A stretch of DNA of 64,000 bases from a virus. Lineage: Duplodnaviria; Caudoviricetes. The stretch's first letter is position 1. Every line of letters begins with the position of its first letter. The DNA is taken from positions 2,235 through 66,234 of the IMG/VR virus record IMGVR_UViG_3300037493_004552. The stretch is one strand, 5' to 3'. The notes beneath the pieces are model-generated. The model was not told the origin of the DNA and searched no databases. It saw nothing but the letters and a program-made list of their open reading frames with translations. Positions 1-64,000 of this stretch are shown one piece after another. A program made the position numbers and the translations under genes.

Positions 1-315
1 TTCAATGGTAAAGATTGATCTACTTCATTCATGTCTAAAGACATGTCAAAAGATGCAATCTCTTTTCTTATTGGAATAAATATTGCAAACTTTTTAAAAC
101 ATTCTACAACAAACAAAGATGAATATGTTTCTGCTTTAGATAAAGTTTTGGTAGGTATAGAAAAAATTACCGAAGAATTTATTGGACCATCTTTTGTTGA
201 AGAGAAAAAGGCTGCAACAAAAAAATTAGTAGAACAAATCAAAAAAGATGTGCTTGAAAGAGCTTGACAAAAACATAAAGTATCCAAAAAAACAATAGTT
301 AAAAAGAAAAAATAA
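1..315 (+). CDS. hypothetical protein, 5'-truncated, Lys-rich C-terminus
   Basis: Frame 1 is open from base 1 to TAA 313-315 when TGA is read as Gly. Confidence 0.6.
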
Positions 316-335
316 ATATAATAGGTGCGAATACT

Positions 336-363
336 TTGCTTACTTGTGCCTATTCTATATAAT
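336..363 (+). promoter_or_regulatory. sigma70-like promoter TTGCTT-N16-TATAAT
   Basis: Hexamers lie in the intergenic gap upstream of ATG 428. Confidence 0.5.
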
Positions 364-427
364 GTTATTTCGTTAACTAGTCTTTTTGTCTTTTATGTGT
401 ACTAGCACTTCATATTTATTTATTGTT

Positions 428-1582
428 ATGACTGGATTAATTTTGCAGGTTCTATGACTTTTATCGACCTGATTAATTTACCCTATTTATCAATGACCAA
501 TCGAAGTTATCTCTACTAATGTAGAGATCCAAGCATTATTCGTAGCACAACAAGAAGAAGAACGCAAAGTTTTACAAGACGAGCGTGAACGTAATTATCA
601 AGAAGAACAGAAACAAATAATCATTGAAGATTATTTCACATTCGCTAAGAAGATCGGTAAGATAAATTATGCAAGAGGTTGTGCAGGTGGCTATGAGATA
701 GCAACTAAAACAGCTGACTGAACTTATCACAACTGCGGAAAGAAATCTTTCGATTGCTGATGAGCAATGAAAGCGTACCTTGTAGCAAAAGGCATCACCG
801 ACTCATATGGTATCGCGTGACTTAATTCTTCAGCACTTTACGATCTAGGGATCCCTAAAGACCCGAGAGCGGCAGACCGCGGTGATTTCATGTACTGGAA
901 ATGATTCGGCGCAGCATCATCATGAAACAGTTCAACACATTTCTCTGTAGTATCAAGACCATATGACTGACATAGTATGTGGATCTTCGATAATGTCGTA
1001 CCTTGAGGAGCAGACAGATATAATGAAAGAGAAATCTTTCTATCATGTAATGAATATTCATGTACACATCTAGGTAAATATAAGATATATATATCAAGTA
1101 ATGGTGCTTACGAGATGGCTAGTACAGCTGGAACAGAAGTATTACCACGAGTAGACACAACCCCTGATGTGACAGGAGCGACATTAATGTCGATAGTTAA
1201 TCCAAATAATCCTAAAGGTTATTACATAACTATCACAGGTTATCCATATGATAGCGAAGCAAACCGTATAGCTAATCGATGGTATATAAGGAACAAAGAT
1301 AAAGATATGATATGAACATATCTTTGTGAAAACTGAGGATTTAACCCGAGTTCCGTATCACATACAAACGATTACTGACTTTGTCAGTTGTCATATAGAT
1401 ACAATAAACAACTGATTGATAACCCATTACGAGAGACATTCGATTTCCAGAAGCAAGCTTGTCTTGATAAATGGAATAATGTAGCAAACAAAAATCTACG
1501 AGTTTGTTATGCTAAACGCGCATCATATAAAACTAAAATAGTGGATATGACATGAGCGTTCCGAACAGTAGATAGTCTTTAA
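428..1582 (+). CDS. bifunctional peptidoglycan hydrolase: NlpC/P60 domain plus lysozyme/lytic-transglycosylase-like domain (384 aa)
   Basis: FDCGG...RGDF...THF (NlpC/P60 Cys/His); CENGGFNPSSVSHTNDYGLCQL (lysozyme-like Glu and GLxQ); hydrophobic N-terminus. Confidence 0.75.
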
Positions 1583-1597
1583 TATTAATATTATCGC

Positions 1598-1906
1598 ATG
1601 AAACTATCCCCAGTTTTAGTAGTAATTATTGGTTTTATCTTACCGTTCATATATGGGATAATGCTATTATTTGCTGCTATTTTTAATACTACAAAAACAA
1701 ACGGTTGTATTCATACACTCCTAGTTGGTGAGTGATGAATATCAAAAGCAGTCTGTGTAGATTTTAATTCATTTAAAATGAAAACTCATGAGAGTAATAT
1801 TAGTTCCACTTGAAGACAATTATGAAACTATTCAAGTTCGTACAACAGAGCTGGAGTCCTTCCATACTTGCGCATTCAAACACAAGTTTGCCAAGAATGA
1901 CTTTAG
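1598..1906 (+). CDS. small membrane protein
   Basis: N-terminal hydrophobic helix; 3' end overlaps the next gene. Confidence 0.4.
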
Positions 1907-2546
1907 TAATAATGATGCATTATTATTTGGATCATTAACACATGCTGTTCTTCAAGCTTACTTCTTCAAGCCAGAGGCTTGATATGATACACTCGACATC
2001 TTATGTCGTGGTTATGCTGATCGATGTAAAAACATTAGAGACTATATTGTTCTTACAGACGCCAATAGATTAAGAGAACAGTATTCACTCATCTGTTCTG
2101 AATATCAAGTTGTCGTAGAAATAGAGATGTGAACACATCTGGTCATCTTATCGGGGACGATAGATGCGATTTCGAAGGCACCAGACAACGGACCATACAC
2201 GCTTATAGATTTCAAAACATCTAAAGCAGAATGGAAACCAGAACAATTCGAAGCCAAGATGCAGAAGTTTATCTACCCACGATTATTATCAAAGCTTGTG
2301 TGAGAGGAGATGGTTAAAGGTTTCGACTATATTATCTATACCAAACATGTTACTCCTAGACTCCAGGTACTTAAGTATGAATGTAACTGGACAGAGATCG
2401 AGGAGTTAATCAAAACTATACTTACCGATTACACACATGCATTGAAAACGAATATGTGGAATCCTAAGATATGTACATCTTGTTTCTTTTGTCCTTTAAA
2501 CAAGACATGTCCGCTTAAACAACTAGGGACGTTTGATGAGTTTTAA
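1788..2546 (+). CDS. PD-(D/E)XK Cas4/RecB-like exonuclease with Fe-S cysteines
   Basis: FGSLTH, SGTIDA...LIDFKTS, one N-terminal Cys plus C-terminal CxxCxxCxxxxxC; sits near a Sak4-like ATPase. Confidence 0.85.
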
Positions 2547-2578
2547 TATGTATGTAACCATATGATAAATAATAACAT

Positions 2579-2642
2579 AAGGGGGCAGGGCTGACTCCGT
2601 TAAGGATGCCGAGGTGAACCCAGTGAAAAGCTGGGCCCCCTT
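2579..2642 (+). ncRNA. candidate tRNA-like structured RNA
   Basis: 7-bp closing stem AAGGGGG/CCCCCTT stacked on a 5-bp CCCAG/CTGGG stem with 7-nt TGAAAAG loop; GC-rich island in an AT-rich intergenic gap. Confidence 0.45.
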
Positions 2643-2712
2643 GATTTGCTAACTAAAGGTTATCACAAAATTCATATACTATCTTGTATTTTTAATCGCT
2701 TACAACATACTT

Positions 2713-2901
2713 ATGCCAACTAATCCGTTTGAAGACATCCTTATAAAGATGGCTGAAGAAATTGTGGACATCGGTCCTAACATGACAGAAGATCAAGTAT
2801 TATTTATTTTACGTAGTAACTTGAATCCGTTTCCGCCACAGGTTCAAGATAAGTTCCAATCACAGTTTAGCGTAAAGAATCTTTTAAATCCTAAAATTTA
2901 A
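2713..2901 (+). CDS. hypothetical protein (62 aa)
   Basis: Clean ORF, abuts the next start. Confidence 0.6.
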   Translation: MPTNPFEDILIKMAEEIVDIGPNMTEDQVLFILRSNLNPFPPQVQDKFQSQFSVKNLLNPKI

Positions 2902-2903
2902 TT

Positions 2904-3785
2904 ATGACTATTCAAATTAAAAAGTATTCGCCTACCGAACACAGACTCAAAGCTTTAATTTATTGAAACGCTAAAACATGAAAGACAACTTTCGCAGGGA
3001 CGGCACCAAGACCGCTGTTTATTTGTGCAGAGAATTGACTCCTTTCAATAGCCAGCAAAGCACCTGACTTTGTAGAGGTGAAAACGCTCCAGGAATTGAA
3101 GGACTTATACAGATGGTTAAGAGACACCAAACCAGATTACGATACAATCGTGATTGACTCACTATCTGAAATATCAAAGATTATAAAGGACAACCTTACC
3201 AATCAAGGGTCAAAGCAAATGATATTGAGAGACTGGTGAATCTTCAGCGAGGAAATGATGCAAGCTGTAAGACAAATTGTCAATCTTCCATATCATGTAA
3301 TTTGTATAGTGCATACCAAAGAAGTATTAGATGAAGCAGGCGCTATAGCCTTCTATGAATTATCTATTGAGACTAAAGCAAAAAACGAAGTGACTAGATA
3401 TTTTGATGTTATTGGATTCTCATCTATAAATAAAGAAGGCGAATATAATATATCAATCAAAGGCTCATCAAAGACTCTCTGTGGTGATAGGAGCAATACT
3501 ATCGACAAGGAGAATACGCCTCTCGATGTACAAGAATGGATTACATCAATCGCAAAATTATCTACAACAACACAAACAGTAGTTAAAGAAATTGAATCTG
3601 AAATTGTTAATGAAGAGTTTGTTCCTTTAGATACTCTTGCTGTTCAATATGACAAGATTAATATTTCATTGGATAAGGATAATTCGCCTGCTAATAAAAA
3701 TATTTTGAAAGTAAATATAAGTAAAGCAAAAAATCTAGATGACGCCCAGAAGGCTAATCTTATAGCATATATTGAATCTAAATAA
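2904..3785 (+). CDS. AAA_24/Sak4-like ATPase (single-strand annealing/recombination)
   Basis: Walker A IYGNAKTGKT with both Gly encoded by TGA; Walker B TIVIDSL. Confidence 0.85.
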
Positions 3786-3808
3786 TTTTAAGTACTTATC
3801 TTCCCCCG

Positions 3809-5143
3809 ATGCCTCAGCAACTCGATGAGTATGGTCGTGCTTATACTACCGATATGATTACTGCTATGCAGTATCGTATCGAAGATAGGCAGATAAATTA
3901 TCATGCAATGCAAAATTGATATGTTCCTCCAAAGAAATATATTAATTTTTATACATATGATAAAGTTACAAGAACATATCGATTGCCTCCATCATGTTGA
4001 GTCGGGCACAAAAAATGAACCGATATCAATACCCCAGGAGAATTATCGTTATTTGGATATCAACAAGAAGTAGTACAATATTGTGTAGATTTATACAATA
4101 CCAACAAAAAATCATGTATGATTATATCATGAACTGCTACGGGTAAAAGCCATATGGTTATGGGTATTATCTATGCTATTCATCATAAAACAGTTATAGT
4201 AGTTCCAAACACACTTATCGGTAAATGATTACAAGATAAGTTGGGTTGATTACTTGATGCAAGATTCTTAATTGCTTCACAAGTAAGAAAACTTACAACA
4301 CAACCAGATGTACTTATTGTGACAGGAGCATCGTTCAATAATCTTTTTAGTTGGATTAATGATAATTATGACACCATTATCTGCGATGAGTGACACCATC
4401 TTTCTACAAACAGGAAAGATCAACTCAACATGTGGAAAGGGGACTTCATTTGCATGCTCACTGCAACACCCGAAAGAAAAGAATATGGTCTTGAAGGGTT
4501 TGAAATGTATCTCTGAAATATACATGATACTGAAAGACAAGCCTTACCAGTTAAGGTATACACCTACGAATATGATTATGATTACACGATAGACGAAGTG
4601 ATCAAAGCCCAAAGTGGCTTAAGTCCCGAGTCGCCTGAATTATATCGTAGATTATATTGTTATAATCCTCATCGTATTGGACATTTAGAACAAATTATAT
4701 TGTATCTTAAAACACAATGATTTAGAAAAATAATTGTATTTACAGATAGAACCGCACATATAGACTTAATACAAAACATTATCCCTGACACTATCAGACT
4801 CACGGGATCAGAAGACAAGACAAAATTCTTGGCGGATATAGCAGACAAAGAGGATTATACAATCATCGCTATGTCTCAGTGTGCAGGGGAGTGATTCGAT
4901 TTACCAGCATTAGAGTGTTGAATATTATTTATGTCAACATCTTGGAATAATACAATTGATCAAACGGCTGGTAGAATTAGAAGATTCTCTTGAGATAAAC
5001 AAGTAGCTTATTATATAGACTTCATCGACATTTTAAGAATAATGTGATGAAAAAAAAAGAAGTTATGACGATACGAAAGATCTCGTATATACAAGAACAA
5101 AGGACGAGACGTCGTCCCGTTCGAAAATCTTTTATCTTTTTAA
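3809..5143 (+). CDS. superfamily 2 DExH helicase
   Basis: SGTATGKS, DEGHH, LTATPER, GEGFDLP, QTAGRIRR. Confidence 0.9.
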
Positions 5144-5152
5144 TACAATCAC

Positions 5153-5473
5153 ATGGTACCAGAAGAAACATGTTGCGGACAATGACAAACCTGTTCCGAA
5201 AAAAAACCAACCCTTACTGACGCAGTCTTAGGTAAGCTTGATACACTTATCATGCAATCACAAGGTTTTGCTAATCTCATACACAAAGTAAGAGATGTTC
5301 TTGGAATTTATAATCCATCTGCTTGAATAAGTAATTCACTTAATAGAGCTGAAGAGTCTACGCCAACACCATCTGAACCTACTATCTCAGATGCTGCTCG
5401 TAGAATGACTAGACTTATTCAATCAAATGAAGAAGCAATTATGGACTTCGAAAATTTATTAAAGAATTTATAG
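5153..5473 (+). CDS. hypothetical protein (106 aa)
   Basis: Open frame in the recoded table, tightly packed with neighbours. Confidence 0.6.
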
Positions 5474-5474
5474 T

Positions 5475-5990
5475 ATGTTCAGACTTGCTCTTCATCTTAT
5501 TGGGGAAGTGAAAAATTTATTGAAAAAAAAACCAAAAAATAAACATCCAGTTCCCCATAAGACCAAATGGCGTAAACGTATGAAGCAGTACAAAAAATTA
5601 CTTGTACATACACTTACAGCCTGATGGAATGTAGATCGTAAAAACGAATATGTACCATTGAGAAAGATCAAAACCATTGATCCTAATGTTGCTTCCGCTA
5701 TTGCTAAACTCTACAACGAGCAGGAAGCGGCGAAGAAATATAAACAAAAAAAAGAATCAAAAATTGCGATGACTAATCACGCAATGTTTAGATTTCAAGA
5801 GCGTTTTAATTCCTGTTGATATTCATTAGATGAATTGAAAGCAGATATTATAAAATGATGCAAAGCAATTAAACTAGTTAATAACAATAAATACCTAGTA
5901 AAAGGTATGTTATGAAAATACATTATATCTAAAGATCTTTATATCATAACTATGTTTCCATACAGATGGCAATCATGAAAGAAGTTGTAA
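5475..5990 (+). CDS. basic protein with a C-terminal DUF4258/BECR-like putative RNase domain
   Basis: MTNHAMFRFQERF...YIITMF resembles the HAxxRxxER...I(I/V)T pattern. Confidence 0.45.
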
Positions 5991-6457
5991 ACTTAAATTG
6001 TGAATACCTACCAACACATTTTAAAATGTTTGGTACCTGCAATCAACTTGGCATCAAAGTTAAAGTGTATGCTAAAAATTTTGATGATACATTGATATTC
6101 GATAATCTCAGAGAGATGTACGAAAATCAAGGTATGGACGATTATAAAGCTGCGATCAGAGCGAGAGCGGTGATCAAAGATTTCTTTACGATATGTAATT
6201 TAATGTCCAATAAACATGTCTTGCCTTTTAAGGCAGTCATACAAGTTTTAGATTTTTCCCAAAATAATCATGGCAAACAAGTACATCTACAATGACATCG
6301 TCCTAACGAAGGACAACTACAACAGTGAAACAAAAAAGTACAAGTGATCAGTGAAGACAACATTCTTCTGAACGATTGACTTTGAACTAGTCAGGTTTGA
6401 TCAAGTAAAAGAAACAGCAGGAGGAGCAAGAATAGTGTGAGAGATATTACTGGGTAA
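5966..6457 (+). CDS. hypothetical protein
   Basis: Open to TAA 6455-6457; 3' part overlaps the next gene. Confidence 0.55.
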
Positions 6458-6683
6458 CGGAGATAAAAAAGGTATCTTCGAAAACGAACGTAATTGACAA
6501 AAAACCTATGGTGCTACCCTCGCTCCAAAGCCTAACCCATTATATCTTAATCTCAAGCCGTTACTTACCGCTGGACCAATCAAAGAATATAAAGTATCCT
6601 TTGTTGAGATGCAAGATACTGATGCTGAAGCTATCAGAATTGCTACTGAAAAACAACGTGCTGAAATGGAAGTAGAATTTTAA
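6270..6683 (+). CDS. putative single-stranded DNA-binding protein
   Basis: Beta-rich 137 aa with an acidic tail ending EMEVEF, directly upstream of the primase; function inferred from context. Confidence 0.4.
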
Positions 6684-6702
6684 TTTATAATCTTTTAATA
6701 TC

Positions 6703-9402
6703 ATGATATCAACACAAGACTTCTTAAGAAGATTTGGAAGCCCTCTTGTGATATCTCTTACTGATATTAAAGGTGTCAATAGTTTTGAGGGGTGGCATAA
6801 ACATCATAATACAGCTGTATTATCAAAAATTAATAAAGATGAGACCACTCCCTATTGATTATTCTTTACTCCCAATGGGAACTACTGATCTATTCAACAG
6901 GAATGACAAAAGATAAGTAGGTCTAAAGAGACTCCTGGGCCCGCACCATATTATAATGCGCTTATAGTAGATATAGATATAAAAGATATCAAAAATAAAT
7001 ATCCCACTATGGAAGAACTCAGACTTCATATTGATGAAGTACTTAGTAAAATTACTATTCATCCAACCGCTATTGTAGAATCATGATGAGGTTTCCATCT
7101 CTATCGAATGCTTAAAGAAGAGGATAGACAAGCGATTCATGATATATATGGTAATAAAATATTTGCTATCTCAAGATTTATGGCTACATTATTTGATTGA
7201 TGAGATACAAATTCTAGTGTAGTAAGATGAGATATCAATGGCGTAATAAGACTTCCATGATCTAACCATTGGAAAACAGGGAAACCTATCCCTGTTAAAA
7301 TTGTATGGTATAGTGAAGAAAATTTCATTGATCTACAATGTATCGAAGATAGTCTTAAACAAATAGGCGAAGTAACTAAGACTATATCTGTTGCTAAAGA
7401 CGCAGCTATATCAGTTGGAACAACGAAGTATTACGAAACTAGCCAAGTAAAAATTGCAGAAATAATATATAAATTATGAGCTTATCCTAGACTATATAAA
7501 GGTGAGGAACAAACATTCAGACTTGAATGAACTCATATATGTATAGTAGATAAAGATTGAAATGTTGATAGAACTGATTCATATAGGACTTGGCCTGCAA
7601 AAAATTGTGTACATTGCTTTTTGAAAGACAAATACACAATTGAAGAAAGACCTAGATGAGAACCTCGATCATTTGCATATCATTATTTTCATAAGAATAG
7701 CCAACAAACTAGAGCATTCTTTACGAAAGAGTTTAATATTGAATTCGAAAAATACAAAAAAGACGAAGTAGAAACTGTTATTCAAACCTTTGCTGGCAGA
7801 GATTATTTTGTAGAGCTTACTGACAGAAGAGTCATTATGCATAAGCAAATTAAATCTTGAAAAAAAATGATTGATACAAATACCGATATATTTAGAAAAC
7901 CTATCAAGATCATAGGTAAGTCCTGGACCAAATTTCATGCCAATGGTACGGAATGTGAGGACGAACAAATGGTCTATGTGATGGAACTCGAGATTGATGG
8001 TAAAATAGTTAACAAGTTACTCTACCGTCTTCCGAGTAAAAAAAGATTCAATGAAAAATATGCGTGATCTATATTTTATTATGGAGAAGATAATGACTTA
8101 TGAATGTGGTATGAAGCTATGGATATCAGCGATTTACCAACAGTTCAAGTAACTGTACTTAGTGGTCTTTATAAAAATAGTGACTGAAGTTGAACAGTAA
8201 TACTATGAGGAAAGGTTATTTATTGAAATCCAGGATTAAGATACTTTACTCCAGCATTCGAATTAAAAACTAAAATATCTGAAGAGATTTCATTGAAAGA
8301 ATTCTATAGAAAATTCAACGAAATCTATGATGCTGAAGTTGCTGTTCCATTATTCCTTCAATTCATTGCATTATGTGGAATGAATATTTGGGAGGGGACG
8401 ACGGTCTATCCAGGTATGCTAGTATCTTGAAAGACTTGATGTTGAAAATCATCTATTGCAGAGATACTAAAAAATATGGCTGGATATACAGCTTCTGACA
8501 GGAAAGTCGCCCTTCCGCAAATCACACCACAACCTTTGAAGATTATGTTTACTGACAATTCTATATTATTCCCTGATGAACTAACATTAAATGTTGGTGA
8601 AAAGGCTGAAGAATCATGTAGAAATGGAATCAACAGAGATAAAGGTGCAAGAGGTATAGGTTGAGATAACGCATACTATAACTTCAGAGCACCATTATTC
8701 TTTACATGAGAAAGAACATTTAAAGATGAATCGTTAAACAATAGACTTGCTGTTATTATTCTTTCTGAAAAATATTGGAAGAAAGATGGTAAAGATAAAG
8801 TAATTGATATTAAAAATTATTCCTGTATCAAAAATATATATGATTGATACTTTGGATATAAAAGAAATATCAATGAATTACAAGCAGAGAAGGTATCAAT
8901 GCTTGTAAAGGCAGGAATCAAGCCAAGAAACGCCGATGTCCGAGCTTATATCTTTACAGTTAATGAAGTCTTTCAATTCTGATTCGAAGAAGATGAACTC
9001 ATAAAGATAGTTAAAACACATTTACAAAAAATGTGATTCGGAGGAGACGACGATATCACTGATGAATGAGAATTACAAATGTATCTTTCAAAAATATTAT
9101 TTGCTAGACAAGCACAATGTGTTAAAGAACAATATAAAAACAAATCATTATATAGATTTATGTTTATGGACGACACAGCTTATGAAAAAGCTAGGTGATC
9201 ACTAACAACATTAGTTAATAGTATTAATGCTTACTGAGAAAGAATTCATGTTTCAAAAAACTGAATTACAATAGTAGTTAAAGAACTTAATAGTATTGTT
9301 GTAGATCAAGTACTTGAAAAAATAATGGAATTTGTTTTATCATGTAACAGCAAAGTGATACAATATGTTAACAGAGACTCTGAAGAATGACCTTATAACT
9401 AA
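6703..9402 (+). CDS. AEP (RepB'-type) primase fused to a P-loop helicase domain (899 aa)
   Basis: VDID, VESGGGFHLYW (W=CGA), IRLPGSNHWK; Walker A SGKTGCGKS. Confidence 0.85.
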
Positions 9403-9997
9403 CATAAGGAACTTCTTATATAATGGAGCACAGAGAGTGTGCTACAATAGACCAGTTAGTACATTCATTGAAACTCAATTTAAGAAAAAGTTTTATGAAT
9501 GTAATCTATATAATCCATTACTGTATTATCTTGAGAAAGAATGAATTTCTTTTACATGATATGGTAAGATATCTATGACAAATCATAAAGTAACAGAGAG
9601 ATGAATTATGAGACCATTTAAATCAAATATTAAATTCTATTTATACACTAATAATACTATTGATGCTCAGAATTATAATGTAGAATTCTATTATACAGAT
9701 ATGGTATCGTTACTTTTTAGTTCTTGATTATTAGAATATGTTATTAAAGAACGAGTCGCAAGCGACGACCTCATATCTAAACTCTCGGAGAAATGAGCAA
9801 TGACAAAACGGCTGGGCTTACAAGATACCAGACGTGTGAAGGGGATTAAAGCCCTTTGATGTGATAGGAGTGATGTGTGACAGACTAGGAAATCTGACAA
9901 CCTTCGTACGGGAGTTCAAATACATAACGACCAAGAAGATTGATTACAAGATGGTATATGCCCATCTGGAACCACATCAGATAACAAACCTATTTAA
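9365..9997 (+). CDS. hypothetical protein
   Basis: Open frame in the recoded table filling the gap after the primase. Confidence 0.5.
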
Positions 9998-10121
9998 ACT
10001 TTCTCAAATGGGAGCGGACGCTCAAGTGATCGCTTACCATAAAGAAACTCAACAATATTATTTTTATCCCTTTAGACTTCTTAATGGACAAGAAAGCGAA
10101 GCGTGAGCGCCAGAGAGTTAA
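9738..10121 (+). CDS. Holliday junction resolvase-like PD-(D/E)XK nuclease
   Basis: KNESQ...YKIPD...KPFD...EFK...LEPHQ. Confidence 0.7.
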
Positions 10122-10266
10122 AAGAAAAAAACATTTATCTTTAATGAAAAATCATGAAGCTATAAGAATGGAAGCCGAAGATGCTTTCAATCTAGCGAAT
10201 TATAAAATCCATTTACATTCTAACCCTGATCAGCATGCCCAAATGAAAGAAGAAAGTGATAGCTAA
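10084..10266 (+). CDS. small basic hypothetical protein
   Basis: 60-aa ORF ending in TAA. Confidence 0.4.
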   Translation: MDKKAKRERQRVKRKKHLSLMKNHEAIRMEAEDAFNLANYKIHLHSNPDQHAQMKEESDS

Positions 10267-10726
10267 TATCACTGAAGTTAAAGCTTTGGATACGGAAATA
10301 CTACAAGTAACTCCTACTGAAGCAATTTCTGATAACCAAAAGTTATCAGCAAAAGAACCATCAGCTCTTGAAAAAGCTATGGAAATACTTATGTTGAGTC
10401 AAGCTAACACTAATCAAGTTCTGAATAAAATCTCAGAAACTATGACTAATGTAGCAGAGGGTATTCAAAAAATCAACGATACAGCAAAGGCGACCGTTGA
10501 TCATCAAATTGATTTGGATCAGATGAACAAATCCAAACCATTTAAAATCCAAATGATTTATCAATTAGATCAAAAAACTATTGATCTTTGAGATGGTATA
10601 TTTGAATACGAAAGTACTTGAAAAGTATTCAAGACTAAACAAGAAGCTGTTGATTTCGGAGCTAAACAATTCTGACCATATGGATACAGAATAGTTGAGG
10701 TCGAACAACCAGTATCACAACTCTAG
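10235..10726 (+). CDS. hypothetical coiled-coil protein
   Basis: Open to TAG 10724-10726 with TGA=Gly. Confidence 0.65.
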
Positions 10727-10754
10727 GTTTTTTTATTTTTTCATTATATTACCC

Positions 10755-11132
10755 ATGACACAAAATTACAAATTAGACAACGCTTACAGAGCAATCCAAG
10801 GCGTTACTAAAGTTACTGATATGTCAGTAGCTAACATCAAGGTCTTCACTAAATTGCTTCAAGCCCTTGAACCAGTTCTCGTTCCTTACTTTGATGAAAG
10901 AAGAGACGAAACTAAAAAATTTACTGACAAAGATGCTGAAGGTAAATTCATTATTACTGATCAGATCGCTTTACAAGAAGTTGTAGAAGAACTTGCAAAG
11001 AAAGAAATTGAATTTACATCAGAGAAATTTAATATCACTTTGAAAAAAGGTGAGAAATGGTTCTCTATCGAATTCAATAAAGCACTCGAAGATCTATACG
11101 GAGACAACTTTAACCTTGTCGAAGTAGAGTAA
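10755..11132 (+). CDS. hypothetical protein (125 aa)
   Basis: ATG in CCC-ATG context; contains no TGA codon. Confidence 0.7.
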   Translation: MTQNYKLDNAYRAIQGVTKVTDMSVANIKVFTKLLQALEPVLVPYFDERRDETKKFTDKDAEGKFIITDQIALQEVVEELAKKEIEFTSEKFNITLKKGEKWFSIEFNKALEDLYGDNFNLVEVE

Positions 11133-11386
11133 TGAGAGTAATCCCAGTTGCGGGCAACATTATCATCAAGAGGCTTCCAGTTTTGGACGCTGACGGATGA
11201 GAAATGGACGACGCTATTTCGACCTACCGCAGATGAGAAATCGCTGCGCTTTGAGATAAGGTAGAAATACCAGTTAAAGTGGGCGATATCGTAATGATGA
11301 ACAGAGGAAACTTCTTTTTGATCTTAGATGATGAAAAAAGCCTCTGCCATTACTCAGCAATATTCGGAATCGAATCAGTAGAATAA
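11132..11386 (+). CDS. groES: GroES/Cpn10-like co-chaperonin
   Basis: MRVIPVAGNIIIKR...GEIAALGDKV...VKVGDIV; 84 aa. Confidence 0.7.
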
Positions 11387-11387
11387 T

Positions 11388-11450
11388 AAAAAAAACCCCG
11401 ACCTTTAGGAAGGGGTTTTCTTAAAACCTATTTTTTAATAGGTTTTTTAA
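11388..11450. terminator. tandem hairpin terminators between the convergent arms
   Basis: AAAACCCC...GGGGTTTT and AAAACCTAT...ATAGGTTTT hairpins flanked by A/T runs. Confidence 0.75.
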
Positions 11451-11506
11451 TAACTGGTTTTTTGCAAGCCATTATTAATATAGATTAATAAATAAAGCAT
11501 ACATAA

Positions 11507-11644
11507 TTATTCAGCCGCTACTTCTTCAGTTGCAACTTCTTCAGCTACTACTGTTTCTTCAGCAACAACTTCTTCAGCTACTACAGCTGTTTCTTCTACT
11601 GCTACTTCTTCAGTAACAGCTTCAGTAAGGATTTCTTCTGTCAT
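11507..11644 (-). CDS. very acidic Glu/Val/Ala low-complexity peptide (45 aa)
   Basis: MTEEILTEAVTEEVAVEETAVVAEEVVAEE... Confidence 0.6.
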   Translation of the reverse strand: MTEEILTEAVTEEVAVEETAVVAEEVVAEETVVAEEVATEEVAAE

Positions 11645-11678
11645 GACAAAAAGATGATGAAATAAAACTATTAATATA

Positions 11679-13022
11679 CTAAGGTAGAGACTTTCTAATT
11701 GCATCTATTTGATCTTGTAGACTACCTAATATGATTGCTTGTGCAGCTATCTGTCAATTAAGTGTATCTATAATAGGACAATTAGCAACGTCAGTACAAT
11801 TAGCTACATCTGGTCTAGGTAATTGTTGTGAGTTATTAATATTACCATCTGATCCATGGATATTAACTCGTACTCATGTTAAATCCCAATCAGCAATTCC
11901 AACTCCACCCGCACCTGTAACAGATAATGTATGTTCATTTACATTTCATAAATCAACAGTGAAATTAATTAATCCATCTGATCATAATATAGATAGAAGA
12001 TTACCAACTAAACCTAATGTATGTTCATTTACATTAGTTAAATCAGCTTGGTCATTTAATAATCCATCTGATCCATAAATATCTAATAAATTTCCTGATA
12101 ATCATAATGTATGTTCATTAATATTAGTAAGATTTACTGTAGCATTTGCTATACCATCAGAACCTAAAATAGATAATAGATTAGGATTTACTAAATCAAG
12201 TATTAATGTATGTTCATTTACATTAGTTAAATCAACTTGGTCATTTGATATTCAATCACAACCATATATATTAAGTAAGTTACCAACTAATCATAATGTA
12301 TGTTCATTTACATTAGTTAAATCAACTGCTTGTGGAGCAGCATTTAACTGACTAATACTTAAAATATTTCCACTCAAATCAAGGACTTGGTTATCAGTAT
12401 TAATAGATGTTAAATCTACGGCATTAGTTCCAGAAAGAGAAAGGATATTTGTTGCGGTATCAAACGATACTGTTTGAGCACAACATTGATTATTTTCTCG
12501 GTAAGCTAAATGATTAACATCGTCCCAAGTTAATACCTGCATGTGTTGTCTATTAGCAGGAAGTCCAACTGTTAAAGTATTTGCTGGAGTGATGAAAAAT
12601 CTCATTCCATCAATACCTAAAATATTAATAGTATCTCAATTTCCTACATCCATCATTACTCCACCTGCGTCTGCAAAAGTATAGACTATGTTAGAAAAAA
12701 TTGAACATAGATCTATTGTTGTAGTACCAACAGTAAGATCACAACCATTAATTCCTCAAAGAGAAACTGCTATATTAGCGTTTAATCGTGCAGTACTTAC
12801 TTCAATATTATGTCCAGCAATAACAATCGAACCATTACCCGATGTTAAAAGTGTTCATATGAAGTCAGGATTGTTTGTAAAACAAGCGAGTACATCATTA
12901 CATGTAGTGCCTGCTGGTATCTGAACTAATGACCAATTACAACCATCAAAAAACGGAACCACGTTTATTGGTGCTGGATTTGGACAATTTGGAATCAGAT
13001 CAAATAAAGAAGTTATTGGCAT
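11679..13022 (-). CDS. Cys-rich tail fibre-like protein with VDLTNVNEHTL repeats (447 aa)
   Basis: Shared N-terminal LxDLIxNCP...FDGCxW motif; tandem ~30-aa repeats. Confidence 0.7.
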
Positions 13023-13055
13023 AGCGACAAGTATTAAAAAATAAAGGTCATTAAT

Positions 13056-13083
13056 AGTATAGTGATTTTAATAAGATATACAA
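13056..13083 (-). promoter_or_regulatory. promoter TTGTAT-N16-TATACT
   Basis: Upstream of ATG 13022. Confidence 0.5.
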
Positions 13084-16000
13084 CTAAACAGGAATATAAT
13101 CTATTTCATCTGATTGTTTATTATTTACTCGGTGAACAGCGAGCGTAGCTCAATCAGCCTTTCATACTGTTCATGATCAATCAGAATTGAATCGTGATGA
13201 TGGTCAGTATATAGTAACCACTCAATCATCTCTTCGATATTCTCCAAATGCACCGTCTCCGTTTCCACCTGGATATATTAAATTCCATCCATAATTTTCT
13301 GCTCCATTAGTTCACATTCCATTTGGTGTAAAATAATGTGGAGAAACATTTGGAAGATTAGCTGGTATCCATGGTAAAGCATTATTAGGTACATTCCATC
13401 ATCATTTTGTAGCAGAGAAATTCCATGTTATTCAAGCCGATCAAAGTTGAGTATGTATTAGATTAGAATATGGTCAAGAATCTGAATATAAATCTTCTAC
13501 ATGATATGTATTACCATACCAAGGCATTTTATCTGGAGTATATGGAGGCCACATACCTTTTGCATTTAATTCATAGAGCACATCACAAACATCTTGATCT
13601 CCACCTGGAGTAGTAGTTGTAAAACGTTCTTGTTTTGGTCGTAGTACTCTAGGATCTATTTTTACCGCAGGGAATAATATATCTCCAGCTTGTAATAATA
13701 CTATCTTAGTTCCTCATAAATTATATTCATTTGTTCTAGGTATAAGCGGATCACTTAATGATGAACTACCACCATTACCTCATCAGAATTTACTATCAAC
13801 AATTAAATCTAATTTATTTAATCCAATATTATATCTTAAACAAGCATATCTAAACGCATGTACATTATGATCAATTTGGAATACTCATTGTAATGATATA
13901 TGATAGTATCCAGTTTTAACAATAGTAATTGTTCTACATCAATATCATCAATCATTTTGACAGAATTGACTCATAGAACTTGGACGAGGAACTCAGTTAT
14001 CTAAGTTATTATCAGAAGGAGTTTGAGAATAATATGTTCAAAAGTCTTGACTGAATGTTGGTGATGAATAAAGCGCAGGTATAAATTGTTCTGTAAAATT
14101 TATTTTACATGTTCATAAAATTCATGCATCAGGTTGTATTTCATTAAGATGTTGGAATGGTAAAGATGGATCAAGGTCTACAGTTGATATCATACTATTA
14201 CCTATAGCATGCCATCATCTTGATTCATCAAAATTTGGTATAAACCATCTAGCATTTCTTGTAGAAGCATATCATCTCATTACTCCATCTTCTGGATCTA
14301 CATTAGTATATAGATGATCTTTAGACCACATTACACAATTTTTACTTAATGATATTCTTGCTCGATATTTTTGTCTACTTGTTCGTTCAGATAATTCATT
14401 TATAGTTTTTTGAATTGTTATCATCATAGTAGCAACAAACAATCTCATATTACAAGATGATCTTGGTTCAGAAAAAAAGTTTGTCCAAGCAGCTTGTGTG
14501 TGTGGACTAGCATCAGGACCAAGTGTTGCGGGAACTCCATAATCTGCAACTCGGTCTACTAACATATTACAAATACAGTCCTCTACATCATTACAATCAA
14601 ATTTATAAAAACTAAAATCTATACATTGATTTAAGCATGTCATACATGAACCATATGTTAATGCTGATTTTTTTACACACAATGTATAACCATCTATTGT
14701 AAGAATTTCTTCTGCAACTGATAATAAATCTTCAGTATGATTATCATCTCAATCACATCATCGTATTTCTAAAAATGAATGACGAACTCCTCGTAAATCT
14801 ATTGGATTTATTGGATCATTAAATAAATGGATTGTATGTTCGTTAATATTTTTAAGATCAGCAATACTATTAATATGATTATCACTTCATAATAATTTTA
14901 AATGATTTCCTTGTATATCAAATGTATGTTCATTTGTATGTATTAAATCAACTGAACTATTTAATGAATGTATATCACTTCATCGAAGAGATAAAATATT
15001 TCATAATACAGTAATAGTTTCTTCATTAACATTTGTTAAATCAACAACACTATTAATTACTTTATCGCTTCATAATATATATAATAAATTATTTTGAAGA
15101 TCTAAAGTATGTTCATTGACATTTATTAAATCTACACAACTATCAGGGTCGGGTATTTGAATTCCTAAGGTTCCCCCGTGTCGACGAGTCAAGCAAAGTA
15201 TTTGTCCATTAGGACAATCATCAAATAGCGATAGCTTTTGATTGTCAGTATTAATATTTATTATTGGTTCTGGTGTAGGTGGTATAACTATTGAAGATGA
15301 ACCATGTCATCCTCAAGTACAACTACATGTACCACAATGTGTGGAACAATTATCTCTAGAACCAGCTGATAATGTGATATTTTTACCATCATATATGACT
15401 GTTTGGAGGCAACATTGAGGTGGCATCCATTGTGCTTGGTTAGTATTACAGTCCCAAGTAAGCACTAATCGTTTATTATTAGGCATATAATCAGTAGGTT
15501 GACATGTATTTGCATCTGCTCAGTCATGCAATGCTATATATTGTCCTACTCCTGGCTCTTGTGTTCCATCTCCGTTTACTAATGCAATAGTATTAGTAGG
15601 ATTAGCAAGGTTCCAAGCAATGATTATATCATTTACCGAATCACCTGCACCAAATGTTAGTGTTATGTTCCCTGCCGATCATGCATTATCTGCTACAATC
15701 GTTATGGCAGTGGTAATACCTGCAAAGTATCAGGAATAATACGCTAGTAATGGTCCTGGTGTACATCGTCCTGGAGTAAAATATTGATTTACAGGGGTCG
15801 GCAGCCCGATTTCGATGTTTCATCCACTTACATTGAAATGTGTTCCATCTATTCATAGATAAACAAGATTACCACGATTCAATATCTGATAATTATTTCT
15901 TCAATCAGTAATATAATAACTAGTATCTAACCATATTAATAGATCATAGATAAAATTTTGACCTATAGTTAATACTGTACCTACTAATGTAGAGGTAATC

Positions 16001-16224
16001 TGTTGTATTGTTCCATTCATAACAGATAGATCATTAGTTGGACTAATAGTAATACTATGTGAGTCAAGACTTAGATCTTCACCTATCATACATTCAAGAA
16101 CTTCTTGTGTTGTTTGATTTATTGTAGAATACTCTCGACAAGTTCCATTATAATATGGAACAGCTCAAGCTTCAGGCTTACATGCTACGAGTTCATCTAT
16201 GGTTGGTGTTACGGCTGTGATCAT
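13084..16224 (-). CDS. long Cys-rich tail fibre/spike protein (1046 aa), possible C1q/BclA-like C-terminal domain
   Basis: ORF-track fragments join in one frame; NEHTL repeats; TITIVKTGYYHISLQG. Confidence 0.7.
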
Positions 16225-16246
16225 ATGAAATATATTTCAAAATAAA

Positions 16247-16693
16247 TTACGGACAGATACATCATTGTGTTGCAGTATTCCAAGCTATTTGTGAATTTGC
16301 CATCGCTGTCATCTTAGCAAGGTAAGCTAAGTAAGTTGGCTCGGTAGAGTCGGCGACGACTTCTCCGAATGCTTGGATCGCTACCCTTCAGGCATTGCAA
16401 TATAATACTATGTAATCTCATTCTGACATTCTTATTCCCTCATACTTATGAACCGACTCTCCTGGGAGATAGGCTGGGAAGTAAGCGAGACAATTCTTTT
16501 GGTCTGGTGTCTCTCAATTTTTTATGATATGTATTTTATATTTTACTCAAGCATATGTATCTCATTGATCTTGCTTTACCAAATTTGTTACGGTGATCGC
16601 AGAGATTACCCATTCTTTGTTAGCAGGTACTGTCCCCGCTGTGTAGGGTTGACTATCTGCAGGTGGAGTATATTGGAAAAGAATTTGGTTCAT
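16247..16693 (-). CDS. putative virion protein (148 aa)
   Basis: Open frame in the recoded table within the tail cluster. Confidence 0.6.
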
Positions 16694-17844
16694 TAATGTT
16701 TATGGTTGGAATAAAACATTACTCAAAAAGATATTCATGGTCAAGCATATGATACCTCAGAATTGGATTGTCCAACTCATACTGGTTGTAAATCATATAC
16801 AGAACATCTAAATGATACGGTTGGTGTAACTCAATCTGTTCATCTTGAGTCTATCTTACATCCTAAAGCAATATATGTATCAGCATCTAACCATACTAAT
16901 GAATGTCCATTTAATGTGACAGTCATAGATTTTAAACCATCAGCTCATGCATTAGATTGATATGGTGCATTAGCATATGATCATGCAAATGTTTCTTCTG
17001 CTCAATATTTTGCATCAATTAATATTTTAGGATTGGTAGCTTTTGGTACACAAACAAATAATCTTATTCTTGATACTCAATTATTTATAACTGCTTCACC
17101 CTTCATTCGTATTTCATACATACCAGATTTTTCAATACGAATCATTCCATCATATGTATTAGTTCAGTTCATTCATGGGGATCATTGAAACACATCCATA
17201 CTAGGGGTAAATGTAAGATTTATTCCTCCTCGTGCTGCTGAGTTAGTAAACAAAAATGATTGATACATATTTGTAACTAAAGATGGTTGTAGATCATTTG
17301 ATGCATAACGTACCGCTCGAAGACCTTGATCACCACCATTACAATCTCGATAGGTATTTCAATTAGCATCTCATTTAAGAAATGCTCAGTTACAAGTAGG
17401 TGTACTTGGAACGATTACGACTCCTGTTGGAGGAGCGATAGCAATTTGAACTTGTTGGTTTCACATAGATCAAATTATATTAACATTAACAACTCGTCCA
17501 TTAACTGTACTACCAACTATTTTTGCTCAAAGATATCATGGGGTATCAGTAGAACTTACTCAAACTTTTTCATCAGTATCATTAATTACTAATGGTACTG
17601 CTTCGAGACAATGAGATGCATTAACTCTTAATACATATCATGCTGGTATTGTATCGATCGTGGTATTGAAAAAATCTACAACACATTGTTTAGTTAATTG
17701 TTGTGGTATATGTAAGAGACACTCTTCAATAAGATCACATGGATTAACATATGAATGTAGTCCGTCACAATCTACTTGGATTATTGAACCACAAGCCATA
17801 GCAGATGGATCAATATAATATATTCCGTAAAAAATTTCTGGCAT
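16693..17844 (-). CDS. Cys-rich tail protein with a C1q/BclA-like C-terminal domain (383 aa)
   Basis: IRIEKSGMYEIW motif; Cys-rich N-terminus. Confidence 0.6.
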
Positions 17845-17952
17845 ATCTAAATATTGAAACGGCTAAAAGATGAACCTTCAATTTGTTGTGGAGGTAATGG
17901 ATATCTTATTGGTGTGGGTGTTGATGCTTCAGTAGTAGGATCTACTACAGAC

Positions 17953-18504
17953 TTAACCTGACTGACTACTGTCCTTCTGGTCATTGGTTGGGATACTGGA
18001 GCTTTCTGAGCTTGGAGATTGGATATCATCGCTGCTCTCTTCTTTGCGCATCATGAACACATTTTCAATTTGTTTACCTAGTAAAATATCTTGGAGACAA
18101 CGACCACATAATTGTGGCTCTATGCCTAGAAACATTGATAATACTTGAATCATTTGTAGGTATGCTCTTTGTTGTACATCTTCTCGACAGATAGCTGTCA
18201 TAGCGTGTGCACATTCAGTTGCGAACATATAAGATGCTACCGCGTGTTTGAACGTACATCGTAAGTTTTTGTCAGACGATTCAAATGTTTCCAATAGATT
18301 TTCCATAACCATTCTACGCATAGTTATTGACTGCGATAGAATACTTTGTTGGTCCATAATTTTTTGTTGTAATTCCTTGGTTGGTTCTAGATCATAGTCA
18401 CTCATAAATTCATTTATAAGTTCTTGACAATGGGAAGAGATAGCGATTTGGTTCGCTATCAATTCCACTGCGTCAAGTACTCGTAATCTAGAAGTTTGTT
18501 GCAT
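17953..18504 (-). CDS. hypothetical protein (183 aa) with Cys/His motifs
   Basis: Intact ORF; CTFKH...CGRC. Confidence 0.7.
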   Translation of the reverse strand: MQQTSRLRVLDAVELIANQIAISSHCQELINEFMSDYDLEPTKELQQKIMDQQSILSQSITMRRMVMENLLETFESSDKNLRCTFKHAVASYMFATECAHAMTAICREDVQQRAYLQMIQVLSMFLGIEPQLCGRCLQDILLGKQIENVFMMRKEESSDDIQSPSSESSSIPTNDQKDSSQSG

Positions 18505-18507
18505 ATT

Positions 18508-20955
18508 TTATAGGGAATAATTATAAACTCTTTCATAAGGTTGGATATCTTTTACGGCATATGATGGTGTTCATTGCTGTCGGTCATGACTATATTTTTT
18601 ATATCTTGTATATACAATTCTATCGGTTCTTTCACCAGGATAGAATCTCAACCAGCGTGCTGTATCTATACTAGGATTTGGTTGTACAGACATTCAATCA
18701 GCTGGTATTAAACATTGATAATAGAAACCATTTCATCAATAACTTTCATCTCGTTGTACCATATCACCTATTATATATGTTCAAAGATCTAACCATTGTT
18801 TATGTATAAATTCATATGGACTGAATGTAATATCACTTCCTTTCATTCTTACATTAGTTGTGAAGAATCCTATTCATATAAACACATTTCATTCTGGTAT
18901 AGATATATTACCAATACCATGTAAACTACTATCCCATCGACATTCACCACTTCGTTGTTCTTCACCTCGAGATCAAGCGATTTGTCGGAAGGTATTTACT
19001 CAACCGAATACTACTTGAGATTTTGTTTCTACTCCTGGAATTCAAGCAAATGATTTTATAAGATTGAAATTACAATAACATTGTCTTTCAGAAGGACAGA
19101 GAGCAAGACAATTCCAATTACAATCTTTTATAGTAAGATGTGTTTGGGCTTCATTTACTTTATCTCAATATTCTACTGGAATAGGATATGATTGATTTAA
19201 TATATTTATAAAATAGAATTCATTTGGTGGTTCTGGACATGGATCTTCATATACAGTATTATATGGACATGGTACAAATGGTAAAGTAATATCATATCTT
19301 TCTAGCCATACACTACTTGAAGCATCTATAACATTTAATATTCTAACTCTTTTATCAACTCTTTCTATTATTCACGTACCTGGACAAAACATGCCTTGGA
19401 TACGTTTGAGTTCAGATCAGATACCATCAATCATTTGTGTATCATGTATCCATACATTATTTCTTCTTCCAATAACAAATATGTTACATCGTGGTTGGAA
19501 AGCATCTAGGGTATCTTCAGAATAATCTATAATGATAGTTCAAAAAGATATATCTATAAATCTATTTTGATACATTTCTCTTTCTGCTTGGTCGCCTACT
19601 TCAAGTAAATATGTAGTAGCGGTTCCAGTTGTTCCTGGATATAATCTATTACAAGCAAATTTATATGTTTGATTTTTAATAGTAGAACTAGTTCTGAATA
19701 TTCTCGCTGCACGAGCTACATCTATTTTGATATCAATTATAGATGAAGTACCACTCATAACTTGTGGACTTATAAATGCATCTTGTGGCGTGATAGGTCA
19801 TAACCATTCAAGATCTCATGTAATTATCAATTCAGTAATTGGTATTAAACCAAGCATTTGAATTGATCAAGTTAATTGTGTTCATTTAAAGAAATGTATT
19901 CTTGCATTATCTACAGTAAGATCTTCGGTATAATGTCATGGATATACATGAACTACTTCATCTGTTGCAATAACTGATGCTGCCGCTCATATAGTAAGAA
20001 ATGGACGTTCTAATCTACCAACCATACCAGTTGCGTCATCTCCATTCTTCATAACAAATGCTACTTTTTCTACAACTATAGGACATGGACAAAGTGAATC
20101 ACTTGCTATACAAGAAAGATCAACTGATGTTCAACAAATAGTTAATGTATATTTTGTAATTCCTGCTTCTGTTTGCTCACATACGAATGTCATATCAGGT
20201 ACAAGATCAACATTTATTTGACTGTTTAATGCATCTCGTGATGCGACAAGACAATCATTGAAATTTATTTTTGCAACATTAGTATGTACTAATATATTAT
20301 CTTGATAGATACTTAATGCGGATCCTTCTCATCCTCAACATGGACATAGCTGTTGAGCGATAATATTTATTTGACTTTGCAATCCAGAGATTAATGGTGT
20401 CATACATTCTATAATTTGATCACAACATACATCTAATGGATTAGCTCGATAAGCGGTATTAGTTATACTGTTCCATGTTAATACCTGTGAATTAGTTCCA
20501 CCTGTTGGAAGCCCTATTTGTAAAGTATTTATTCAAACAATAAACCTTAATCCATCTAATCATTGTACAAAAATTTGTTCTCAATTAGTAATGAAATCCG
20601 TATGGATACCATCGTTAAATGCAAACGTGAAAAAATTTGCCAAACATGTTAGGTCAATGGTAGTATTTCATATCGTAAATATTCCTGTTTGACAATTAAT
20701 TGATGCTGTAAATAAACTTATAATATAATCAGCATCAATACTAATAGAACATCTTTGTGTATCTACAATTAACCCAGTATTAAATCATATAATATTAAGT
20801 AATGCTTCGCAATCAATACATGATAATACATCATCACAAGTGATACCGTCTGGGATCTGTTGTAATATCCAATGACAACCATCATATACTATCATAGTAT
20901 TTGCCTCTAATTGTTGAGGACAAGTTGATATTAAGTCTTCTAAATTTGTTCGCAT
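18508..20955 (-). CDS. tailspike with a beta-helix/pectate-lyase-like region and a C-terminal carbohydrate-binding-like motif (815 aa)
   Basis: FVMKNGDDATG...PFLTIGAA...VHVYPGHYTE; W...YIIGDMVQW...YYQC; shared N-terminal family motif. Confidence 0.7.
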
Positions 20956-20994
20956 ATATAAAATATTTATTTATATAAAATTATATCTACATAC

Positions 20995-21022
20995 AGTGTA
21001 TTGTTTTGTGGGAGAAAATCAA
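20995..21022 (-). promoter_or_regulatory. promoter TTGATT-N16-TACACT
   Basis: Upstream of ATG 20955. Confidence 0.45.
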
Positions 21023-21598
21023 CTAATTTGCATAATTATCCCATTGTATTCAAAGAGAATATGTTGTCATATAAGATTTGATTGGGGCTTTATATATCTC
21101 CCAATCCGTAGGGACGTCGGGCCCTATCGAATTAAGATGGTCATAAACTTTTTTTATTGCATCTCATCTCAAGATATAACACTCTGTTCACCATGGACCA
21201 ACATCTTTACACCATCAATAGATTCATTCTATTGGTTCCATAATCATAGTGGGACGGAAGAACCACGAGATTCTGAGCATGTCCCAGTCCTCAGGAGCTT
21301 CTAATATAAAATGATTAAAGTTTTGTTTGAAATAATTACAACAAAGAAGATCATCTTCCATCACGGTTATCTCATCATAACCTTTATCTATAGCATCTTT
21401 TAAGATTGCTATGTGTGATAGATTACATCAGACATTATGTGGATAACATCATTCACGAATAGGTTTATCATATGTGTTTCAATCAATTCAAAAAAAGATC
21501 TCGACGTCGTCCCGTCAGATCCTTTTCATTTCATTAAGAAAATGATAAAGTCTAATTTTACCTTTATCATTATCCATAGTTATTACATATCTATGCAT
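21023..21598 (-). CDS. glycosyltransferase family 25-like protein
   Basis: YVITM...R...IDG...GCNLSHIAILKDA...VMEDD...PEDWDML. Confidence 0.8.
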
Positions 21599-22056
21599 TA
21601 TTTATATCAGTATTTTCTGAATGCTGTATTAACATCAGCGAGAAGTTTTTGTTCTCGAACTAACTTTGTCTTGTTCCATCTAGCAGAGTTTGTTACCATA
21701 CATGAAACAATTGTCTTCCCAGTACATTCTGTGTGGCAGCTCTCTCATTTCACTCCAATGAGACCACACATTCAAGCCACATATTGTACATAAGCGTAAT
21801 CTCATTTCCAAGTAGGTTGTCAGTTTTTATTCAAGAATACTCGATCAATAGCTTTACCTGATTCATGTTTAGATGTGCCTGGTTTAGCTACTGGTCATTT
21901 TCATTTGAGTTGTGAATACAACCGTGCTTGTCTTGGTTTTGATCTATATGTTTCAAATGGCACTAGACCAGGATATTTTCTATTAACAATAGCTTTAAGA
22001 ACTTTAGCTTTTGTTTTGCATTCTCAATATAATTTATCTAGACTATTTTCTATCAT
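21598..22056 (-). CDS. endolysin, peptidase M15 family
   Basis: ETYRS...RQ..LY...VAKPGTSKHESGKAID...ESCH; adjacent to holin-like genes. Confidence 0.85.
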
Positions 22057-22234
22057 TTTGTTCTAAAAGATCTAAAATATTTTCTCTTACTCTATTACTA
22101 CATGTTTCAATCTCTGGACATCTAGCACAAACAGCCATCATTTCATTTGCATATTTGATAATGGTGCCAGTTTGTTTGTTAGATAGATTACCATCTGTCT
22201 GTTCAATGTAGTTATTACATTCAATAGTTTTCAT
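22043..22234 (-). CDS. hypothetical protein (63 aa)
   Basis: ORF within the lysis cluster; CxxCxxxxxC. Confidence 0.5.
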   Translation of the reverse strand: MKTIECNNYIEQTDGNLSNKQTGTIIKYANEMMAVCARCPEIETCSNRVRENILDLLEQNDRK

Positions 22235-22261
22235 CTACACTATTGTAATAAGTAAAATAAA

Positions 22262-22501
22262 TTATTCTTGAATATTAGATACAGATAATGTATCAGTACA
22301 ATAGAGTTTTACTGTGTGTGATAAGTTTGTTAGTATCGTAACGATAATAGGTACGAACAACACATATTCAGCAGGGATATTAGCGTTAGATATAATAACG
22401 ATAACACCTACGATAACAGAATACAACGCACCTCGTGCTAATGATTTCGCTTTCTTGATAAGTTCGACTTTACTAATACTGAATTTTTTTGATCCTTCCA
22501 T
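22262..22501 (-). CDS. putative holin (2 TM)
   Basis: Two hydrophobic helices, next to the endolysin. Confidence 0.65.
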   Translation of the reverse strand: MEGSKKFSISKVELIKKAKSLARGALYSVIVGVIVIISNANIPAEYVLFVPIIVTILTNLSHTVKLYCTDTLSVSNIQE

Positions 22502-22525
22502 GGGAATAAATAAGAGGTTAAAAAA

Positions 22526-22804
22526 TTATTTAATAACTAGATTAACTACAGCTCATAACACAGCAATAAGAATAATACCGACGAATCATTTGACCACCCG
22601 CTCAACTCGTTTGCTAGCGAATTTTTTTTCGAGGCGGTCAATCTTACCGTTCATAACATCGGCGAATTGCATAAGCGCATTACTGATTTTTTCGTGTGAA
22701 GAATTGTTTTCTTTAATAAAATCTTTAATGCTATCTTTTATCTCACGGATATCTTGCATAGTTTGTTTATTCTGTGTTTCTAAAACTGCGAGTCTTTCTT
22801 CCAT
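22526..22804 (-). CDS. coiled-coil plus C-terminal TM protein (XhlA/holin-associated type)
   Basis: MEERLAVLE...KWVEWVVKGFVGIILIAVLGAVVNLVIK. Confidence 0.65.
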
Positions 22805-22812
22805 TTATTTTA

Positions 22813-23004
22813 CTAAGATAATAAATGAGTTACTTGTTGTACCAAAATAGTATAAGTAGCATCAGTGAATTGAGCATAATATTCGATAACTTTAGCTTTA
22901 GCTTCATCTTCTGATGTTGCTTGTACTGGTCGAATGTATTCAATTGGTTCATACATTTCCGTACCAATTACTTTAATTACTTGAACTTGGATTAGATAAT
23001 TCAT
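22813..23004 (-). CDS. hypothetical protein (63 aa)
   Basis: Intact ORF with CCC-ATG start. Confidence 0.6.
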   Translation of the reverse strand: MNYLIQVQVIKVIGTEMYEPIEYIRPVQATSEDEAKAKVIEYYAQFTDATYTILVQQVTHLLS

Positions 23005-23007
23005 GGG

Positions 23008-24906
23008 TTATGATATATATAAATAAAAAGATTGTATTACTCATAATGGTTCAACATTCCAAACAGATGGTGTTAAAAATTCTATTTGTAATTCATCTCA
23101 AGCATTTACTGCTAGATTGATATTATAAAGATCAATTCTTGAACCATCAGTAAATCATATTGAGCTTAATGAATAACCTGTAGTTGCAATAACTTCTGTT
23201 CCTTGCGTGAAGTTTCTAACTTTTATAGTTATAGTGTTATCAGATATTCCTCGTTGTGTAACTACTTTTGACATTATTTGTAATGATTTAACATGTCCTG
23301 TAATAGGTGTGTGTGATCTCATTGCAGGTGAATTATAGAATAATGTTTTAGCTGCTACACCAGGCGTTGTAGAGAATAAATATGTTTCATGCTGAGCAGG
23401 ATTATATAATGGCGCAAAATATGTTAGCGTTGCTCAACCTCAACCACCACCAGAATGTGAAATTATATCTTGATAGATACAAGATAGATCTATCATTGTA
23501 CCGAAAAGATTTAAAGTATAAATAGAATCTCCTGTCTCAGGATCTACTGTACAATTAAATTCAAATTCTGAATATTTATTAACTATTGAATCATAAATAC
23601 ATGTCATATCAATAGTAGCTACTCGCTCTGATTCATCTCAAAGATATAATGTATATATAGGATGACCCATCTCATCAACTGTACATTCAAATGAACCTTC
23701 TATTCTATGAAGAATTGAATCATATATACAAGATAAATCAATTTGACTATCTGCTCATGTTTCTAATGAGAATATTGGTTTACCTGACTCATCAGTAGAA
23801 CAATAGAATGACATTCCATTTGTAATAGTATTATAAATACAAGAAAGGTCTATGGTTTCTCCTCATATATAAAGTAAGTATTGTGGAATTTGTGATTCAG
23901 GCAATACACATTCAAAACTTACATTAAGATATGTTAGGACACTACCATAGATACAAGTCATATCTACATCTGTTCCTCATACATGAAGTATTAAAGCATT
24001 TCATGCTTCAACACATTCGAATTGTACATCAAGGTTATCAATAATACTTGTGAAAATACAAGATAGATCTACTTCTGTATCACAAATTTGTAATGTATAT
24101 ATATATCCTACTTCAGCAGGACTACATTGAAAGCTTACGGTAGGAGCGAACATTACATCTATAAAATTATTATGCGAATCTCGTGATGCTGATAAACATG
24201 TTCCAAAATTTATGGCTGTAACATTACTACGGACTAATGATCCTCCACTATAAATAGCGAGTGATGATCATTCACCTCCTCATGTACATGGACAAAGTTG
24301 TCATGCTATAATATTAATTTGGTTTTGTAATATATCAATATATGGTTGTACACATTTGATAACTTGATCACAACAAATATCTAATGGATTTGCCCGATAT
24401 GCTGTATTAGTTGTGCTATTCCAAGTAAGTACTTGAGAGTTAGTACCTCATGTGGGTAATCCAACTTGTAATAAATTAGGTCATACTTTAAATCTTAATC
24501 AATCTAATCCTTGAACAAAAATAAGATCTCAATTATTTACAGCATAATTATTTGTGCCATCCATAAATGTGATATGGAACATATCTGCTATACAACTAAT
24601 ATTATGTGTAGTTGTTCAAATAACTAATTCTCATGAAGTACAATCAAATGTAGATATAACACTATTATTTATAAAAATTCCATCTACTTCAATAGTACAT
24701 GCTCTTGCGTTAACAATAAATCCACTAGTGAAATGTAAAATATCTAGTAGTACTTCACAGTCTATACATGACAACATATCTTCACATGTAATACCATCGG
24801 GAATTTGTTGAAGTATCCAATGACATCAATCGAATACGATAATTGAATTAGGTTCTAATTGATTGGGACAATTATCGATTAGATCTATTAAAGATACATA
24901 AGGCAT
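23008..24906 (-). CDS. Cys-rich tail fibre with (I/V)D(L/M)(S/T)CIY repeats (632 aa)
   Basis: N-terminal ~250 aa paralogous to 18508-20955; internal repeats. Confidence 0.7.
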
Positions 24907-24934
24907 TTTTTTTAAAGTAAGATATAAAAATTAA

Positions 24935-25516
24935 TTATTGTATATGAACGGTATACATTTGTATTACATCTTCAGGATTCACAGACCAAGCAGGAGTTTT
25001 CAATCTTATAGAGATTTGGTCACCTGCATTTACTTGTAAATTTATCGGATACATATCTAATCTTGATGTACTGATTAATGCTAAAGAATTTAATCAATAT
25101 GTAGTAGTACCTGTATAATTAGTTCATTGTGTATAATTATGTACTATAATAGTTATATTTTCTGATGTAGCGAATATTCCTGCTACTGAAGACATAACAG
25201 TAAGTGATGTTATATATCCTGTTATAGGCGATATTGTTCTTCTAGATGGTCTATCATTAGAAATAGTTAATGGCACTAATGATGATACTGGAGCAAACAC
25301 ATATGTTGAATTATCAGCAGGAGAAAATAATGGTGCAAAAAATGTTAGATCTGCTCATTGTCCTGTTCAACCACCTCCTGGGGGAGGTCGAGAAGTTATA
25401 CAACTACCTCACAAAAAACAAAAACTTGTCCCTGTTATTACACCAGATTCGAGTCCAGCATAAACTATACTTAATGTTGTGATAGCTCATAGAATATAAA
25501 CTAATAATTTTTTCAT
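24935..25516 (-). CDS. signal-peptide protein paralogous to the tail-fibre tip domain (193 aa)
   Basis: MKKLLVYILGAITTLSIVYA; CFLGGSCITSWP; C-terminus aligns by eye with the C-terminus of 23008-24906. Confidence 0.7.
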
Positions 25517-25539
25517 GTAGATAATATTAAATTATAAAA

Positions 25540-27360
25540 CTAAGGTAGTGTAAATACTGTTGATGTTACTCGATTACCACCAGTATAAAATTGTGCTACT
25601 ACTGATGATCCAGAATAAGCCATTCTAAATGGAGCAAATCAACCTGTAAGATTAAATGAAGTATCTGATTGTATTGATCATGAAACATCTAGTGAATATT
25701 GTGGATGTATTTTTAATATACCTACTTTACCAACATTAGTAACAGTCATTGCATTACCTGACATATTAGTATTATTCCCTCATATTCCAATTTCAAAAAT
25801 ACTATCAGATAATCATATATTAAACACTCAAAGGGATGTAGAATATTCTCATCTAGCAGTTGTTCAAAATCAAAATGTAGTAGAATTAGATCAAATAGAA
25901 TAACATTGTGCTCATGCTGAAAATGAACCATCTCATATAGCATGTGCGCCATATCATATAGCTACTGATGATGATCAAGTAGCGGTATTCCAATTTCATA
26001 TAGCAACTGATTCATATGCATTAGCAGTATTATAACTACCTATAACCGTAGATCATGTTGTTGCAGTATTTGCATATCCAACTGAAAAAGTATTATATTC
26101 TGGAGTGGTTACTATTATATTTTTTGATACTGCTCATTGTATAGGAATATATCAACTCAATACTCCTCCTGTTATATATCACAATGGATTAGATGTATAG
26201 TAATTTCAACTATACATATTAAAATATGTTCCGCTATTAGCAACCAAAAGATATGGATCTAATGCTAATCATGTTAAGTATCATTGCGATGCATGATTAC
26301 CTCGTCCATATGCTGTATTCCAGTTACCTGTCATAGATATATTAACTCGATTACCTGAATTATTTAAGAAATAATTTCGATTACCTGAATTAGAATTTAT
26401 TGTTCACATAGCTATTGGATCTGATTCAGGATCATCTACATTCTTGATCTTGTCCCAATCAGCTGATGTGGTTACTCAAGCAACATATTTATTACCTACC
26501 ATCATATCTCCGATATTGTAATATATACTACCACCTGTTCATGCAGCAGAGATTAAATAAAAATCTCATGTACTCATTCAAGTAGGATAAGTTCCACCAG
26601 CCATTGACCATATTCCTTTATATGACATATCTGATAGGAATACTGCTAATAGATTATCTACTTGTCCAGTAGTATAATAACTTCCTGAATGATTATAAAA
26701 ATATAATGCATTTCCTGATTGATTAATTACTCGATTATATGTAGTATTTCGATTACCTGTTTGTGACAATAATACATACGAAGATAATACTGCACCAGTT
26801 ATATATCATTTAGGATTATTATTATAATAAGTACCAGAATTTGTATTGAAATATACTCAACTATTAGCTGTAAATATTGGATCTAATTCTGTAAATCCTG
26901 TAAGGTATCAACTTAATGCACCTCATGTTATATAACCTAATGGATTATTAGTATAATATGTTCATGAATTAGCATTAAAGTATATTCATGAATTAGCAAT
27001 AAAATAATTTCATGAGTTTGTATTAAAATATGTACCACTATTTGCATTGAAATATATTCATGAATTTGCAAGAAAATAATTTCATGAATTAGTATTAAAA
27101 TATATTCATGAGTTTGTATTAAAATATGTTCATGAATTTGCAATAGTTAAATATCATGAAGTAATTAACCCACTAATACTTTTCGCAAAATCTGCTGCAC
27201 TTATTTTATTTTGTGCAGTAGAATCTTGAACCATCACATAATGTGATGATGGTATGATATTTGTTATAGTTGGAAGTCCTAATATATTAGGAGCAATGAT
27301 AGCATATGTTGTTCAAAGAACAGCAGCTACTCATAAAACTCGTGACAATAATTTTTTCAT
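25540..27360 (-). CDS. signal-peptide, Ser/Thr-Gly-rich repeat protein (606 aa)
   Basis: MKKLLSWVLGVAAVLGTTYA; NSGxYFxx octapeptide repeats. Confidence 0.7.
26950..27145 (-). repeat. 24-bp coding tandem repeat (NSG[T/I/N]YF[N/L/I][T/A], about 8 copies)
   Basis: Directly visible; one copy has AGT GGT where the others have TCA TGA. Confidence 0.85.
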
Positions 27361-27385
27361 AATTACTTAGAATTAAAGTATAAAA

Positions 27386-27886
27386 CTATAATGTTGCAGA
27401 TATATCGATATTATAATTTCCTAATCCATCATCAACAAGAGTTAATCTATGTCTGGTTCCATCAGTAGATTTAAGAACTATTCCTTTAGCAAGATCAGTA
27501 ACTTCTATATCAGTAGATGTAGTATGTCAAATATTACATACACCTTGTAAGTCTTGCATTGCTGGCAATATACTAGATATATCTATACTTGATTCACAAT
27601 CAGTTCATTGATTAGTATATAATGTATATCCATCTAATGATAATGGAACAGGATAACATGTTGGTGGTACATATAGTAGACATGAAAGGTCTACACAATT
27701 TCCACTATCTCAAGAAATACATAAATTATATGTATCACAATCCATAGTCAAATATTGTTCTCCAGTAATTATGCCCATTGGTGTCATGGTCCAGTTACAA
27801 CCATTGAACACTAATACATAACTTTTGTTCCTTTCAACAGCACATCCATCTACAGGGAATCAAAATAAGAAATCAAGAATATTCAT
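27386..27886 (-). CDS. Cys-rich tail-associated protein (166 aa)
   Basis: VFNGCNW family motif; CVDLSCL. Confidence 0.65.
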
Positions 27887-27910
27887 AAGTCATATGTTAT
27901 TAAGATAAAA

Positions 27911-28141
27911 TTATATTAATGCTCTTCGGGATATGTTTCATTCTTCATCATGAGATAATGTTTGATTGGGAATTCATACATCATATCATGGTAAATCTTG
28001 TAAGTATTCTGTGAACGATTTCATTACCCATTTACATCAACAAAAAGATAACATATAACACTGATCTGTGTCGAAAGAACACATATCTTCTATACTCCAT
28101 CATGCTATTTTTTCACCCCCAAAGGTCAGCGAATTAATCAT
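27911..28141 (-). CDS. small Cys-containing virion protein (76 aa)
   Basis: FCGCKW variant of the family motif. Confidence 0.5.
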
Positions 28142-28335
28142 GTTTTCTTTTTAATACTAAGTAAATGTGTGATGTTAACAAACCTGAATCTGAAGTTTGT
28201 ATCGGGAGCATATGCTAGCACTCGTGTGTCTCCCTGTTTATATCCTTCTTGTAATTCTTTGAAAGATACATCTCATAGATCGGTGATCTTCTCCGCTCCT
28301 CGAGCTCAAAGATTTGTTGCTGGTAATTGTAACAT
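28105..28335 (-). CDS. hypothetical protein (76 aa)
   Basis: CCCC-ATG start; open frame. Confidence 0.5.
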
Positions 28336-28351
28336 GGGGATATATTAAAGA

Positions 28352-29251
28352 TTAAAAACCTAATCATATTCATAAATTTGTTAATGGATTAGCAATTTGT
28401 TTTACTGTAGTAGATAATGGAACCCACTCATATTTTTGTGTGGTAGGATTTATTTTCCATGACCCAGGTCCAGAAACTGTACTAGTTGGTTTAACTATAT
28501 TTTTGTCTTGAATAGGATTTAATATTTTAGAACTAGAATTAGATTTTGCTGTAGATGAAGCAGCTCTAGCTAATGAATTATTATAATTTGCAGCAGCATT
28601 TTGTTCATTAATACTAGACAATGCAGTTGGTATGCCTTGCTGTAATTGTGCAGCTGTACCTAATCATGCTTGTCTTGTAGCTTCTATATCAGCAAACTTA
28701 GGAGCGAACTGATTAGAAATTTCATTTTGTGCTTTATTAAGTTGCCCTGCTGTTGCTCACTGCATTCATGCAGTTCCTTGAGCATCACCAATTTGTATCG
28801 CTTTACTTAATGCTGTTCATGATTTTGCTGAATCAGCTGATTTATTAACAGCAGATTTTTGATCATTTACTGCCGCCATCATTTCTGCTTTAGCATTACT
28901 GAGATTTGATATGTTATTATTTGATTCTCATATTTGTGATACTAAATCATCATATTTTTTTGACATTGCTAATAGGTCTGGATTAAGTGCTCAAAGCTTA
29001 TGATCTGTTTCAGTATATTCAGATATAGGAGTACCAATAAATCTTTGTTCTGCATCGGTTTTATTATTTAATAAACTTTCTATTTGATTAAATAATAATG
29101 CTTTGTTTTTTCATATACGCATAACTTCATCATCGATAAGATTTTGTTGTCACAAAAAACTAGCAGAATTCCATTTAGGATTTTTCCAAGCAGCTTCTGT
29201 TGCTTCATTTCTTATGGGATTATCCCAGTCTAATGTGCTTTTACTTACCAT
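28352..29251 (-). CDS. Ala/Gln-rich putative internal virion (ejection) protein (299 aa)
   Basis: Composition and position; frame joins the ORF-track fragment. Confidence 0.55.
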
Positions 29252-29462
29252 CGGTACATTCACATTTATCTAAAACAATATCTCTCTCTTCAGGAGAAAG
29301 AGCTTTAAGAATATCAATTACTTTTTGAAGCTTAGGATCAATAGGTTTATCCTCACCTGTATTTATACTTTCATCGGTGCTGATAACTACCAACTTCTTT
29401 ATATCCTCGGGAAGTTGATCTCTAATCTCTTGTAGTTTTTGTAGTAATACTTTTGGATCCAT
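29241..29462 (-). CDS. hypothetical protein (73 aa)
   Basis: Intact ORF. Confidence 0.6.
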   Translation of the reverse strand: MDPKVLLQKLQEIRDQLPEDIKKLVVISTDESINTGEDKPIDPKLQKVIDILKALSPEERDIVLDKCECTDGK

Positions 29463-29469
29463 GATATAA

Positions 29470-29898
29470 TTAAAATTGATTTAAAGCTTTTATATTATAT
29501 TCTTTACTATCATTCATTCTCTTTTCCATATCTCTTGCTTGTTGAGAATCATCATGATATTGAGATGGGTCTTTCTTATATGATCTATCAAGTTCAGTTT
29601 GTATACCATCTCAATCTGATACTGGTCTTTCTCAAGCAGGACGAACATATGGATTATATTTTTTAGGAGCAGCATATGCTTCTTTAAATTTTGTAATAGC
29701 AGATACTGCCGTCTTATGTAATGGAGATGAGGCAAGAGCCTGAGATCCATATGATCACAAAGCATTTGCTCATGCATTCGCAGCACCAGCGAGTTTAGAT
29801 TTGTATCCTTGTAATACATTTGTGAATCTATCTTTGAGTTCACTTCAAACATTATTGTTCTTTATGTATTCTCAAATAGCTCTTATCTTATCTAACAT
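29470..29898 (-). CDS. putative internal virion protein (142 aa)
   Basis: Open frame, Ala/Gly-rich. Confidence 0.55.
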
Positions 29899-29930
29899 GA
29901 GTAAAAATATTATTTAATAAAAATTTAGAA

Positions 29931-30716
29931 TTAATCCATTGGTTGCCGTTGAGATGTCGGGCTATATCGATTAGAATAACCTCTTCAATCTCGGTTGATT
30001 CTTTCTATAGGGTTTCATGAATTATCATATTTCATTTCTTTTATAAAAGGTGTATTATTTGGACCACCTTTTCATTCGACCGTTCTCATACCATATCATT
30101 TCCTATATGCTGGCAGCTCATTAGCTCTTATTTTTAATCGATCTGCACCAGATGGTTTTCATACTGGTCTAGATTCAAAATTACTAGCTCTTGTAAGATT
30201 ACCATTTATATCTCTATCCATATAATTTGCAACACTAGAAAATTCTCATGGTTTATCAGAAAAATTTGCTGGTAAAATTTCGCTCAATCTTTCTTTGATT
30301 TTAGATAGTGCTTTATGGTCATTTTTTGATTGTTTTAATATATTAGAAAATTTAGCCATAGCTTTAGGGCCTAACTTCTCAAAGTAGGGAACGGCTTTAT
30401 TTATTATACCCATTACTCATTCTTCGATACGTCCTGCAGGTAATGCTATAGCTGCTGTCTCAACAATATCATTAAATGCTGCGTTAGGTTCTCAATTCTT
30501 ACCATATCTTTGTTTAATACTTTCTCAAACAGTTAATGGTTTGAGTGCAGGATATTTTTTGTTGAATGCTAATTCATGTTCATATCATGTTGGTACTCAC
30601 ATAGCTCCAGCTCAATAACTAGCTGGTGCTCAAAAATCTACTGCTCTCTTTTCAGGAGCAATAGTTTCTTTATTAACATTCAATACTGAATTTTTTACAT
30701 TATCCAATCGTCACAT
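29931..30716 (-). CDS. putative internal virion/ejection protein (261 aa)
   Basis: Starts MGWLDNVK (TGA then CGA); open frame. Confidence 0.55.
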
Positions 30717-30725
30717 AGAATATAA

Positions 30726-31256
30726 TTAAATGTTAAATTGAGTATGGTTTTTTACAGTATGAACTGTACGAGTAATAAGATCATTCCAAAGAATATTGAA
30801 GAATTTTTTAGTAATTGTTACACCTGTATTAATTTCACTTCATACAACTCCAGTTACAATTCCTGGGATTGGTTGCTGTACCATAGTTTCTTTGTAATAT
30901 GTTTTGATATTTTTTACATCAGCAACAGTTAGATCAGCTACATCAGCACTAAATTTAGTAGCGTCAAATGTAGAAGTTGATGTGTGTGTAGTAATACAAA
31001 TATAGTCTTGACCATCATTACTAATCAAATCACCAGCAGTAATTAATGTTATTGCTGTCCAAGGCGTATAATCTCATGGTACATGCATAGCAGTAGTATC
31101 ACTTTCAGTCATTGCTACATTATTTGAAAGAGCGGGATTGTAAAATATATCTTTGATTTGTACTCCTCAAAGAAATTTAAAGTTGAATGCTGCCTGTTCA
31201 TTAGCAGTCATACCACTCCATAGAGCAGCAGGTATTCCATAAATATTAGTAGGCAT
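30726..31256 (-). CDS. virion protein with a CBM5/12-like motif (176 aa)
   Basis: WTAITLITAGDLISNDGQDYICITTHTS. Confidence 0.6.
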
Positions 31257-31299
31257 TTTTAAAGGTATAAGAATATAAAAATTGTATCATGATATGATA

Positions 31300-31578
31300 C
31301 TACATGAATGATCTTGCCATGTCTTGTGCATTAAATTGATCTTCAGGAGCTGCTTCTTCTTTAGGAGCAGTTTCTTTTTTCTTAGTCTTAATAACTTTAC
31401 CAATCGCTTCGTAAAGATGTTGAAGGTCTTTAGCGGGTAGGTCTAATACTGCGTCGATTACTTCTTGAATAGGAGCACCAGCAATATCTTCAGCTACATC
31501 TTCAGCTGATTCATCTGCTTTTTTTCCTTGTGCTTCTTCTACATCAGCAGGAGCACCTTTAAGTTGTTCTGGAAACAT
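31300..31578 (-). CDS. acidic hypothetical protein (92 aa)
   Basis: MFPEQLKGAPADVEE...; start has the T-rich upstream box. Confidence 0.65.
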   Translation of the reverse strand: MFPEQLKGAPADVEEAQGKKADESAEDVAEDIAGAPIQEVIDAVLDLPAKDLQHLYEAIGKVIKTKKKETAPKEEAAPEDQFNAQDMARSFM

Positions 31579-31603
31579 GATAATACATATTAAAGATAAA
31601 AGT

Positions 31604-33865
31604 TTATGGTGTGATACCCAAGATCTGATCTGGGTTATTGGGATTTGTCTCTGGTGTATATCCACTATCAGTTGTTAAGTCTCATAATGTTGCTACATTT
31701 TCAAGTCTTGTTATGTCAATATCAGAGTATTGATAACCGATGAAAAATCAACCGAATTCTATCTTATTATTTCATCTTGCTACTATTTCGAATGAGAAAA
31801 CTTCTCATCGTACCCCAAGAGGAATCTTAACTACACCCATTTTTGCCAGACACATTGTGGTTTCTTCGTTTCAATCAGATGATATCGAACGATCGACACC
31901 ATAATTTATATATGAATTGAATTCATTATATGTTGTGAACTTCTGTATTCATGCACGAGTTCATAAACAGTTATCTATCTCTATTCAAACAGGATAATCC
32001 ATTATTTCTGCTAACGCTTGGTTATCCAAATCGGGCGTGATCTTTGTTCTCATTAGATTAGCAACATAATCTGTTCTTCATAGATCGCCATATACTGTTT
32101 GGTATCATCGTCAACCATCTATAACAGTTGAAGTGAATCCTGATAGATGAGATTCAATATAACTATTAAACCCAATAGGAAGTTTAACAAACTCAATTTT
32201 CTTATTAGCTGTATGTCCCTGATCTCACCATGTCATAGTCACGATCTGCGTGATAGGATTACCGTTATCGGTAGTTCCTGTGTTAGAAAAGACTCAACGT
32301 CACAAGAATATTCCATCACACATTCTTTCCATATCACATCATTGTATATATCGTTTATGTCGTAGATTATAGTATCTATCAAAGATAAGTAACTTAGTAT
32401 TTCAAGATCCATTATTAATAAATACTCGAAACTTATTATATTGTACATCTAAATTAACTTCATCTATTCATCTTATCAACATTCATAAATCAGTATTAAG
32501 AAAATTATTCATATATGTAAAATACCACACGGGGATTGAATTACTATATGATGATTGTATTCCCATCTGATAAAAGTCATGTGACTTTCTTACAATAAAA
32601 AAGTTTTCATCAGAGGTATTGATAGCTCATTGTGATCGATATCAGTTTGAGTCTGTAATCGCTCACATTTTTGTCACTCAAGTTGTCCAATCTCTTGTAA
32701 AGTATCACATATTATCTGGTCCTATAAGAATCAGATATCACATATACTCTATTAATCTTGTATATAATCAATTAGTAACTACATTTAATGATGGTGTGAA
32801 ATTAAATTTCTCCCAACCCATTCATCCATTTCATAATACTCAGGTTCTACCATCAAGATACGAAAAAGAATCTCATCGTGCTAACATACAATAGATTGTT
32901 TTAGGATTTTTTGTGGTATTGAAATTTGTATTGAAATATGTGTCACCTGCATATGTATACTCACATGTTACGGCTGTATCATTGTCGTAATTTCGATGGA
33001 AGATACCATCTGATGTTACTCGATGTAATGTAAGTCAATAATCTTTATATACCGTATATGATACTTTATCTAATGTAACATCAGTTAATGGTGTACCATC
33101 AACAGCAGACATATTAATTCATGGAACCCGTGTACCATTAATCATTAAAGCATTTGGGGCGATAGTCATATCACCTGTTGGTAAATCTGCTGCTATTCAT
33201 CAGACCTTAACAACATATCATGTTATTCATGAACCATCAGTAATATAGATATAGTCTCAAGCGGCCGCATTTATTGTTGATCAATCTTCATTAACTAATG
33301 AAGAGAAATATTCATCACCTACTTTATTTACTCTCGCTACTCATGCAGTTCATGAAGATACTTTCTTTCATTTAACATGAGTGGTTAATACAAATCTATC
33401 ATAGAGACAATCTTTAAATGGGAAATATGATTTTCAATTATATGAAGTAATATTTTCTATTCTTCATTCTTCTATATCATTTAAACAACTATTATCACAT
33501 GGTGATATATCATTGACTGCTACTTGTTTATATAATCTCATCTTTGTCTTAGCATCATTAAGCACAAAGAAATATCTCTTACCATCAACAACTTTCATAT
33601 CTGTGACATGTGGATTATTCCAATCAGATGTATTATCTGTTAATGATGTCATAGATAATTTTTTGAATCATGCTCTTTTATTTACAAAAAATTGTGTCTT
33701 GTCTCCTTTATCAAAAGGTGACTGAGCAAAAAGAGTTCTGAAGGAGTCGTTAAAATATGGCGGCTTTAAAAGCTGACAATTAATAATGTTTTGATAGACT
33801 AGATTCCCTTCATTCGTGACGAATCTTCAATCATAATACTGTATGTCTTGTCATTGAGATGCCAT
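31604..33865 (-). CDS. putative podovirus tail nozzle/stabilisation protein (753 aa)
   Basis: Size, beta-rich sequence, LLIFDRYYNLWHKW motif, position downstream of the adaptor. Confidence 0.6.
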
Positions 33866-33872
33866 AAATTAT

Positions 33873-34616
33873 TTATTTTAGATAAAGTTTTTTACCATTA
33901 AGATATTTAGAATATATTTTATTCATATTAATTAAGAACTGTGCTTCAGTAACTTTTCAAACCATAAGTGGTTTAACTACTGTAGTAGTTTTTACTGGAA
34001 TAGTTTTTTTAATCGTGATTGTAGAAGGAATAGAATCAACTCATTCAATTAAACATTCAGGTCTTCTATTTTCAAATCTATATTCAGCTGTATTTTCTTT
34101 AATAGCTCGATCACATTGTTCATATGAAGATATCATTTGTAATTTTTGGTTTAATCATACCATCATTACCCGATATCAAGATCGATATCCATATCAAACT
34201 TCATTATAGTTTGTAGATCTTAATAATAATTCATGTCATGGAGAAGATATCCATCATTTAAATATCTCTTCTGGTTGTGTACTAGTAAAAAAATTGTGTG
34301 CAATATTTTCTCAGATTTCTATAGATTTATATCATCATATAGATGCTCTATTAGCAGGATTTGTTCAATCAACTTCTGTATGCGAAAAGAATTTATTCTC
34401 TGCCATCTCTTTTGCGTATGCCTCAGCAATGTCTTCTAGTTTTTCACTTGCTTCATAGCGTGGTAATTTTAATCATAATCTGTAATTAGTTACAAGATCA
34501 CTTAATATAGCTTCATATGCACCACCCTCATTTCTTAATGATGCAGTATCAGCATTAGTTATTCAAGTTATCAAAGCCGCAGCAAAGATAACTAGTAATC
34601 GTTTAGTGTTTTTCAT
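33873..34616 (-). CDS. secreted CAP/SCP-domain protein (247 aa)
   Basis: Signal peptide; NYR...EMAENKFFSH...GENIA...WISSPGH...EVGYG...YWV. Confidence 0.85.
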
Positions 34617-34644
34617 GGGGATATATGGTTAAACAATAAAACTA

Positions 34645-35454
34645 CTAAGGTAATATGTATTGTCACATACCAACTGGATTAGGTTGTGCTTTCGCGATAG
34701 CTGGATATGATGGATCAAACCTTACTGAATCTGGGAATACATTATCTGCCATCTTCATAAAGTCTAATTCTTTTCTGGCAAGTGATCGATAGTTTAGATC
34801 TTGTTGTGCCATCATGATACCATAAAGTGGTACAACAATAGCGGCTATAACAAATCATAAGATGTGCATATAACTATCTGGGATCGGAACTATATCATCT
34901 CGAGTCTGTATATGTTTAGGTCCACGATAATATGTAACAAATAATGAATTAAGATTAGTAACATCTGCAAGATTAACTTTGATTATTCTTCAGTCTAATC
35001 CTCACATTCATTTTATTTCTGATCAACTTACTTGATATTCATTTTCACATAATACATTCTGTGGTAATACTCTGCGCATCTTTATAGGCTGACACTCTGG
35101 TCAGTTACATGGAATGTCGCATGGACATGTATATATATCATCTGGGAGATCGTCTACACAATCACATGGTCTGATTGTACCATCAACATCTATCCATTGT
35201 GCTGTGTAAAATTTATCTACAGTAGCGACAGGTCGTCTTGTAATAAGTTTCATATGCTTTTTACCAGTGATAGTAAAAGCATCTTTAGTATGTTGCCATG
35301 ACCATATATATCAGTTATAACTATATATAAAGTTGATTGCCATATTAAGCAAATAGAAAAAACTGTTACCTCAAATTGCACGGGTTGCACCATGCTGACT
35401 GAGTAACGGGTATGCAAATTTTAGAGCATCGCGAGCAGTGTAGCTAATTTTGAT
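34645..35454 (-). CDS. putative head-tail adaptor (269 aa), apparent ATC start
   Basis: Position after the capsid; LLNMAI...W helix and VTYYRGP...IPDSY...; Cys-rich insertion. Confidence 0.6.
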
Positions 35455-35558
35455 GGGGTTAGTAAATAAATTATTTCTTTTTATGATGATTTAAAAGTAG
35501 GTTCTTTTGTTGAGGATGACAATCAGCTTTTACTGGGAGCTACCCAAACCAAATTAAA

Positions 35559-35711
35559 TTATTTACTTCTAGATCTAGCCATAGCTTTTAACTTTTGTGC
35601 TAATGCTCTACGTTTTGGTGTACATGTAGATTTAGTTTCAGGTGTGCAGTAACCCTTATGTGCTGGGTTAATTGCCTTTTGAATCCATCTACTAGTTTTT
35701 TTTTCTGCCAT
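35559..35711 (-). CDS. small basic protein (50 aa)
   Basis: WIQKAINPAHKG...RRALAQKLK. Confidence 0.6.
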   Translation of the reverse strand: MAEKKTSRWIQKAINPAHKGYCTPETKSTCTPKRRALAQKLKAMARSRSK

Positions 35712-36187
35712 TATTTTTTAATAGGAGATAAAGGTTTTCATTCTTCTTTTTTAGGAATAGACATTTCTATCTTCCATCTGAATGTTCATACAGCATCTGC
35801 AAAATTAATCATTTGATTTTGTGTAACTAGATCTCATTTATCACCAGTAGTATTAATACCTGCAGATAAAAAATCTTCTATAGTCCTAAGATCAGATGCT
35901 ACTATTTCTAATAATCACATCATTTGTGGTACTGATTCTAATTCTTGTATGTCTGTAAGTTGAGACAATTCAAAAATAGAAGCAGGTGTATTACCTCATA
36001 AAATTCTAACTCTTTCTTTTATTCGATCAATATTATCATCTCCAAAGAATTGATATATATCATTCATTAATAAATGCATTGGCATAAAGATAGGTGAATG
36101 AGCCATATCTGTATGGATGTGATGAAACTTATATTGTAAATAAACAAAGTTTGCTAAAAGCTTTGAAAGATAAGCTATACAATCCAT
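35711..36187 (-). CDS. hypothetical protein (158 aa)
   Basis: Open frame in the recoded table. Confidence 0.6.
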
Positions 36188-36217
36188 GAGAAAATAATTA
36201 GAATATAAACTAAGATT

Positions 36218-36245
36218 AGTATATTGATTACAATTGATTTTGCAA
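36218..36245 (-). promoter_or_regulatory. promoter TTGCAA-N16-TATACT
   Basis: Downstream of the capsid terminator, upstream of ATG 36187. Confidence 0.55.
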
Positions 36246-36279
36246 CTCTATGTATGCATATTATGATAACCTTTATATA

Positions 36280-36316
36280 TCAAAAAAACTAAAGGTTTGA
36301 CCCTTTAGTTTTTTGA
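36280..36316 (-). terminator. intrinsic terminator after the capsid gene
   Basis: Perfect inverted repeat TCAAAAAAACTAAAGG/CCTTTAGTTTTTTTGA. Confidence 0.8.
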
Positions 36317-36382
36317 AGTGCTATCCCCAACACTTAATACTTAGTGTATTGATTAGCTGGGAAAAGGCAACTTATTTTTTAT

Positions 36383-38065
36383 TTAGATTCTGAAACCTTC
36401 GATGATAGCATGTGCTCCTGAATCGATACCTCCGATGATCAAAGCCATTTCTGTCCACACGTCGTAGTTTCTACATTCATGTTGACCTGGTAATGTAACA
36501 TCTTCAATATTGAATCCTTGAGTTGATTTCAAGATTGTTCCAGATTGCAAGTCTAATCTAGCGTTTGGTCTTGTTCTCAAACCTACAAGTGGTTTAGCGA
36601 TGAACAAAATTGAACCAGCATTTCTTGTAATCTTAGTCCACTCTGAACATGTCATGATCTCAGTCTTTCCATTTGGAGTTTGGATTACTGGGATTGTAAA
36701 GTCCTTAGTAACATTATCTGTTCTAGTAACCATAAATCCTGTAAATTTATTCCAAGCGTTATTGAGTTTCATGAATGCTGCCATAGCAGTATTATCCATA
36801 ACCATTGTAGTTATAGATCCTCTTGGTACCATACCTGAGTTTTGACAAGCAAGGATAACATCCAAGATAAGTCTTACTCTATCTTCGTCAGTCAATAGAC
36901 CAGCAGCAGATCTGATAAGTCTTAGTTGTGGTTTTAATGCATGAGCATTTCTCAAAGCTGGAATCAATCCGAGAGTTTCTCCAGGTAGATTTCCTGTGTT
37001 GATTGGATTTCTATTTCTTCCCATATAGAACATTCTAGCTGCAGATCTAACCATATTCAAGTTAGCTCCCCAAATCTTCTGTCTCAAATAATCCATTACT
37101 CCGTCTTTAGTGTCGTAAGATCTATTGAGCTCATTCTTATTCATAGAGAATTTATACCCTAAGTGTTGAATGAAAGATTGCTTCATGTTGTATCCTTGAA
37201 GTTGGAATGTGTTTGTAATAGGGTCACAATCATTTCTTGAATGGAATAGTTTCAAGATTTTATCACCAGGATAAGTTCCTTGATACCATTGATTAGGGTC
37301 ATTTAAGAATGTATTGATTGCGTTAGGTGCAACATTTCTTCCTTTGTAAGTTACCAATGGAAGTTCACCAGGATTACCATTACCTTCTAGAGTCAATCTT
37401 GTATAAGTTTGACCATTGAATACATGAGTATCAATAGCAGTAATAGTTCTGATGATTTGTGTTGAACAACAATCAATGTCAGAAATTCCATCAGTAGGAT
37501 CATTTCTATAAACAAGGATTGTATCATTTACTTCAACTAGTTTGTTTGTTCCAGGAGCATTCAAGTTGATAGGGTTACCATCTTTGTTTGCTATAAGAAC
37601 TTGATTAGTTGGAGCAGCTTCATCTTGTACGATGAAAATTTCTTCCTCTTCATATTTCCACTCTGACCAAATATATCTAGTACCATCAACTGGTTCGATA
37701 AGTTCAATGTTAGGAAATGATTTGAAAGTAAGAGCTGCTAATGGTGCATTCTGCATATTAGTAGGATCTAATATTTCGTCGTAATTGAAAAGCAATTGTG
37801 CAATTGTAGGGAATTGCGTCATGTATGCTTTAAACAAAGGAATTTTTTGTGTTTGAAGAATTGACAAAGCATCACCAACATAATATTTTCCGTTAGGAAA
37901 ATTATATTGTTGAGTATATGCTCCTGGTTCTCCAACATTGAGTCCAGTATTTACAACACCATTTAATCCATGCCATGTATATGACTGGGTTTGTGATGGG
38001 GTGACATCGCAAGGTGTAGTATCTGGAGCACACGGATTACACCCAGGTGATTTTGGATCGTACAT
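36383..38065 (-). CDS. major capsid protein (560 aa)
   Basis: Follows portal and scaffold, followed by a terminator, strongest codon bias; HK97-like end features (FYMGR...GLIP, IQTPNG, AHAIIEG). Confidence 0.8.
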   Translation of the reverse strand: MYDPKSPGCNPCAPDTTPCDVTPSQTQSYTWHGLNGVVNTGLNVGEPGAYTQQYNFPNGKYYVGDALSILQTQKIPLFKAYMTQFPTIAQLLFNYDEILDPTNMQNAPLAALTFKSFPNIELIEPVDGTRYIWSEWKYEEEEIFIVQDEAAPTNQVLIANKDGNPINLNAPGTNKLVEVNDTILVYRNDPTDGISDIDCCSTQIIRTITAIDTHVFNGQTYTRLTLEGNGNPGELPLVTYKGRNVAPNAINTFLNDPNQWYQGTYPGDKILKLFHSRNDCDPITNTFQLQGYNMKQSFIQHLGYKFSMNKNELNRSYDTKDGVMDYLRQKIWGANLNMVRSAARMFYMGRNRNPINTGNLPGETLGLIPALRNAHALKPQLRLIRSAAGLLTDEDRVRLILDVILACQNSGMVPRGSITTMVMDNTAMAAFMKLNNAWNKFTGFMVTRTDNVTKDFTIPVIQTPNGKTEIMTCSEWTKITRNAGSILFIAKPLVGLRTRPNARLDLQSGTILKSTQGFNIEDVTLPGQHECRNYDVWTEMALIIGGIDSGAHAIIEGFRI

Positions 38066-38128
38066 GTGAGAATACTATAAAGTAATAAAAAGAATTGTTA
38101 CAATATAGTTATCCAACTATACTGTAAA

Positions 38129-38953
38129 CTAAAATTGCATGACATTATATCAATCATCTTTCTTTGGTTCTGCCTTAGGCATGTCCATCGACGCACCTCA
38201 AGTTTCAGAATTAAAGTATGATCCTGATTTAAGCCAATCCAATAGATATGGATCCATTGGTTTTTCTGTAATCTGTTCGATAATCTTTGAAGCTTCTCAA
38301 ACTAAATTACGTTTATTATATAAGGTATTGTTATCCTTATTGAGTTTGTAATAGTCTATTAACGTTTGGAGCTCGTCTGGAAGTTGCACGGACTTACTTT
38401 TTTTCATCTCTCGCTCAAGTTCTTTTAACTTGTCGAAGACTTCGTTATTTTTTGCTCTTTCCTTTTCTAGCATCTGTTCTAACTGACCCTTCTCTACGGA
38501 CTCACGTTTCTTGTCAAACTCTAAGTTTGCAAGTTGATCTTCTAGGTCATATATATAATTAGTGATTTCCTCCTTTTCGTCAACTGATAACTGTTGGTTA
38601 TCATCTCTTTCTAGAATTTTAGGAACCTTAACTGATTTTTTATCAGGCTTTACATTGACATCATCTTTAATTTCCTGTTTTGTTTCAGGAGTTTTTTTAA
38701 CTAATTCAAGGAGATCATCAATCTCTTTATCAAGATTGTATGGTTCAGTTTGATTGTTTACTGGCTCAACAACAGGCTGTGGTTGTTGTTCTGGTTGTTG
38801 TGGTTGAGACTCAGACTGCACAGGTTGTTGTTGAATTGGTTCCTGTGTCTGTTTAAATTCTTCTGGATTAGGTTGTTGATCTGCTCTAGTATCACGAGGT
38901 TGCAGTCTTTCGATAACTGCATCCATCGGATCTACAAATTGTTCTCCACTCAT
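38129..38953 (-). CDS. capsid scaffolding protein (274 aa)
   Basis: Acidic Gln/Pro N-terminus plus coiled coil, directly upstream of the capsid gene. Confidence 0.7.
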
Positions 38954-38982
38954 GGGGATAATAATTTAAAAGATAAAAAGAA

Positions 38983-39093
38983 TTATTTGCAACATGTTGC
39001 TGATTTACAATCACATTTACCACAACATTTTTTTCCGAAAACTAATCTACATAATCGGCATCGGAATTTTTTACATGGACATTTTTTACACAT
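38983..39093 (-). CDS. 36-aa Cys/Lys-rich metallothionein-like peptide
   Basis: MCKKCPCKKFWCWLCRLVFGKKCCGKCDCKSATCCK; fills the gap and has the T-rich start box. Confidence 0.6.
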   Translation of the reverse strand: MCKKCPCKKFRCRLCRLVFGKKCCGKCDCKSATCCK

Positions 39094-39121
39094 AGGAATA
39101 ATATAATAAAGATAAAAGGAA

Positions 39122-41224
39122 TTACTCTGCTGCTGCTTTCATTACTTCAGCGATGTTCATAGGCGGAGCTACTTCTCATGGAGCAGTAGCAGCACCTACT
39201 TCGCTAGTTCATCATGTTGGCCCAGACTCTTCTGGTTGTTTAGGTATATATGGATATACTCATCCTCATTGTTGATATCCTCATCACTGTGGTGAGTTCT
39301 GGAATTGTCATTGGCCTCATCCCATCTGTGGTTCTTGAGGTAATAATTTCTTAGCTTCAGTTGTATAAAGCATCAACTGAACTTCCATATCGATAGCTTT
39401 CTGTTTAGCATCTTGTACCATCTTATAGTATTCATCTTCTCATAATACCATGTTAGGATCTTGCCCAAAGAGATTCAATCAGTTCTTAAGAAGATCACTG
39501 TTTTTAACTTGTCGTCTTTGTGTAACTGGGTCTTGACCTAGAGTCTTAACAGCATTCACTATCTCTGTGAATTGCGATCTCTCGACAATCTTGTTGATAT
39601 CTTTGATAGATTCAAATTCAAATTCGTAAATGTATCTACCCTCTAAGTCTTTTTGTTTGATAGTCTTTCGTTCACTTACCGAACCATCATCACCAAACAC
39701 TGGGACTTCAAATTCTTCTGGCATATATTCTTTCATGTATTCAATCCAATCTTCAGCAGTATCTGTAAGCATCTCATTCATAGAACCAATGAGTGGCTTA
39801 AGAGCATCACTCAATCATTCATATCTCAGATTCGAGTCTGTCGCCGACCTCGCTACTCCTTGGAGTTGATTGTAGTTCGACGGGCTCACAGTGAAGTTCG
39901 CCATGTCTAAGATATTTGTCATTGATGTAATTACACCAGGATCTACTGAAGGCATTTCGAGTGTCTCAATCTTTCATGGTCATCTAATTTGTTTGAATGT
40001 AAATGGTTCGTAATTCAAAATCTTTTCACTTCATTCAATGAACTGTCCTGGTTGTAGTAAGAACATAGGACCAGCTTTGAACTTGATCAAATCAAATGAC
40101 AAATTATATAATGCATCATATAGTTTTTGCTGACCTGCTAACATAGTTCAAACTCAGTCAGCTACTCGTACTCATGGCGATCTAGTGTATCCACATTTTT
40201 TAAATGGATGTACTTTATGTGTTACATCTTTTAATGGATTAACTCCATCATAAACTATATATCCATTAAGGAATAATACTAAGTTGTCTTCTGTCCATCG
40301 TTCACAATATTCTGAATGATTATTATCTAGAGTAAGTTGGAATAGATTATCAACTTGGAAATTCAAAGTATTAAGTGCATAATCTTCATAGTATTTAATA
40401 AGTCTAATCTTATCATAGTTCTTAAGTGAGAATGGTTTAGGATTTTTAACAATAAATTCTAAATGTTCTTTACTAAGCGATCAACTTAATGCAGCAATTT
40501 TTTTGATGATAGCATTTATAGGTAATACTTTTCTATAAATCATATCCCTTTGATCTTCATACGGAACAAAAGGCTCACCAAACAAATTAAATTCAGAAAC
40601 CCAATCAAAGATAGCATAATGATTTTGGATTCATCGAATATTTTTTATAGTTGGATCTTTAATTTCTTTCACCTTTTCTTCACTTGGCATGAATCAACAC
40701 CTAGCAAACCCTGGTCAAATATTGATAGCTGTTGTTCACATATCAACCAAAGACTTTCTAGCCTTTGATGAAGAGAAACAGTATTCAATAGCTGCTTGAA
40801 CCGTATCAGCTTTCTTTTTATTCTGTTTTGCAACAGGATAAACTTTAATAGCAAAGTTTGCACCAAACATTGCTGACACCAATCTATCAACATAAGTTCT
40901 AATGATAGGTTGTTTCTCATTTGTAAGAAAATGTAATCACTTTGCTTTCAATTCAAGTGCCCTATCTATCGTACACAACGTATAATCTTTTATTTCCTGT
41001 ACTCGTTTTGGAAAAAAGGTTTGTTCATAGATAGAAACCCTCTTGATAATATCAGCTCTGAATTTATTTTCAAGAGTAACTTGTCAAGTTTTATTAGTCT
41101 TAACTCAGTTCGTAGCATAGAAATCGAACTCAGTTGGGATCTGATGTTGTTGAAACATATCCATCTTCTCAGACACAGTAGGTGTCTGTTCAGATAGAAT
41201 GTGTGTTGCGGTTTGATCTACCAT
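39122..41224 (-). CDS. portal protein (700 aa)
   Basis: Size, position upstream of scaffold/capsid, P22/T7-like features, Gln/Pro/Gly tail. Confidence 0.8.
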
Positions 41225-41237
41225 AGATAATTGTTAA

Positions 41238-41738
41238 TTAATAAAGTTGTCATGGATTAGCGAATGCGTTAAGTACATTGATAACTGTATCGCTCTTATA
41301 GTATTTCTTAAGCTTAAGATACTTATCTACTAGTTTTATTATACTTGGCCGATCCCTTAGCATTGCTCCCTTTGGGCCTTGAAACACGGCGCTTTCTATT
41401 CCCTCCTTGATAACTCACATTATATAGTCATCATCCAAGCCCGCTTTTTCTAGTGCCGCTATTATCGTACCTAATTGCTTTTCTGCTAAGCTTTCTTTTC
41501 ATGGTATTAACAATTGTGAAGTCGATTGGTTTGTCAGGGTCCTCACGTTTTGTGAATCATCTTGCTGATCCTCACTTCTGACTAGGTGTTCTTCCACTTG
41601 GAGGAACTTCGGTTGGAATTCATTTACTAAAATCTGAGATTCTAGCAACTCAGGTTCCGACTCACTTTCCGTATTCAACGAGATAATCTCGTTCTTTGGA
41701 AGAATAATACTTTCATCAATAGGATTTGCTTGTTCCAT
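41238..41738 (-). CDS. putative terminase small subunit-like protein (166 aa), overprinted on the giant gene
   Basis: LEKAGLDDDYIMGVIKEGIE...RDW...VDKYLKLK; has its own T-rich start box. Confidence 0.5.
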
Positions 41739-44700
41739 AAGATTTATAAGGAGAAAATAAATAGGATAGGTTTCTCATTTGTAAAGAGGTATTAGAATAT
41801 ATTGGATATTCTTTACTATTATAATAATTTGAATTACCAAACGATGTTCAAAATTCATCTTTAAAATATTGTTGTGCTCATTTTTCTTTTGCTAATTCTA
41901 CTGTACCATCTACAGTACCATGAAGAAAACGCATAGTCTCCATAAATTCATCTTTATATTTAGATGTAGACATAGTAGGAGCGATAACAGATAACTTATT
42001 ATATAATCATATAAACATTCATTTCTTCATCTCTATCTTAGCTTCTTCAGAAAGATGTGATGTAGTTATATAGTTTAATGTATTGTTTAATCACTTTAAC
42101 ATAAGTCAGTTATATTCAATGCTTGCATTGTCTGAACCTTTAGGCATCCATAATGTTGCAAAAGCATTGCTTATTTTATATCCATCTGGATTTCAATTAG
42201 CCATTTGGATTTTAGCCATAAGATCCATAGCATATACTTGATTCATTACTGAGTTCTTATATGGTTTCTCTTCACCAGTATCTGTCTTCTCGTATGTAAA
42301 ATTGATATCTTTAGATGGTCTACCTGCTTTATCATACGGATCTGATAAACTACTTTGTAATTCAGGATGTGCTTCTCTAGCGTAGAATAACGACATGTTC
42401 TTCCATCACATTGGCTTATCAGTAATATACATTAAGTCACCATACATTTCTCAAAGATATGATTCTACTTGTTTACTTATAGTTGGATCTGGTTTTCCAT
42501 TAACCCAAGCACCATCTATATCACCCATTATTGTTCACCATTCTGATGAAACAACATTAGCTAACATCTCTTTTCCAGCACCAGGAGTATTAGCTTCAGC
42601 AAATGCTAACATCTGCACTGCTCATTTCTGATTTCATTTTACTGATTCATTAAATAATTTTAATCGTTGTGTCCAGTCTCATTCTTGCATAGAGTCTTTC
42701 ATTAGACCAACAAACAAATCTTCTTGATTCTGTCTAGCTGGCCACGTTCTTTCTGTACCAGTACTATCAATAAAATTAAAATTCTTTCTCATATCATCAA
42801 ACCAAGCTTGTGGATTAACCTTAGATCAATAGGATCACATATTAGTTAGTTGATAATATGCATATTGTTTTCCATCATTACTTATTGCGTTCCAATCTAT
42901 TTCTCATTTCAATATATGGTTTTGAAAGAAATCATCTTGTCATAATATTCATACTACCTTAGAATTTATTTCTTCATCTTGAAACTGTCATAACTTTCGA
43001 TCTTTAATAAATGGTAAATTATATAATATTCGATTACCAAGATAATTTTTTGGATCAGCTATTAGTTTTTGCATAGCTACATTACCACTCATCTTTCTAT
43101 ATTCTGCAATGAATGGGTCTTGATATGGCATTAACTCTTGTAGATATGCTTTATTAGTAAGCGGTGTATATAAATCAAAACTATTACTAGTTACTTCTTG
43201 AGATGAATAATACAAATATCATCCAGTTGCTTTTCTAAATGAAAGAAAAATATTTGGTAATAAATTCATAACATCTTTATCTCTTACAGTTTCTGATACT
43301 CAACCTATGGCTGCTTTAGCTAACGTTGCTCTCCTGAAGAAATCATTAATAATTTGTTTAGCAGTATCCAATCATGCCTTTTTAAAATCTGAACCTGTAA
43401 AATTTATTCTTCAATCATTATCTACATCTCATAGTATTCAATATATAAATGCTAATGCAGCTCTACCAAACGGATTAGATTCAAATGCTTGAATAGGAAA
43501 CGAATAATTTTTTCCTAACTCATATCATTCTCTTAATGTAGTTACAAAATCTTTTTGTCAATCGTTATCTGATATTAATCTATCTTGTTTGAATCACATA
43601 CCTATAGCAAGATTCATTTTTTCTATAAGATGAGCAAAGTCATCACTCTTTGAAACATAATCTAAAGCTCGTTTATCAGCTTCTATCTTTCATAATGTTT
43701 CTAGTTTATCTAAGTATATTTTTCAATATGTTCATCTTATTAATTTAGAACCAATAGCTTGTCATATAGTTTCTAAACTAGACTTCATCATACCCATACC
43801 CCACGATCCCATCAGTGAATATGTTCGGTATAATGCTTGTTTTAATTCAGGAAGTGTATTATCGAATGTTACTTTACCTTTCCAAAATTGTGTATATTGC
43901 CCAGTTCTTTTGTTAAGAATTTCTTCAGATCTTTCTTGTAAAGATTTAAGAATACTCATTCTTTCAGATTCAGAAACACTCTGAAGATATATATCTAATT
44001 GTTTGGCGGCATCGGGTCATGCAAACTGAGGAAGAAATTCTTCGATAGCTTGTCACAATGATTGGTTTCTTATAGACTTACTATAGAATATATCTGCTGC
44101 ATTATAAAATCATGATTTATATAAATCAGATGCTTTCATTGTAATTGCATCAACTGTATGTGCTAATCAATCAGCATCAACACCCATCATTTCTTTAGCT
44201 ACTCGTTGTTCATATTCACTTGTTGTATATAAAACATTATACTTTTGTCTAAAATCATATAACTCTTCGTTAGTAAAATGTTTAATATTATATTTTCTCA
44301 TAGTTTCAGTAAGCCATGCCATAGAGTTCATCACTAACATCTTAGGCATACCTCAAACATTTAATACTGTTTGTCATATTCTATATACATCAGCACCTAA
44401 GAATGTTTGGAAAAATTGTGCGATTCTTGATTCGTTATGATCATTACCAATATATTTCCATAGTGTACGATATCTATTCCAATCTATATCTGGAAAATCT
44501 ATCTTAAAAAAATCTTTAAACTTATCCATATTATCTCTAAGTTCTATGAATCAATCTCTATCAAAAAATTTCATGAACTCTCATAGACCTCAATCTCATG
44601 CAAGTCTAGATAAAGCAGCAACTTCGTTTCCTGTTCTTCTATCTAATCATAATGCAGATAATGTTTTATTAATAATTCATTTTCATTCTCCTGGTGTATA

Positions 44701-47700
44701 TTTTAATGATCTTAATTTTGTTTCTATCTTTCCTTTAAGTTCTGGATATTGTGGAAAAAATTTATCAGCAGTATCGTTAGCAAACCTTCTAACTTCTTCC
44801 ATAAGTTCATCGCTAATTTCTAACCCTGTATCAAATGTTTTTTTTGCTGCTATAGAAAGAGCTTTCCATAATGATAACCCATTAGATTTATATAATGGTT
44901 TTGTTAATTCAAATCAGTCATTATCTATGTTGGATCTTTTTAATGCATCATTAAGATTAGAAAATGTGAAAAGCTTATTAGCTGTTTGTCATTTAGCTAA
45001 TTGCACGCTTGTCATACTTGATATCTTTTTTTGTGTAAGAATATTCTCGGTAGTATCTATTCAGTTAGCAGTAAGAATAGGAATATTTTTTCATGGTAGT
45101 TCTTCATTTTTAACTATTTTATCTATGGCATTAATTTGTTTTCATACTTTATCGGTAATTAATGTTCACCAATATTGTCATGGCTCATTGGGATCTCTTA
45201 AATCTTTAAAGAATGTGAGCATTCTTTCTTTATCTGATATAGGTTTTCCTGATGAATCAGCAACATATCTAAATCATGTCTTAGGATCTATCTGAATACT
45301 TTCCCCTGCAGCTTCATCAAATAATAAATATCTTGTTGTCTGATATTTACCTTCAGATTTTATAGACTTAGTAGTAAGTGATTTAAATTCTTCTCATTTT
45401 TTAGGTTGAAGATTTTGAGATGTTCTTTCATATGTGTATTCTACTCCATCTAAAACTATTTTTCAACGTTGTCAAAAAGTATGATCGACATTCTCTATCA
45501 TATTTAACAACATCTTAGATGGCTCCTTAGAATATTTACCTTCTGCTATATAATCACTAATGAGATCTTTAGCAATAGTCTGTCTAGTGGTTTGTCTTCT
45601 ACCTCTAGTAGCTCATACTATTTCATTATCAGATAATTTTTTAATCATATTAATATTATCTACTTCACTTTTTCAATGCTTGAGTATATTATCTATCTCT
45701 GTATCAGTAATATAACTAGGTACAAGATTATTTGCCCTTATAAAATCTTTAGTAAGTTCGAATGTATCTCATATTCATGCAGCAATAGCTTTAGATTTTT
45801 TAATAATCTTATCTATTGGCATTCTTTTATACATATCTATTTTTGCTTGAACATATTGTTTAAGTTTTACAGCATCATATTTACCCATAGCATTATTATA
45901 CTTCTGCATATACTTATCTGTCATCTCATTGAAGATAGATTGATCATCTACAGACAATGTCATCCATTTTTTTTCTGGTATATCTCGAAGTTTCTTAGAT
46001 AATCATTCAGTAAATAATTGATTATACTTTATTGAGTCGGGTCCATAATGTTTTAACACTCTACTAACATCTACTATCGCATCAATAGCAGTAAATACTG
46101 TGTCTGTTCGGAAATTACTAGTGGTATATGCTTTTGGATTATGTCATTGTAACGCACCAGCCATAATATAATTATTTATCAATAACTTAGCAGGCTCTAA
46201 TAAAAGTTTTTGTGTTACATAACTATCTTTGCTTACCATATTGATAGCATCAAGAGGAGTCTTGCCTCATTTAATGAGTTCAAGATATTCTGGTAATACT
46301 TTTCATAGTAATTTATTTAATGGTGATCCTGCTGTCTCAGCAACTTCAGCAATATTTCTTCCAGACTTAACAAGCTTCGCTGTTTCTGCAGCTAATTGTC
46401 ATGCCTTTGCTAGTCTTGTTGCCTCAATACCTTTCTCTAATGTTGCAATTTCTCATGCTCATACTAGAAATGGTGCAATCTGAGCAACAAGTTCAGGTCA
46501 CATTTGTATTCATCTTCTAGTAAAGTTCTGAAATCACTCCCAAGTTTTCTTTGTCCATCATTGTGGTGGTGCTATTTTTGAATCAATATTAGCAAGTGAT
46601 TCCATATCCATACGCCCAAGAACTCATGCTGGTCAACCTAGATATATAAATCATTTCATAGTATTAAGTAAATTTTCTGCTTTAGAAAAACCTATACCAA
46701 CTCATTCTAGAATTTTTTGTCATACATTTCCTGATCTAAATTTCATTTCATTTATATTTTGTTGTGCAACATCTCATCTATTAAGTTTTAATGAGTCAAT
46801 TGCTTTATTTAATGATTCTTGTGGTCATCATGCTACATTATCCACGATTCATTTTAATGCTAATCCTGGCGCTAAAGCAATTCAAGAAGTAATAGTATTA
46901 CCTAAATCTTTTTCTCACATAATATCTTGTATGTTTTGATTAGTTTCTTTTAAATATGAATCTGTTAACTCATGAATACTATTTCATTTCAATCATAAGT
47001 TTACAATCATATATCTAACATAAGGAATTACATTCTCTTCATTATTCTTAATCATACTATTTGCTTCATCTATTTTTTTTTGATAATATTTCTTATCAGC
47101 ATCAGTTTTAGATGTAGTTAATAATTCTTCAGCCATTTGTTTTTGTATATATGGCTTAGAAAGCACATGATCTACATTACTATCCGTTATAAATTTATCA
47201 GCAATAGGATATATATCAGTTCATTCAAGTTTTTTTCATCTATAATTTCTTCACTGTAATATTGTATTAGTAAAAGGAGCAACAATATAATTATAATTTG
47301 TCTGTTGAATATTTTGTAATGTTTTTTTATCCTTAATCTCTGTATCACTAGGTCATATAACATCTTCTTCTCGCATTTTTTCTACTTCTCATTTATGAGT
47401 TGTATATTTTTTAGCTAGATTTTCCAATGTATTTGCTGATGGGACATCTTTTAATACTCCGTGTGACATCTCAAACGCTTGCGAAAAAATCTGATCTTGT
47501 AAAGCGTTAACCTCTGGAGCTTTTTGTTCAGTAGAAATATTAGGATTGTTAAGTATAGCATTCTTTTGTTGATAAAGTTGTGCTATATTATCCAAATAAT
47601 TGAAATCACTCTTACCACCAGCTGTTTTATATGGGCTAAATTTCTTAGGAAGGTCTACTTCGTTCTGTTTATAGAACTCATACTCTTTATTATTTTGTTT

Positions 47701-48201
47701 TTGTGGTTCAATAAACAATGGTTTAGCAATATCTTCAATAGCAAAATGTCCTATCCTTCAGATAGTGCTTCATATCTTACCTCGATTACTAGCATCTTCT
47801 GGCATTGGCTCATTCGTTTGATATCATTTAGTAACTCATCACATAATTTGAGGTATAACTGGTGCAGTATTTGGTACTCATCATCTATACGATAATCATT
47901 TGATCATTTCGCTTTGTGCTTTGGCAGCATCAGCTTTTTTCTGTGCTGCTTCTATATCTGCATCTTGTTTATCTTTTTCCTGCTGTGTTTTTGGTTGGAA
48001 AATATTTATCCAAGGTGTGGTTGGACGAAATGGTACATTAACTATTGGCTGTGTTTGTGGTATTTGTGTCTGTATTTGTGCTTGTGGCTGTTGTATTTGT
48101 TGTTGTGACACTTGTTGTGTGGGTACAGGTGTGTTATTATCACCATCAAACAAATCTACGGCTCTATCGTACAGACTTTTTAATGTACCTAAAATATTCA
48201 T
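41323..48201 (-). CDS. giant internal virion/DNA-ejection protein (2292 aa)
   Basis: Seven ORF-track fragments share one frame and join via TGA; no catalytic motif recognised. Confidence 0.7.
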
Positions 48202-48209
48202 ATATATAA

Positions 48210-50507
48210 TTAGTAAATAAACTTCTGGAAATATTTAACATTATCTACTGCGGTCTTCTCGTTTGTAATTTTATCCTGTTTTTCTTTCTTTCGTTTTCTT
48301 AAATCCTCTTTAGTTACCGTTTGTGCTGGTGCATCGCTCAATGATGCCTTTGGAACTAGTGTATATTTGAGTCCAAGAGTCTCATAATAGTAATACAATG
48401 CTACAAGTAAAGCGTTTACATGGTCATCATTCGCTCATACTCACGAATATGTAGTCTTTCCTGTGGCATCATCATAGATTTCATAGAATGCATCCATCTC
48501 TTTCTGTAATTGTGTCATACTATTTGACATTAATATCTTATCATGATCGAATAATATCTTTGCGATATTGATTAAGTGTGATTTTGGTACTCTCATCTCG
48601 TTCCATACATTACCTTTTGTTATATTGATTCCAGCATGATAAGCAATACGAAGATTAACTACAATTCATTTTAATTCCATGACTTCTGCAGTTGCTTTCT
48701 GTGTTCAATCCATAACAAAGTAGATATCACCAGGGTTATTTATGTACTGTTCAGCAGATTTCTTATGTACTTTTATCTGATCTGCCTGTACTCAGTAGTT
48801 AGTTTGGTCAACTTTATTCAAATGGGCTTCTTCCATTATAGCGATCTTATTCAAATGTTCATTATATCCCGTCGTAATCAATGGTGATTTGTCTTGAGAT
48901 AGTGCAGGATCATATCATTGTACTATGTATTTATAATTATTAACCAACAATGTCGTCGGATCTCTCAGAGTTGGTTCATATTTAAATATCTTTCCTTCAT
49001 CTGGGAACCTAGAATACAGTTCCGCTAGGTATTTCGCTGGGTCAGCACTATATTGTTTCTTGATTGCAATCTTTTCTATATCAGGAAGGAACTCATTATC
49101 ATCAATTGTGTAGCGGAGTCATGCATAATGTGTCATTGGTGTCATGGTTGATCGATTATCTTTAATAATTTGATCGATATCCTGCATAACCATCGACTGT
49201 TTCTCGTATTCAGTCAGCATTTCATAGAACCGTCACTTCTTTATATGCTTATACATCGTGGATGCAGCAACAAGCGTCGCTCCCTCATGGGTAATCATCG
49301 GTTCGATTCCATCATACACATCTCTTGCGATAAGGTGAGCCTCATCGATGAAAATATCGTCAGCAAAGAACCCGATTCATGGATTACGTCACTCCTGTGA
49401 GATGAACGTGATGGTTCCGAGTACCCTCTTTCATTCCTTGAAGGAAAGGATTCAATACTTCGAATCGTATCTGAACATCTGCTCTCCCGCTTCACCGAAT
49501 GCTTGTGTCATCTTGGTGATGTAATGTAATACTGGCATCAGGGCTTTCTCCGTTAGTCCTATGTACAGGACGGACGTTGGTCTGAATTGCGCTTTCGGAT
49601 TGTGTTTCATAACAGCACGGAGAGCTAGGAAGACCATCAGGAGCGTCTTACCTTGCCTACGGGGGCAGGCAAATAGGGTTCTCTTTCCCATTCTTTTGAT
49701 CACGTCGTACTGTCGTCGTTGGAGGAGCGGCCTCAATTTCTTTTCTGGGTCGATGTCACGTCATTTGGCGTTGGCAGCGTCAGAGAAGATGGCGTATCTC
49801 AGTCAGGCAGTATAGTTGTCTTCAATATGGACATCAAGAACTGGGTTAGAAATAGTAAAGTCGTAGTTTTTCTTGATCGGGAAATCCATATTCTCTTTGG
49901 ATAAGTTGGATTTGATCGACAGTTTGTAATCGATCTCCATCTTATACCCGTCTAAATACTCTTTCATGAGGATCAGTGCTGTCTGTTCGATCGCTTCTTC
50001 TTCCGTGATATTCTGTCTCGCTTTCGCGATATCAGTTGTAGTTTTATTTAACGAGAAAAATATAGGCACATTATTGATCAGTGTGATATTATGTGTCTTA
50101 ATCAGTGATTGTCGTACACCGAGAACGTTATCGGATAGCATCTTTCGCTTCGCTTTCTGAACGATGTAGTCATAGAAAGCTGCTGTTATGTTGGTGTCGG
50201 GGATATCTTGATTTGGGAATAGCTCTTCTGGACGGTCGGCGTGTGGTGTCCATAACGGCAGTTTGTGTATGATCTTCTTACCATACACCTCGATCGTCGT
50301 GTCTTGCCACGCGATATTACTGTTCTCTTTCGTGAGTTGGTTGACCTGGTCCCATCGTGTAACCGCCTGTAACGACGAGAATGTCTGGTCCGAGTCTTTG
50401 ATTCTGCCTTCGTATACTAACCCGTATTTCAGCGCACGAGAAACCCGTCCGTATTCTACGGGTTTCTGGTTGGGATATATTGTTTGGGTTATAACACTAT
50501 CGGTCAT
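48210..50507 (-). CDS. terL: terminase large subunit (765 aa) with a ~250-aa N-terminal extension
   Basis: WQ motif, PRRQGKT, IFIDEA, GYDPA, NDDHVNA. Confidence 0.9.
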
Positions 50508-51139
50508 TCATCTTTAACTGTTAAAGGTGATATATCATCATCTATCTTTTCTGTGATAGGAGCCGTCTCCTCTGGGATCACAGCGATTATATTGTCTTTC
50601 CCCTCATCCACAGTATTCACTACCGCGTTCACTACCGCGTCCACATCATCAACCTGTGTGGTCTTGTATGCGATATCTTCGATTGTCTGTTGACTTTTGA
50701 TTATCGCCTTGAGTTCTTTGATCTCCTCTCTGAGATCATTGATATCATCTCATGATGATTTCGGTTTGCTGGATAGCTGTATTGATGATTGATTGGGTTG
50801 GGTTGGTAACTGAATGATATCGTCGATGATCGATCTGAGTATTTCGTCGCTCACCTCTCTGTCATCGATTATCGCTTTACCGTCCCGCGTGATCGGGATG
50901 CGTATCTCGTTAGTCGGGTTATTCAGTAATAGGTAGTCAGGCGTCTTTCATTCCTTCTGTCGCTTCCACTGTTGGAACTGTTGTGGATACTTGCTCTGGA
51001 GGATATCATGTACTTGTGGCGCGTTCTGTTGCGCTAGATCATGGATGAACATCTTCAGTTCATGAGTCAGAAGATTTCACATCATCTTGTAATTTAGTTC
51101 CTGATAATACTTGTTGTCGTGTTTTAAAAACATTGGCAT
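50489..51139 (-). CDS. hypothetical protein with acidic C-terminus (216 aa)
   Basis: Open frame directly upstream of terL. Confidence 0.6.
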
Positions 51140-51314
51140 ATTCTTTAGAATGTAAAATGGTACCTGTCAGTTCCCGTCAGGCGAAGGTTGTTAGATAGTG
51201 GACAGCCGTTTTGGCTTGAGCAGGCAATGCATTGTATATGGTTTTCTTACCAATAAATTGTGCTAAGTCTATTTGACCATCTCTTTTTACTTGTTCGAGA
51301 TCGATTTTGTGCAT
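50919..51314 (-). CDS. hypothetical protein
   Basis: Open frame; 3' part overlaps the next gene. Confidence 0.45.
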
Positions 51315-51317
51315 GAA

Positions 51318-51728
51318 TTATTTTTTTTTCTTTGGTAAAGGAGCATTGTGTTTTCTAACTAAATCTTCTTTTGGCTGTTTCTTTTTTGCCATAGATACTG
51401 TTGATTTATTAGTGATTTTGTTTTGTTTCTTCACAATAAGCTTGATTGAGTCCTTTACTATTTTTTCCATAAGCAAAGGAATTTCATTAGCAAGATTGAA
51501 TTTGTTGAGACTGGTAATCTCGTCTGCTACTAATCGACCAATATTGTGGACGATGGTTTCGTAGTGGGCAGGAAGGAGATCGGGTTGTTTTGGGTGCATA
51601 AGTCCTTGTTCAAATAGACTAAGTCATGTCACAACAATCTCGTTGTAGATATATCTAGCCTGTTTGTCCCGCTTCTTTCGTTGCTTATGGGCCTTTGAAG
51701 AAGCATGAAATTTCATTTTATTATCCAT
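51318..51728 (-). CDS. basic hypothetical protein (136 aa)
   Basis: Extends the ORF-track fragment through TGA. Confidence 0.6.
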
Positions 51729-51739
51729 GTGATAGGAGA

Positions 51740-52117
51740 TTATATAAATAAAAACTTTGTAATATTATGATATGCTTCTAGGGCATGTTTATAAATTAAT
51801 GCCTCGGGAGTTTTGGTCGTAAGTCTTGTAATCCTATCTCTGATTGATGTAACAGCTCAATCTAATTGTGATACAAGCTCTCTTTTTTTATCATCCATTG
51901 TATCATTCATAAGATCATCCTCCGCGGTAGCTAAACTTCTAAGCATATCATTCAATTCTGCTTGAGAAAATTGAAGCACTATTCGTTCTTTAATTGCTTC
52001 ATTTGACTCAATAAAATCAGTTGCAACCCTAACTTTTAAGTTGTCTTTGCTTGCTTTGAGATTATCCACTGTTTTTTCTAAGTGGTTAATTCTTAATTGT
52101 GCTGTGTTTAAATCCAT
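51740..52117 (-). CDS. coiled-coil hypothetical protein (125 aa)
   Basis: Open frame. Confidence 0.6.
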
Positions 52118-52149
52118 GATTATAGGGAAAAGGATAAAAGGTTATCTAT

Positions 52150-52177
52150 GATATAAAGTTATGGTTGAGAAAGTCAA
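52150..52177 (-). promoter_or_regulatory. promoter TTGACT-N16-TATATC
   Basis: Upstream of ATG 52117. Confidence 0.45.
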
Positions 52178-52243
52178 CTGAATCTTTCAACTATCTTTAT
52201 AATCCTGTGATAGGACTGTCCGCCGTCTCCGTCCCAGATGGTA

Positions 52244-52786
52244 TTAGTCTGTAGCATATTCTCGTTTAAATCAACCAGCGGTGTTGAAGTTCGGTTTCTT
52301 TCTGAGGCAATTAGATATCTGTGGGGCAGCAATTCATAATTCCCTTACAACATCTGATGTACTAGATCGTATCTTCATAACCTCACTAGTATGTTTGTTT
52401 ATCTGTTTTATGGGTATTGATTGTGGATGTTTAGCTCAGAATTTTCATTTGAATTGCAATCAGAATCATTTTCATAGCACCTCTCTACCATGGATTAGAT
52501 TGTCTCTGTGGTCTATCCACTCTAAATTATCTATACAATTATCTGTCTTATCTCCATTCTTATGATTAATTTCTAATTTATTATCGGGATTGGGGATAAA
52601 TGCATAAGCTACTAATCTATGGACCCTACACTTCTTTTTTTTTCAGTGACCATTACTTAAGCCGACCTTGAGATATCATTTCTCGTTTGGTTGAGGTTTA
52701 AGTAGATTAAGTCATCTAACTTTTCATGTGTTACTTACTTCGTATTTCCCCTCAAAACCATAGATGTCCTTTCGGATTTCTTCCAT
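52244..52786 (-). CDS. free-standing NUMOD4-HNH-NUMOD1 homing endonuclease
   Basis: MEEIWKDIYGFEGKYEVSNTGKVR; VHRLVA...INHKNGDKTDN..NLEW; TAGGFKWEY. Confidence 0.92.
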
Positions 52787-52819
52787 TTTTTAATAGATTA
52801 AAGATTAAAAGTTTATTAT

Positions 52820-52847
52820 ATTATAATGAAAGTAATTATTAATGCAA
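52820..52847 (-). promoter_or_regulatory. promoter TTGCAT-N16-TATAAT heading the morphogenesis arm
   Basis: Upstream of the first minus-strand gene. Confidence 0.55.
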
Positions 52848-52849
52848 GT

Positions 52850-54550
<1,701 letters not shown>

Positions 54551-54554
54551 CATT

Positions 54555-55388
54555 ATGAAAAACTCTACACCTACTACCCAGCCAATGAGCAATGAACTCA
54601 TTAGCAATCCATCCTTAGCTACATTGCTAAGACAACAACTATCTCAGGAAGATTTGATAGACCTTGGTCTTATAAGGAATCCAATCTACGATAACCACGA
54701 AGTGGTTAAACAAATCAAAGATGAGTTGTCTCACTATCAAGACGACCAATCAGAACGAGGAATTGAATACGCTGGCTCTCTCTCTGCTCAAGAGGAAGTG
54801 TCCAACGATGAACTCGCCAGGGCCCTTGATCCATCAGACCTGCTCACCCTAAGGGAGCAAGACACACCAGCTTTAAAGCGTAACAACTTCTGGTATGTGG
54901 ACAAGAAACGCAACGACAAGGATTGATACACACGCTATCTCTTAGCCAACGGTAACGAGCGCATCGTCACCGACGACGAGATGCAATCCAATCCGTGGTT
55001 CGCTTACCAGAGAAACCTATCCGATGCACGGGAGGACGGAGATATGGATGAGTACAATCAACTCAAACAAGAGTGGAAACAATCTCACGATTCTCTTCAT
55101 CTTAATGAGTCCAATGCGGACACATCAGAGCAATGCTTCCTTAAGATGTGAACAAAACTTTATTGAGATGCAATTACTTTACCAAGTAATCTATTGAAGT
55201 TAATAAAAGAACATAGACATCTTAATAAAAAGAATTGAATGTCAATGTCTACGGCACGACGACCTAAGGAACAATACAAACTTATATCTTATTTGGATAT
55301 GTTTCAGTCACCTATAAAACAACTACTAAAACTACAAACAAAAATCAAACTTGTAAACATAAACAATAAAACAATTGCTATCTTATAG
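54555..55388 (+). CDS. first early gene, hypothetical (277 aa)
   Basis: Open to TAG 55386-55388. Confidence 0.65.
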
Positions 55389-55467
55389 TTCAAATGTAAT
55401 TGATTCAAAACAATTACAATAAACTATAAACAATTAAAAGTTTCTTTTATTCTTTTCTTAAATTAAA

Positions 55468-55734
55468 ATGTACAAACTTACAGACAACAACAATCAACTC
55501 TTCGTTACCGTAACATCAACCTTCACTGACAAAGATACAGGTGATGTAAAAGAATTCAACAACAAGTACAAAGTTGCAACTGGCGTTACGAGAGAGACCA
55601 TCACTGAATGGCTCGACAATCAGAACCCAGACTTCCTAAACAAAAACATCAAAGACTACTTGCTTCCCGCTTGAATCGTTACTGAATCAGGGAACAAAAA
55701 ATTGATTGGAGATATGCTAAACCAAATAGCATAG
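55468..55734 (+). CDS. hypothetical protein (88 aa)
   Basis: Open frame followed by a terminator. Confidence 0.65.
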
Positions 55735-55751
55735 TCTACTAACCTACTACC

Positions 55752-55789
55752 AGAGGGACGGGCGACCAGCTCGTCTCTCTTTTTTTTTA
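55752..55789 (+). terminator. intrinsic terminator
   Basis: AGAGGGACGGGC...GCTCGTCTCTCT stem plus poly-T. Confidence 0.75.
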
Positions 55790-55808
55790 TATCTTTCCAA
55801 TCTCATCT

Positions 55809-56021
55809 ATGTCAATAGTAATACTCTTGTGTATAATAGTTTGACTTATAAACTATCGTATAATGTTCTTGCAATACAAACAACATTGCTTACAACAAGC
55901 GAGAAGTAACTATCTACGGGACGCGTGAAAAAAAATAATTAAAGATACGAAGCGACAAGAAGAATGTCGCAACTATCTTATCCCTTATGTGTCGGGTCCC
56001 ACAACCCAACACATACAATAA
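55809..56021 (+). CDS. small membrane-anchored hypothetical protein
   Basis: Hydrophobic N-terminus, open frame. Confidence 0.35.
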
Positions 56022-56167
56022 CATAAAGAACTCTTTGTGTGATAGGAGCGACATCGTCACACCCCGCATATTTATTTATCTTATCCGCTTGTGTCACTGC
56101 GACGATGTCCTGTCACACATGAAACATCTAAGATCTAAGTAGTTTTTATTTTCATTATCATTTCCCC

Positions 56168-56602
56168 ATGTGAATCTTCACCTGACAAATCAATGTTAAT
56201 GAGGCGTTGTCCTACATTAATACAGAGTTCTTATCTAAGATCAAAGAGGGCATGGTCATCACCAAGGACTACGCCCTAGACCTGGGAGCGAGATACTCAC
56301 AGTATGCTATAACAATAGATGTAGTCATGGCAATAGTACGATGAACTCTTTTTCTTACAGCACTTTTGCTATTGAAGAAAATGTTTAGACGATGCAAGCA
56401 TATCAATTCAAAAGCAGATTATGAAAACGAATGAGTTGCATATGTTATGTTCGTAGTTCAATTCGTTGCTATGATTTGATTCTTTGTATGAGCCATTACT
56501 AATGTAATGGATCTAGTCAAACGAAAGTTCGTACCTGAAGTTCAGATGTACCAAGTAATCATGGACATCAAGAATGGTAACACAACTAGCAATGATAGAT
56601 AA
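56168..56602 (+). CDS. membrane protein (2 TM, 144 aa)
   Basis: CCCC-ATG start; two hydrophobic helices. Confidence 0.65.
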
Positions 56603-57179
56603 TCTATCTCTCATCAAACCACTACTCAAGTGGGACGGGCCCGAGCAGTTCTACTTCATACAGATCATCGTACGCAAGAAAGATATAGCTGGTATGCAAA
56701 GTAACAACAGGGTTATCAAAGATTACTATGTATACTCAGAAGAATACTTAGACAAAGTATATCCAGAGATACAGAAACTATGTAAGCTCTTTGATGCACG
56801 TGCATACATCAGACTATCAAGACGCGACGCGGCTGAGATAGCTAAGGATCTTATTGTTCTGGTAGGCGAAGCCTTCAGGAACAACAGCTTCCAGCATCTA
56901 CGCAAGATCTATTCAACTGCAGTTGGACAGAACCTTGGGTTAGATAAGCTATGGATCATTGACCTGGACTGAACAGACACATCGTCGGCAGCTAGGATCA
57001 CTGAAGCAATCAATGTCTTACAACCGACAGGCATAACCAATAAAGTTGTGACTACTATACCAACTAAGAATGGTATACATCTAATCACAACTCCGTTTGA
57101 TTTGATGAGGTTCCAAGACAATGGCTTCCATAAAATAGATGTACACAAAAACAATCCAACACTTTTATATTGTATGTAA
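56592..57179 (+). CDS. stand-alone protein with AEP-like motifs (195 aa)
   Basis: RKKD, ARAYI, WIIDLD, PTKNGIHLIT, HKNNPTLLY. Confidence 0.6.
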
Positions 57180-57184
57180 CAACT

Positions 57185-57805
57185 ATGCTATGATACATAG
57201 TAAAGATACTCGATTGTCCTAAGGTATCTAGTCCAAGTGGACGGCCGCATTGAGTAGGCGACTACGGACAAGTAACTAAGACATCACCACTATCGGTAGA
57301 GGTGAAGACAGCAGATGGTGCATGCATCCGATATCTCAAATGAGAAGTCGAAGTCTACTCACGCACGCCTATTGATCTTATCCTGATTGGTGGTAAGTCT
57401 TTGCCAGTCAAGCAAGCAGAGCTTGATGATTTTTATTCTCTTAATAAATTATCCACCATGGAAACACAATCACTAGAGCAACTTAAGTTCAACAAGTATG
57501 TTGAAGAAAACGAATGAGACATCGTCGACTTGAGTGAATCAATCGATGCTAAGCTCGAAGATCTTAATGACTTAGGCCACACATGCGGTGACCTATACAT
57601 CACAGTTAAGACGCAGTCGGCAGCTATGTCCAATGCATTCAAAGAATGCAACAAAGAACGCTTGATCAAACATCAAAACATTCTTAAAGTTTACGATGAT
57701 CTATTCGCATCAAAGGAATACGCAGCGTTAGTTGAAGCAACTAAAGCATTGGATAGAAAGATAGTTATCGATAGTTATCTTATTGAGTTGTGATTTATAT
57801 TCTAA
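57185..57805 (+). CDS. hypothetical protein (probable internal start at 57458)
   Basis: One open frame; T-rich start box before ATG 57458. Confidence 0.5.
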
Positions 57806-57816
57806 TAACTATCATC

Positions 57817-58176
57817 ATGAACAAGACAATCATTAAAGAGATCAAGTTTATCTTGGACAAACTAATGGACGACGGGGACGACGACCGCTTAGGCGGAGCA
57901 TCCCGAACTCTAGTCTATAACCTAGACAAATTAGTTTGGAACTACCACAAAGATAAAGCGATAGCATTATGAATGACGACAAGTAAAGCTTGACGATTCA
58001 TGGAACTATCAAGACAAGAACCTCTTGTTCAATACACAAGAGACGCAGTCGAGATCCTGGTTGATGTAGCATCACATGCTAACAACCCAACTATCTTCGC
58101 AGCCACAGCCTTATGTGATATCTATACTAAGGCATTGGATAAATTCTACGACGAGATAGTACAAGCAAGTGCGTAA
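57817..58176 (+). CDS. hypothetical protein (119 aa)
   Basis: Open frame. Confidence 0.6.
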
Positions 58177-58267
58177 TAGTATTATATAGAATGGACTGTA
58201 TGAGACAGTCCATTCAGTTATCATGCTAGCACGTGATAAATATTTTATTTTATTATTTATTATTCCC

Positions 58268-58801
58268 ATGGAAACAAATCTAATGAAAGTCTCTATTGCA
58301 AAACTCTGAACTTCAATACAAGAAGTTGAGATAGCAGTATGAGCGACAGCAATGGACGCTCTAAGAAAAGCAGGATTCAATCTTGATTGAATAGTTTCAA
58401 TTAAAAGAAACTGAACAGTCATCGCTCTTGATGCAGCTTTAACAGCAGAAGATGTCTTGCTTGTATCAATAACTAAGGTGAAAGGTTGACTCGATGAGCC
58501 AACTGCAACCGAAACTCCAGTCAATGTATTGAAGTTATCTTTCCACATCGTGAAAGAAAATCAACCAGAAGTTAATGGACAAGTAGCATTCACAGACGAC
58601 ATGTCTACGTTCGACATCATCAAACAAGTCATGAATTCTAAAGGAGTTTCATTAAACGACTTCAAAGAAATCAAAGATGCAGAAGGTAACGCAGTTACAT
58701 TCTCAGACAAACTTGTTGACGGTGGTTCATACAAAATCGTTATCTCTGATACTCCAGCAGGATCAGAAGACGAAGACGATTATGAAGAAGACGATTCTTA
58801 A
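58268..58801 (+). CDS. ubiquitin-like precursor: 74-aa beta-grasp ending KVKGG, linker, second beta-grasp-like domain, acidic tail
   Basis: MKVSIAKLG..QEVEI..GATAMDALRKAG...IKRNG...DVLLV..KVKGG (ThiS/Ub pattern). Confidence 0.8.
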
Positions 58802-58864
58802 TAAGCTTTTCTCTAGGTTTTACTTCCCCGAAAATCTAGCGTGTGGTTGTACATGCAACTCGAT

Positions 58865-58897
58865 AACCCTGGTACGATAAGCCAGGGGTTTTCTTTT
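58865..58897 (+). terminator. hairpin terminator/attenuator between the Ubl and E2 genes
   Basis: AACCCTGG...CCAGGGGTT followed by a T-rich run. Confidence 0.6.
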
Positions 58898-58916
58898 ACT
58901 TTAATTTTAATAGTAG

Positions 58917-60419
58917 ATGTTCATACATGAAGACTTCAAAGAAGATCTCAAAACATTAAGGGCTGACTTACAAACTAAGTTCGCTTTCCCAGCGGACGGA
59001 GTCGACAGTCTACCTAATGAGAAGATCATCGAAAAACTTAGAGAGATATTCTCAGGTGAACGTAACCTACATAATCACAGGTTAGTCTCTGATACCTGAC
59101 AAGATTATTATATTAATTTAATTCTAGATAATGTTGTATCAATAGATGATTCATTCATTCGACTAAAGGATTGACTGTTCAGACGAACTGGTCTAACGGA
59201 TTTAATTAATACAATAGAACAGGAATCAACTGAAGCTGAACTCTTCAAACCTAATAAGGTATGCCGCGTTTGTTCATCAGACAAACTCAGAACATTAAGT
59301 CTCACAACAATGAGAGATTATATCTGAAGGCATTACAAAGTAATTACCTATCATAAAGACGAGCTCCCTGAGTGAGTATTAGATAGTATGATTCATATCT
59401 ATACATCCAGACAACGCAGACTTGTATACGTACAAGATGCATACGAAAACTGGTATTCAATACCACAATGTACATTAGTTCCTACATCAATCAAAGACCT
59501 TGTCGCTCATGAAAGAAAGATCATGCTAGAGAAAATCATTTATGATTTACAAGACAATGCTAAATTCAAACTCGAAGAGTTGTCTAATGAATACTCTGAG
59601 AAACTCAGAGAGTTTATGGAGGCAAGCAAAAAGCTTGAACAGAATATGACATCAGACTACACACAAGAAGCGGAACGCATCTTGGAGATCCAACTCAATG
59701 TTAAATCTATTCTTGAAAAGAATGAACAGATAACTGATGTTAAATATATTATGGGTAAAGAACTCATAATCGAAACTGTTCCTCTATTCTGTGGTGATAC
59801 TAAGCTACCAATAGGTAGATATAGAATCACAATACCATTGAAGGAATGGAACCCTAAAGCAATTAATATGGATATAGGTAAAGATAATGGTTACCAACAT
59901 CCACATATACAATCCAACTGATCATGTTGTCTTGGTGAATACATATCACCTATGAGAACATCATTCAGCAAACAAGATTATATTACTCTTGCTGGATTCT
60001 TTATCGAGTTTCTCGAATCGTTAAACGAAAATAGTGTATATCAATCAATGGAGAACTGGCAACAAAATAATTACAAGAGATTCATTCCTTATCTTGATAA
60101 GCAACCTAAGGTAGCGAAGCAAGTTAATGGTGAAGCACCAAGCATCATCATCATAGATGATCCAGAAACCACATCTGAATCAGAACCTGAACCTGAATTA
60201 CGCGTATCATATAACTGACCATTGGATGAAGCAATTGCTGTTGCTAATGAAGAAACAGCATCATTACAATCTGCTCTTGCTCAAAAAGAATTGCAAGAAA
60301 GAATTGCACAAGCAGACTCAGATCGCATCGATAGAGAGCAAGACGAACAGATGCAAGCTGAAGAGCATCCAGAAAACGACGATGCTTATACTGAAGCAAA
60401 TACACCAGCAACATTTTAA
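58917..60419 (+). CDS. E2 (UBC-fold)-like conjugating protein with N-terminal domain, coiled coil and acidic tail (500 aa)
   Basis: IGRYRITI...YQHPHIQSNGSCCLGEY matches HPx(I/V)xxxGxxCL. Confidence 0.7.
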
Positions 60420-60434
60420 TTCTTTTATATACTC

Positions 60435-61430
60435 ATGGCTAGACCTAAATTAAAAGTTGCTGTACTTATCTCAGGATATGTAGCTCAACTTATTGACAGA
60501 CTCCACGAGGAGTATCCTAATACAGAGCGAAGCGGGATTGCTAGGATAGAGAAACGTGAAGGTCATTACTTAGTAACTGACATTCGTTTCCCTAATCAAT
60601 CAAACACCTGAGGGAACACCGAGATCAAGGACGGTTGATTAGAATCTTTGCTAGAAGATATCTTCACCAACAATCCTGAACAACTCCACGAACGAAAGGT
60701 TCGAGTTCACTCTCATCATTCAATGTGAGTCTTCCGATCAGGTACAGATGCTTCAGCAAAAGCATCATTCAATGATGGTAACATGGATTACCGATGGTCA
60801 ATTGTTACAGCTTACAAAGCTAACTCCATCACATATAAGTGTGCATTGAACGTATTCAAACCAGCCAATATAGAATTCGATGTACCAATCAAAGCAGAAG
60901 AATTCAATCTTGAAGAATACTTATCGCTTACTATGCCTGACTATCTCACATATAAAAAGGCATACGATAATCTCACCGCTCAGAAAGACGCGGCGATGGA
61001 AGAATATAATCAGCCTTATGTGCCAACAGAAGCTGATGTAATTACACTTATAAATATCTTCAACGTCGAAGACAACGAAGACAACCGCGCATCTTGTCTT
61101 GAGATTCTTGAAAAGAATTCCAAAGGACAAAAGAAAGCGTGAGCACATCGTATCATTGAGACATACAATGATGAATGTGAAGAATTATTAGACTTCTTTG
61201 GTTGAGATATATTCGCAGACAAACTCATAGAGTTGGCTGATTCAATAGAAGCTACTAGAATATATCCAGTATATAACCCACATCAAAAAACATCGTTTGG
61301 TACTGATGGTTATCCTGATCCATTGCCTGGACAAAGATGATTGTTCGATCCAGAACAATCTAAACCAGACAGACCAGGATCAAACTCAGCAATTTTAAAT
61401 CATTACTGATATCCCGATGACCGAGACTAA
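60435..61430 (+). CDS. JAB/MPN+ metallo-isopeptidase (331 aa)
   Basis: TEWSG glutamate; WVHSHHSMGVFWSGTD is an exact HxHx7Sx2D. Confidence 0.9.
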
Positions 61431-62076
61431 TAAGGAAAGATATCATAACCAGCTAGATATAATCAATCCGCTCTTCGAGCAGACTAAGGTCGTTGTGATA
61501 GGAGCGGGTTGAATTGGTTCCACTACTATCATGTGCCTAGCACAGATGTGAATCAAAGACATCACAGTAATAGACTTCGACACAGTCGAAGATCATAACC
61601 TCGCGTCTCAATTATATAAGGAGACTGATGTTAATAAAGTTAAAGTGCTTGCACTCCAAGAGAATGTATTAGCATTCACTGGGATAACTATTCAAACCAT
61701 CAGTTCAAAGTTCAGACCAGAGATGGTCAAAGACGCAGACATCGTTATCATTGGTGTAGACAACATGGCTACACGCAAGGAAGTGGTCGAGTCACTCACC
61801 ACTAAGACCAAGAGATTCATCGATGGTCGCATGCAATGAGAAGCATTCGAATTACATATGTTCATACCAGTATTCGAGACACCATTGTATATGAATACGC
61901 GGTACCCAGACAGCGAAGCTTCCCCAGAAACTTGCACCAACAAAGCCGTATCATATAATACATTTGCTATTGCTTCTGTCATATCTAGAGTCGTAGTCGG
62001 CATCATCAAAGATGATCCAGCTATCATGAAGAAGACAAACATTCAAGTTGATTTACATAACTTAATCATTTCATAA
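61417..62076 (+). CDS. E1-like ThiF/MoeB adenylyltransferase (219 aa)
   Basis: RYHNQ, IGAGGIGS, DFDTVEDHNLASQ, GVDN..TR, IDGRM, PETC. Confidence 0.92.
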
Positions 62077-62399
62077 TGCGAGTACTCAGAGACTGGGGTA
62101 ATTGATATGATGTCTATGTTCACATCAAACTATTCGATTCGCTTGATGATGCCATCAAAAAATGGAAGATAATGCTCAAGCGTGATCTCATTGCTATATT
62201 TTACAATGACGAGAATAGAAATACTGAACTCGGTATTGAAAATTTATTAAAAGAAATCACATTAGAACATGGTTGAAAACTAGTAGTAGAGGATTGTTAT
62301 TCCATCTACTATGATCCAGACAAAATGAATTATTCATATTACGATTACAATGATGACTATGAATCTCATATGGATATCCTTGATTTACCTATAACTTAA
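62076..62399 (+). CDS. hypothetical protein (107 aa), translationally coupled to E1
   Basis: TAATG overlap. Confidence 0.6.
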
Positions 62400-62404
62400 A
62401 CCTC

Positions 62405-62791
62405 ATGCATTCACTTTACTTTGTTATGTTCGAAAAAGAAAGAGCTGTTTCAGCTGGCGTAGCAGGCTGAGTTGCTGGTAATATTTTAGATGATGAATGA
62501 TTTTGTAATACATGATTTTTCTGATCAGGCAGATCAGATCGATATGAGATCGGCGGACGCCGAAAAGGATTGTTTGAACAGTTGTTTAATCCTGATCTTA
62601 ATCTTACAAATATATCTTCTATCGCTACATCAGCGATACTCATCACTGATGAACTACGTCTTAAATTTTGTATAGAAGAGCGAAGCGATGTTCAAATTTT
62701 TGATGCTGATAATTATGACGAAATCTGTGTTAAAGATTTAAGATCACAACATAACAATAAGCGACTTGTTATTGTAGATTATCATTGTTAA
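62405..62791 (+). CDS. conserved phage protein with a DWYxIGGRW motif
   Basis: SDWYEIGGRWKG (both W=CGA, R=CGC); ends IVDYHC. Confidence 0.75.
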
Positions 62792-62812
62792 TTTTATATT
62801 GTAATTATTATT

Positions 62813-63280
62813 ATGAAACTTTATAAATGTAAAGTTATCAACAACGAAATATTAGACGAGCTTGTGCGAGCAGAAGATCTCAAGACATTGAAATCTAATT
62901 TGCTATTAGCTAAGAGATGACTAGTTGGTTACAACGAGATCTTATTTCCTGATTGATTTGATAATTATTATGAGCTAGAAAAGCGATGTAATATCAATCA
63001 ATTATTATTGATCACTATTTGCGAATGATTTCATATAAGAGACTTAGGAACTACATTAGCATGATATGCATATATCATTCCACCACATCTTAAATGAAAA
63101 CTCTGACCAGAGACATATAAAAAGGAATGAGCATATATGCTTGATTTCGATATGATTAGTTGAATATCATGAAGGTATCAAGCATTAATCGTAGCGGAAA
63201 AGAAAGCGGCAGTCGAAGAAAAACAACGCATTGTTTCGTTAGCTGCAGCCAATTCAAAAAAGAAAAAGAAAACTAATTAA
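62813..63280 (+). CDS. hypothetical protein (155 aa)
   Basis: Open frame in the recoded table. Confidence 0.6.
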
Positions 63281-63289
63281 TCCACCACA

Positions 63290-63628
63290 CCTACAGCAAT
63301 GTAGGAGATTATAGGAAAGTAGTTTTATTATTTAATTTATTATATTATGGATGATTCTAAAAGAGCATTAACATTTTGAGAAAAAGCAGTTTGATTAACT
63401 TTCAATCCTAGTGGAGATGCTGGAGTACAAAAAATTAAAGAATTGTATGCACAAATTATTGACCTTATGGATGAATTAAGAAACTCATCAGCCGCCGAAG
63501 CACACACAGAACATAAGAGACTTGCTAGTATAGCAATTACAGAAGCACAAACAGCTCAAATGTGGGCAGTAAAGGCTATCACTTGGAGAGATTAGTAACC
63601 ATTCTCCTACAGCAATGTAGGAGATTAT
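63290..63628 (+). repeat. 23-bp direct repeats CCTACAGCAATGTAGGAGATTAT at 63290 and 63606 flanking one gene
   Basis: Exact copies; each contains a CCTAC/GTAGG hairpin. Confidence 0.85.
63347..63595 (+). CDS. Acb2/Tad1-like anti-defence nucleotide-sponge protein (82 aa)
   Basis: FNPSG...IKELYAQIID...KRLASIAITEAQTAQMWAVKAITW helical hairpin. Confidence 0.7.
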
Positions 63629-63709
63629 GGAAGTTCGTACCACGATACGGCGTGGAGTATACGCAGTGTGGAAATAGCTCACCGAGTTAGTGAAAGCCTA
63701 ACAACTTCC
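63629..63709 (+). ncRNA. candidate tRNA-like structured RNA
   Basis: 7-bp GGAAGTT/AACTTCC stem stacked on a 5-bp GTTAG/CTAAC stem with 7-nt TGAAAGC loop; extra CCACG/CGTGG arm. Confidence 0.45.
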
Positions 63710-63747
63710 CGATTATATATTACACCTTTTAATTTCTAACCCACCTG

Positions 63748-64000
63748 ATGACAGCACAAGCAACAATAGATGAGATGGTAGAAAAAATATGATATATCAA
63801 ACGATATTCTGACACCAGATATTTTGACTGGGAAGATGTAAAAAAAGAGCTAAAAGCCATCATCACGAAGCATCTGAAAGCAATCTCGCAAGTAGAGGAA
63901 GATAAATATAAGATAGCAAAAGATATATTGGAAGAATTCAAACAAGCAGAAATAGACTATAAACCATATACGATAACATATAACGATTGGCTTGATAGCA
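63748..64000 (+). CDS. hypothetical protein, 3'-truncated
   Basis: Open to the window end. Confidence 0.55.

Follow-up and report, generated by a model that had tools for sequence, protein, structure and literature searches.

The window analysed here is a stretch of 64,000 nucleotides, bases 2235-66234 of a virus record of 66,234 bp which, with its 109-bp direct terminal repeat, represents a complete genome of a tailed phage; the window covers most of that genome. Its GC content is low (0.30-0.39). The genes on which the analysis draws are listed in Table 1. The small gene near the right end gave no family match, and the product of the repeat-rich fibre gene has amino-acid matches of 30-40% to TGA-recoded loci in two bacterial genomes.

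Table 1. Genes discussed in the text, with coordinates in the window, strand and supporting features
Gene	Position	Strand	Features
AAA_24 ATPase	2904..3785	+	Pfam 113.6 bits with TGA as Gly, 87.3 with TGA as Trp
Primase/polymerase-like	6703..9402	+	PHROG 2478, E 3e-6; SGGGFH with two TGA
Tail-fibre-like	13084..16224	-	14 CGA codons
Repeat-rich fibre	25540..27360	-	N-S-G repeat units
CAP-domain	33873..34616	-	Pfam 46.5 bits with TGA as Gly, 24.4 with TGA as Trp
Probable major capsid	36383..38065	-	SU10-type, from language-model features and position after portal/scaffold-like genes
Portal	39122..41224	-	P22_portal 32.3 bits (CGR as Arg), 35.7 (CGR as Trp), 24.6 (TGA as Trp)
Large terminase	48210..50507	-	7 CGA, 2 CGG
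HNH/NUMOD4 homing endonuclease	52244..52786	-	NUMOD4 34.2 bits (CGR as Arg), 40.8 (CGR as Trp)
JAB-like	60435..61430	+	6 CGA (conserved N-terminal domain: 5)
ThiF/E1-like	61417..62076	+	97.5 bits; GAGGIG with one Gly as TGA
Small gene	62405..62791	+	Four CGA codons; D-CGA-YEIGG-CGC-CGA

Coding capacity depends strongly on the code table, a check that an earlier note on this DNA had named. With a minimum length of 150 aa, table 11 gives 8 open reading frames (ORFs) and table 25 gives 58; with a minimum of 100 aa, the summed ORF length is 21,870 nt under table 11 versus 93,678 nt with TGA as a sense codon, while reading TAG or TAA as sense brings a far smaller gain. The only stops are TAA and TAG, which end 53 and 18 of 71 ORFs, respectively. 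Usage per 1000 in these ORFs (19,947 codons) is 32.3 for TGA, 7.4 for CGA, 1.05 for CGG and 7.6 for TGG, with in-frame TGA in 60 of the 71; CGA is much commoner than CGG, and the main Arg codon is AGA. If TGA is taken as Gly and CGA and CGG (together CGR) as Trp, the proteins contain 7.0% Gly, 1.59% Trp and 2.94% Arg. Across three genome blocks TGA makes up 0.45, 0.47 and 0.42 of the Gly codons and CGR 0.38, 0.52 and 0.67 of the Trp codons, and replication genes are recoded to the same degree as virion genes. The earlier statement that both early and late genes are recoded thus describes all three blocks, but not every gene, since the probable major capsid gene, a late gene, lacks all three codons.

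The meaning of TGA

The earlier note had read TGA as glycine and CGA and CGG as tryptophan, and sequence comparison establishes these meanings for TGA and CGA and makes that of CGG probable. TGA is found in Gly columns and not in Trp columns. Over 10 non-overlapping Pfam domains, translation of TGA as Gly scores ~91.5 bits above translation as Trp (Gly is favoured in eight, one is a tie and one stands at -0.3). Alignments of paralogues within the phage place TGA opposite GGT 14 times and opposite GGA 10 times, and the log-odds are +7.0 for G and -33.5 for W at 14 sites in related phage DNA and +6.8 for G versus -2.5 for W in a column test on the JAB-like protein.

The motifs originally quoted for this reading are all present. 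Both glycines of the Walker A motif GNAKTGKT in the ATPase gene are TGA, SGGGFH of the primase begins TCA TGA TGA GGT and is followed by HLY-CGA, and the GAGGIG of the ThiF/E1-like protein contains TGA as listed. In the tandem repeat of the repeat-rich fibre gene, TGA interchanges with GGT and GGA within N-S-G units, the S-G part being spelled TCA-TGA (7), TCA-GGT (2), AGT-GGT (1), AGT-TGA (1), TCT-GGT (1) or AGC-GGA (1). The pattern of in-frame TGA together with these motifs is far beyond chance.

CGA, CGG and the other arginine codons

The columns in which CGA stands are those of Trp or other aromatic residues and not those of Arg. The clearest Trp columns are those of the JAB-like gene, in which E-CGA-SG and F-CGA-SGTD are both present and where W stands in 32 of 53 homologues at site 87, in 52 of 60 at site 90 and in 46 of 59 at site 101. 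For the column test, matches were filtered on Trp content because the unfiltered test misread GGT as Trp; 66 homologues with ordinary Trp content were kept from 150 matches, and 22 of 25 control codons were then read correctly. Summed over five CGA sites, the log-odds are +18.8 bits for W and -3.5 for R, a gap of 22 bits. In related phage DNA the gap is 28 bits over nine sites (W +15.4, R -12.9); here 50 of 54 control codons came out right. At the codon level, in 30-31 related recoded loci, true Arg/Lys codons lie opposite CGA/CGG of the window in 13 of 233 pairs versus 217 of 398 opposite AGA. The invariant Trp of the W-Q-Y-D motif in the terminase (site 265) is spelled TGG in 13, CGG in 11 and CGA in 3 of 27 related phages.

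Individual genes add to this picture in different measure. The quoted motif EI-CGA-KDI of the NUMOD4 gene is confirmed, with GGFK-CGA-EY in the same protein, and I-HmuI (PDB 1u3e) has W opposite CGA codon 5 and Y opposite CGA codon 140. The motifs of the small gene (Table 1) and of the CAP gene (Y-CGG-V) are likewise as quoted. Replacing Arg with Trp at CGR codons raises the Pfam score of NUMOD4 (+6.6 bits), PDDEXK_1 (+3.9) and the portal (+3.4) and lowers that of VanY (-1.4) and, by a shift of only -0.7 bits at the Y-CGG-V site, of CAP, PDB alignments leaving these sites unsettled. Several CGA sites, terminase sites 264 and 452 among them, fall in unconserved columns. Most relatives are recoded phages themselves, whose proteins in the databases come from table 4 gene calls, and such calls also apply to the 19 homologues of the tail-fibre-like gene; there, the 14 CGA columns contain R 88 and W 70 times, followed by L/Y/I/F, a profile like that of the TGG columns (W 92, R 72), while AGA columns hold R 114 and K 31.

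For CGG the material is much thinner, consisting of two aligned sites and of usage in relatives, so that the proposal stands firmly for CGA and less so for CGG. At the two sites the log-odds are 4.9 for Y, 3.5 for W and 0.2 for R; one of them (site 21) is a Tyr/Phe column, and at terminase site 426 the 28 relatives have TGG in 16 cases and a true Arg codon in 8. CGG very probably means Trp. The remaining codons of the family have kept their meaning as far as alignment tells, R being best in related phage DNA for AGA (+24.2), CGT (+22.2), AGG (+9.9) and CGC (+3.9, one site), i.e. all four are still Arg codons.

Two simpler codes have to be weighed against this assignment. In a table 4-like code, as assumed by database gene callers for the relatives, TGA would be Trp, and public proteins of the relatives do show W at TGA or Gly positions of the window; this reflects only the calling table, and a code under which Trp would make up 3.97% and Gly 3.77% of the residues, that runs against GGN codons opposite TGA in paralogues and relatives and that fares as badly as reported above in the Pfam and log-odds comparisons has practically no likelihood. 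Table 25 alone, with TGA as Gly and with CGA and CGG as ordinary Arg codons at variable positions, would accommodate the unconserved CGA sites, the slightly better scores of VanY and CAP and the Arg codons opposite CGG at terminase site 426. It is nevertheless very improbable given the two W-R gaps, the rarity of Arg/Lys codons opposite CGA/CGG as compared with AGA, the three spellings of the invariant terminase Trp and the W of I-HmuI opposite CGA.

Decoding and host

The phage carries no decoding genes: ARAGORN finds 0 tRNA genes in the window and 0 in the whole record, Rfam matches number 0, and none of the 50 ORFs scanned contains an RF-1 or PCRF release-factor domain. It therefore depends on a host with the double code, and the view of the earlier note that the phage matches the code of its host instead of switching it is, for the same reason, the economical reading. 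A host without UGA termination would translate the phage and would supply a Gly-type tRNA(UCA) and a Trp-type tRNA(UCG/CCG); translation in vivo would presumably be unambiguous.

Fibre-like sequence of the phage recurs in two bacterial genomes with recoded TGA. Both have a tRNA(UCA) with G1:C72, C2:G71, G3:C70 and U73, predicted to be Gly-type by identity rules, and a tRNA(UCG) with G73 and U20, predicted to be Trp-type by the criterion of G73 and no A20; one genome also has a tRNA(CCG) with A1:U72 and G73. Their crude codon usage per 1000 (CGA ~5.3, CGG ~1, TGG 4.5-6.8) resembles that of the phage.

Phages with a code unlike that of their host are known (PMC10746230), and gut phages that recode stop codons with the help of suppressor tRNAs are believed to impose their own code on standard-code hosts. 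That the present phage does likewise, or that C-to-U RNA editing converts CGG into UGG, is however most unlikely. Apart from the missing tRNA, Rfam RNA and release-factor domains, its replication genes are recoded like its virion genes, so that infection could not begin in a standard-code cell; editing would turn CGA into UGA, which means Gly here, yet the CGA columns contain W and no G. More weight, though still well short of an even chance, is given to the code as stated in a host that belongs to the same class but to a different lineage, for instance a Gracilibacteria group with both reassignments. CGG is predicted to mean Trp in part of the Gracilibacteria (PMC8629427), and the only relative placed in a genome bin, among species-representative genomes, lies in a MAG labelled 'Candidatus Gracilibacteria' (bin G001). 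Against this, CGA as Trp is reported in the account of PMC8629427 for Absconditabacteria only, and the other contigs of the bin look standard-coded, with an apparently Arg-type tRNA(UCG), so that the phage contig in that bin is probably a binning error. No CRISPR-like spacer match to positions 1-40000 of the window was found in 401 genomes of one class, and no prophage link to an Absconditabacteria genome was found.

We hold it highly likely that this is a tailed phage written in the predicted Absconditabacteria code, with TGA as Gly, CGA and very probably CGG as Trp, and with decoding left to the host, which would be of Absconditabacteria type. Since a double-code phage grows only in cells that share its code, the clade of the host can be predicted from the code.

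Known codes and a probable capsid gene without reassigned codons

Both the double code and code-25 phages are already published. As the earlier note had stated, UGA as Gly and CGA/CGG as Trp are predicted for Absconditabacteria (SR1) (Shulgina & Eddy 2021, eLife, PMC8629427). The phage uses the same three codons with the same meanings, and it shares the low GC content, AGA as the main Arg codon and the preference for CGA over CGG; what differs is that it is a phage and that its CGA is about as frequent as TGG, a rough comparison since the codon frequencies of phage and bacteria were counted differently. Liu et al. (2023, mBio, PMC10746230) described code-25 phages and prophages whose hosts are Absconditabacteria or Gracilibacteria; these resemble the present one in their dense in-frame TGA and in a coding density that rises strongly from table 11 to table 25. 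They were linked to hosts by CRISPR spacers, a link not reproduced for this phage, and the words 'CGA', 'arginine' and 'Codetta' do not occur in the main text of that paper, which therefore leaves the sense-codon change untreated. No published phage with CGA/CGG as Trp was found in the literature.

Two further groups offer partial parallels. In some phages of recoded Bacilli, AGG is predicted to mean Met as it does in the host (Shulgina & Eddy 2021, PMC8629427); these, too, follow a sense-codon reassignment of the host without a decoding tRNA of their own, but the codon, amino acid and host clade are others, and two reassignments are combined here. Stop-recoded phages that bring their own suppressor tRNAs and release factors (described in PMC10746230; compare bioRxiv 10.1101/2021.08.26.457843) likewise use in-frame stop codons as sense, whereas the present phage has neither suppressor tRNA nor release factor and its recoding extends beyond late genes.

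The earlier prediction of CGA/CGG as Trp drew on bacterial genomes, where these codons are rare; a phage family that is subject to selection of its own and in which CGA is about as common as TGG provides independent and denser comparative evidence for a real reassignment. There are also consequences for annotation. To our knowledge, table 25 is the best code on offer in any pipeline. As anticipated, it would give Arg for 168 Trp codons, spread over 45 of 71 ORFs and in many cases located at conserved tryptophans, so that standard annotation produces wrong proteins for this phage even when table 25 is chosen. Relatives in public protein databases, translated with table 4, accordingly carry two systematic errors.

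The probable major capsid gene departs from the rest of the genome. TGA accounts for 0 of its 41 Gly codons (P about 1e-11), versus 46% of the Gly codons elsewhere in the phage genome, CGR for 0 of 8 Trp codons, and Arg is AGA in 25 of 25 cases. A tentative explanation, to which we assign clearly less than even weight, is that the host may still decode the reassigned codons slowly or ambiguously and that the most heavily made protein has therefore been purged of all three; the whole phage family would then be a natural reporter of unfinished codon reassignment. Alternatively, a code-neutral capsid gene might be exchangeable across code boundaries. The gene offers a test case for the translational cost of the reassigned codons, and its nine relatives carry 0-3 TGA-type positions only.

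Meaning of the TGA, CGA and CGG codons

The phage reads TGA as glycine and CGA as tryptophan, as proposed in the earlier note, which claimed a double code with CGG also as tryptophan and whose quoted motifs were all found, with the codons as stated. ORFs of at least 150 aa number 8 under table 11 versus 58 under table 25 (TGA as glycine alone), and the ORF length gained by taking TGA as a sense codon far exceeds that gained with TAG or TAA. Codon use across 71 selected ORFs (19,947 codons in total; stops TAA 53, TAG 18) is, per 1000, 32.3 for TGA, 7.6 for TGG, 7.4 for CGA and 1.05 for CGG, and, among Arg-type codons, 20.8 for AGA, 3.8 for CGT, 1.75 for CGC and 3.0 for AGG. With TGA as tryptophan, the proteins would contain 3.97% Trp and 3.77% Gly; under the double code, they contain 7.0% Gly, 1.59% Trp and 2.94% Arg.

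The assignment of TGA was examined by rescoring the same proteins against Pfam with this codon as Gly or as Trp. Of 10 non-overlapping domains, 8 score higher with Gly, one ties and one stands at -0.3 bits (sum ~91.5 bits in favour of Gly); the widest gaps are those of AAA_24 (113.6 versus 87.3 bits), CAP (46.5 versus 24.4) and NUMOD4 (34.2 versus 20.4). Among the phage's own fibre paralogues, TGA is partnered by GGT 14 times and by GGA 10 times (symmetric counts). Log-odds against related phage DNA, restricted to unambiguous codons, are +7.0 bits for G and -33.5 bits for W (14 sites); those from 66 filtered homologues of the JAB-like protein are +6.8 and -2.5, respectively (3 sites).

Five lines of evidence support CGA as tryptophan. 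Changing CGA/CGG (CGR) from Arg to Trp in the Pfam comparison gains 6.6 bits in NUMOD4, 3.9 in PDDEXK_1 and 3.4 in the portal domain, leaves four domains within 0.2 bits and costs 1.4 bits in VanY and 0.7 in CAP, for a net gain of 11.8 bits. When I-HmuI (PDB 1u3e) is aligned to the HNH protein, W lies opposite CGA codon 5 and Y opposite CGA codon 140. PDB alignments for CAP and VanY end short of the CGR sites or leave them unresolved, and matches of the JAB-like protein to the PDB are at chance level only.

A search with the JAB-like protein among 1.84 billion representatives yielded 211 relatives at E ≤0.001, of which the best 150 were analysed. In this unfiltered set (best 150 of 211), the five CGA sites of the JAB domain show W in 53/129, 76/132, 103/143 and 110/143 sequences and F in 38/130. 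The column test on all 150 was rejected, as it called both GGT and TGA Trp; GGT was misread because 49 of these best 150 relatives (W >3% and G <5%) have the appearance of recoded proteins predicted under table 4, which reads TGA as Trp. The test was repeated on the 66 of 150 homologues with W ≤2.5%, where W accounts for 32/53 residues at site 87, 52/60 at site 90 and 46/59 at site 101, site 32 being shared by I (15) and W (14) and site 120 by F (18) and M (11). The resulting log-odds over the five CGA sites are +18.8 bits for W and -3.5 bits for R, and the control recovered the standard meaning of 22/25 codons.

The terminase was compared with 15 full-length database relatives: at its nine CGR positions, R and W alternate in close relatives, and W, F or Y are found in distant ones. 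Scanning the terminase alignment against metagenome contigs gave 30 loci, all 30 with greater ORF coverage when TGA is a sense codon. In tblastn comparisons with related loci, window CGA enters 189 pairs, including TGG 34, CGG 16, CGA 15, Leu 15, Tyr 11 and Phe 11. True Arg/Lys codons stand opposite window CGA/CGG in 13/233 pairs versus 217/398 for window AGA. Terminase site 265, within a conserved W-Q-Y-D motif, is encoded in relatives by TGG (13), CGG (11) or CGA (3). Unambiguous codons of related phages give CGA log-odds of +15.4 bits for W and -12.9 bits for R (9 sites); the control for this test was correct for 50/54 codons, and CGT, CGC, AGA and AGG score as Arg against related phages.

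For the fibre gene at 13084-16224, residues from 19 homologues are R 88, W 70, then L, Y, I and F at the 14 CGA sites; W 92, R 72 and Y 27 at TGG sites; and R 114, K 31, E 18 and Q 16 at AGA sites. The CGA columns thus resemble TGG columns, unlike AGA columns; where R appears in them, the gene caller has translated a CGA of the homologue. An alternative in which C-to-U editing alters the CGA codons is ruled out, since conversion to UGA would give Gly, yet the CGA columns show W and no G.

CGG is rare (21 codons, part of them in doubtful ORFs). Two CGG sites could be aligned, one being Tyr/Phe and the other showing TGG 16 versus true Arg 8, with log-odds over both of 4.9 for Y, 3.5 for W and 0.2 for R; the 44 tblastn pairs for window CGG in related loci include TGG 16, Tyr 8, Arg 8 and Phe 6. 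The presence of CGG at an invariant Trp position in relatives supports Trp as the predicted meaning of this codon in the phage family.

Published codes, decoding and host

A double-code phage is what a specialist would expect. The code is already published for bacteria: UGA=Gly together with CGA/CGG=Trp is predicted for Absconditabacteria, and CGG=Trp for some Gracilibacteria only, by Shulgina & Eddy (2021, PMC8629427). The same paper describes phages that follow their host's AGG=Met change, whereas the change here is CGA/CGG=Trp. Phages of Absconditabacteria/Gracilibacteria using code 25 have also been published (PMC10746230), in a paper whose main text does not mention CGA, arginine or Codetta; the present case involves a sense-codon change. 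Among full texts without supplements, none was found that gives phages the CGA/CGG=Trp assignment. The double-code reading is useful for annotation and host prediction and provides independent support for the reassignment. Public proteins of relatives (P0001-P0034, P0035-P0184 and P0185-P0193) were translated with TGA as Trp and CGA as Arg and, therefore, show W in place of Gly and R in place of Trp.

ARAGORN found no tRNA genes in the window or in the entire record, bases 1-2234 of which lie outside the window and likewise gave none; there were no Rfam matches at gathering thresholds and no release-factor domain in the 50 ORFs scanned. Over three genome blocks, TGA represents 0.45, 0.47 and 0.42 of Gly codons and CGR 0.38, 0.52 and 0.67 of Trp codons. 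Since reassigned codons occur in all three blocks, a standard-code cell could not express the replication genes. The phage would be translated by a host already reading TGA and CGA/CGG in this way, which the earlier note placed in Absconditabacteria.

A genome bin titled Candidatus Gracilibacteria (G001) includes a 68-kb contig, L031, that is a TGA-recoded relative of the phage with 40% terminase identity. This bin was rejected as the host: its other loci look standard-coded (ORF coverage ~0.8-1.0 under the standard code) and its tRNA(UCG), with A20 and A73, looks Arg-type, so that L031 is probably misbinned. A DNA search of window 1-40000 gave no spacer-like match in 401 genomes of the same class. 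A 31-nt exact match was rejected as a spacer, as it sits within a gene and not in a repeat array. DNA matches at window 11503-11627 and 60-320 fall in low-complexity acidic or lysine-rich coding sequence and provide no host link; the weak bacterial matches of two short low-complexity ORFs (see table) are compositional, neither homology nor spacers.

The repeat-rich fibre gene at 25540-27360 shares 30-40% amino acid identity (145-332 aligned residues) with TGA-recoded loci (L072 and L074) of two bacterial genomes; these loci may be prophage fibres or cell-surface proteins. In each genome, a Gly-type tRNA(UCA) is accompanied by a tRNA(UCG) carrying G73 and U20, and one of the two additionally encodes a tRNA(CCG) having A1:U72 and G73; the features of tRNA(UCG) and tRNA(CCG) are the Trp-identity criteria of PMC8629427. 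By crude codon usage, CGA is about as frequent as TGG and far more frequent than CGG in both. What the two genomes establish is that a suitable host type occurs close to the gene pool of the phage, and not that either is itself the host.

Gene content and a probable capsid gene free of reassigned codons

The virus record is a single sequence of 66,234 bp (the window being bases 2235-66234), with a GC content of 0.30-0.39 in the window. Its first and last 109 bp are identical, forming a direct terminal repeat, as expected of a genome that is either complete or terminally redundant. The gene set is that of a tailed phage. A left block (+ strand) encodes a PD-(D/E)XK nuclease, an AAA_24 ATPase, a ResIII/helicase and a primase-like protein; a long block (- strand) encodes fibre-like paralogues, a CAP-domain protein, a VanY-like peptidase, the portal, a 2,292-aa protein, the large terminase and an HNH/NUMOD4 endonuclease; and a right block (+ strand) encodes a JAB-like protein, a ThiF/E1 protein and others. 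Viral and phage collections contained no close relatives when queried with the capsid-like protein, the terminase or the terminase alignment.

Features of the phage genome, in window positions
Feature	Position	Strand	Remark
Short ORF	31-315	+	low complexity, Lys/Glu-rich
AAA_24 ATPase	2904-3785	+	
Short ORF	11507-11704	-	low complexity, acidic E/V/A/T repeats
Fibre gene	13084-16224		
Fibre gene	25540-27360	-	repeat-rich
CAP-domain protein	33873-34616	-	
Probable major capsid gene	36383-38065	-	560 aa
Portal	39122-41224	-	
Large terminase	48210-50507	-	
HNH/NUMOD4 endonuclease	52244-52786	-	
ORF with odd Arg codon choice	54102-55388		CGG 5, CGC 5, AGG 6
First third of this ORF	54102-54550	+	looks like non-coding sequence
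Gene run	58223-62791	+	
ORF in run	58223-58801		no family match
ORF in run	58917-60419		no family match
JAB-like protein	60435-61430	+	
ThiF/E1 protein	61417-62076	+	97.5 bits
ORF in run	62405-62791		no family match

The run that holds the JAB-like and ThiF/E1 genes, together with the ORFs flanking this pair, may be a phage ubiquitin-like conjugation set. The ORF with odd Arg codons sits in a GC-richer zone (48-56 kb) where genes switch from the - to the + strand, and its first third has no Rfam match.

The probable major capsid gene follows the genes for the portal and a scaffold-like protein. Among the 30 named language-model clusters closest to it, 25 belong to the SU10 major-capsid family (score 0.97), a similarity that is a lead and not a test; the AlphaFold model (mean pLDDT 47.7) is too poor for a fold search. 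This gene uses TGA for 0/41 Gly codons (binomial P ~1e-11), CGR for 0/8 Trp codons (P 0.002) and AGA for 25/25 Arg codons. Its nine database relatives are almost devoid of TGA as well, with 0-3 W at window Gly columns, and have 0-2 R at Trp columns, whereas such positions are abundant in terminase and fibre relatives. Most simply, this would reflect strong selection on codon choice in the gene with the highest expression, implying that reassigned codons are less favoured. For highly expressed host genes the pattern is mixed: a GTP_EFTU domain beside a tRNA cluster, taken as EF-Tu from position only, lacks TGA in one recoded genome, and in another it has 7.

What the first reader, a model, noticed from the sequence alone, without database searches (positions are those of the whole stretch)
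58268..62076. Phage-encoded complete ubiquitin-like conjugation cassette (Ubl - E2 - JAB - E1) hidden by codon reassignment
Seen: four consecutive co-oriented genes in the early region. They encode a beta-grasp protein with Gly-Gly at residues 73-74, a 500-aa protein with HPHIQSNGSCCLG, a JAB protease with an intact E...HxHx7Sx2D, and a ThiF/E1 with GAGGIG and a candidate catalytic Cys (PETC). Key motif residues in all four genes are TGA or CGA codons, so standard annotation shreds the cassette. Known: E1+E2+JAB+Ubl is the minimal activation/conjugation/deconjugation set of bacterial ubiquitin-like systems, including the Bil anti-phage system and the Cap2/Cap3 activities of CBASS. No thiamine/Moco, rhodanese or desulfurase genes are present here, which argues against a sulfur-carrier role. 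Inference: this virus of a CPR bacterium tags host or phage proteins with its own modifier during takeover, or counters host Ubl-based defence. The E2's extra N-terminal domain and coiled coil could select targets. Whether homologous cassettes are already described in other phages needs a search.
Basis: partly seen in the sequence, partly recalled or inferred. Interest (0 to 1): 0.93.

Follow-up and report, generated by a model that had tools for sequence, protein, structure and literature searches.

The report
Phage-encoded ubiquitin-like tagging cassette
A complete 66-kb phage that reads TGA as glycine and CGA/CGG as tryptophan carries its own four-gene ubiquitin-style tagging kit (tag, carrier enzyme, trimming protease, activating enzyme), and related kits sit unrecognised in many other phages, including relatives of the gut crAss phages.

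Summary
With TGA read as Gly (and CGA/CGG as Trp), 58268-62076 holds four co-oriented, tightly packed genes.

- **E1:** a 219-aa ThiF-family protein (Pfam 8.7e-28) with GAGGIG and a family-invariant Cys173 that aligns with ThiF Cys184.
- **E2:** a 500-aa protein whose residues 248-392 fold as a UBC/E2 domain. AF2 pLDDT is 90.5, and top Foldseek and VIA matches are almost all eukaryotic E2s, best Z 9.3. It has a canonical-looking HPHIQSNGSCC motif.
- **JAB:** a 331-aa protein with a conserved JAMM motif. A profile of its standard-code relatives matches Rpn11-type deubiquitinases (2e-9).
- **Ubl:** a 177-aa pro-protein. A 62%-identical homologue folds as two beta-grasp domains like ISG15 or di-ubiquitin. 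KVKGG ends domain 1.

The cassette is not peculiar to this recoded phage. JAB+E1, usually with the E2 and a ~67-aa GG-ended Ubl, recurs in 22 IMG/VR contigs, mostly standard code. Distant versions sit in Flavobacterium phage FpV4 and crAss001. I found one relative in 185,579 cellular genomes.

It fails the defining architectures of Bil, Bub and CBASS Cap2/Cap3. Eight literature searches found no description. This scan has noted similar phage cassettes on other DNA before.

Most likely it is a thioester E1-E2 conjugation system with JAB processing. Its targets and role are unknown.

The parts
58268..58801 (+). Ubl pro-protein, 177 aa. The N-terminal ThiS/ubiquitin-like beta-grasp covers residues ~6-74 and ends in KVKGG (G73 58484-58486 GGT, G74 58487-58489 TGA). 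A variable acidic linker follows, then a second beta-grasp lacking a terminal GG (~residues 85-160), then an acidic tail.
   Evidence: Translation. 31 homologues of the same two-domain length were found, and K[IV]KGG is conserved mid-protein in the 29-row alignment of 28 of them with the window protein. AF2 of the 62%-identical homologue P0185 gave two beta-beta-alpha-beta-beta domains with a disordered GG linker, pLDDT 75.7. Foldseek top matches were ISG15, linear di-ubiquitin and polyubiquitin, E 7e-7, with 128 hits at E<=1e-3. Small standard-code phage Ubls align to domain 1 and end at the same KGG column.
58867..58887 (+). Terminator-like hairpin with a T-run between the Ubl gene and the E2 gene. 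It may attenuate transcription so that more tag than enzyme is made (inference).
   Evidence: Consensus scan: 7-bp stem with 5 GC pairs, tail GTTTTCTTTT. Six such sites were found in the region against 2.6 +/- 1.4 in shuffles. This is a pattern match only.
58917..60419 (+). E2-like protein, 500 aa. It has an N-terminal domain of unknown fold (~1-185), a long helical hairpin (~195-267), a UBC core (~248-392) and an acidic disordered tail (~420-500). The core carries H328-P-H330...G335(TGA)...C337-C338 at 59898-59930.
   Evidence: Translation. 152 homologues at E<=1e-3, with G300, H328, P329, H330 and C338 nearly invariant. AF2 of residues 185-430 gave pLDDT 90.5. Foldseek pdb top 50 were nearly all E2s, prob 0.9-0.99 but E only 5e-3 or weaker. 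VIA wide gave UBE2S Z 8.7, rmsd 3.8 A over 129 residues. pdb_via top 50 were all E2s, best Z 9.3. PADLOC CBASS 'E1-E2' models gave weak hits, 1.4e-4.
60435..61430 (+). JAB/JAMM metallopeptidase, 331 aa. The catalytic motif is E31 (60525-60527) and H92-x-H94-x7-S102-x2-D105 (60708-60749). Trp codons 32, 90 and 101 are CGA and Gly98 is TGA. There is a C-terminal extension of ~170 aa of unknown function.
   Evidence: Translations. In 20 homologues M97, F100, S102, T104 and D105 are invariant, and E31, H92, S93, H94 and H95 are at least 90% conserved. 16 standard-code relatives keep E, HSH, S and D invariant. Their profile hits the Caldiarchaeum Rpn11-like protein 6fjv at 2.1e-9, Rpn11/PSMD14 at ~1e-6 and CSN5 at ~4e-3. 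Five of 5 relatives tested hit Pfam Prok-JAB below the cut-off. The window protein itself has no Pfam or PDB sequence hit.
61417..62076 (+). Minimal single-domain E1 (ThiF family), 219 aa. GAGGIG lies at 61501-61518 (G32 = TGA). Conserved Cys173 is at 61933-61935 in PETC. Codon 162 is CGG (Trp). The gene overlaps the JAB gene by 14 nt.
   Evidence: Pfam ThiF 8.7e-28. The best solved-structure hit is E. coli ThiF at 1.9e-10, with C173 aligned to ThiF C184. PADLOC gave Cap2 E1-E2 at 2e-14 and BilD at only 3e-6 over the nucleotide-binding part. The Cys is invariant in 19 of 19 aligned family members. The whole-genome scan found it at 6.9e-26 with 3 TGA inside.

Best explanation
This is a phage-owned ubiquitin-like protein-conjugation module.

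**Proposed path (steps 1-5 are inferred from the anatomy and from how the named families work).**
1. The JAB peptidase cuts the 177-aa pro-Ubl just after Gly74. This frees a 74-residue beta-grasp tag ending in Gly-Gly, plus a second beta-grasp/acidic fragment of unknown use.
2. The minimal ThiF-type E1, presumably a homodimer, adenylates Gly74 and takes the tag as a thioester on Cys173.
3. The tag passes to Cys338 of the UBC-fold E2.
4. The E2 transfers it to lysines of target proteins without a separate E3. Its own N-terminal domain and helical hairpin probably choose the target.
5. The JAB can also remove the tag.

**Setting.** The genes sit in the early/replication arm of what looks like a virulent phage. 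The system therefore most likely acts inside the infected cell for the phage's benefit. The targets are unknown.
For: **Shown by computation: the genome.**
- Complete genome with direct terminal repeats, 66,234 bp.
- Phage markers are present.
- No integrase or resolvase was found.

**The four parts.**
- E1 is a ThiF family member with an invariant crossover-loop Cys.
- E2 core has a UBC fold at pLDDT 90.5. Two aligners both put E2 enzymes on top.
- Its HPH-x4-G-x2-C has the same His-to-Cys spacing of 10 as the HPN...C motif of classical E2s. The classical motif is recalled, not from a call.
- JAB has an intact and conserved JAMM motif, and its relatives match Rpn11-type enzymes.
- Ubl: a close homologue folds as tandem beta-grasps. 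The internal KGG aligns with the C-terminal KGG (+0-4 residues) of the ~67-aa Ubls of standard-code relatives.

**Linkage across phages.**
- Of the 22 IMG/VR loci found through the JAB, tblastn with the window E1 hits 18, next to the JAB in all but L004.
- An E2-family HMM hits a large ORF in 14 of 22, directly upstream of the JAB except in L018-L021.
- Small GG-ended ORFs lie beside the cassette.

**Complex model.** In relative L005 the cognate JAB(1-175)+Ubl pair scores ipSAE 0.84 against a best control of 0.02. That mark was reached by 58 of 80 solved complexes and 2 of 110 mismatched pairs. Runs agree in at least 99% of contacts and partner pLDDT is at least 89. The Ubl tail 58-67 touches E27, H86, H88, S96 and D99. 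JAB-ubiquitin complexes are solved, so this pass may reflect likeness.

**No sulfur-pathway partners.** None was found in the whole genome.
Against: - No biochemical datum exists for any member.
- The window's own JAB, E2 and Ubl get no significant Pfam hit.
- Foldseek E-values for the E2 are only 5e-3 or weaker, and Z 8.7-9.3 is just above the tool's stated grey zone of 7-8.
- The E2 family profile hits UbcH7 only at ~5e-3, among coiled-coil noise.
- The Ubl and JAB folds, and the complex, were judged on relatives and not on the window's own proteins. These were a 62%-identical homologue and standard-code phages that tblastn aligns to the window JAB at 27-39% identity.
- The Ubl N-domain and the E1 are closest to ThiS/ThiF, which are sulfur carriers.
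- No target, E3 or regulator is evident.
Confidence: 0.75

Rival explanations
1. The same enzymology, but the role is defence against competing phages (superinfection exclusion). The resident phage would tag structural proteins of a rival, as the bacterial Bil system does.
For: [quoted passage not shown] Phages often carry defence genes (general knowledge).
Against: No integrase or resolvase is present, so there is no sign of a lysogenic state in which a host would be protected. The cassette lies in the early/replication arm here, and beside primase, UDG and exonuclease in FpV4 and crAss001. The JAB family was found in 22 viral contigs but in only 1 of 185,579 cellular genomes by a pattern scan. 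That distribution is unlike a host defence island gene.
Confidence: 0.13
2. A sulfur-carrier (ThiS/MoaD-type) pathway. The E1 would adenylate the tag, which is then thiocarboxylated to deliver sulfur to a cofactor, tRNA or DNA modification. The JAB would only mature the carrier.
For: The best solved relative of the E1 is E. coli ThiF (1.9e-10), with C173 aligned to ThiF C184. One relative's Ubl hits Pfam ThiS at 4.5e-4, below the cut-off. One source names a homologue 'sulfur carrier protein ThiS'. JAB+ThiS/MoaD+E1 sulfur operons are known (PMC1779556 Table 1 classes 4a-4e).
Against: A conserved UBC-fold protein with a nearly invariant Cys is linked to the cassette in at least 14 of 22 loci. 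A sulfur relay has no need of it. No rhodanese, Aminotran_5 desulfurase, ThiG or MoaE is found anywhere in the complete genome, while the control family ThiF was found. Host enzymes could still supply sulfur.
Confidence: 0.07
3. A virion-assembly aid like lambda tail proteins I and K (Ubl plus JAB), or a peptide-adenylating MccB/PaaA-type pathway. Neither would involve protein tagging.
For: Phage tail clusters with a Ubl and a JAB are known (PMC1779556). MccB and PaaA are among the E1's solved relatives, at 1.5e-8 and 1.9e-7.
Against: The cassette is far from the tail and portal genes (roughly 11.7-50.5 kb, minus strand) and on the other strand. It includes an E1 and an E2, which the lambda system lacks. 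The substrate is a folded tandem beta-grasp, not a short peptide.
Confidence: 0.03

Closest known systems
Bil (BilABCD, types I/II) bacterial anti-phage Ubl conjugation operons
   Same: It has the same four activities in the same gene order (Ubl, E2, JAB, E1), no E3, and an E2 proposed to pick targets itself (PMC11601596 Results).
   Different: [quoted passage not shown] Here the E1 is one 219-aa ThiF domain with its Cys in the crossover loop. PADLOC gave no BilA, BilB or BilC match, and BilD reached only 3e-6 over the nucleotide-binding part. Bil is host-encoded, whereas this cassette is virus-encoded.
Type I Bub (formerly 6E.1): BubAB Ubl-E2 fusion and BubCD JAB-E1 fusion
   Same: The JAB is immediately coupled to a minimal homodimer-type E1. 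They are fused in Bub and overlap by 14 nt here. The JAB catalytic residues have almost the same numbering (E28/H91/H93/D104 against E31/H92/H94/D105). The Ubl is made as a precursor that the JAB cuts after a Gly. Ubls with 1-3 beta-grasp domains occur.
   Different: Bub works through oxyesters: its E1 has no Cys and its E2 has an invariant Ser. Here both cysteines are conserved. The Ubl's C-terminal partner is a second beta-grasp, not the E2. No Pfam family at all was hit in the four neighbouring ORFs scanned, so none looked like the DUF6527/BubE protease. That family was not searched for by name.
Type II CBASS Cap2 (E2-E1 fusion) / Cap3 (JAB)
   Same: The best defence-library hits of both the E1 (2e-14) and the E2 core (1.4e-4) are CBASS 'E1-E2' models. 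A JAB partner is present.
   Different: The E2 and E1 are separate genes here. A dedicated Ubl exists, whereas in CBASS the CD-NTase tail is the activated substrate (as I recall it; the abstract start of PMC10449767 says that cGAS/CD-NTases undergo the conjugation). No CD-NTase was looked for beyond the four genes.
Eukaryote-like ubiquitin operon of Candidatus Caldiarchaeum subterraneum (Ub, E1, E2, RING E3, Rpn11 homologue)
   Same: The JAB family profile's best solved match is the 'proteasome N11-like' protein 6fjv (2.1e-9). Linking that entry to Caldiarchaeum is my recollection. The E2 keeps a classical HPN-like motif and the full UBC fold with its C-terminal helices. The pro-Ubl needs C-terminal trimming.
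   Different: No RING E3 was found. The E2 has a ~250-residue N-terminal extension. The system is viral. For the paper PMC5654768 I saw only the search listing and the start of the abstract.
Lambda/T1 tail assembly proteins I (Ubl) and K (JAB+NlpC)
   Same: It is a phage-encoded Ubl with a Gly end fused to a C-terminal domain, plus a JAB predicted to release it (PMC1779556).
   Different: The lambda system has no E1 or E2 and lies in the tail module. The cassette here lies in the early arm and has both enzymes.

Membership tests
ThiF/E1 superfamily (Pfam PF00899) | A Rossmann-type adenylation domain with GxGxxG that scores above the curated cut-off | tested here: met
   97.5 bits against a cut-off of 28.1. 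85.9 bits in the six-frame genome scan. It aligns with E. coli ThiF over residues 22-178.
Thioester-forming E1 | A conserved catalytic Cys in or near the crossover loop | tested here: met
   C173 aligns with ThiF C184 and is invariant in 19 of 19 aligned phage family members. Catalysis itself cannot be tested with these tools.
UBC/E2 fold | An alpha/beta UBC core, with E2 enzymes as the top structural matches covering most of the domain | tested here: met
   The AF2 model has pLDDT 90.5. VIA wide gave Z 8.7, rmsd 3.8 A, 129 of 151 residues of UBE2S. pdb_via top 50 were all E2s, best Z 9.3. Foldseek top 50 were nearly all E2s, but E was 5e-3 or weaker.
UBC/E2 fold | An HPN-type motif followed by the catalytic Cys | tested here: met
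   HPHIQSNGSCC, with H328, P329, H330 and C338 nearly invariant in 113-138 family members. That the spacing equals the classical motif is recalled, not from a call.
Pfam UQ_con (PF00179) and Prok-E2 families | A sequence match to the curated models | tested here: not met
   The window protein has no Pfam hit to these families at E<=1. The PF00179 scan of the genome gave 0 matches. None of 113 family members hit any E2 family at E<=1e-3.
JAB/JAMM (MPN+) metallopeptidases | E...HxHx7Sx2D, intact and conserved | tested here: met
   Window residues E31, H92, H94, S102 and D105. They are conserved in 20 close homologues and in 16 standard-code homologues.
JAB/JAMM (MPN+) metallopeptidases | A sequence or profile match to known members | tested here: inconclusive
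   The window protein and its close-homologue profile find nothing in Pfam or PDB. The profile of 16 standard-code relatives finds Rpn11-type enzymes at 2.1e-9 to 1e-5. Five of 5 relatives tested hit Prok-JAB at 16.6-22.8 bits, under the 25-bit cut-off. The link to the window is through tblastn at 2e-15 to 1e-4 for the standard-code relatives.
Ubiquitin-like beta-grasp modifiers | A beta-grasp fold ending in a conserved Gly-Gly | tested here: met
   The fold was tested on the 62%-identical homologue P0185, not on the window protein. GG is conserved in all 29 aligned rows, written GW, WG or WW where databases read TGA as Trp. It coincides with the C-terminus of single-domain relatives.
Bil (BilABCD) | An E1 with tandem inactive plus active adenylation domains and a separate Cys domain | tested here: not met
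   The E1 is 219 aa with a single ThiF domain. The BilD model matched only its positions 210-317 of 453, at 3e-6.
Bil (BilABCD) | Matches to the BilA, BilB and BilC models of PADLOC | tested here: not met
   None of the three was listed at E<=1 for the Ubl, E2 or JAB.
Type I Bub | Ubl-E2 and JAB-E1 fusions, an E1 without Cys, and an E2 with catalytic Ser | tested here: not met
   There are four separate genes. The E1 Cys and E2 Cys are conserved. The defining features come from PMC11601596.
Type II CBASS Cap2/Cap3 | An E2-E1 fusion protein acting on a CD-NTase | tested here: not met
   The E2 and E1 are separate genes with the JAB gene between them. Only weak or partial PADLOC hits were found. 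The presence of a CD-NTase elsewhere in the genome was not tested.
ThiS/MoaD sulfur-carrier pathways | Co-occurrence with sulfur-transfer or acceptor enzymes (rhodanese, desulfurase, ThiG, MoaE) | tested here: not met
   There were 0 matches for PF00581, PF00266, PF05690 and PF02391 in the complete genome. Host-encoded partners cannot be excluded.

The most novel reading that the evidence does not exclude
Tailed phages, from viruses of code-25 bacteria to crAss-like gut phages, may own a virus-specific, thioester-based ubiquitination system with a near-classical E2 and an Rpn11-like protease. This system would be distinct from all described bacterial classes (Bil, Bub, CBASS). They would use it early in infection to tag host proteins, for example defence or replication factors, as eukaryotic viruses exploit ubiquitin. 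In this phage's clade the tag is made as an ISG15-like tandem precursor. Its released second beta-grasp could be a separate effector, or it could act in trans as the E2-recruiting ubiquitin-fold domain that the minimal E1 lacks.
Probability: 0.3. Interest if true: 0.88.

Novelty: new variant of a known kind. Interest (0 to 1): 0.72.

Why it matters
In the papers I read, bacterial ubiquitin-like conjugation is described as host machinery, mostly anti-phage. A conserved, virus-owned E1-E2-JAB-Ubl kit would turn that picture around. It would mean that phages also write protein tags in the infected cell.

The E2 keeps the classical His-Pro-x...Cys motif and the full UBC fold. The protease profile is closest to Rpn11-type enzymes. 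The family therefore also bears on where eukaryote-like ubiquitin enzymes came from.

Distant versions sit in cultured phages (FpV4, crAss001) that are annotated only as 'thiamine biosynthesis protein', 'metalloprotease domain' and 'hypothetical'. The idea can therefore be tested at the bench now. The tag ends in Lys-Gly-Gly, so standard di-Gly remnant proteomics should work.

The case also shows a database problem. Entries for this phage clade are mistranslated, with Trp written for Gly at TGA and Arg written for Trp at CGA.

Tried and rejected
**Window proteins against libraries.**
- Pfam, PHROGs and PADLOC on the window proteins named only the E1 clearly.
- Re-translating with CGA/CGG=Trp did not rescue a Pfam hit for the JAB or the E2.
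- phmmer of the E2 and JAB against solved structures gave nothing, or noise at E 0.3-0.5.
- The close-homologue JAB profile A1 found only prefoldin at E 1.
- The E2 family profile A4 gave UbcH7 at ~5e-3 among keratin and ClpB coiled-coil noise.

**GenBank phages.**
- tblastn of the window E2 found no match.
- tblastn of the L005 JAB found no match.
- The FpV4 and crAss001 versions were therefore reached only through the E1 and then by motif.
- Their 'E2-like' genes (FpV4 gp52, crAss001 gp78) rest on a weak motif resemblance.
- BFVD also lists proteins from other crAss-like phages (CrAss-like virus sp. ctDAq1 at E 5e-3, cr128_1 at E 0.22).
- The E2 HMM did not hit FpV4.

**Bacterial E2s.** Bil, Cap2 and Bub E2 structures did not appear in the listed top 50 of any fold search. 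This is not evidence against kinship.

**Cellular genomes.**
- The E2 alignment A4 was too diverse for the search for related loci.
- I used the JAB alignment A9 instead. It searched with a single 8-residue pattern, so '1 of 185,579 genomes' is a lower bound.

**Code and literature.**
- No tRNA was found in the window or the genome, so the code cannot be tied to a phage tRNA.
- Eight paper searches found no description of a phage-encoded E1+E2+JAB+Ubl cassette.
- Targeted look-ups in both Bil preprints and in Iyer et al. 2006 found none either.
- One 2026 virome preprint mentions a phage UBA5-like family in passing.
- The library lacks most subscription papers, and supplements are closed. Table S1 of the Bub preprint (544 operons) and similar lists could name phage-borne operons that I could not see.

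**Not attempted.**
- Host assignment beyond the genetic code.
- The fold of the E2 N-terminal domain and of the JAB C-terminal extension.
- Expression data (look-up of sequencing runs and read laying were unused).

Full report
**What the DNA is.** The window is bases 2235-66234 of a single 66,234-bp virus record. The record has a 109-bp exact direct terminal repeat and is rated complete.

Reading TGA as a stop leaves 51 stop-to-stop frames of at least 100 codons. Reading it as sense gives 132, and a non-overlapping set of these covers 94% of the window.

Phage markers are present:
- a P22-like portal (Pfam 5e-8)
- a helicase (phrog_16, 1.6e-41)
- a primase-polymerase

No tRNA gene was found. 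No tyrosine or serine recombinase was found, so nothing suggests lysogeny.

**The genetic code.** TGA codons fall on positions that must be glycine:
- the GxGGxG loop and a second conserved Gly of the E1
- the second Gly of the Ubl's KVKGG
- the Gly of the E2 motif
- the 'MG[VC]F' Gly of the JAB, which is nearly invariant in 16 standard-code relatives

Public database entries for this clade were evidently translated with TGA=Trp. Columns therefore mix G and W.

For CGA/CGG the best evidence is the JAB. Window codons 90 and 101 are CGA. They fall on columns that are Trp in 16 of 16 standard-code relatives ('W-x-HSH' and 'F-W-S-G-T-D'). E1 codon 162 (CGG) aligns with Trp of E. coli ThiF. In phage relatives that column is mostly Leu or Trp.

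Shulgina and Eddy predicted exactly this pair of changes, UGA to Gly and CGA/CGG to Trp, for Absconditabacteria (PMC8629427, passages read). That prediction is the only basis for the host guess.

**The four genes.** Under table 25 the region gives four co-oriented genes: Ubl 58268-58801, E2 58917-60419, JAB 60435-61430 and E1 61417-62076. JAB and E1 overlap by 14 nt, and the next ORF overlaps the E1 stop by 1 nt. A terminator-like hairpin at 58867-58887 follows the Ubl gene.

*E1.*
- Pfam ThiF scores 8.7e-28.
- The best solved relative is E. coli ThiF at 1.9e-10, with window C173 aligned to ThiF C184.
- This Cys is invariant in 19 of 19 aligned members of the phage family.
- The protein is a single 219-aa domain.

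*E2.*
- No Pfam family matches it, nor any of 113 homologues.
- An exhaustive HMMER search found 152 homologues at E<=1e-3. G300, H328, P329, H330 and C338 are nearly invariant.
- AlphaFold2 on residues 185-430 with 138 sequences gave pLDDT 90.5. The model is a long helical hairpin followed by an alpha/beta core.
- Foldseek against the PDB listed almost only E2 enzymes in its top 50. Probabilities were 0.9-0.99, but E-values were 5e-3 or weaker.
- The independent VIA search of 48,161 chains put E2 enzymes in nearly all of the first 31 places. UBE2S scored Z 8.7, rmsd 3.8 A, 129 residues.
- The second-look alignment gave 50 of 50 E2s, best Z 9.3.
- These Z values are only just above the tool's stated grey zone. 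The uniformity of the hits, the coverage of the whole E2 domain and the HPH-x4-G-x2-C motif make a UBC fold the clear reading.
- BFVD adds uncharacterised 370-590-aa proteins of uncultured phages, including crAss-like ones, and giant-virus E2s.

*JAB.*
- The window protein has no Pfam or PDB sequence hit.
- Its E31...H92-x-H94-x7-S102-x2-D105 is a complete JAMM motif. It is conserved in 20 close homologues and in 16 standard-code relatives.
- The profile of those relatives matches an archaeal Rpn11-like protein (6fjv, 2.1e-9), Rpn11/PSMD14 (~1e-6) and CSN5 (~4e-3).
- Five of 5 relatives tested hit Pfam Prok-JAB just below the cut-off.

*Ubl.*
- 31 homologues share the two-domain length. In the 29-row alignment of 28 of them with the window protein, every row keeps K[IV]KGG in mid-protein. 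A variable acidic linker, a conserved second domain and an acidic or Cys-rich tail follow.
- It forms two beta-grasp domains joined by a disordered linker that holds the GG (pLDDT 75.7).
- Its best structural matches are ISG15, linear di-ubiquitin and polyubiquitin (E 7e-7).
- The ~67-aa Ubls of standard-code relatives align with domain 1 and end at that same KGG, plus 0-4 residues.
- The internal GG is therefore the mature C-terminus, and the window protein is a precursor.

**The cassette recurs in phages.**
- A scan of IMG/VR with the JAB alignment returned 22 loci.
- tblastn with the window E1 hit 18 of the 22, next to the JAB in all but L004. Two of the other four loci are cut off just past the JAB match. 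The other two have an E1-sized ORF that tblastn missed.
- An E2-family HMM hit a large ORF in 14 of 22, directly upstream of the JAB except in L018-L021, where the E1 lies between them.
- Only L001 and L002 are TGA-recoded. The rest give the same matches under table 11.
- One locus (L004) has a di-Ubl with two GG ends.

In GenBank phages the E1 finds 80 records, chiefly Flavobacterium psychrophilum phages and crAss-like Bacteroides phages.
- In FpV4, the four genes gp53-gp50 are annotated 'hypothetical' three times and then 'thiamine biosynthesis protein'. By my reading they encode three things plus a possible fourth:
  - gp53: a beta-grasp-like protein with an internal SGG and a long extension
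  - gp52: a possible E2-like protein
  - gp51: a JAB with HSHNTMAVFFSGTD
  - gp50: the E1
- The FpV4 genes lie beside primase, UDG and an exonuclease.
- crAss001 gp79-gp76 repeat this layout.
- These are distant versions. The E2 assignment there is weak.

A pattern scan of 185,579 cellular genomes found one relative of the JAB, on an archaeal MAG contig. It used a single 8-residue pattern, so this is a lower bound.

**Mechanism.** The parts fit a thioester cascade:
1. The JAB trims the precursor.
2. The E1 adenylates Gly74 and charges C173.
3. The tag moves to E2 C338.
4. The tag is transferred to a target lysine.
5. The JAB reverses the modification.

A complex model of the cognate JAB(1-175) and Ubl of relative L005 supports binding. 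The ipSAE is 0.84 against a best control of 0.02. That mark was reached by 58 of 80 solved complexes and 2 of 110 mismatched pairs. Runs agree in at least 99% of contacts and partner pLDDT is at least 89. The Ubl tail lies on the catalytic residues. Similar complexes are solved, so this shows likeness, not proof. It was also run on a relative.

A sulfur-carrier role is unlikely. A conserved Cys-bearing E2 is linked to the cassette, and the complete genome lacks rhodanese, desulfurase, ThiG and MoaE (with positive control). What is tagged, and to what end, is open.

**Comparison with known systems.**
- The gene order equals BilABCD. However, the Bil E1 architecture is not met, and PADLOC's Bil models do not match beyond a partial BilD hit.
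- Type I Bub shares the JAB-E1 coupling, the JAB residue numbering and precursor cleavage. It uses oxyesters and fusions, so its defining features are not met.
- CBASS Cap2 is an E2-E1 fusion, also not met.
- Iyer et al. 2006 list bacterial classes 6a-6e. For phages they list only the tail Ubl/JAB pair.
- The classical His of the E2 motif, which they say is lost in classes 6c and 6d, is kept here.

Eight literature searches and look-ups in the Bil and Bub preprints found no account of phage-encoded cassettes. The one exception is a passing remark on a phage UBA5-like family.

This scan has noted phage Ubl-E2-JAB-E1 cassettes on other DNA several times. Those notes are unchecked leads and did not enter the scores.

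**Verdict.** I rate the cassette a new variant of a known kind: a virus-owned, thioester-type Ubl conjugation module that was unrecognised in the databases and papers I could search. In this clade the tag is made as a tandem beta-grasp precursor, and the genes are masked by a double codon reassignment. Confidence in the conjugation mechanism is 0.75. The biological role is undetermined.

Noticed in passing
window 1-64000 (genome G000:C1:1-66234): The genome is complete with a 109-bp direct terminal repeat. It uses TGA=Gly and CGA/CGG=Trp yet carries no tRNA gene, so it must rely wholly on host tRNAs for the reassigned codons.
   Followed up: partly
database proteins P0008-P0027 and P0179-P0208: Public protein entries for this phage clade are translated with TGA=Trp and CGA=Arg. 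They therefore show W where Gly belongs (for example KGW for KGG) and R where Trp belongs (for example FRSGTD for FWSGTD). Profiles built from them are degraded.
   Followed up: partly
L004:4200-4613: A standard-code phage relative encodes a 137-aa tandem Ubl in which both repeats end in VKGG (GG at 67 and 135). This is a polyubiquitin-like precursor placed directly before its E2 gene.
   Followed up: no
L023 (FpV4 gp50-gp53) and L025 (crAss001 gp76-gp79): Cultured phages carry a distant version of the cassette beside primase, UDG and exonuclease genes. The annotations read only 'thiamine biosynthesis protein', 'metalloprotease domain containing protein' and 'hypothetical protein'. The crAss001 E1 has an extra ~165-residue N-terminal region.
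   Followed up: partly
L024 (contig of an archaeal MAG, 5001-5411): This is the only relative of the phage JAB family found in 185,579 cellular genomes. It lies on a 28-kb contig of a Natrialbaceae MAG and may be a binned virus. Its neighbours were not examined.
   Followed up: no
window 63347-63595 (+): An 82-aa protein just downstream of the cassette matches phrog_717 (7e-11, unknown function). Another first-reader note calls it a possible nucleotide sponge. This was not tested here.
   Followed up: no
window 56574-57179 (+): A 201-aa protein upstream of the cassette matches phrog_14949 at 5.8e-36 (unknown function). It is a well-conserved phage protein of the same early arm.
   Followed up: no
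window 11679-27366 (-): A run of large paralogous fibre-like proteins has similar Cys-containing N-termini and repeated 'NEHTL'-type units. None matched PHROGs at 1e-5.
   Followed up: no
window 62076-62399 (+): A 107-aa ORF starts on the last base of the E1 stop codon (ATGA-type overlap), so it may be translationally coupled to the cassette. It has only a weak hit to phrog_33520 (9e-4). I did not check whether a counterpart follows the E1 in relatives.
   Followed up: no
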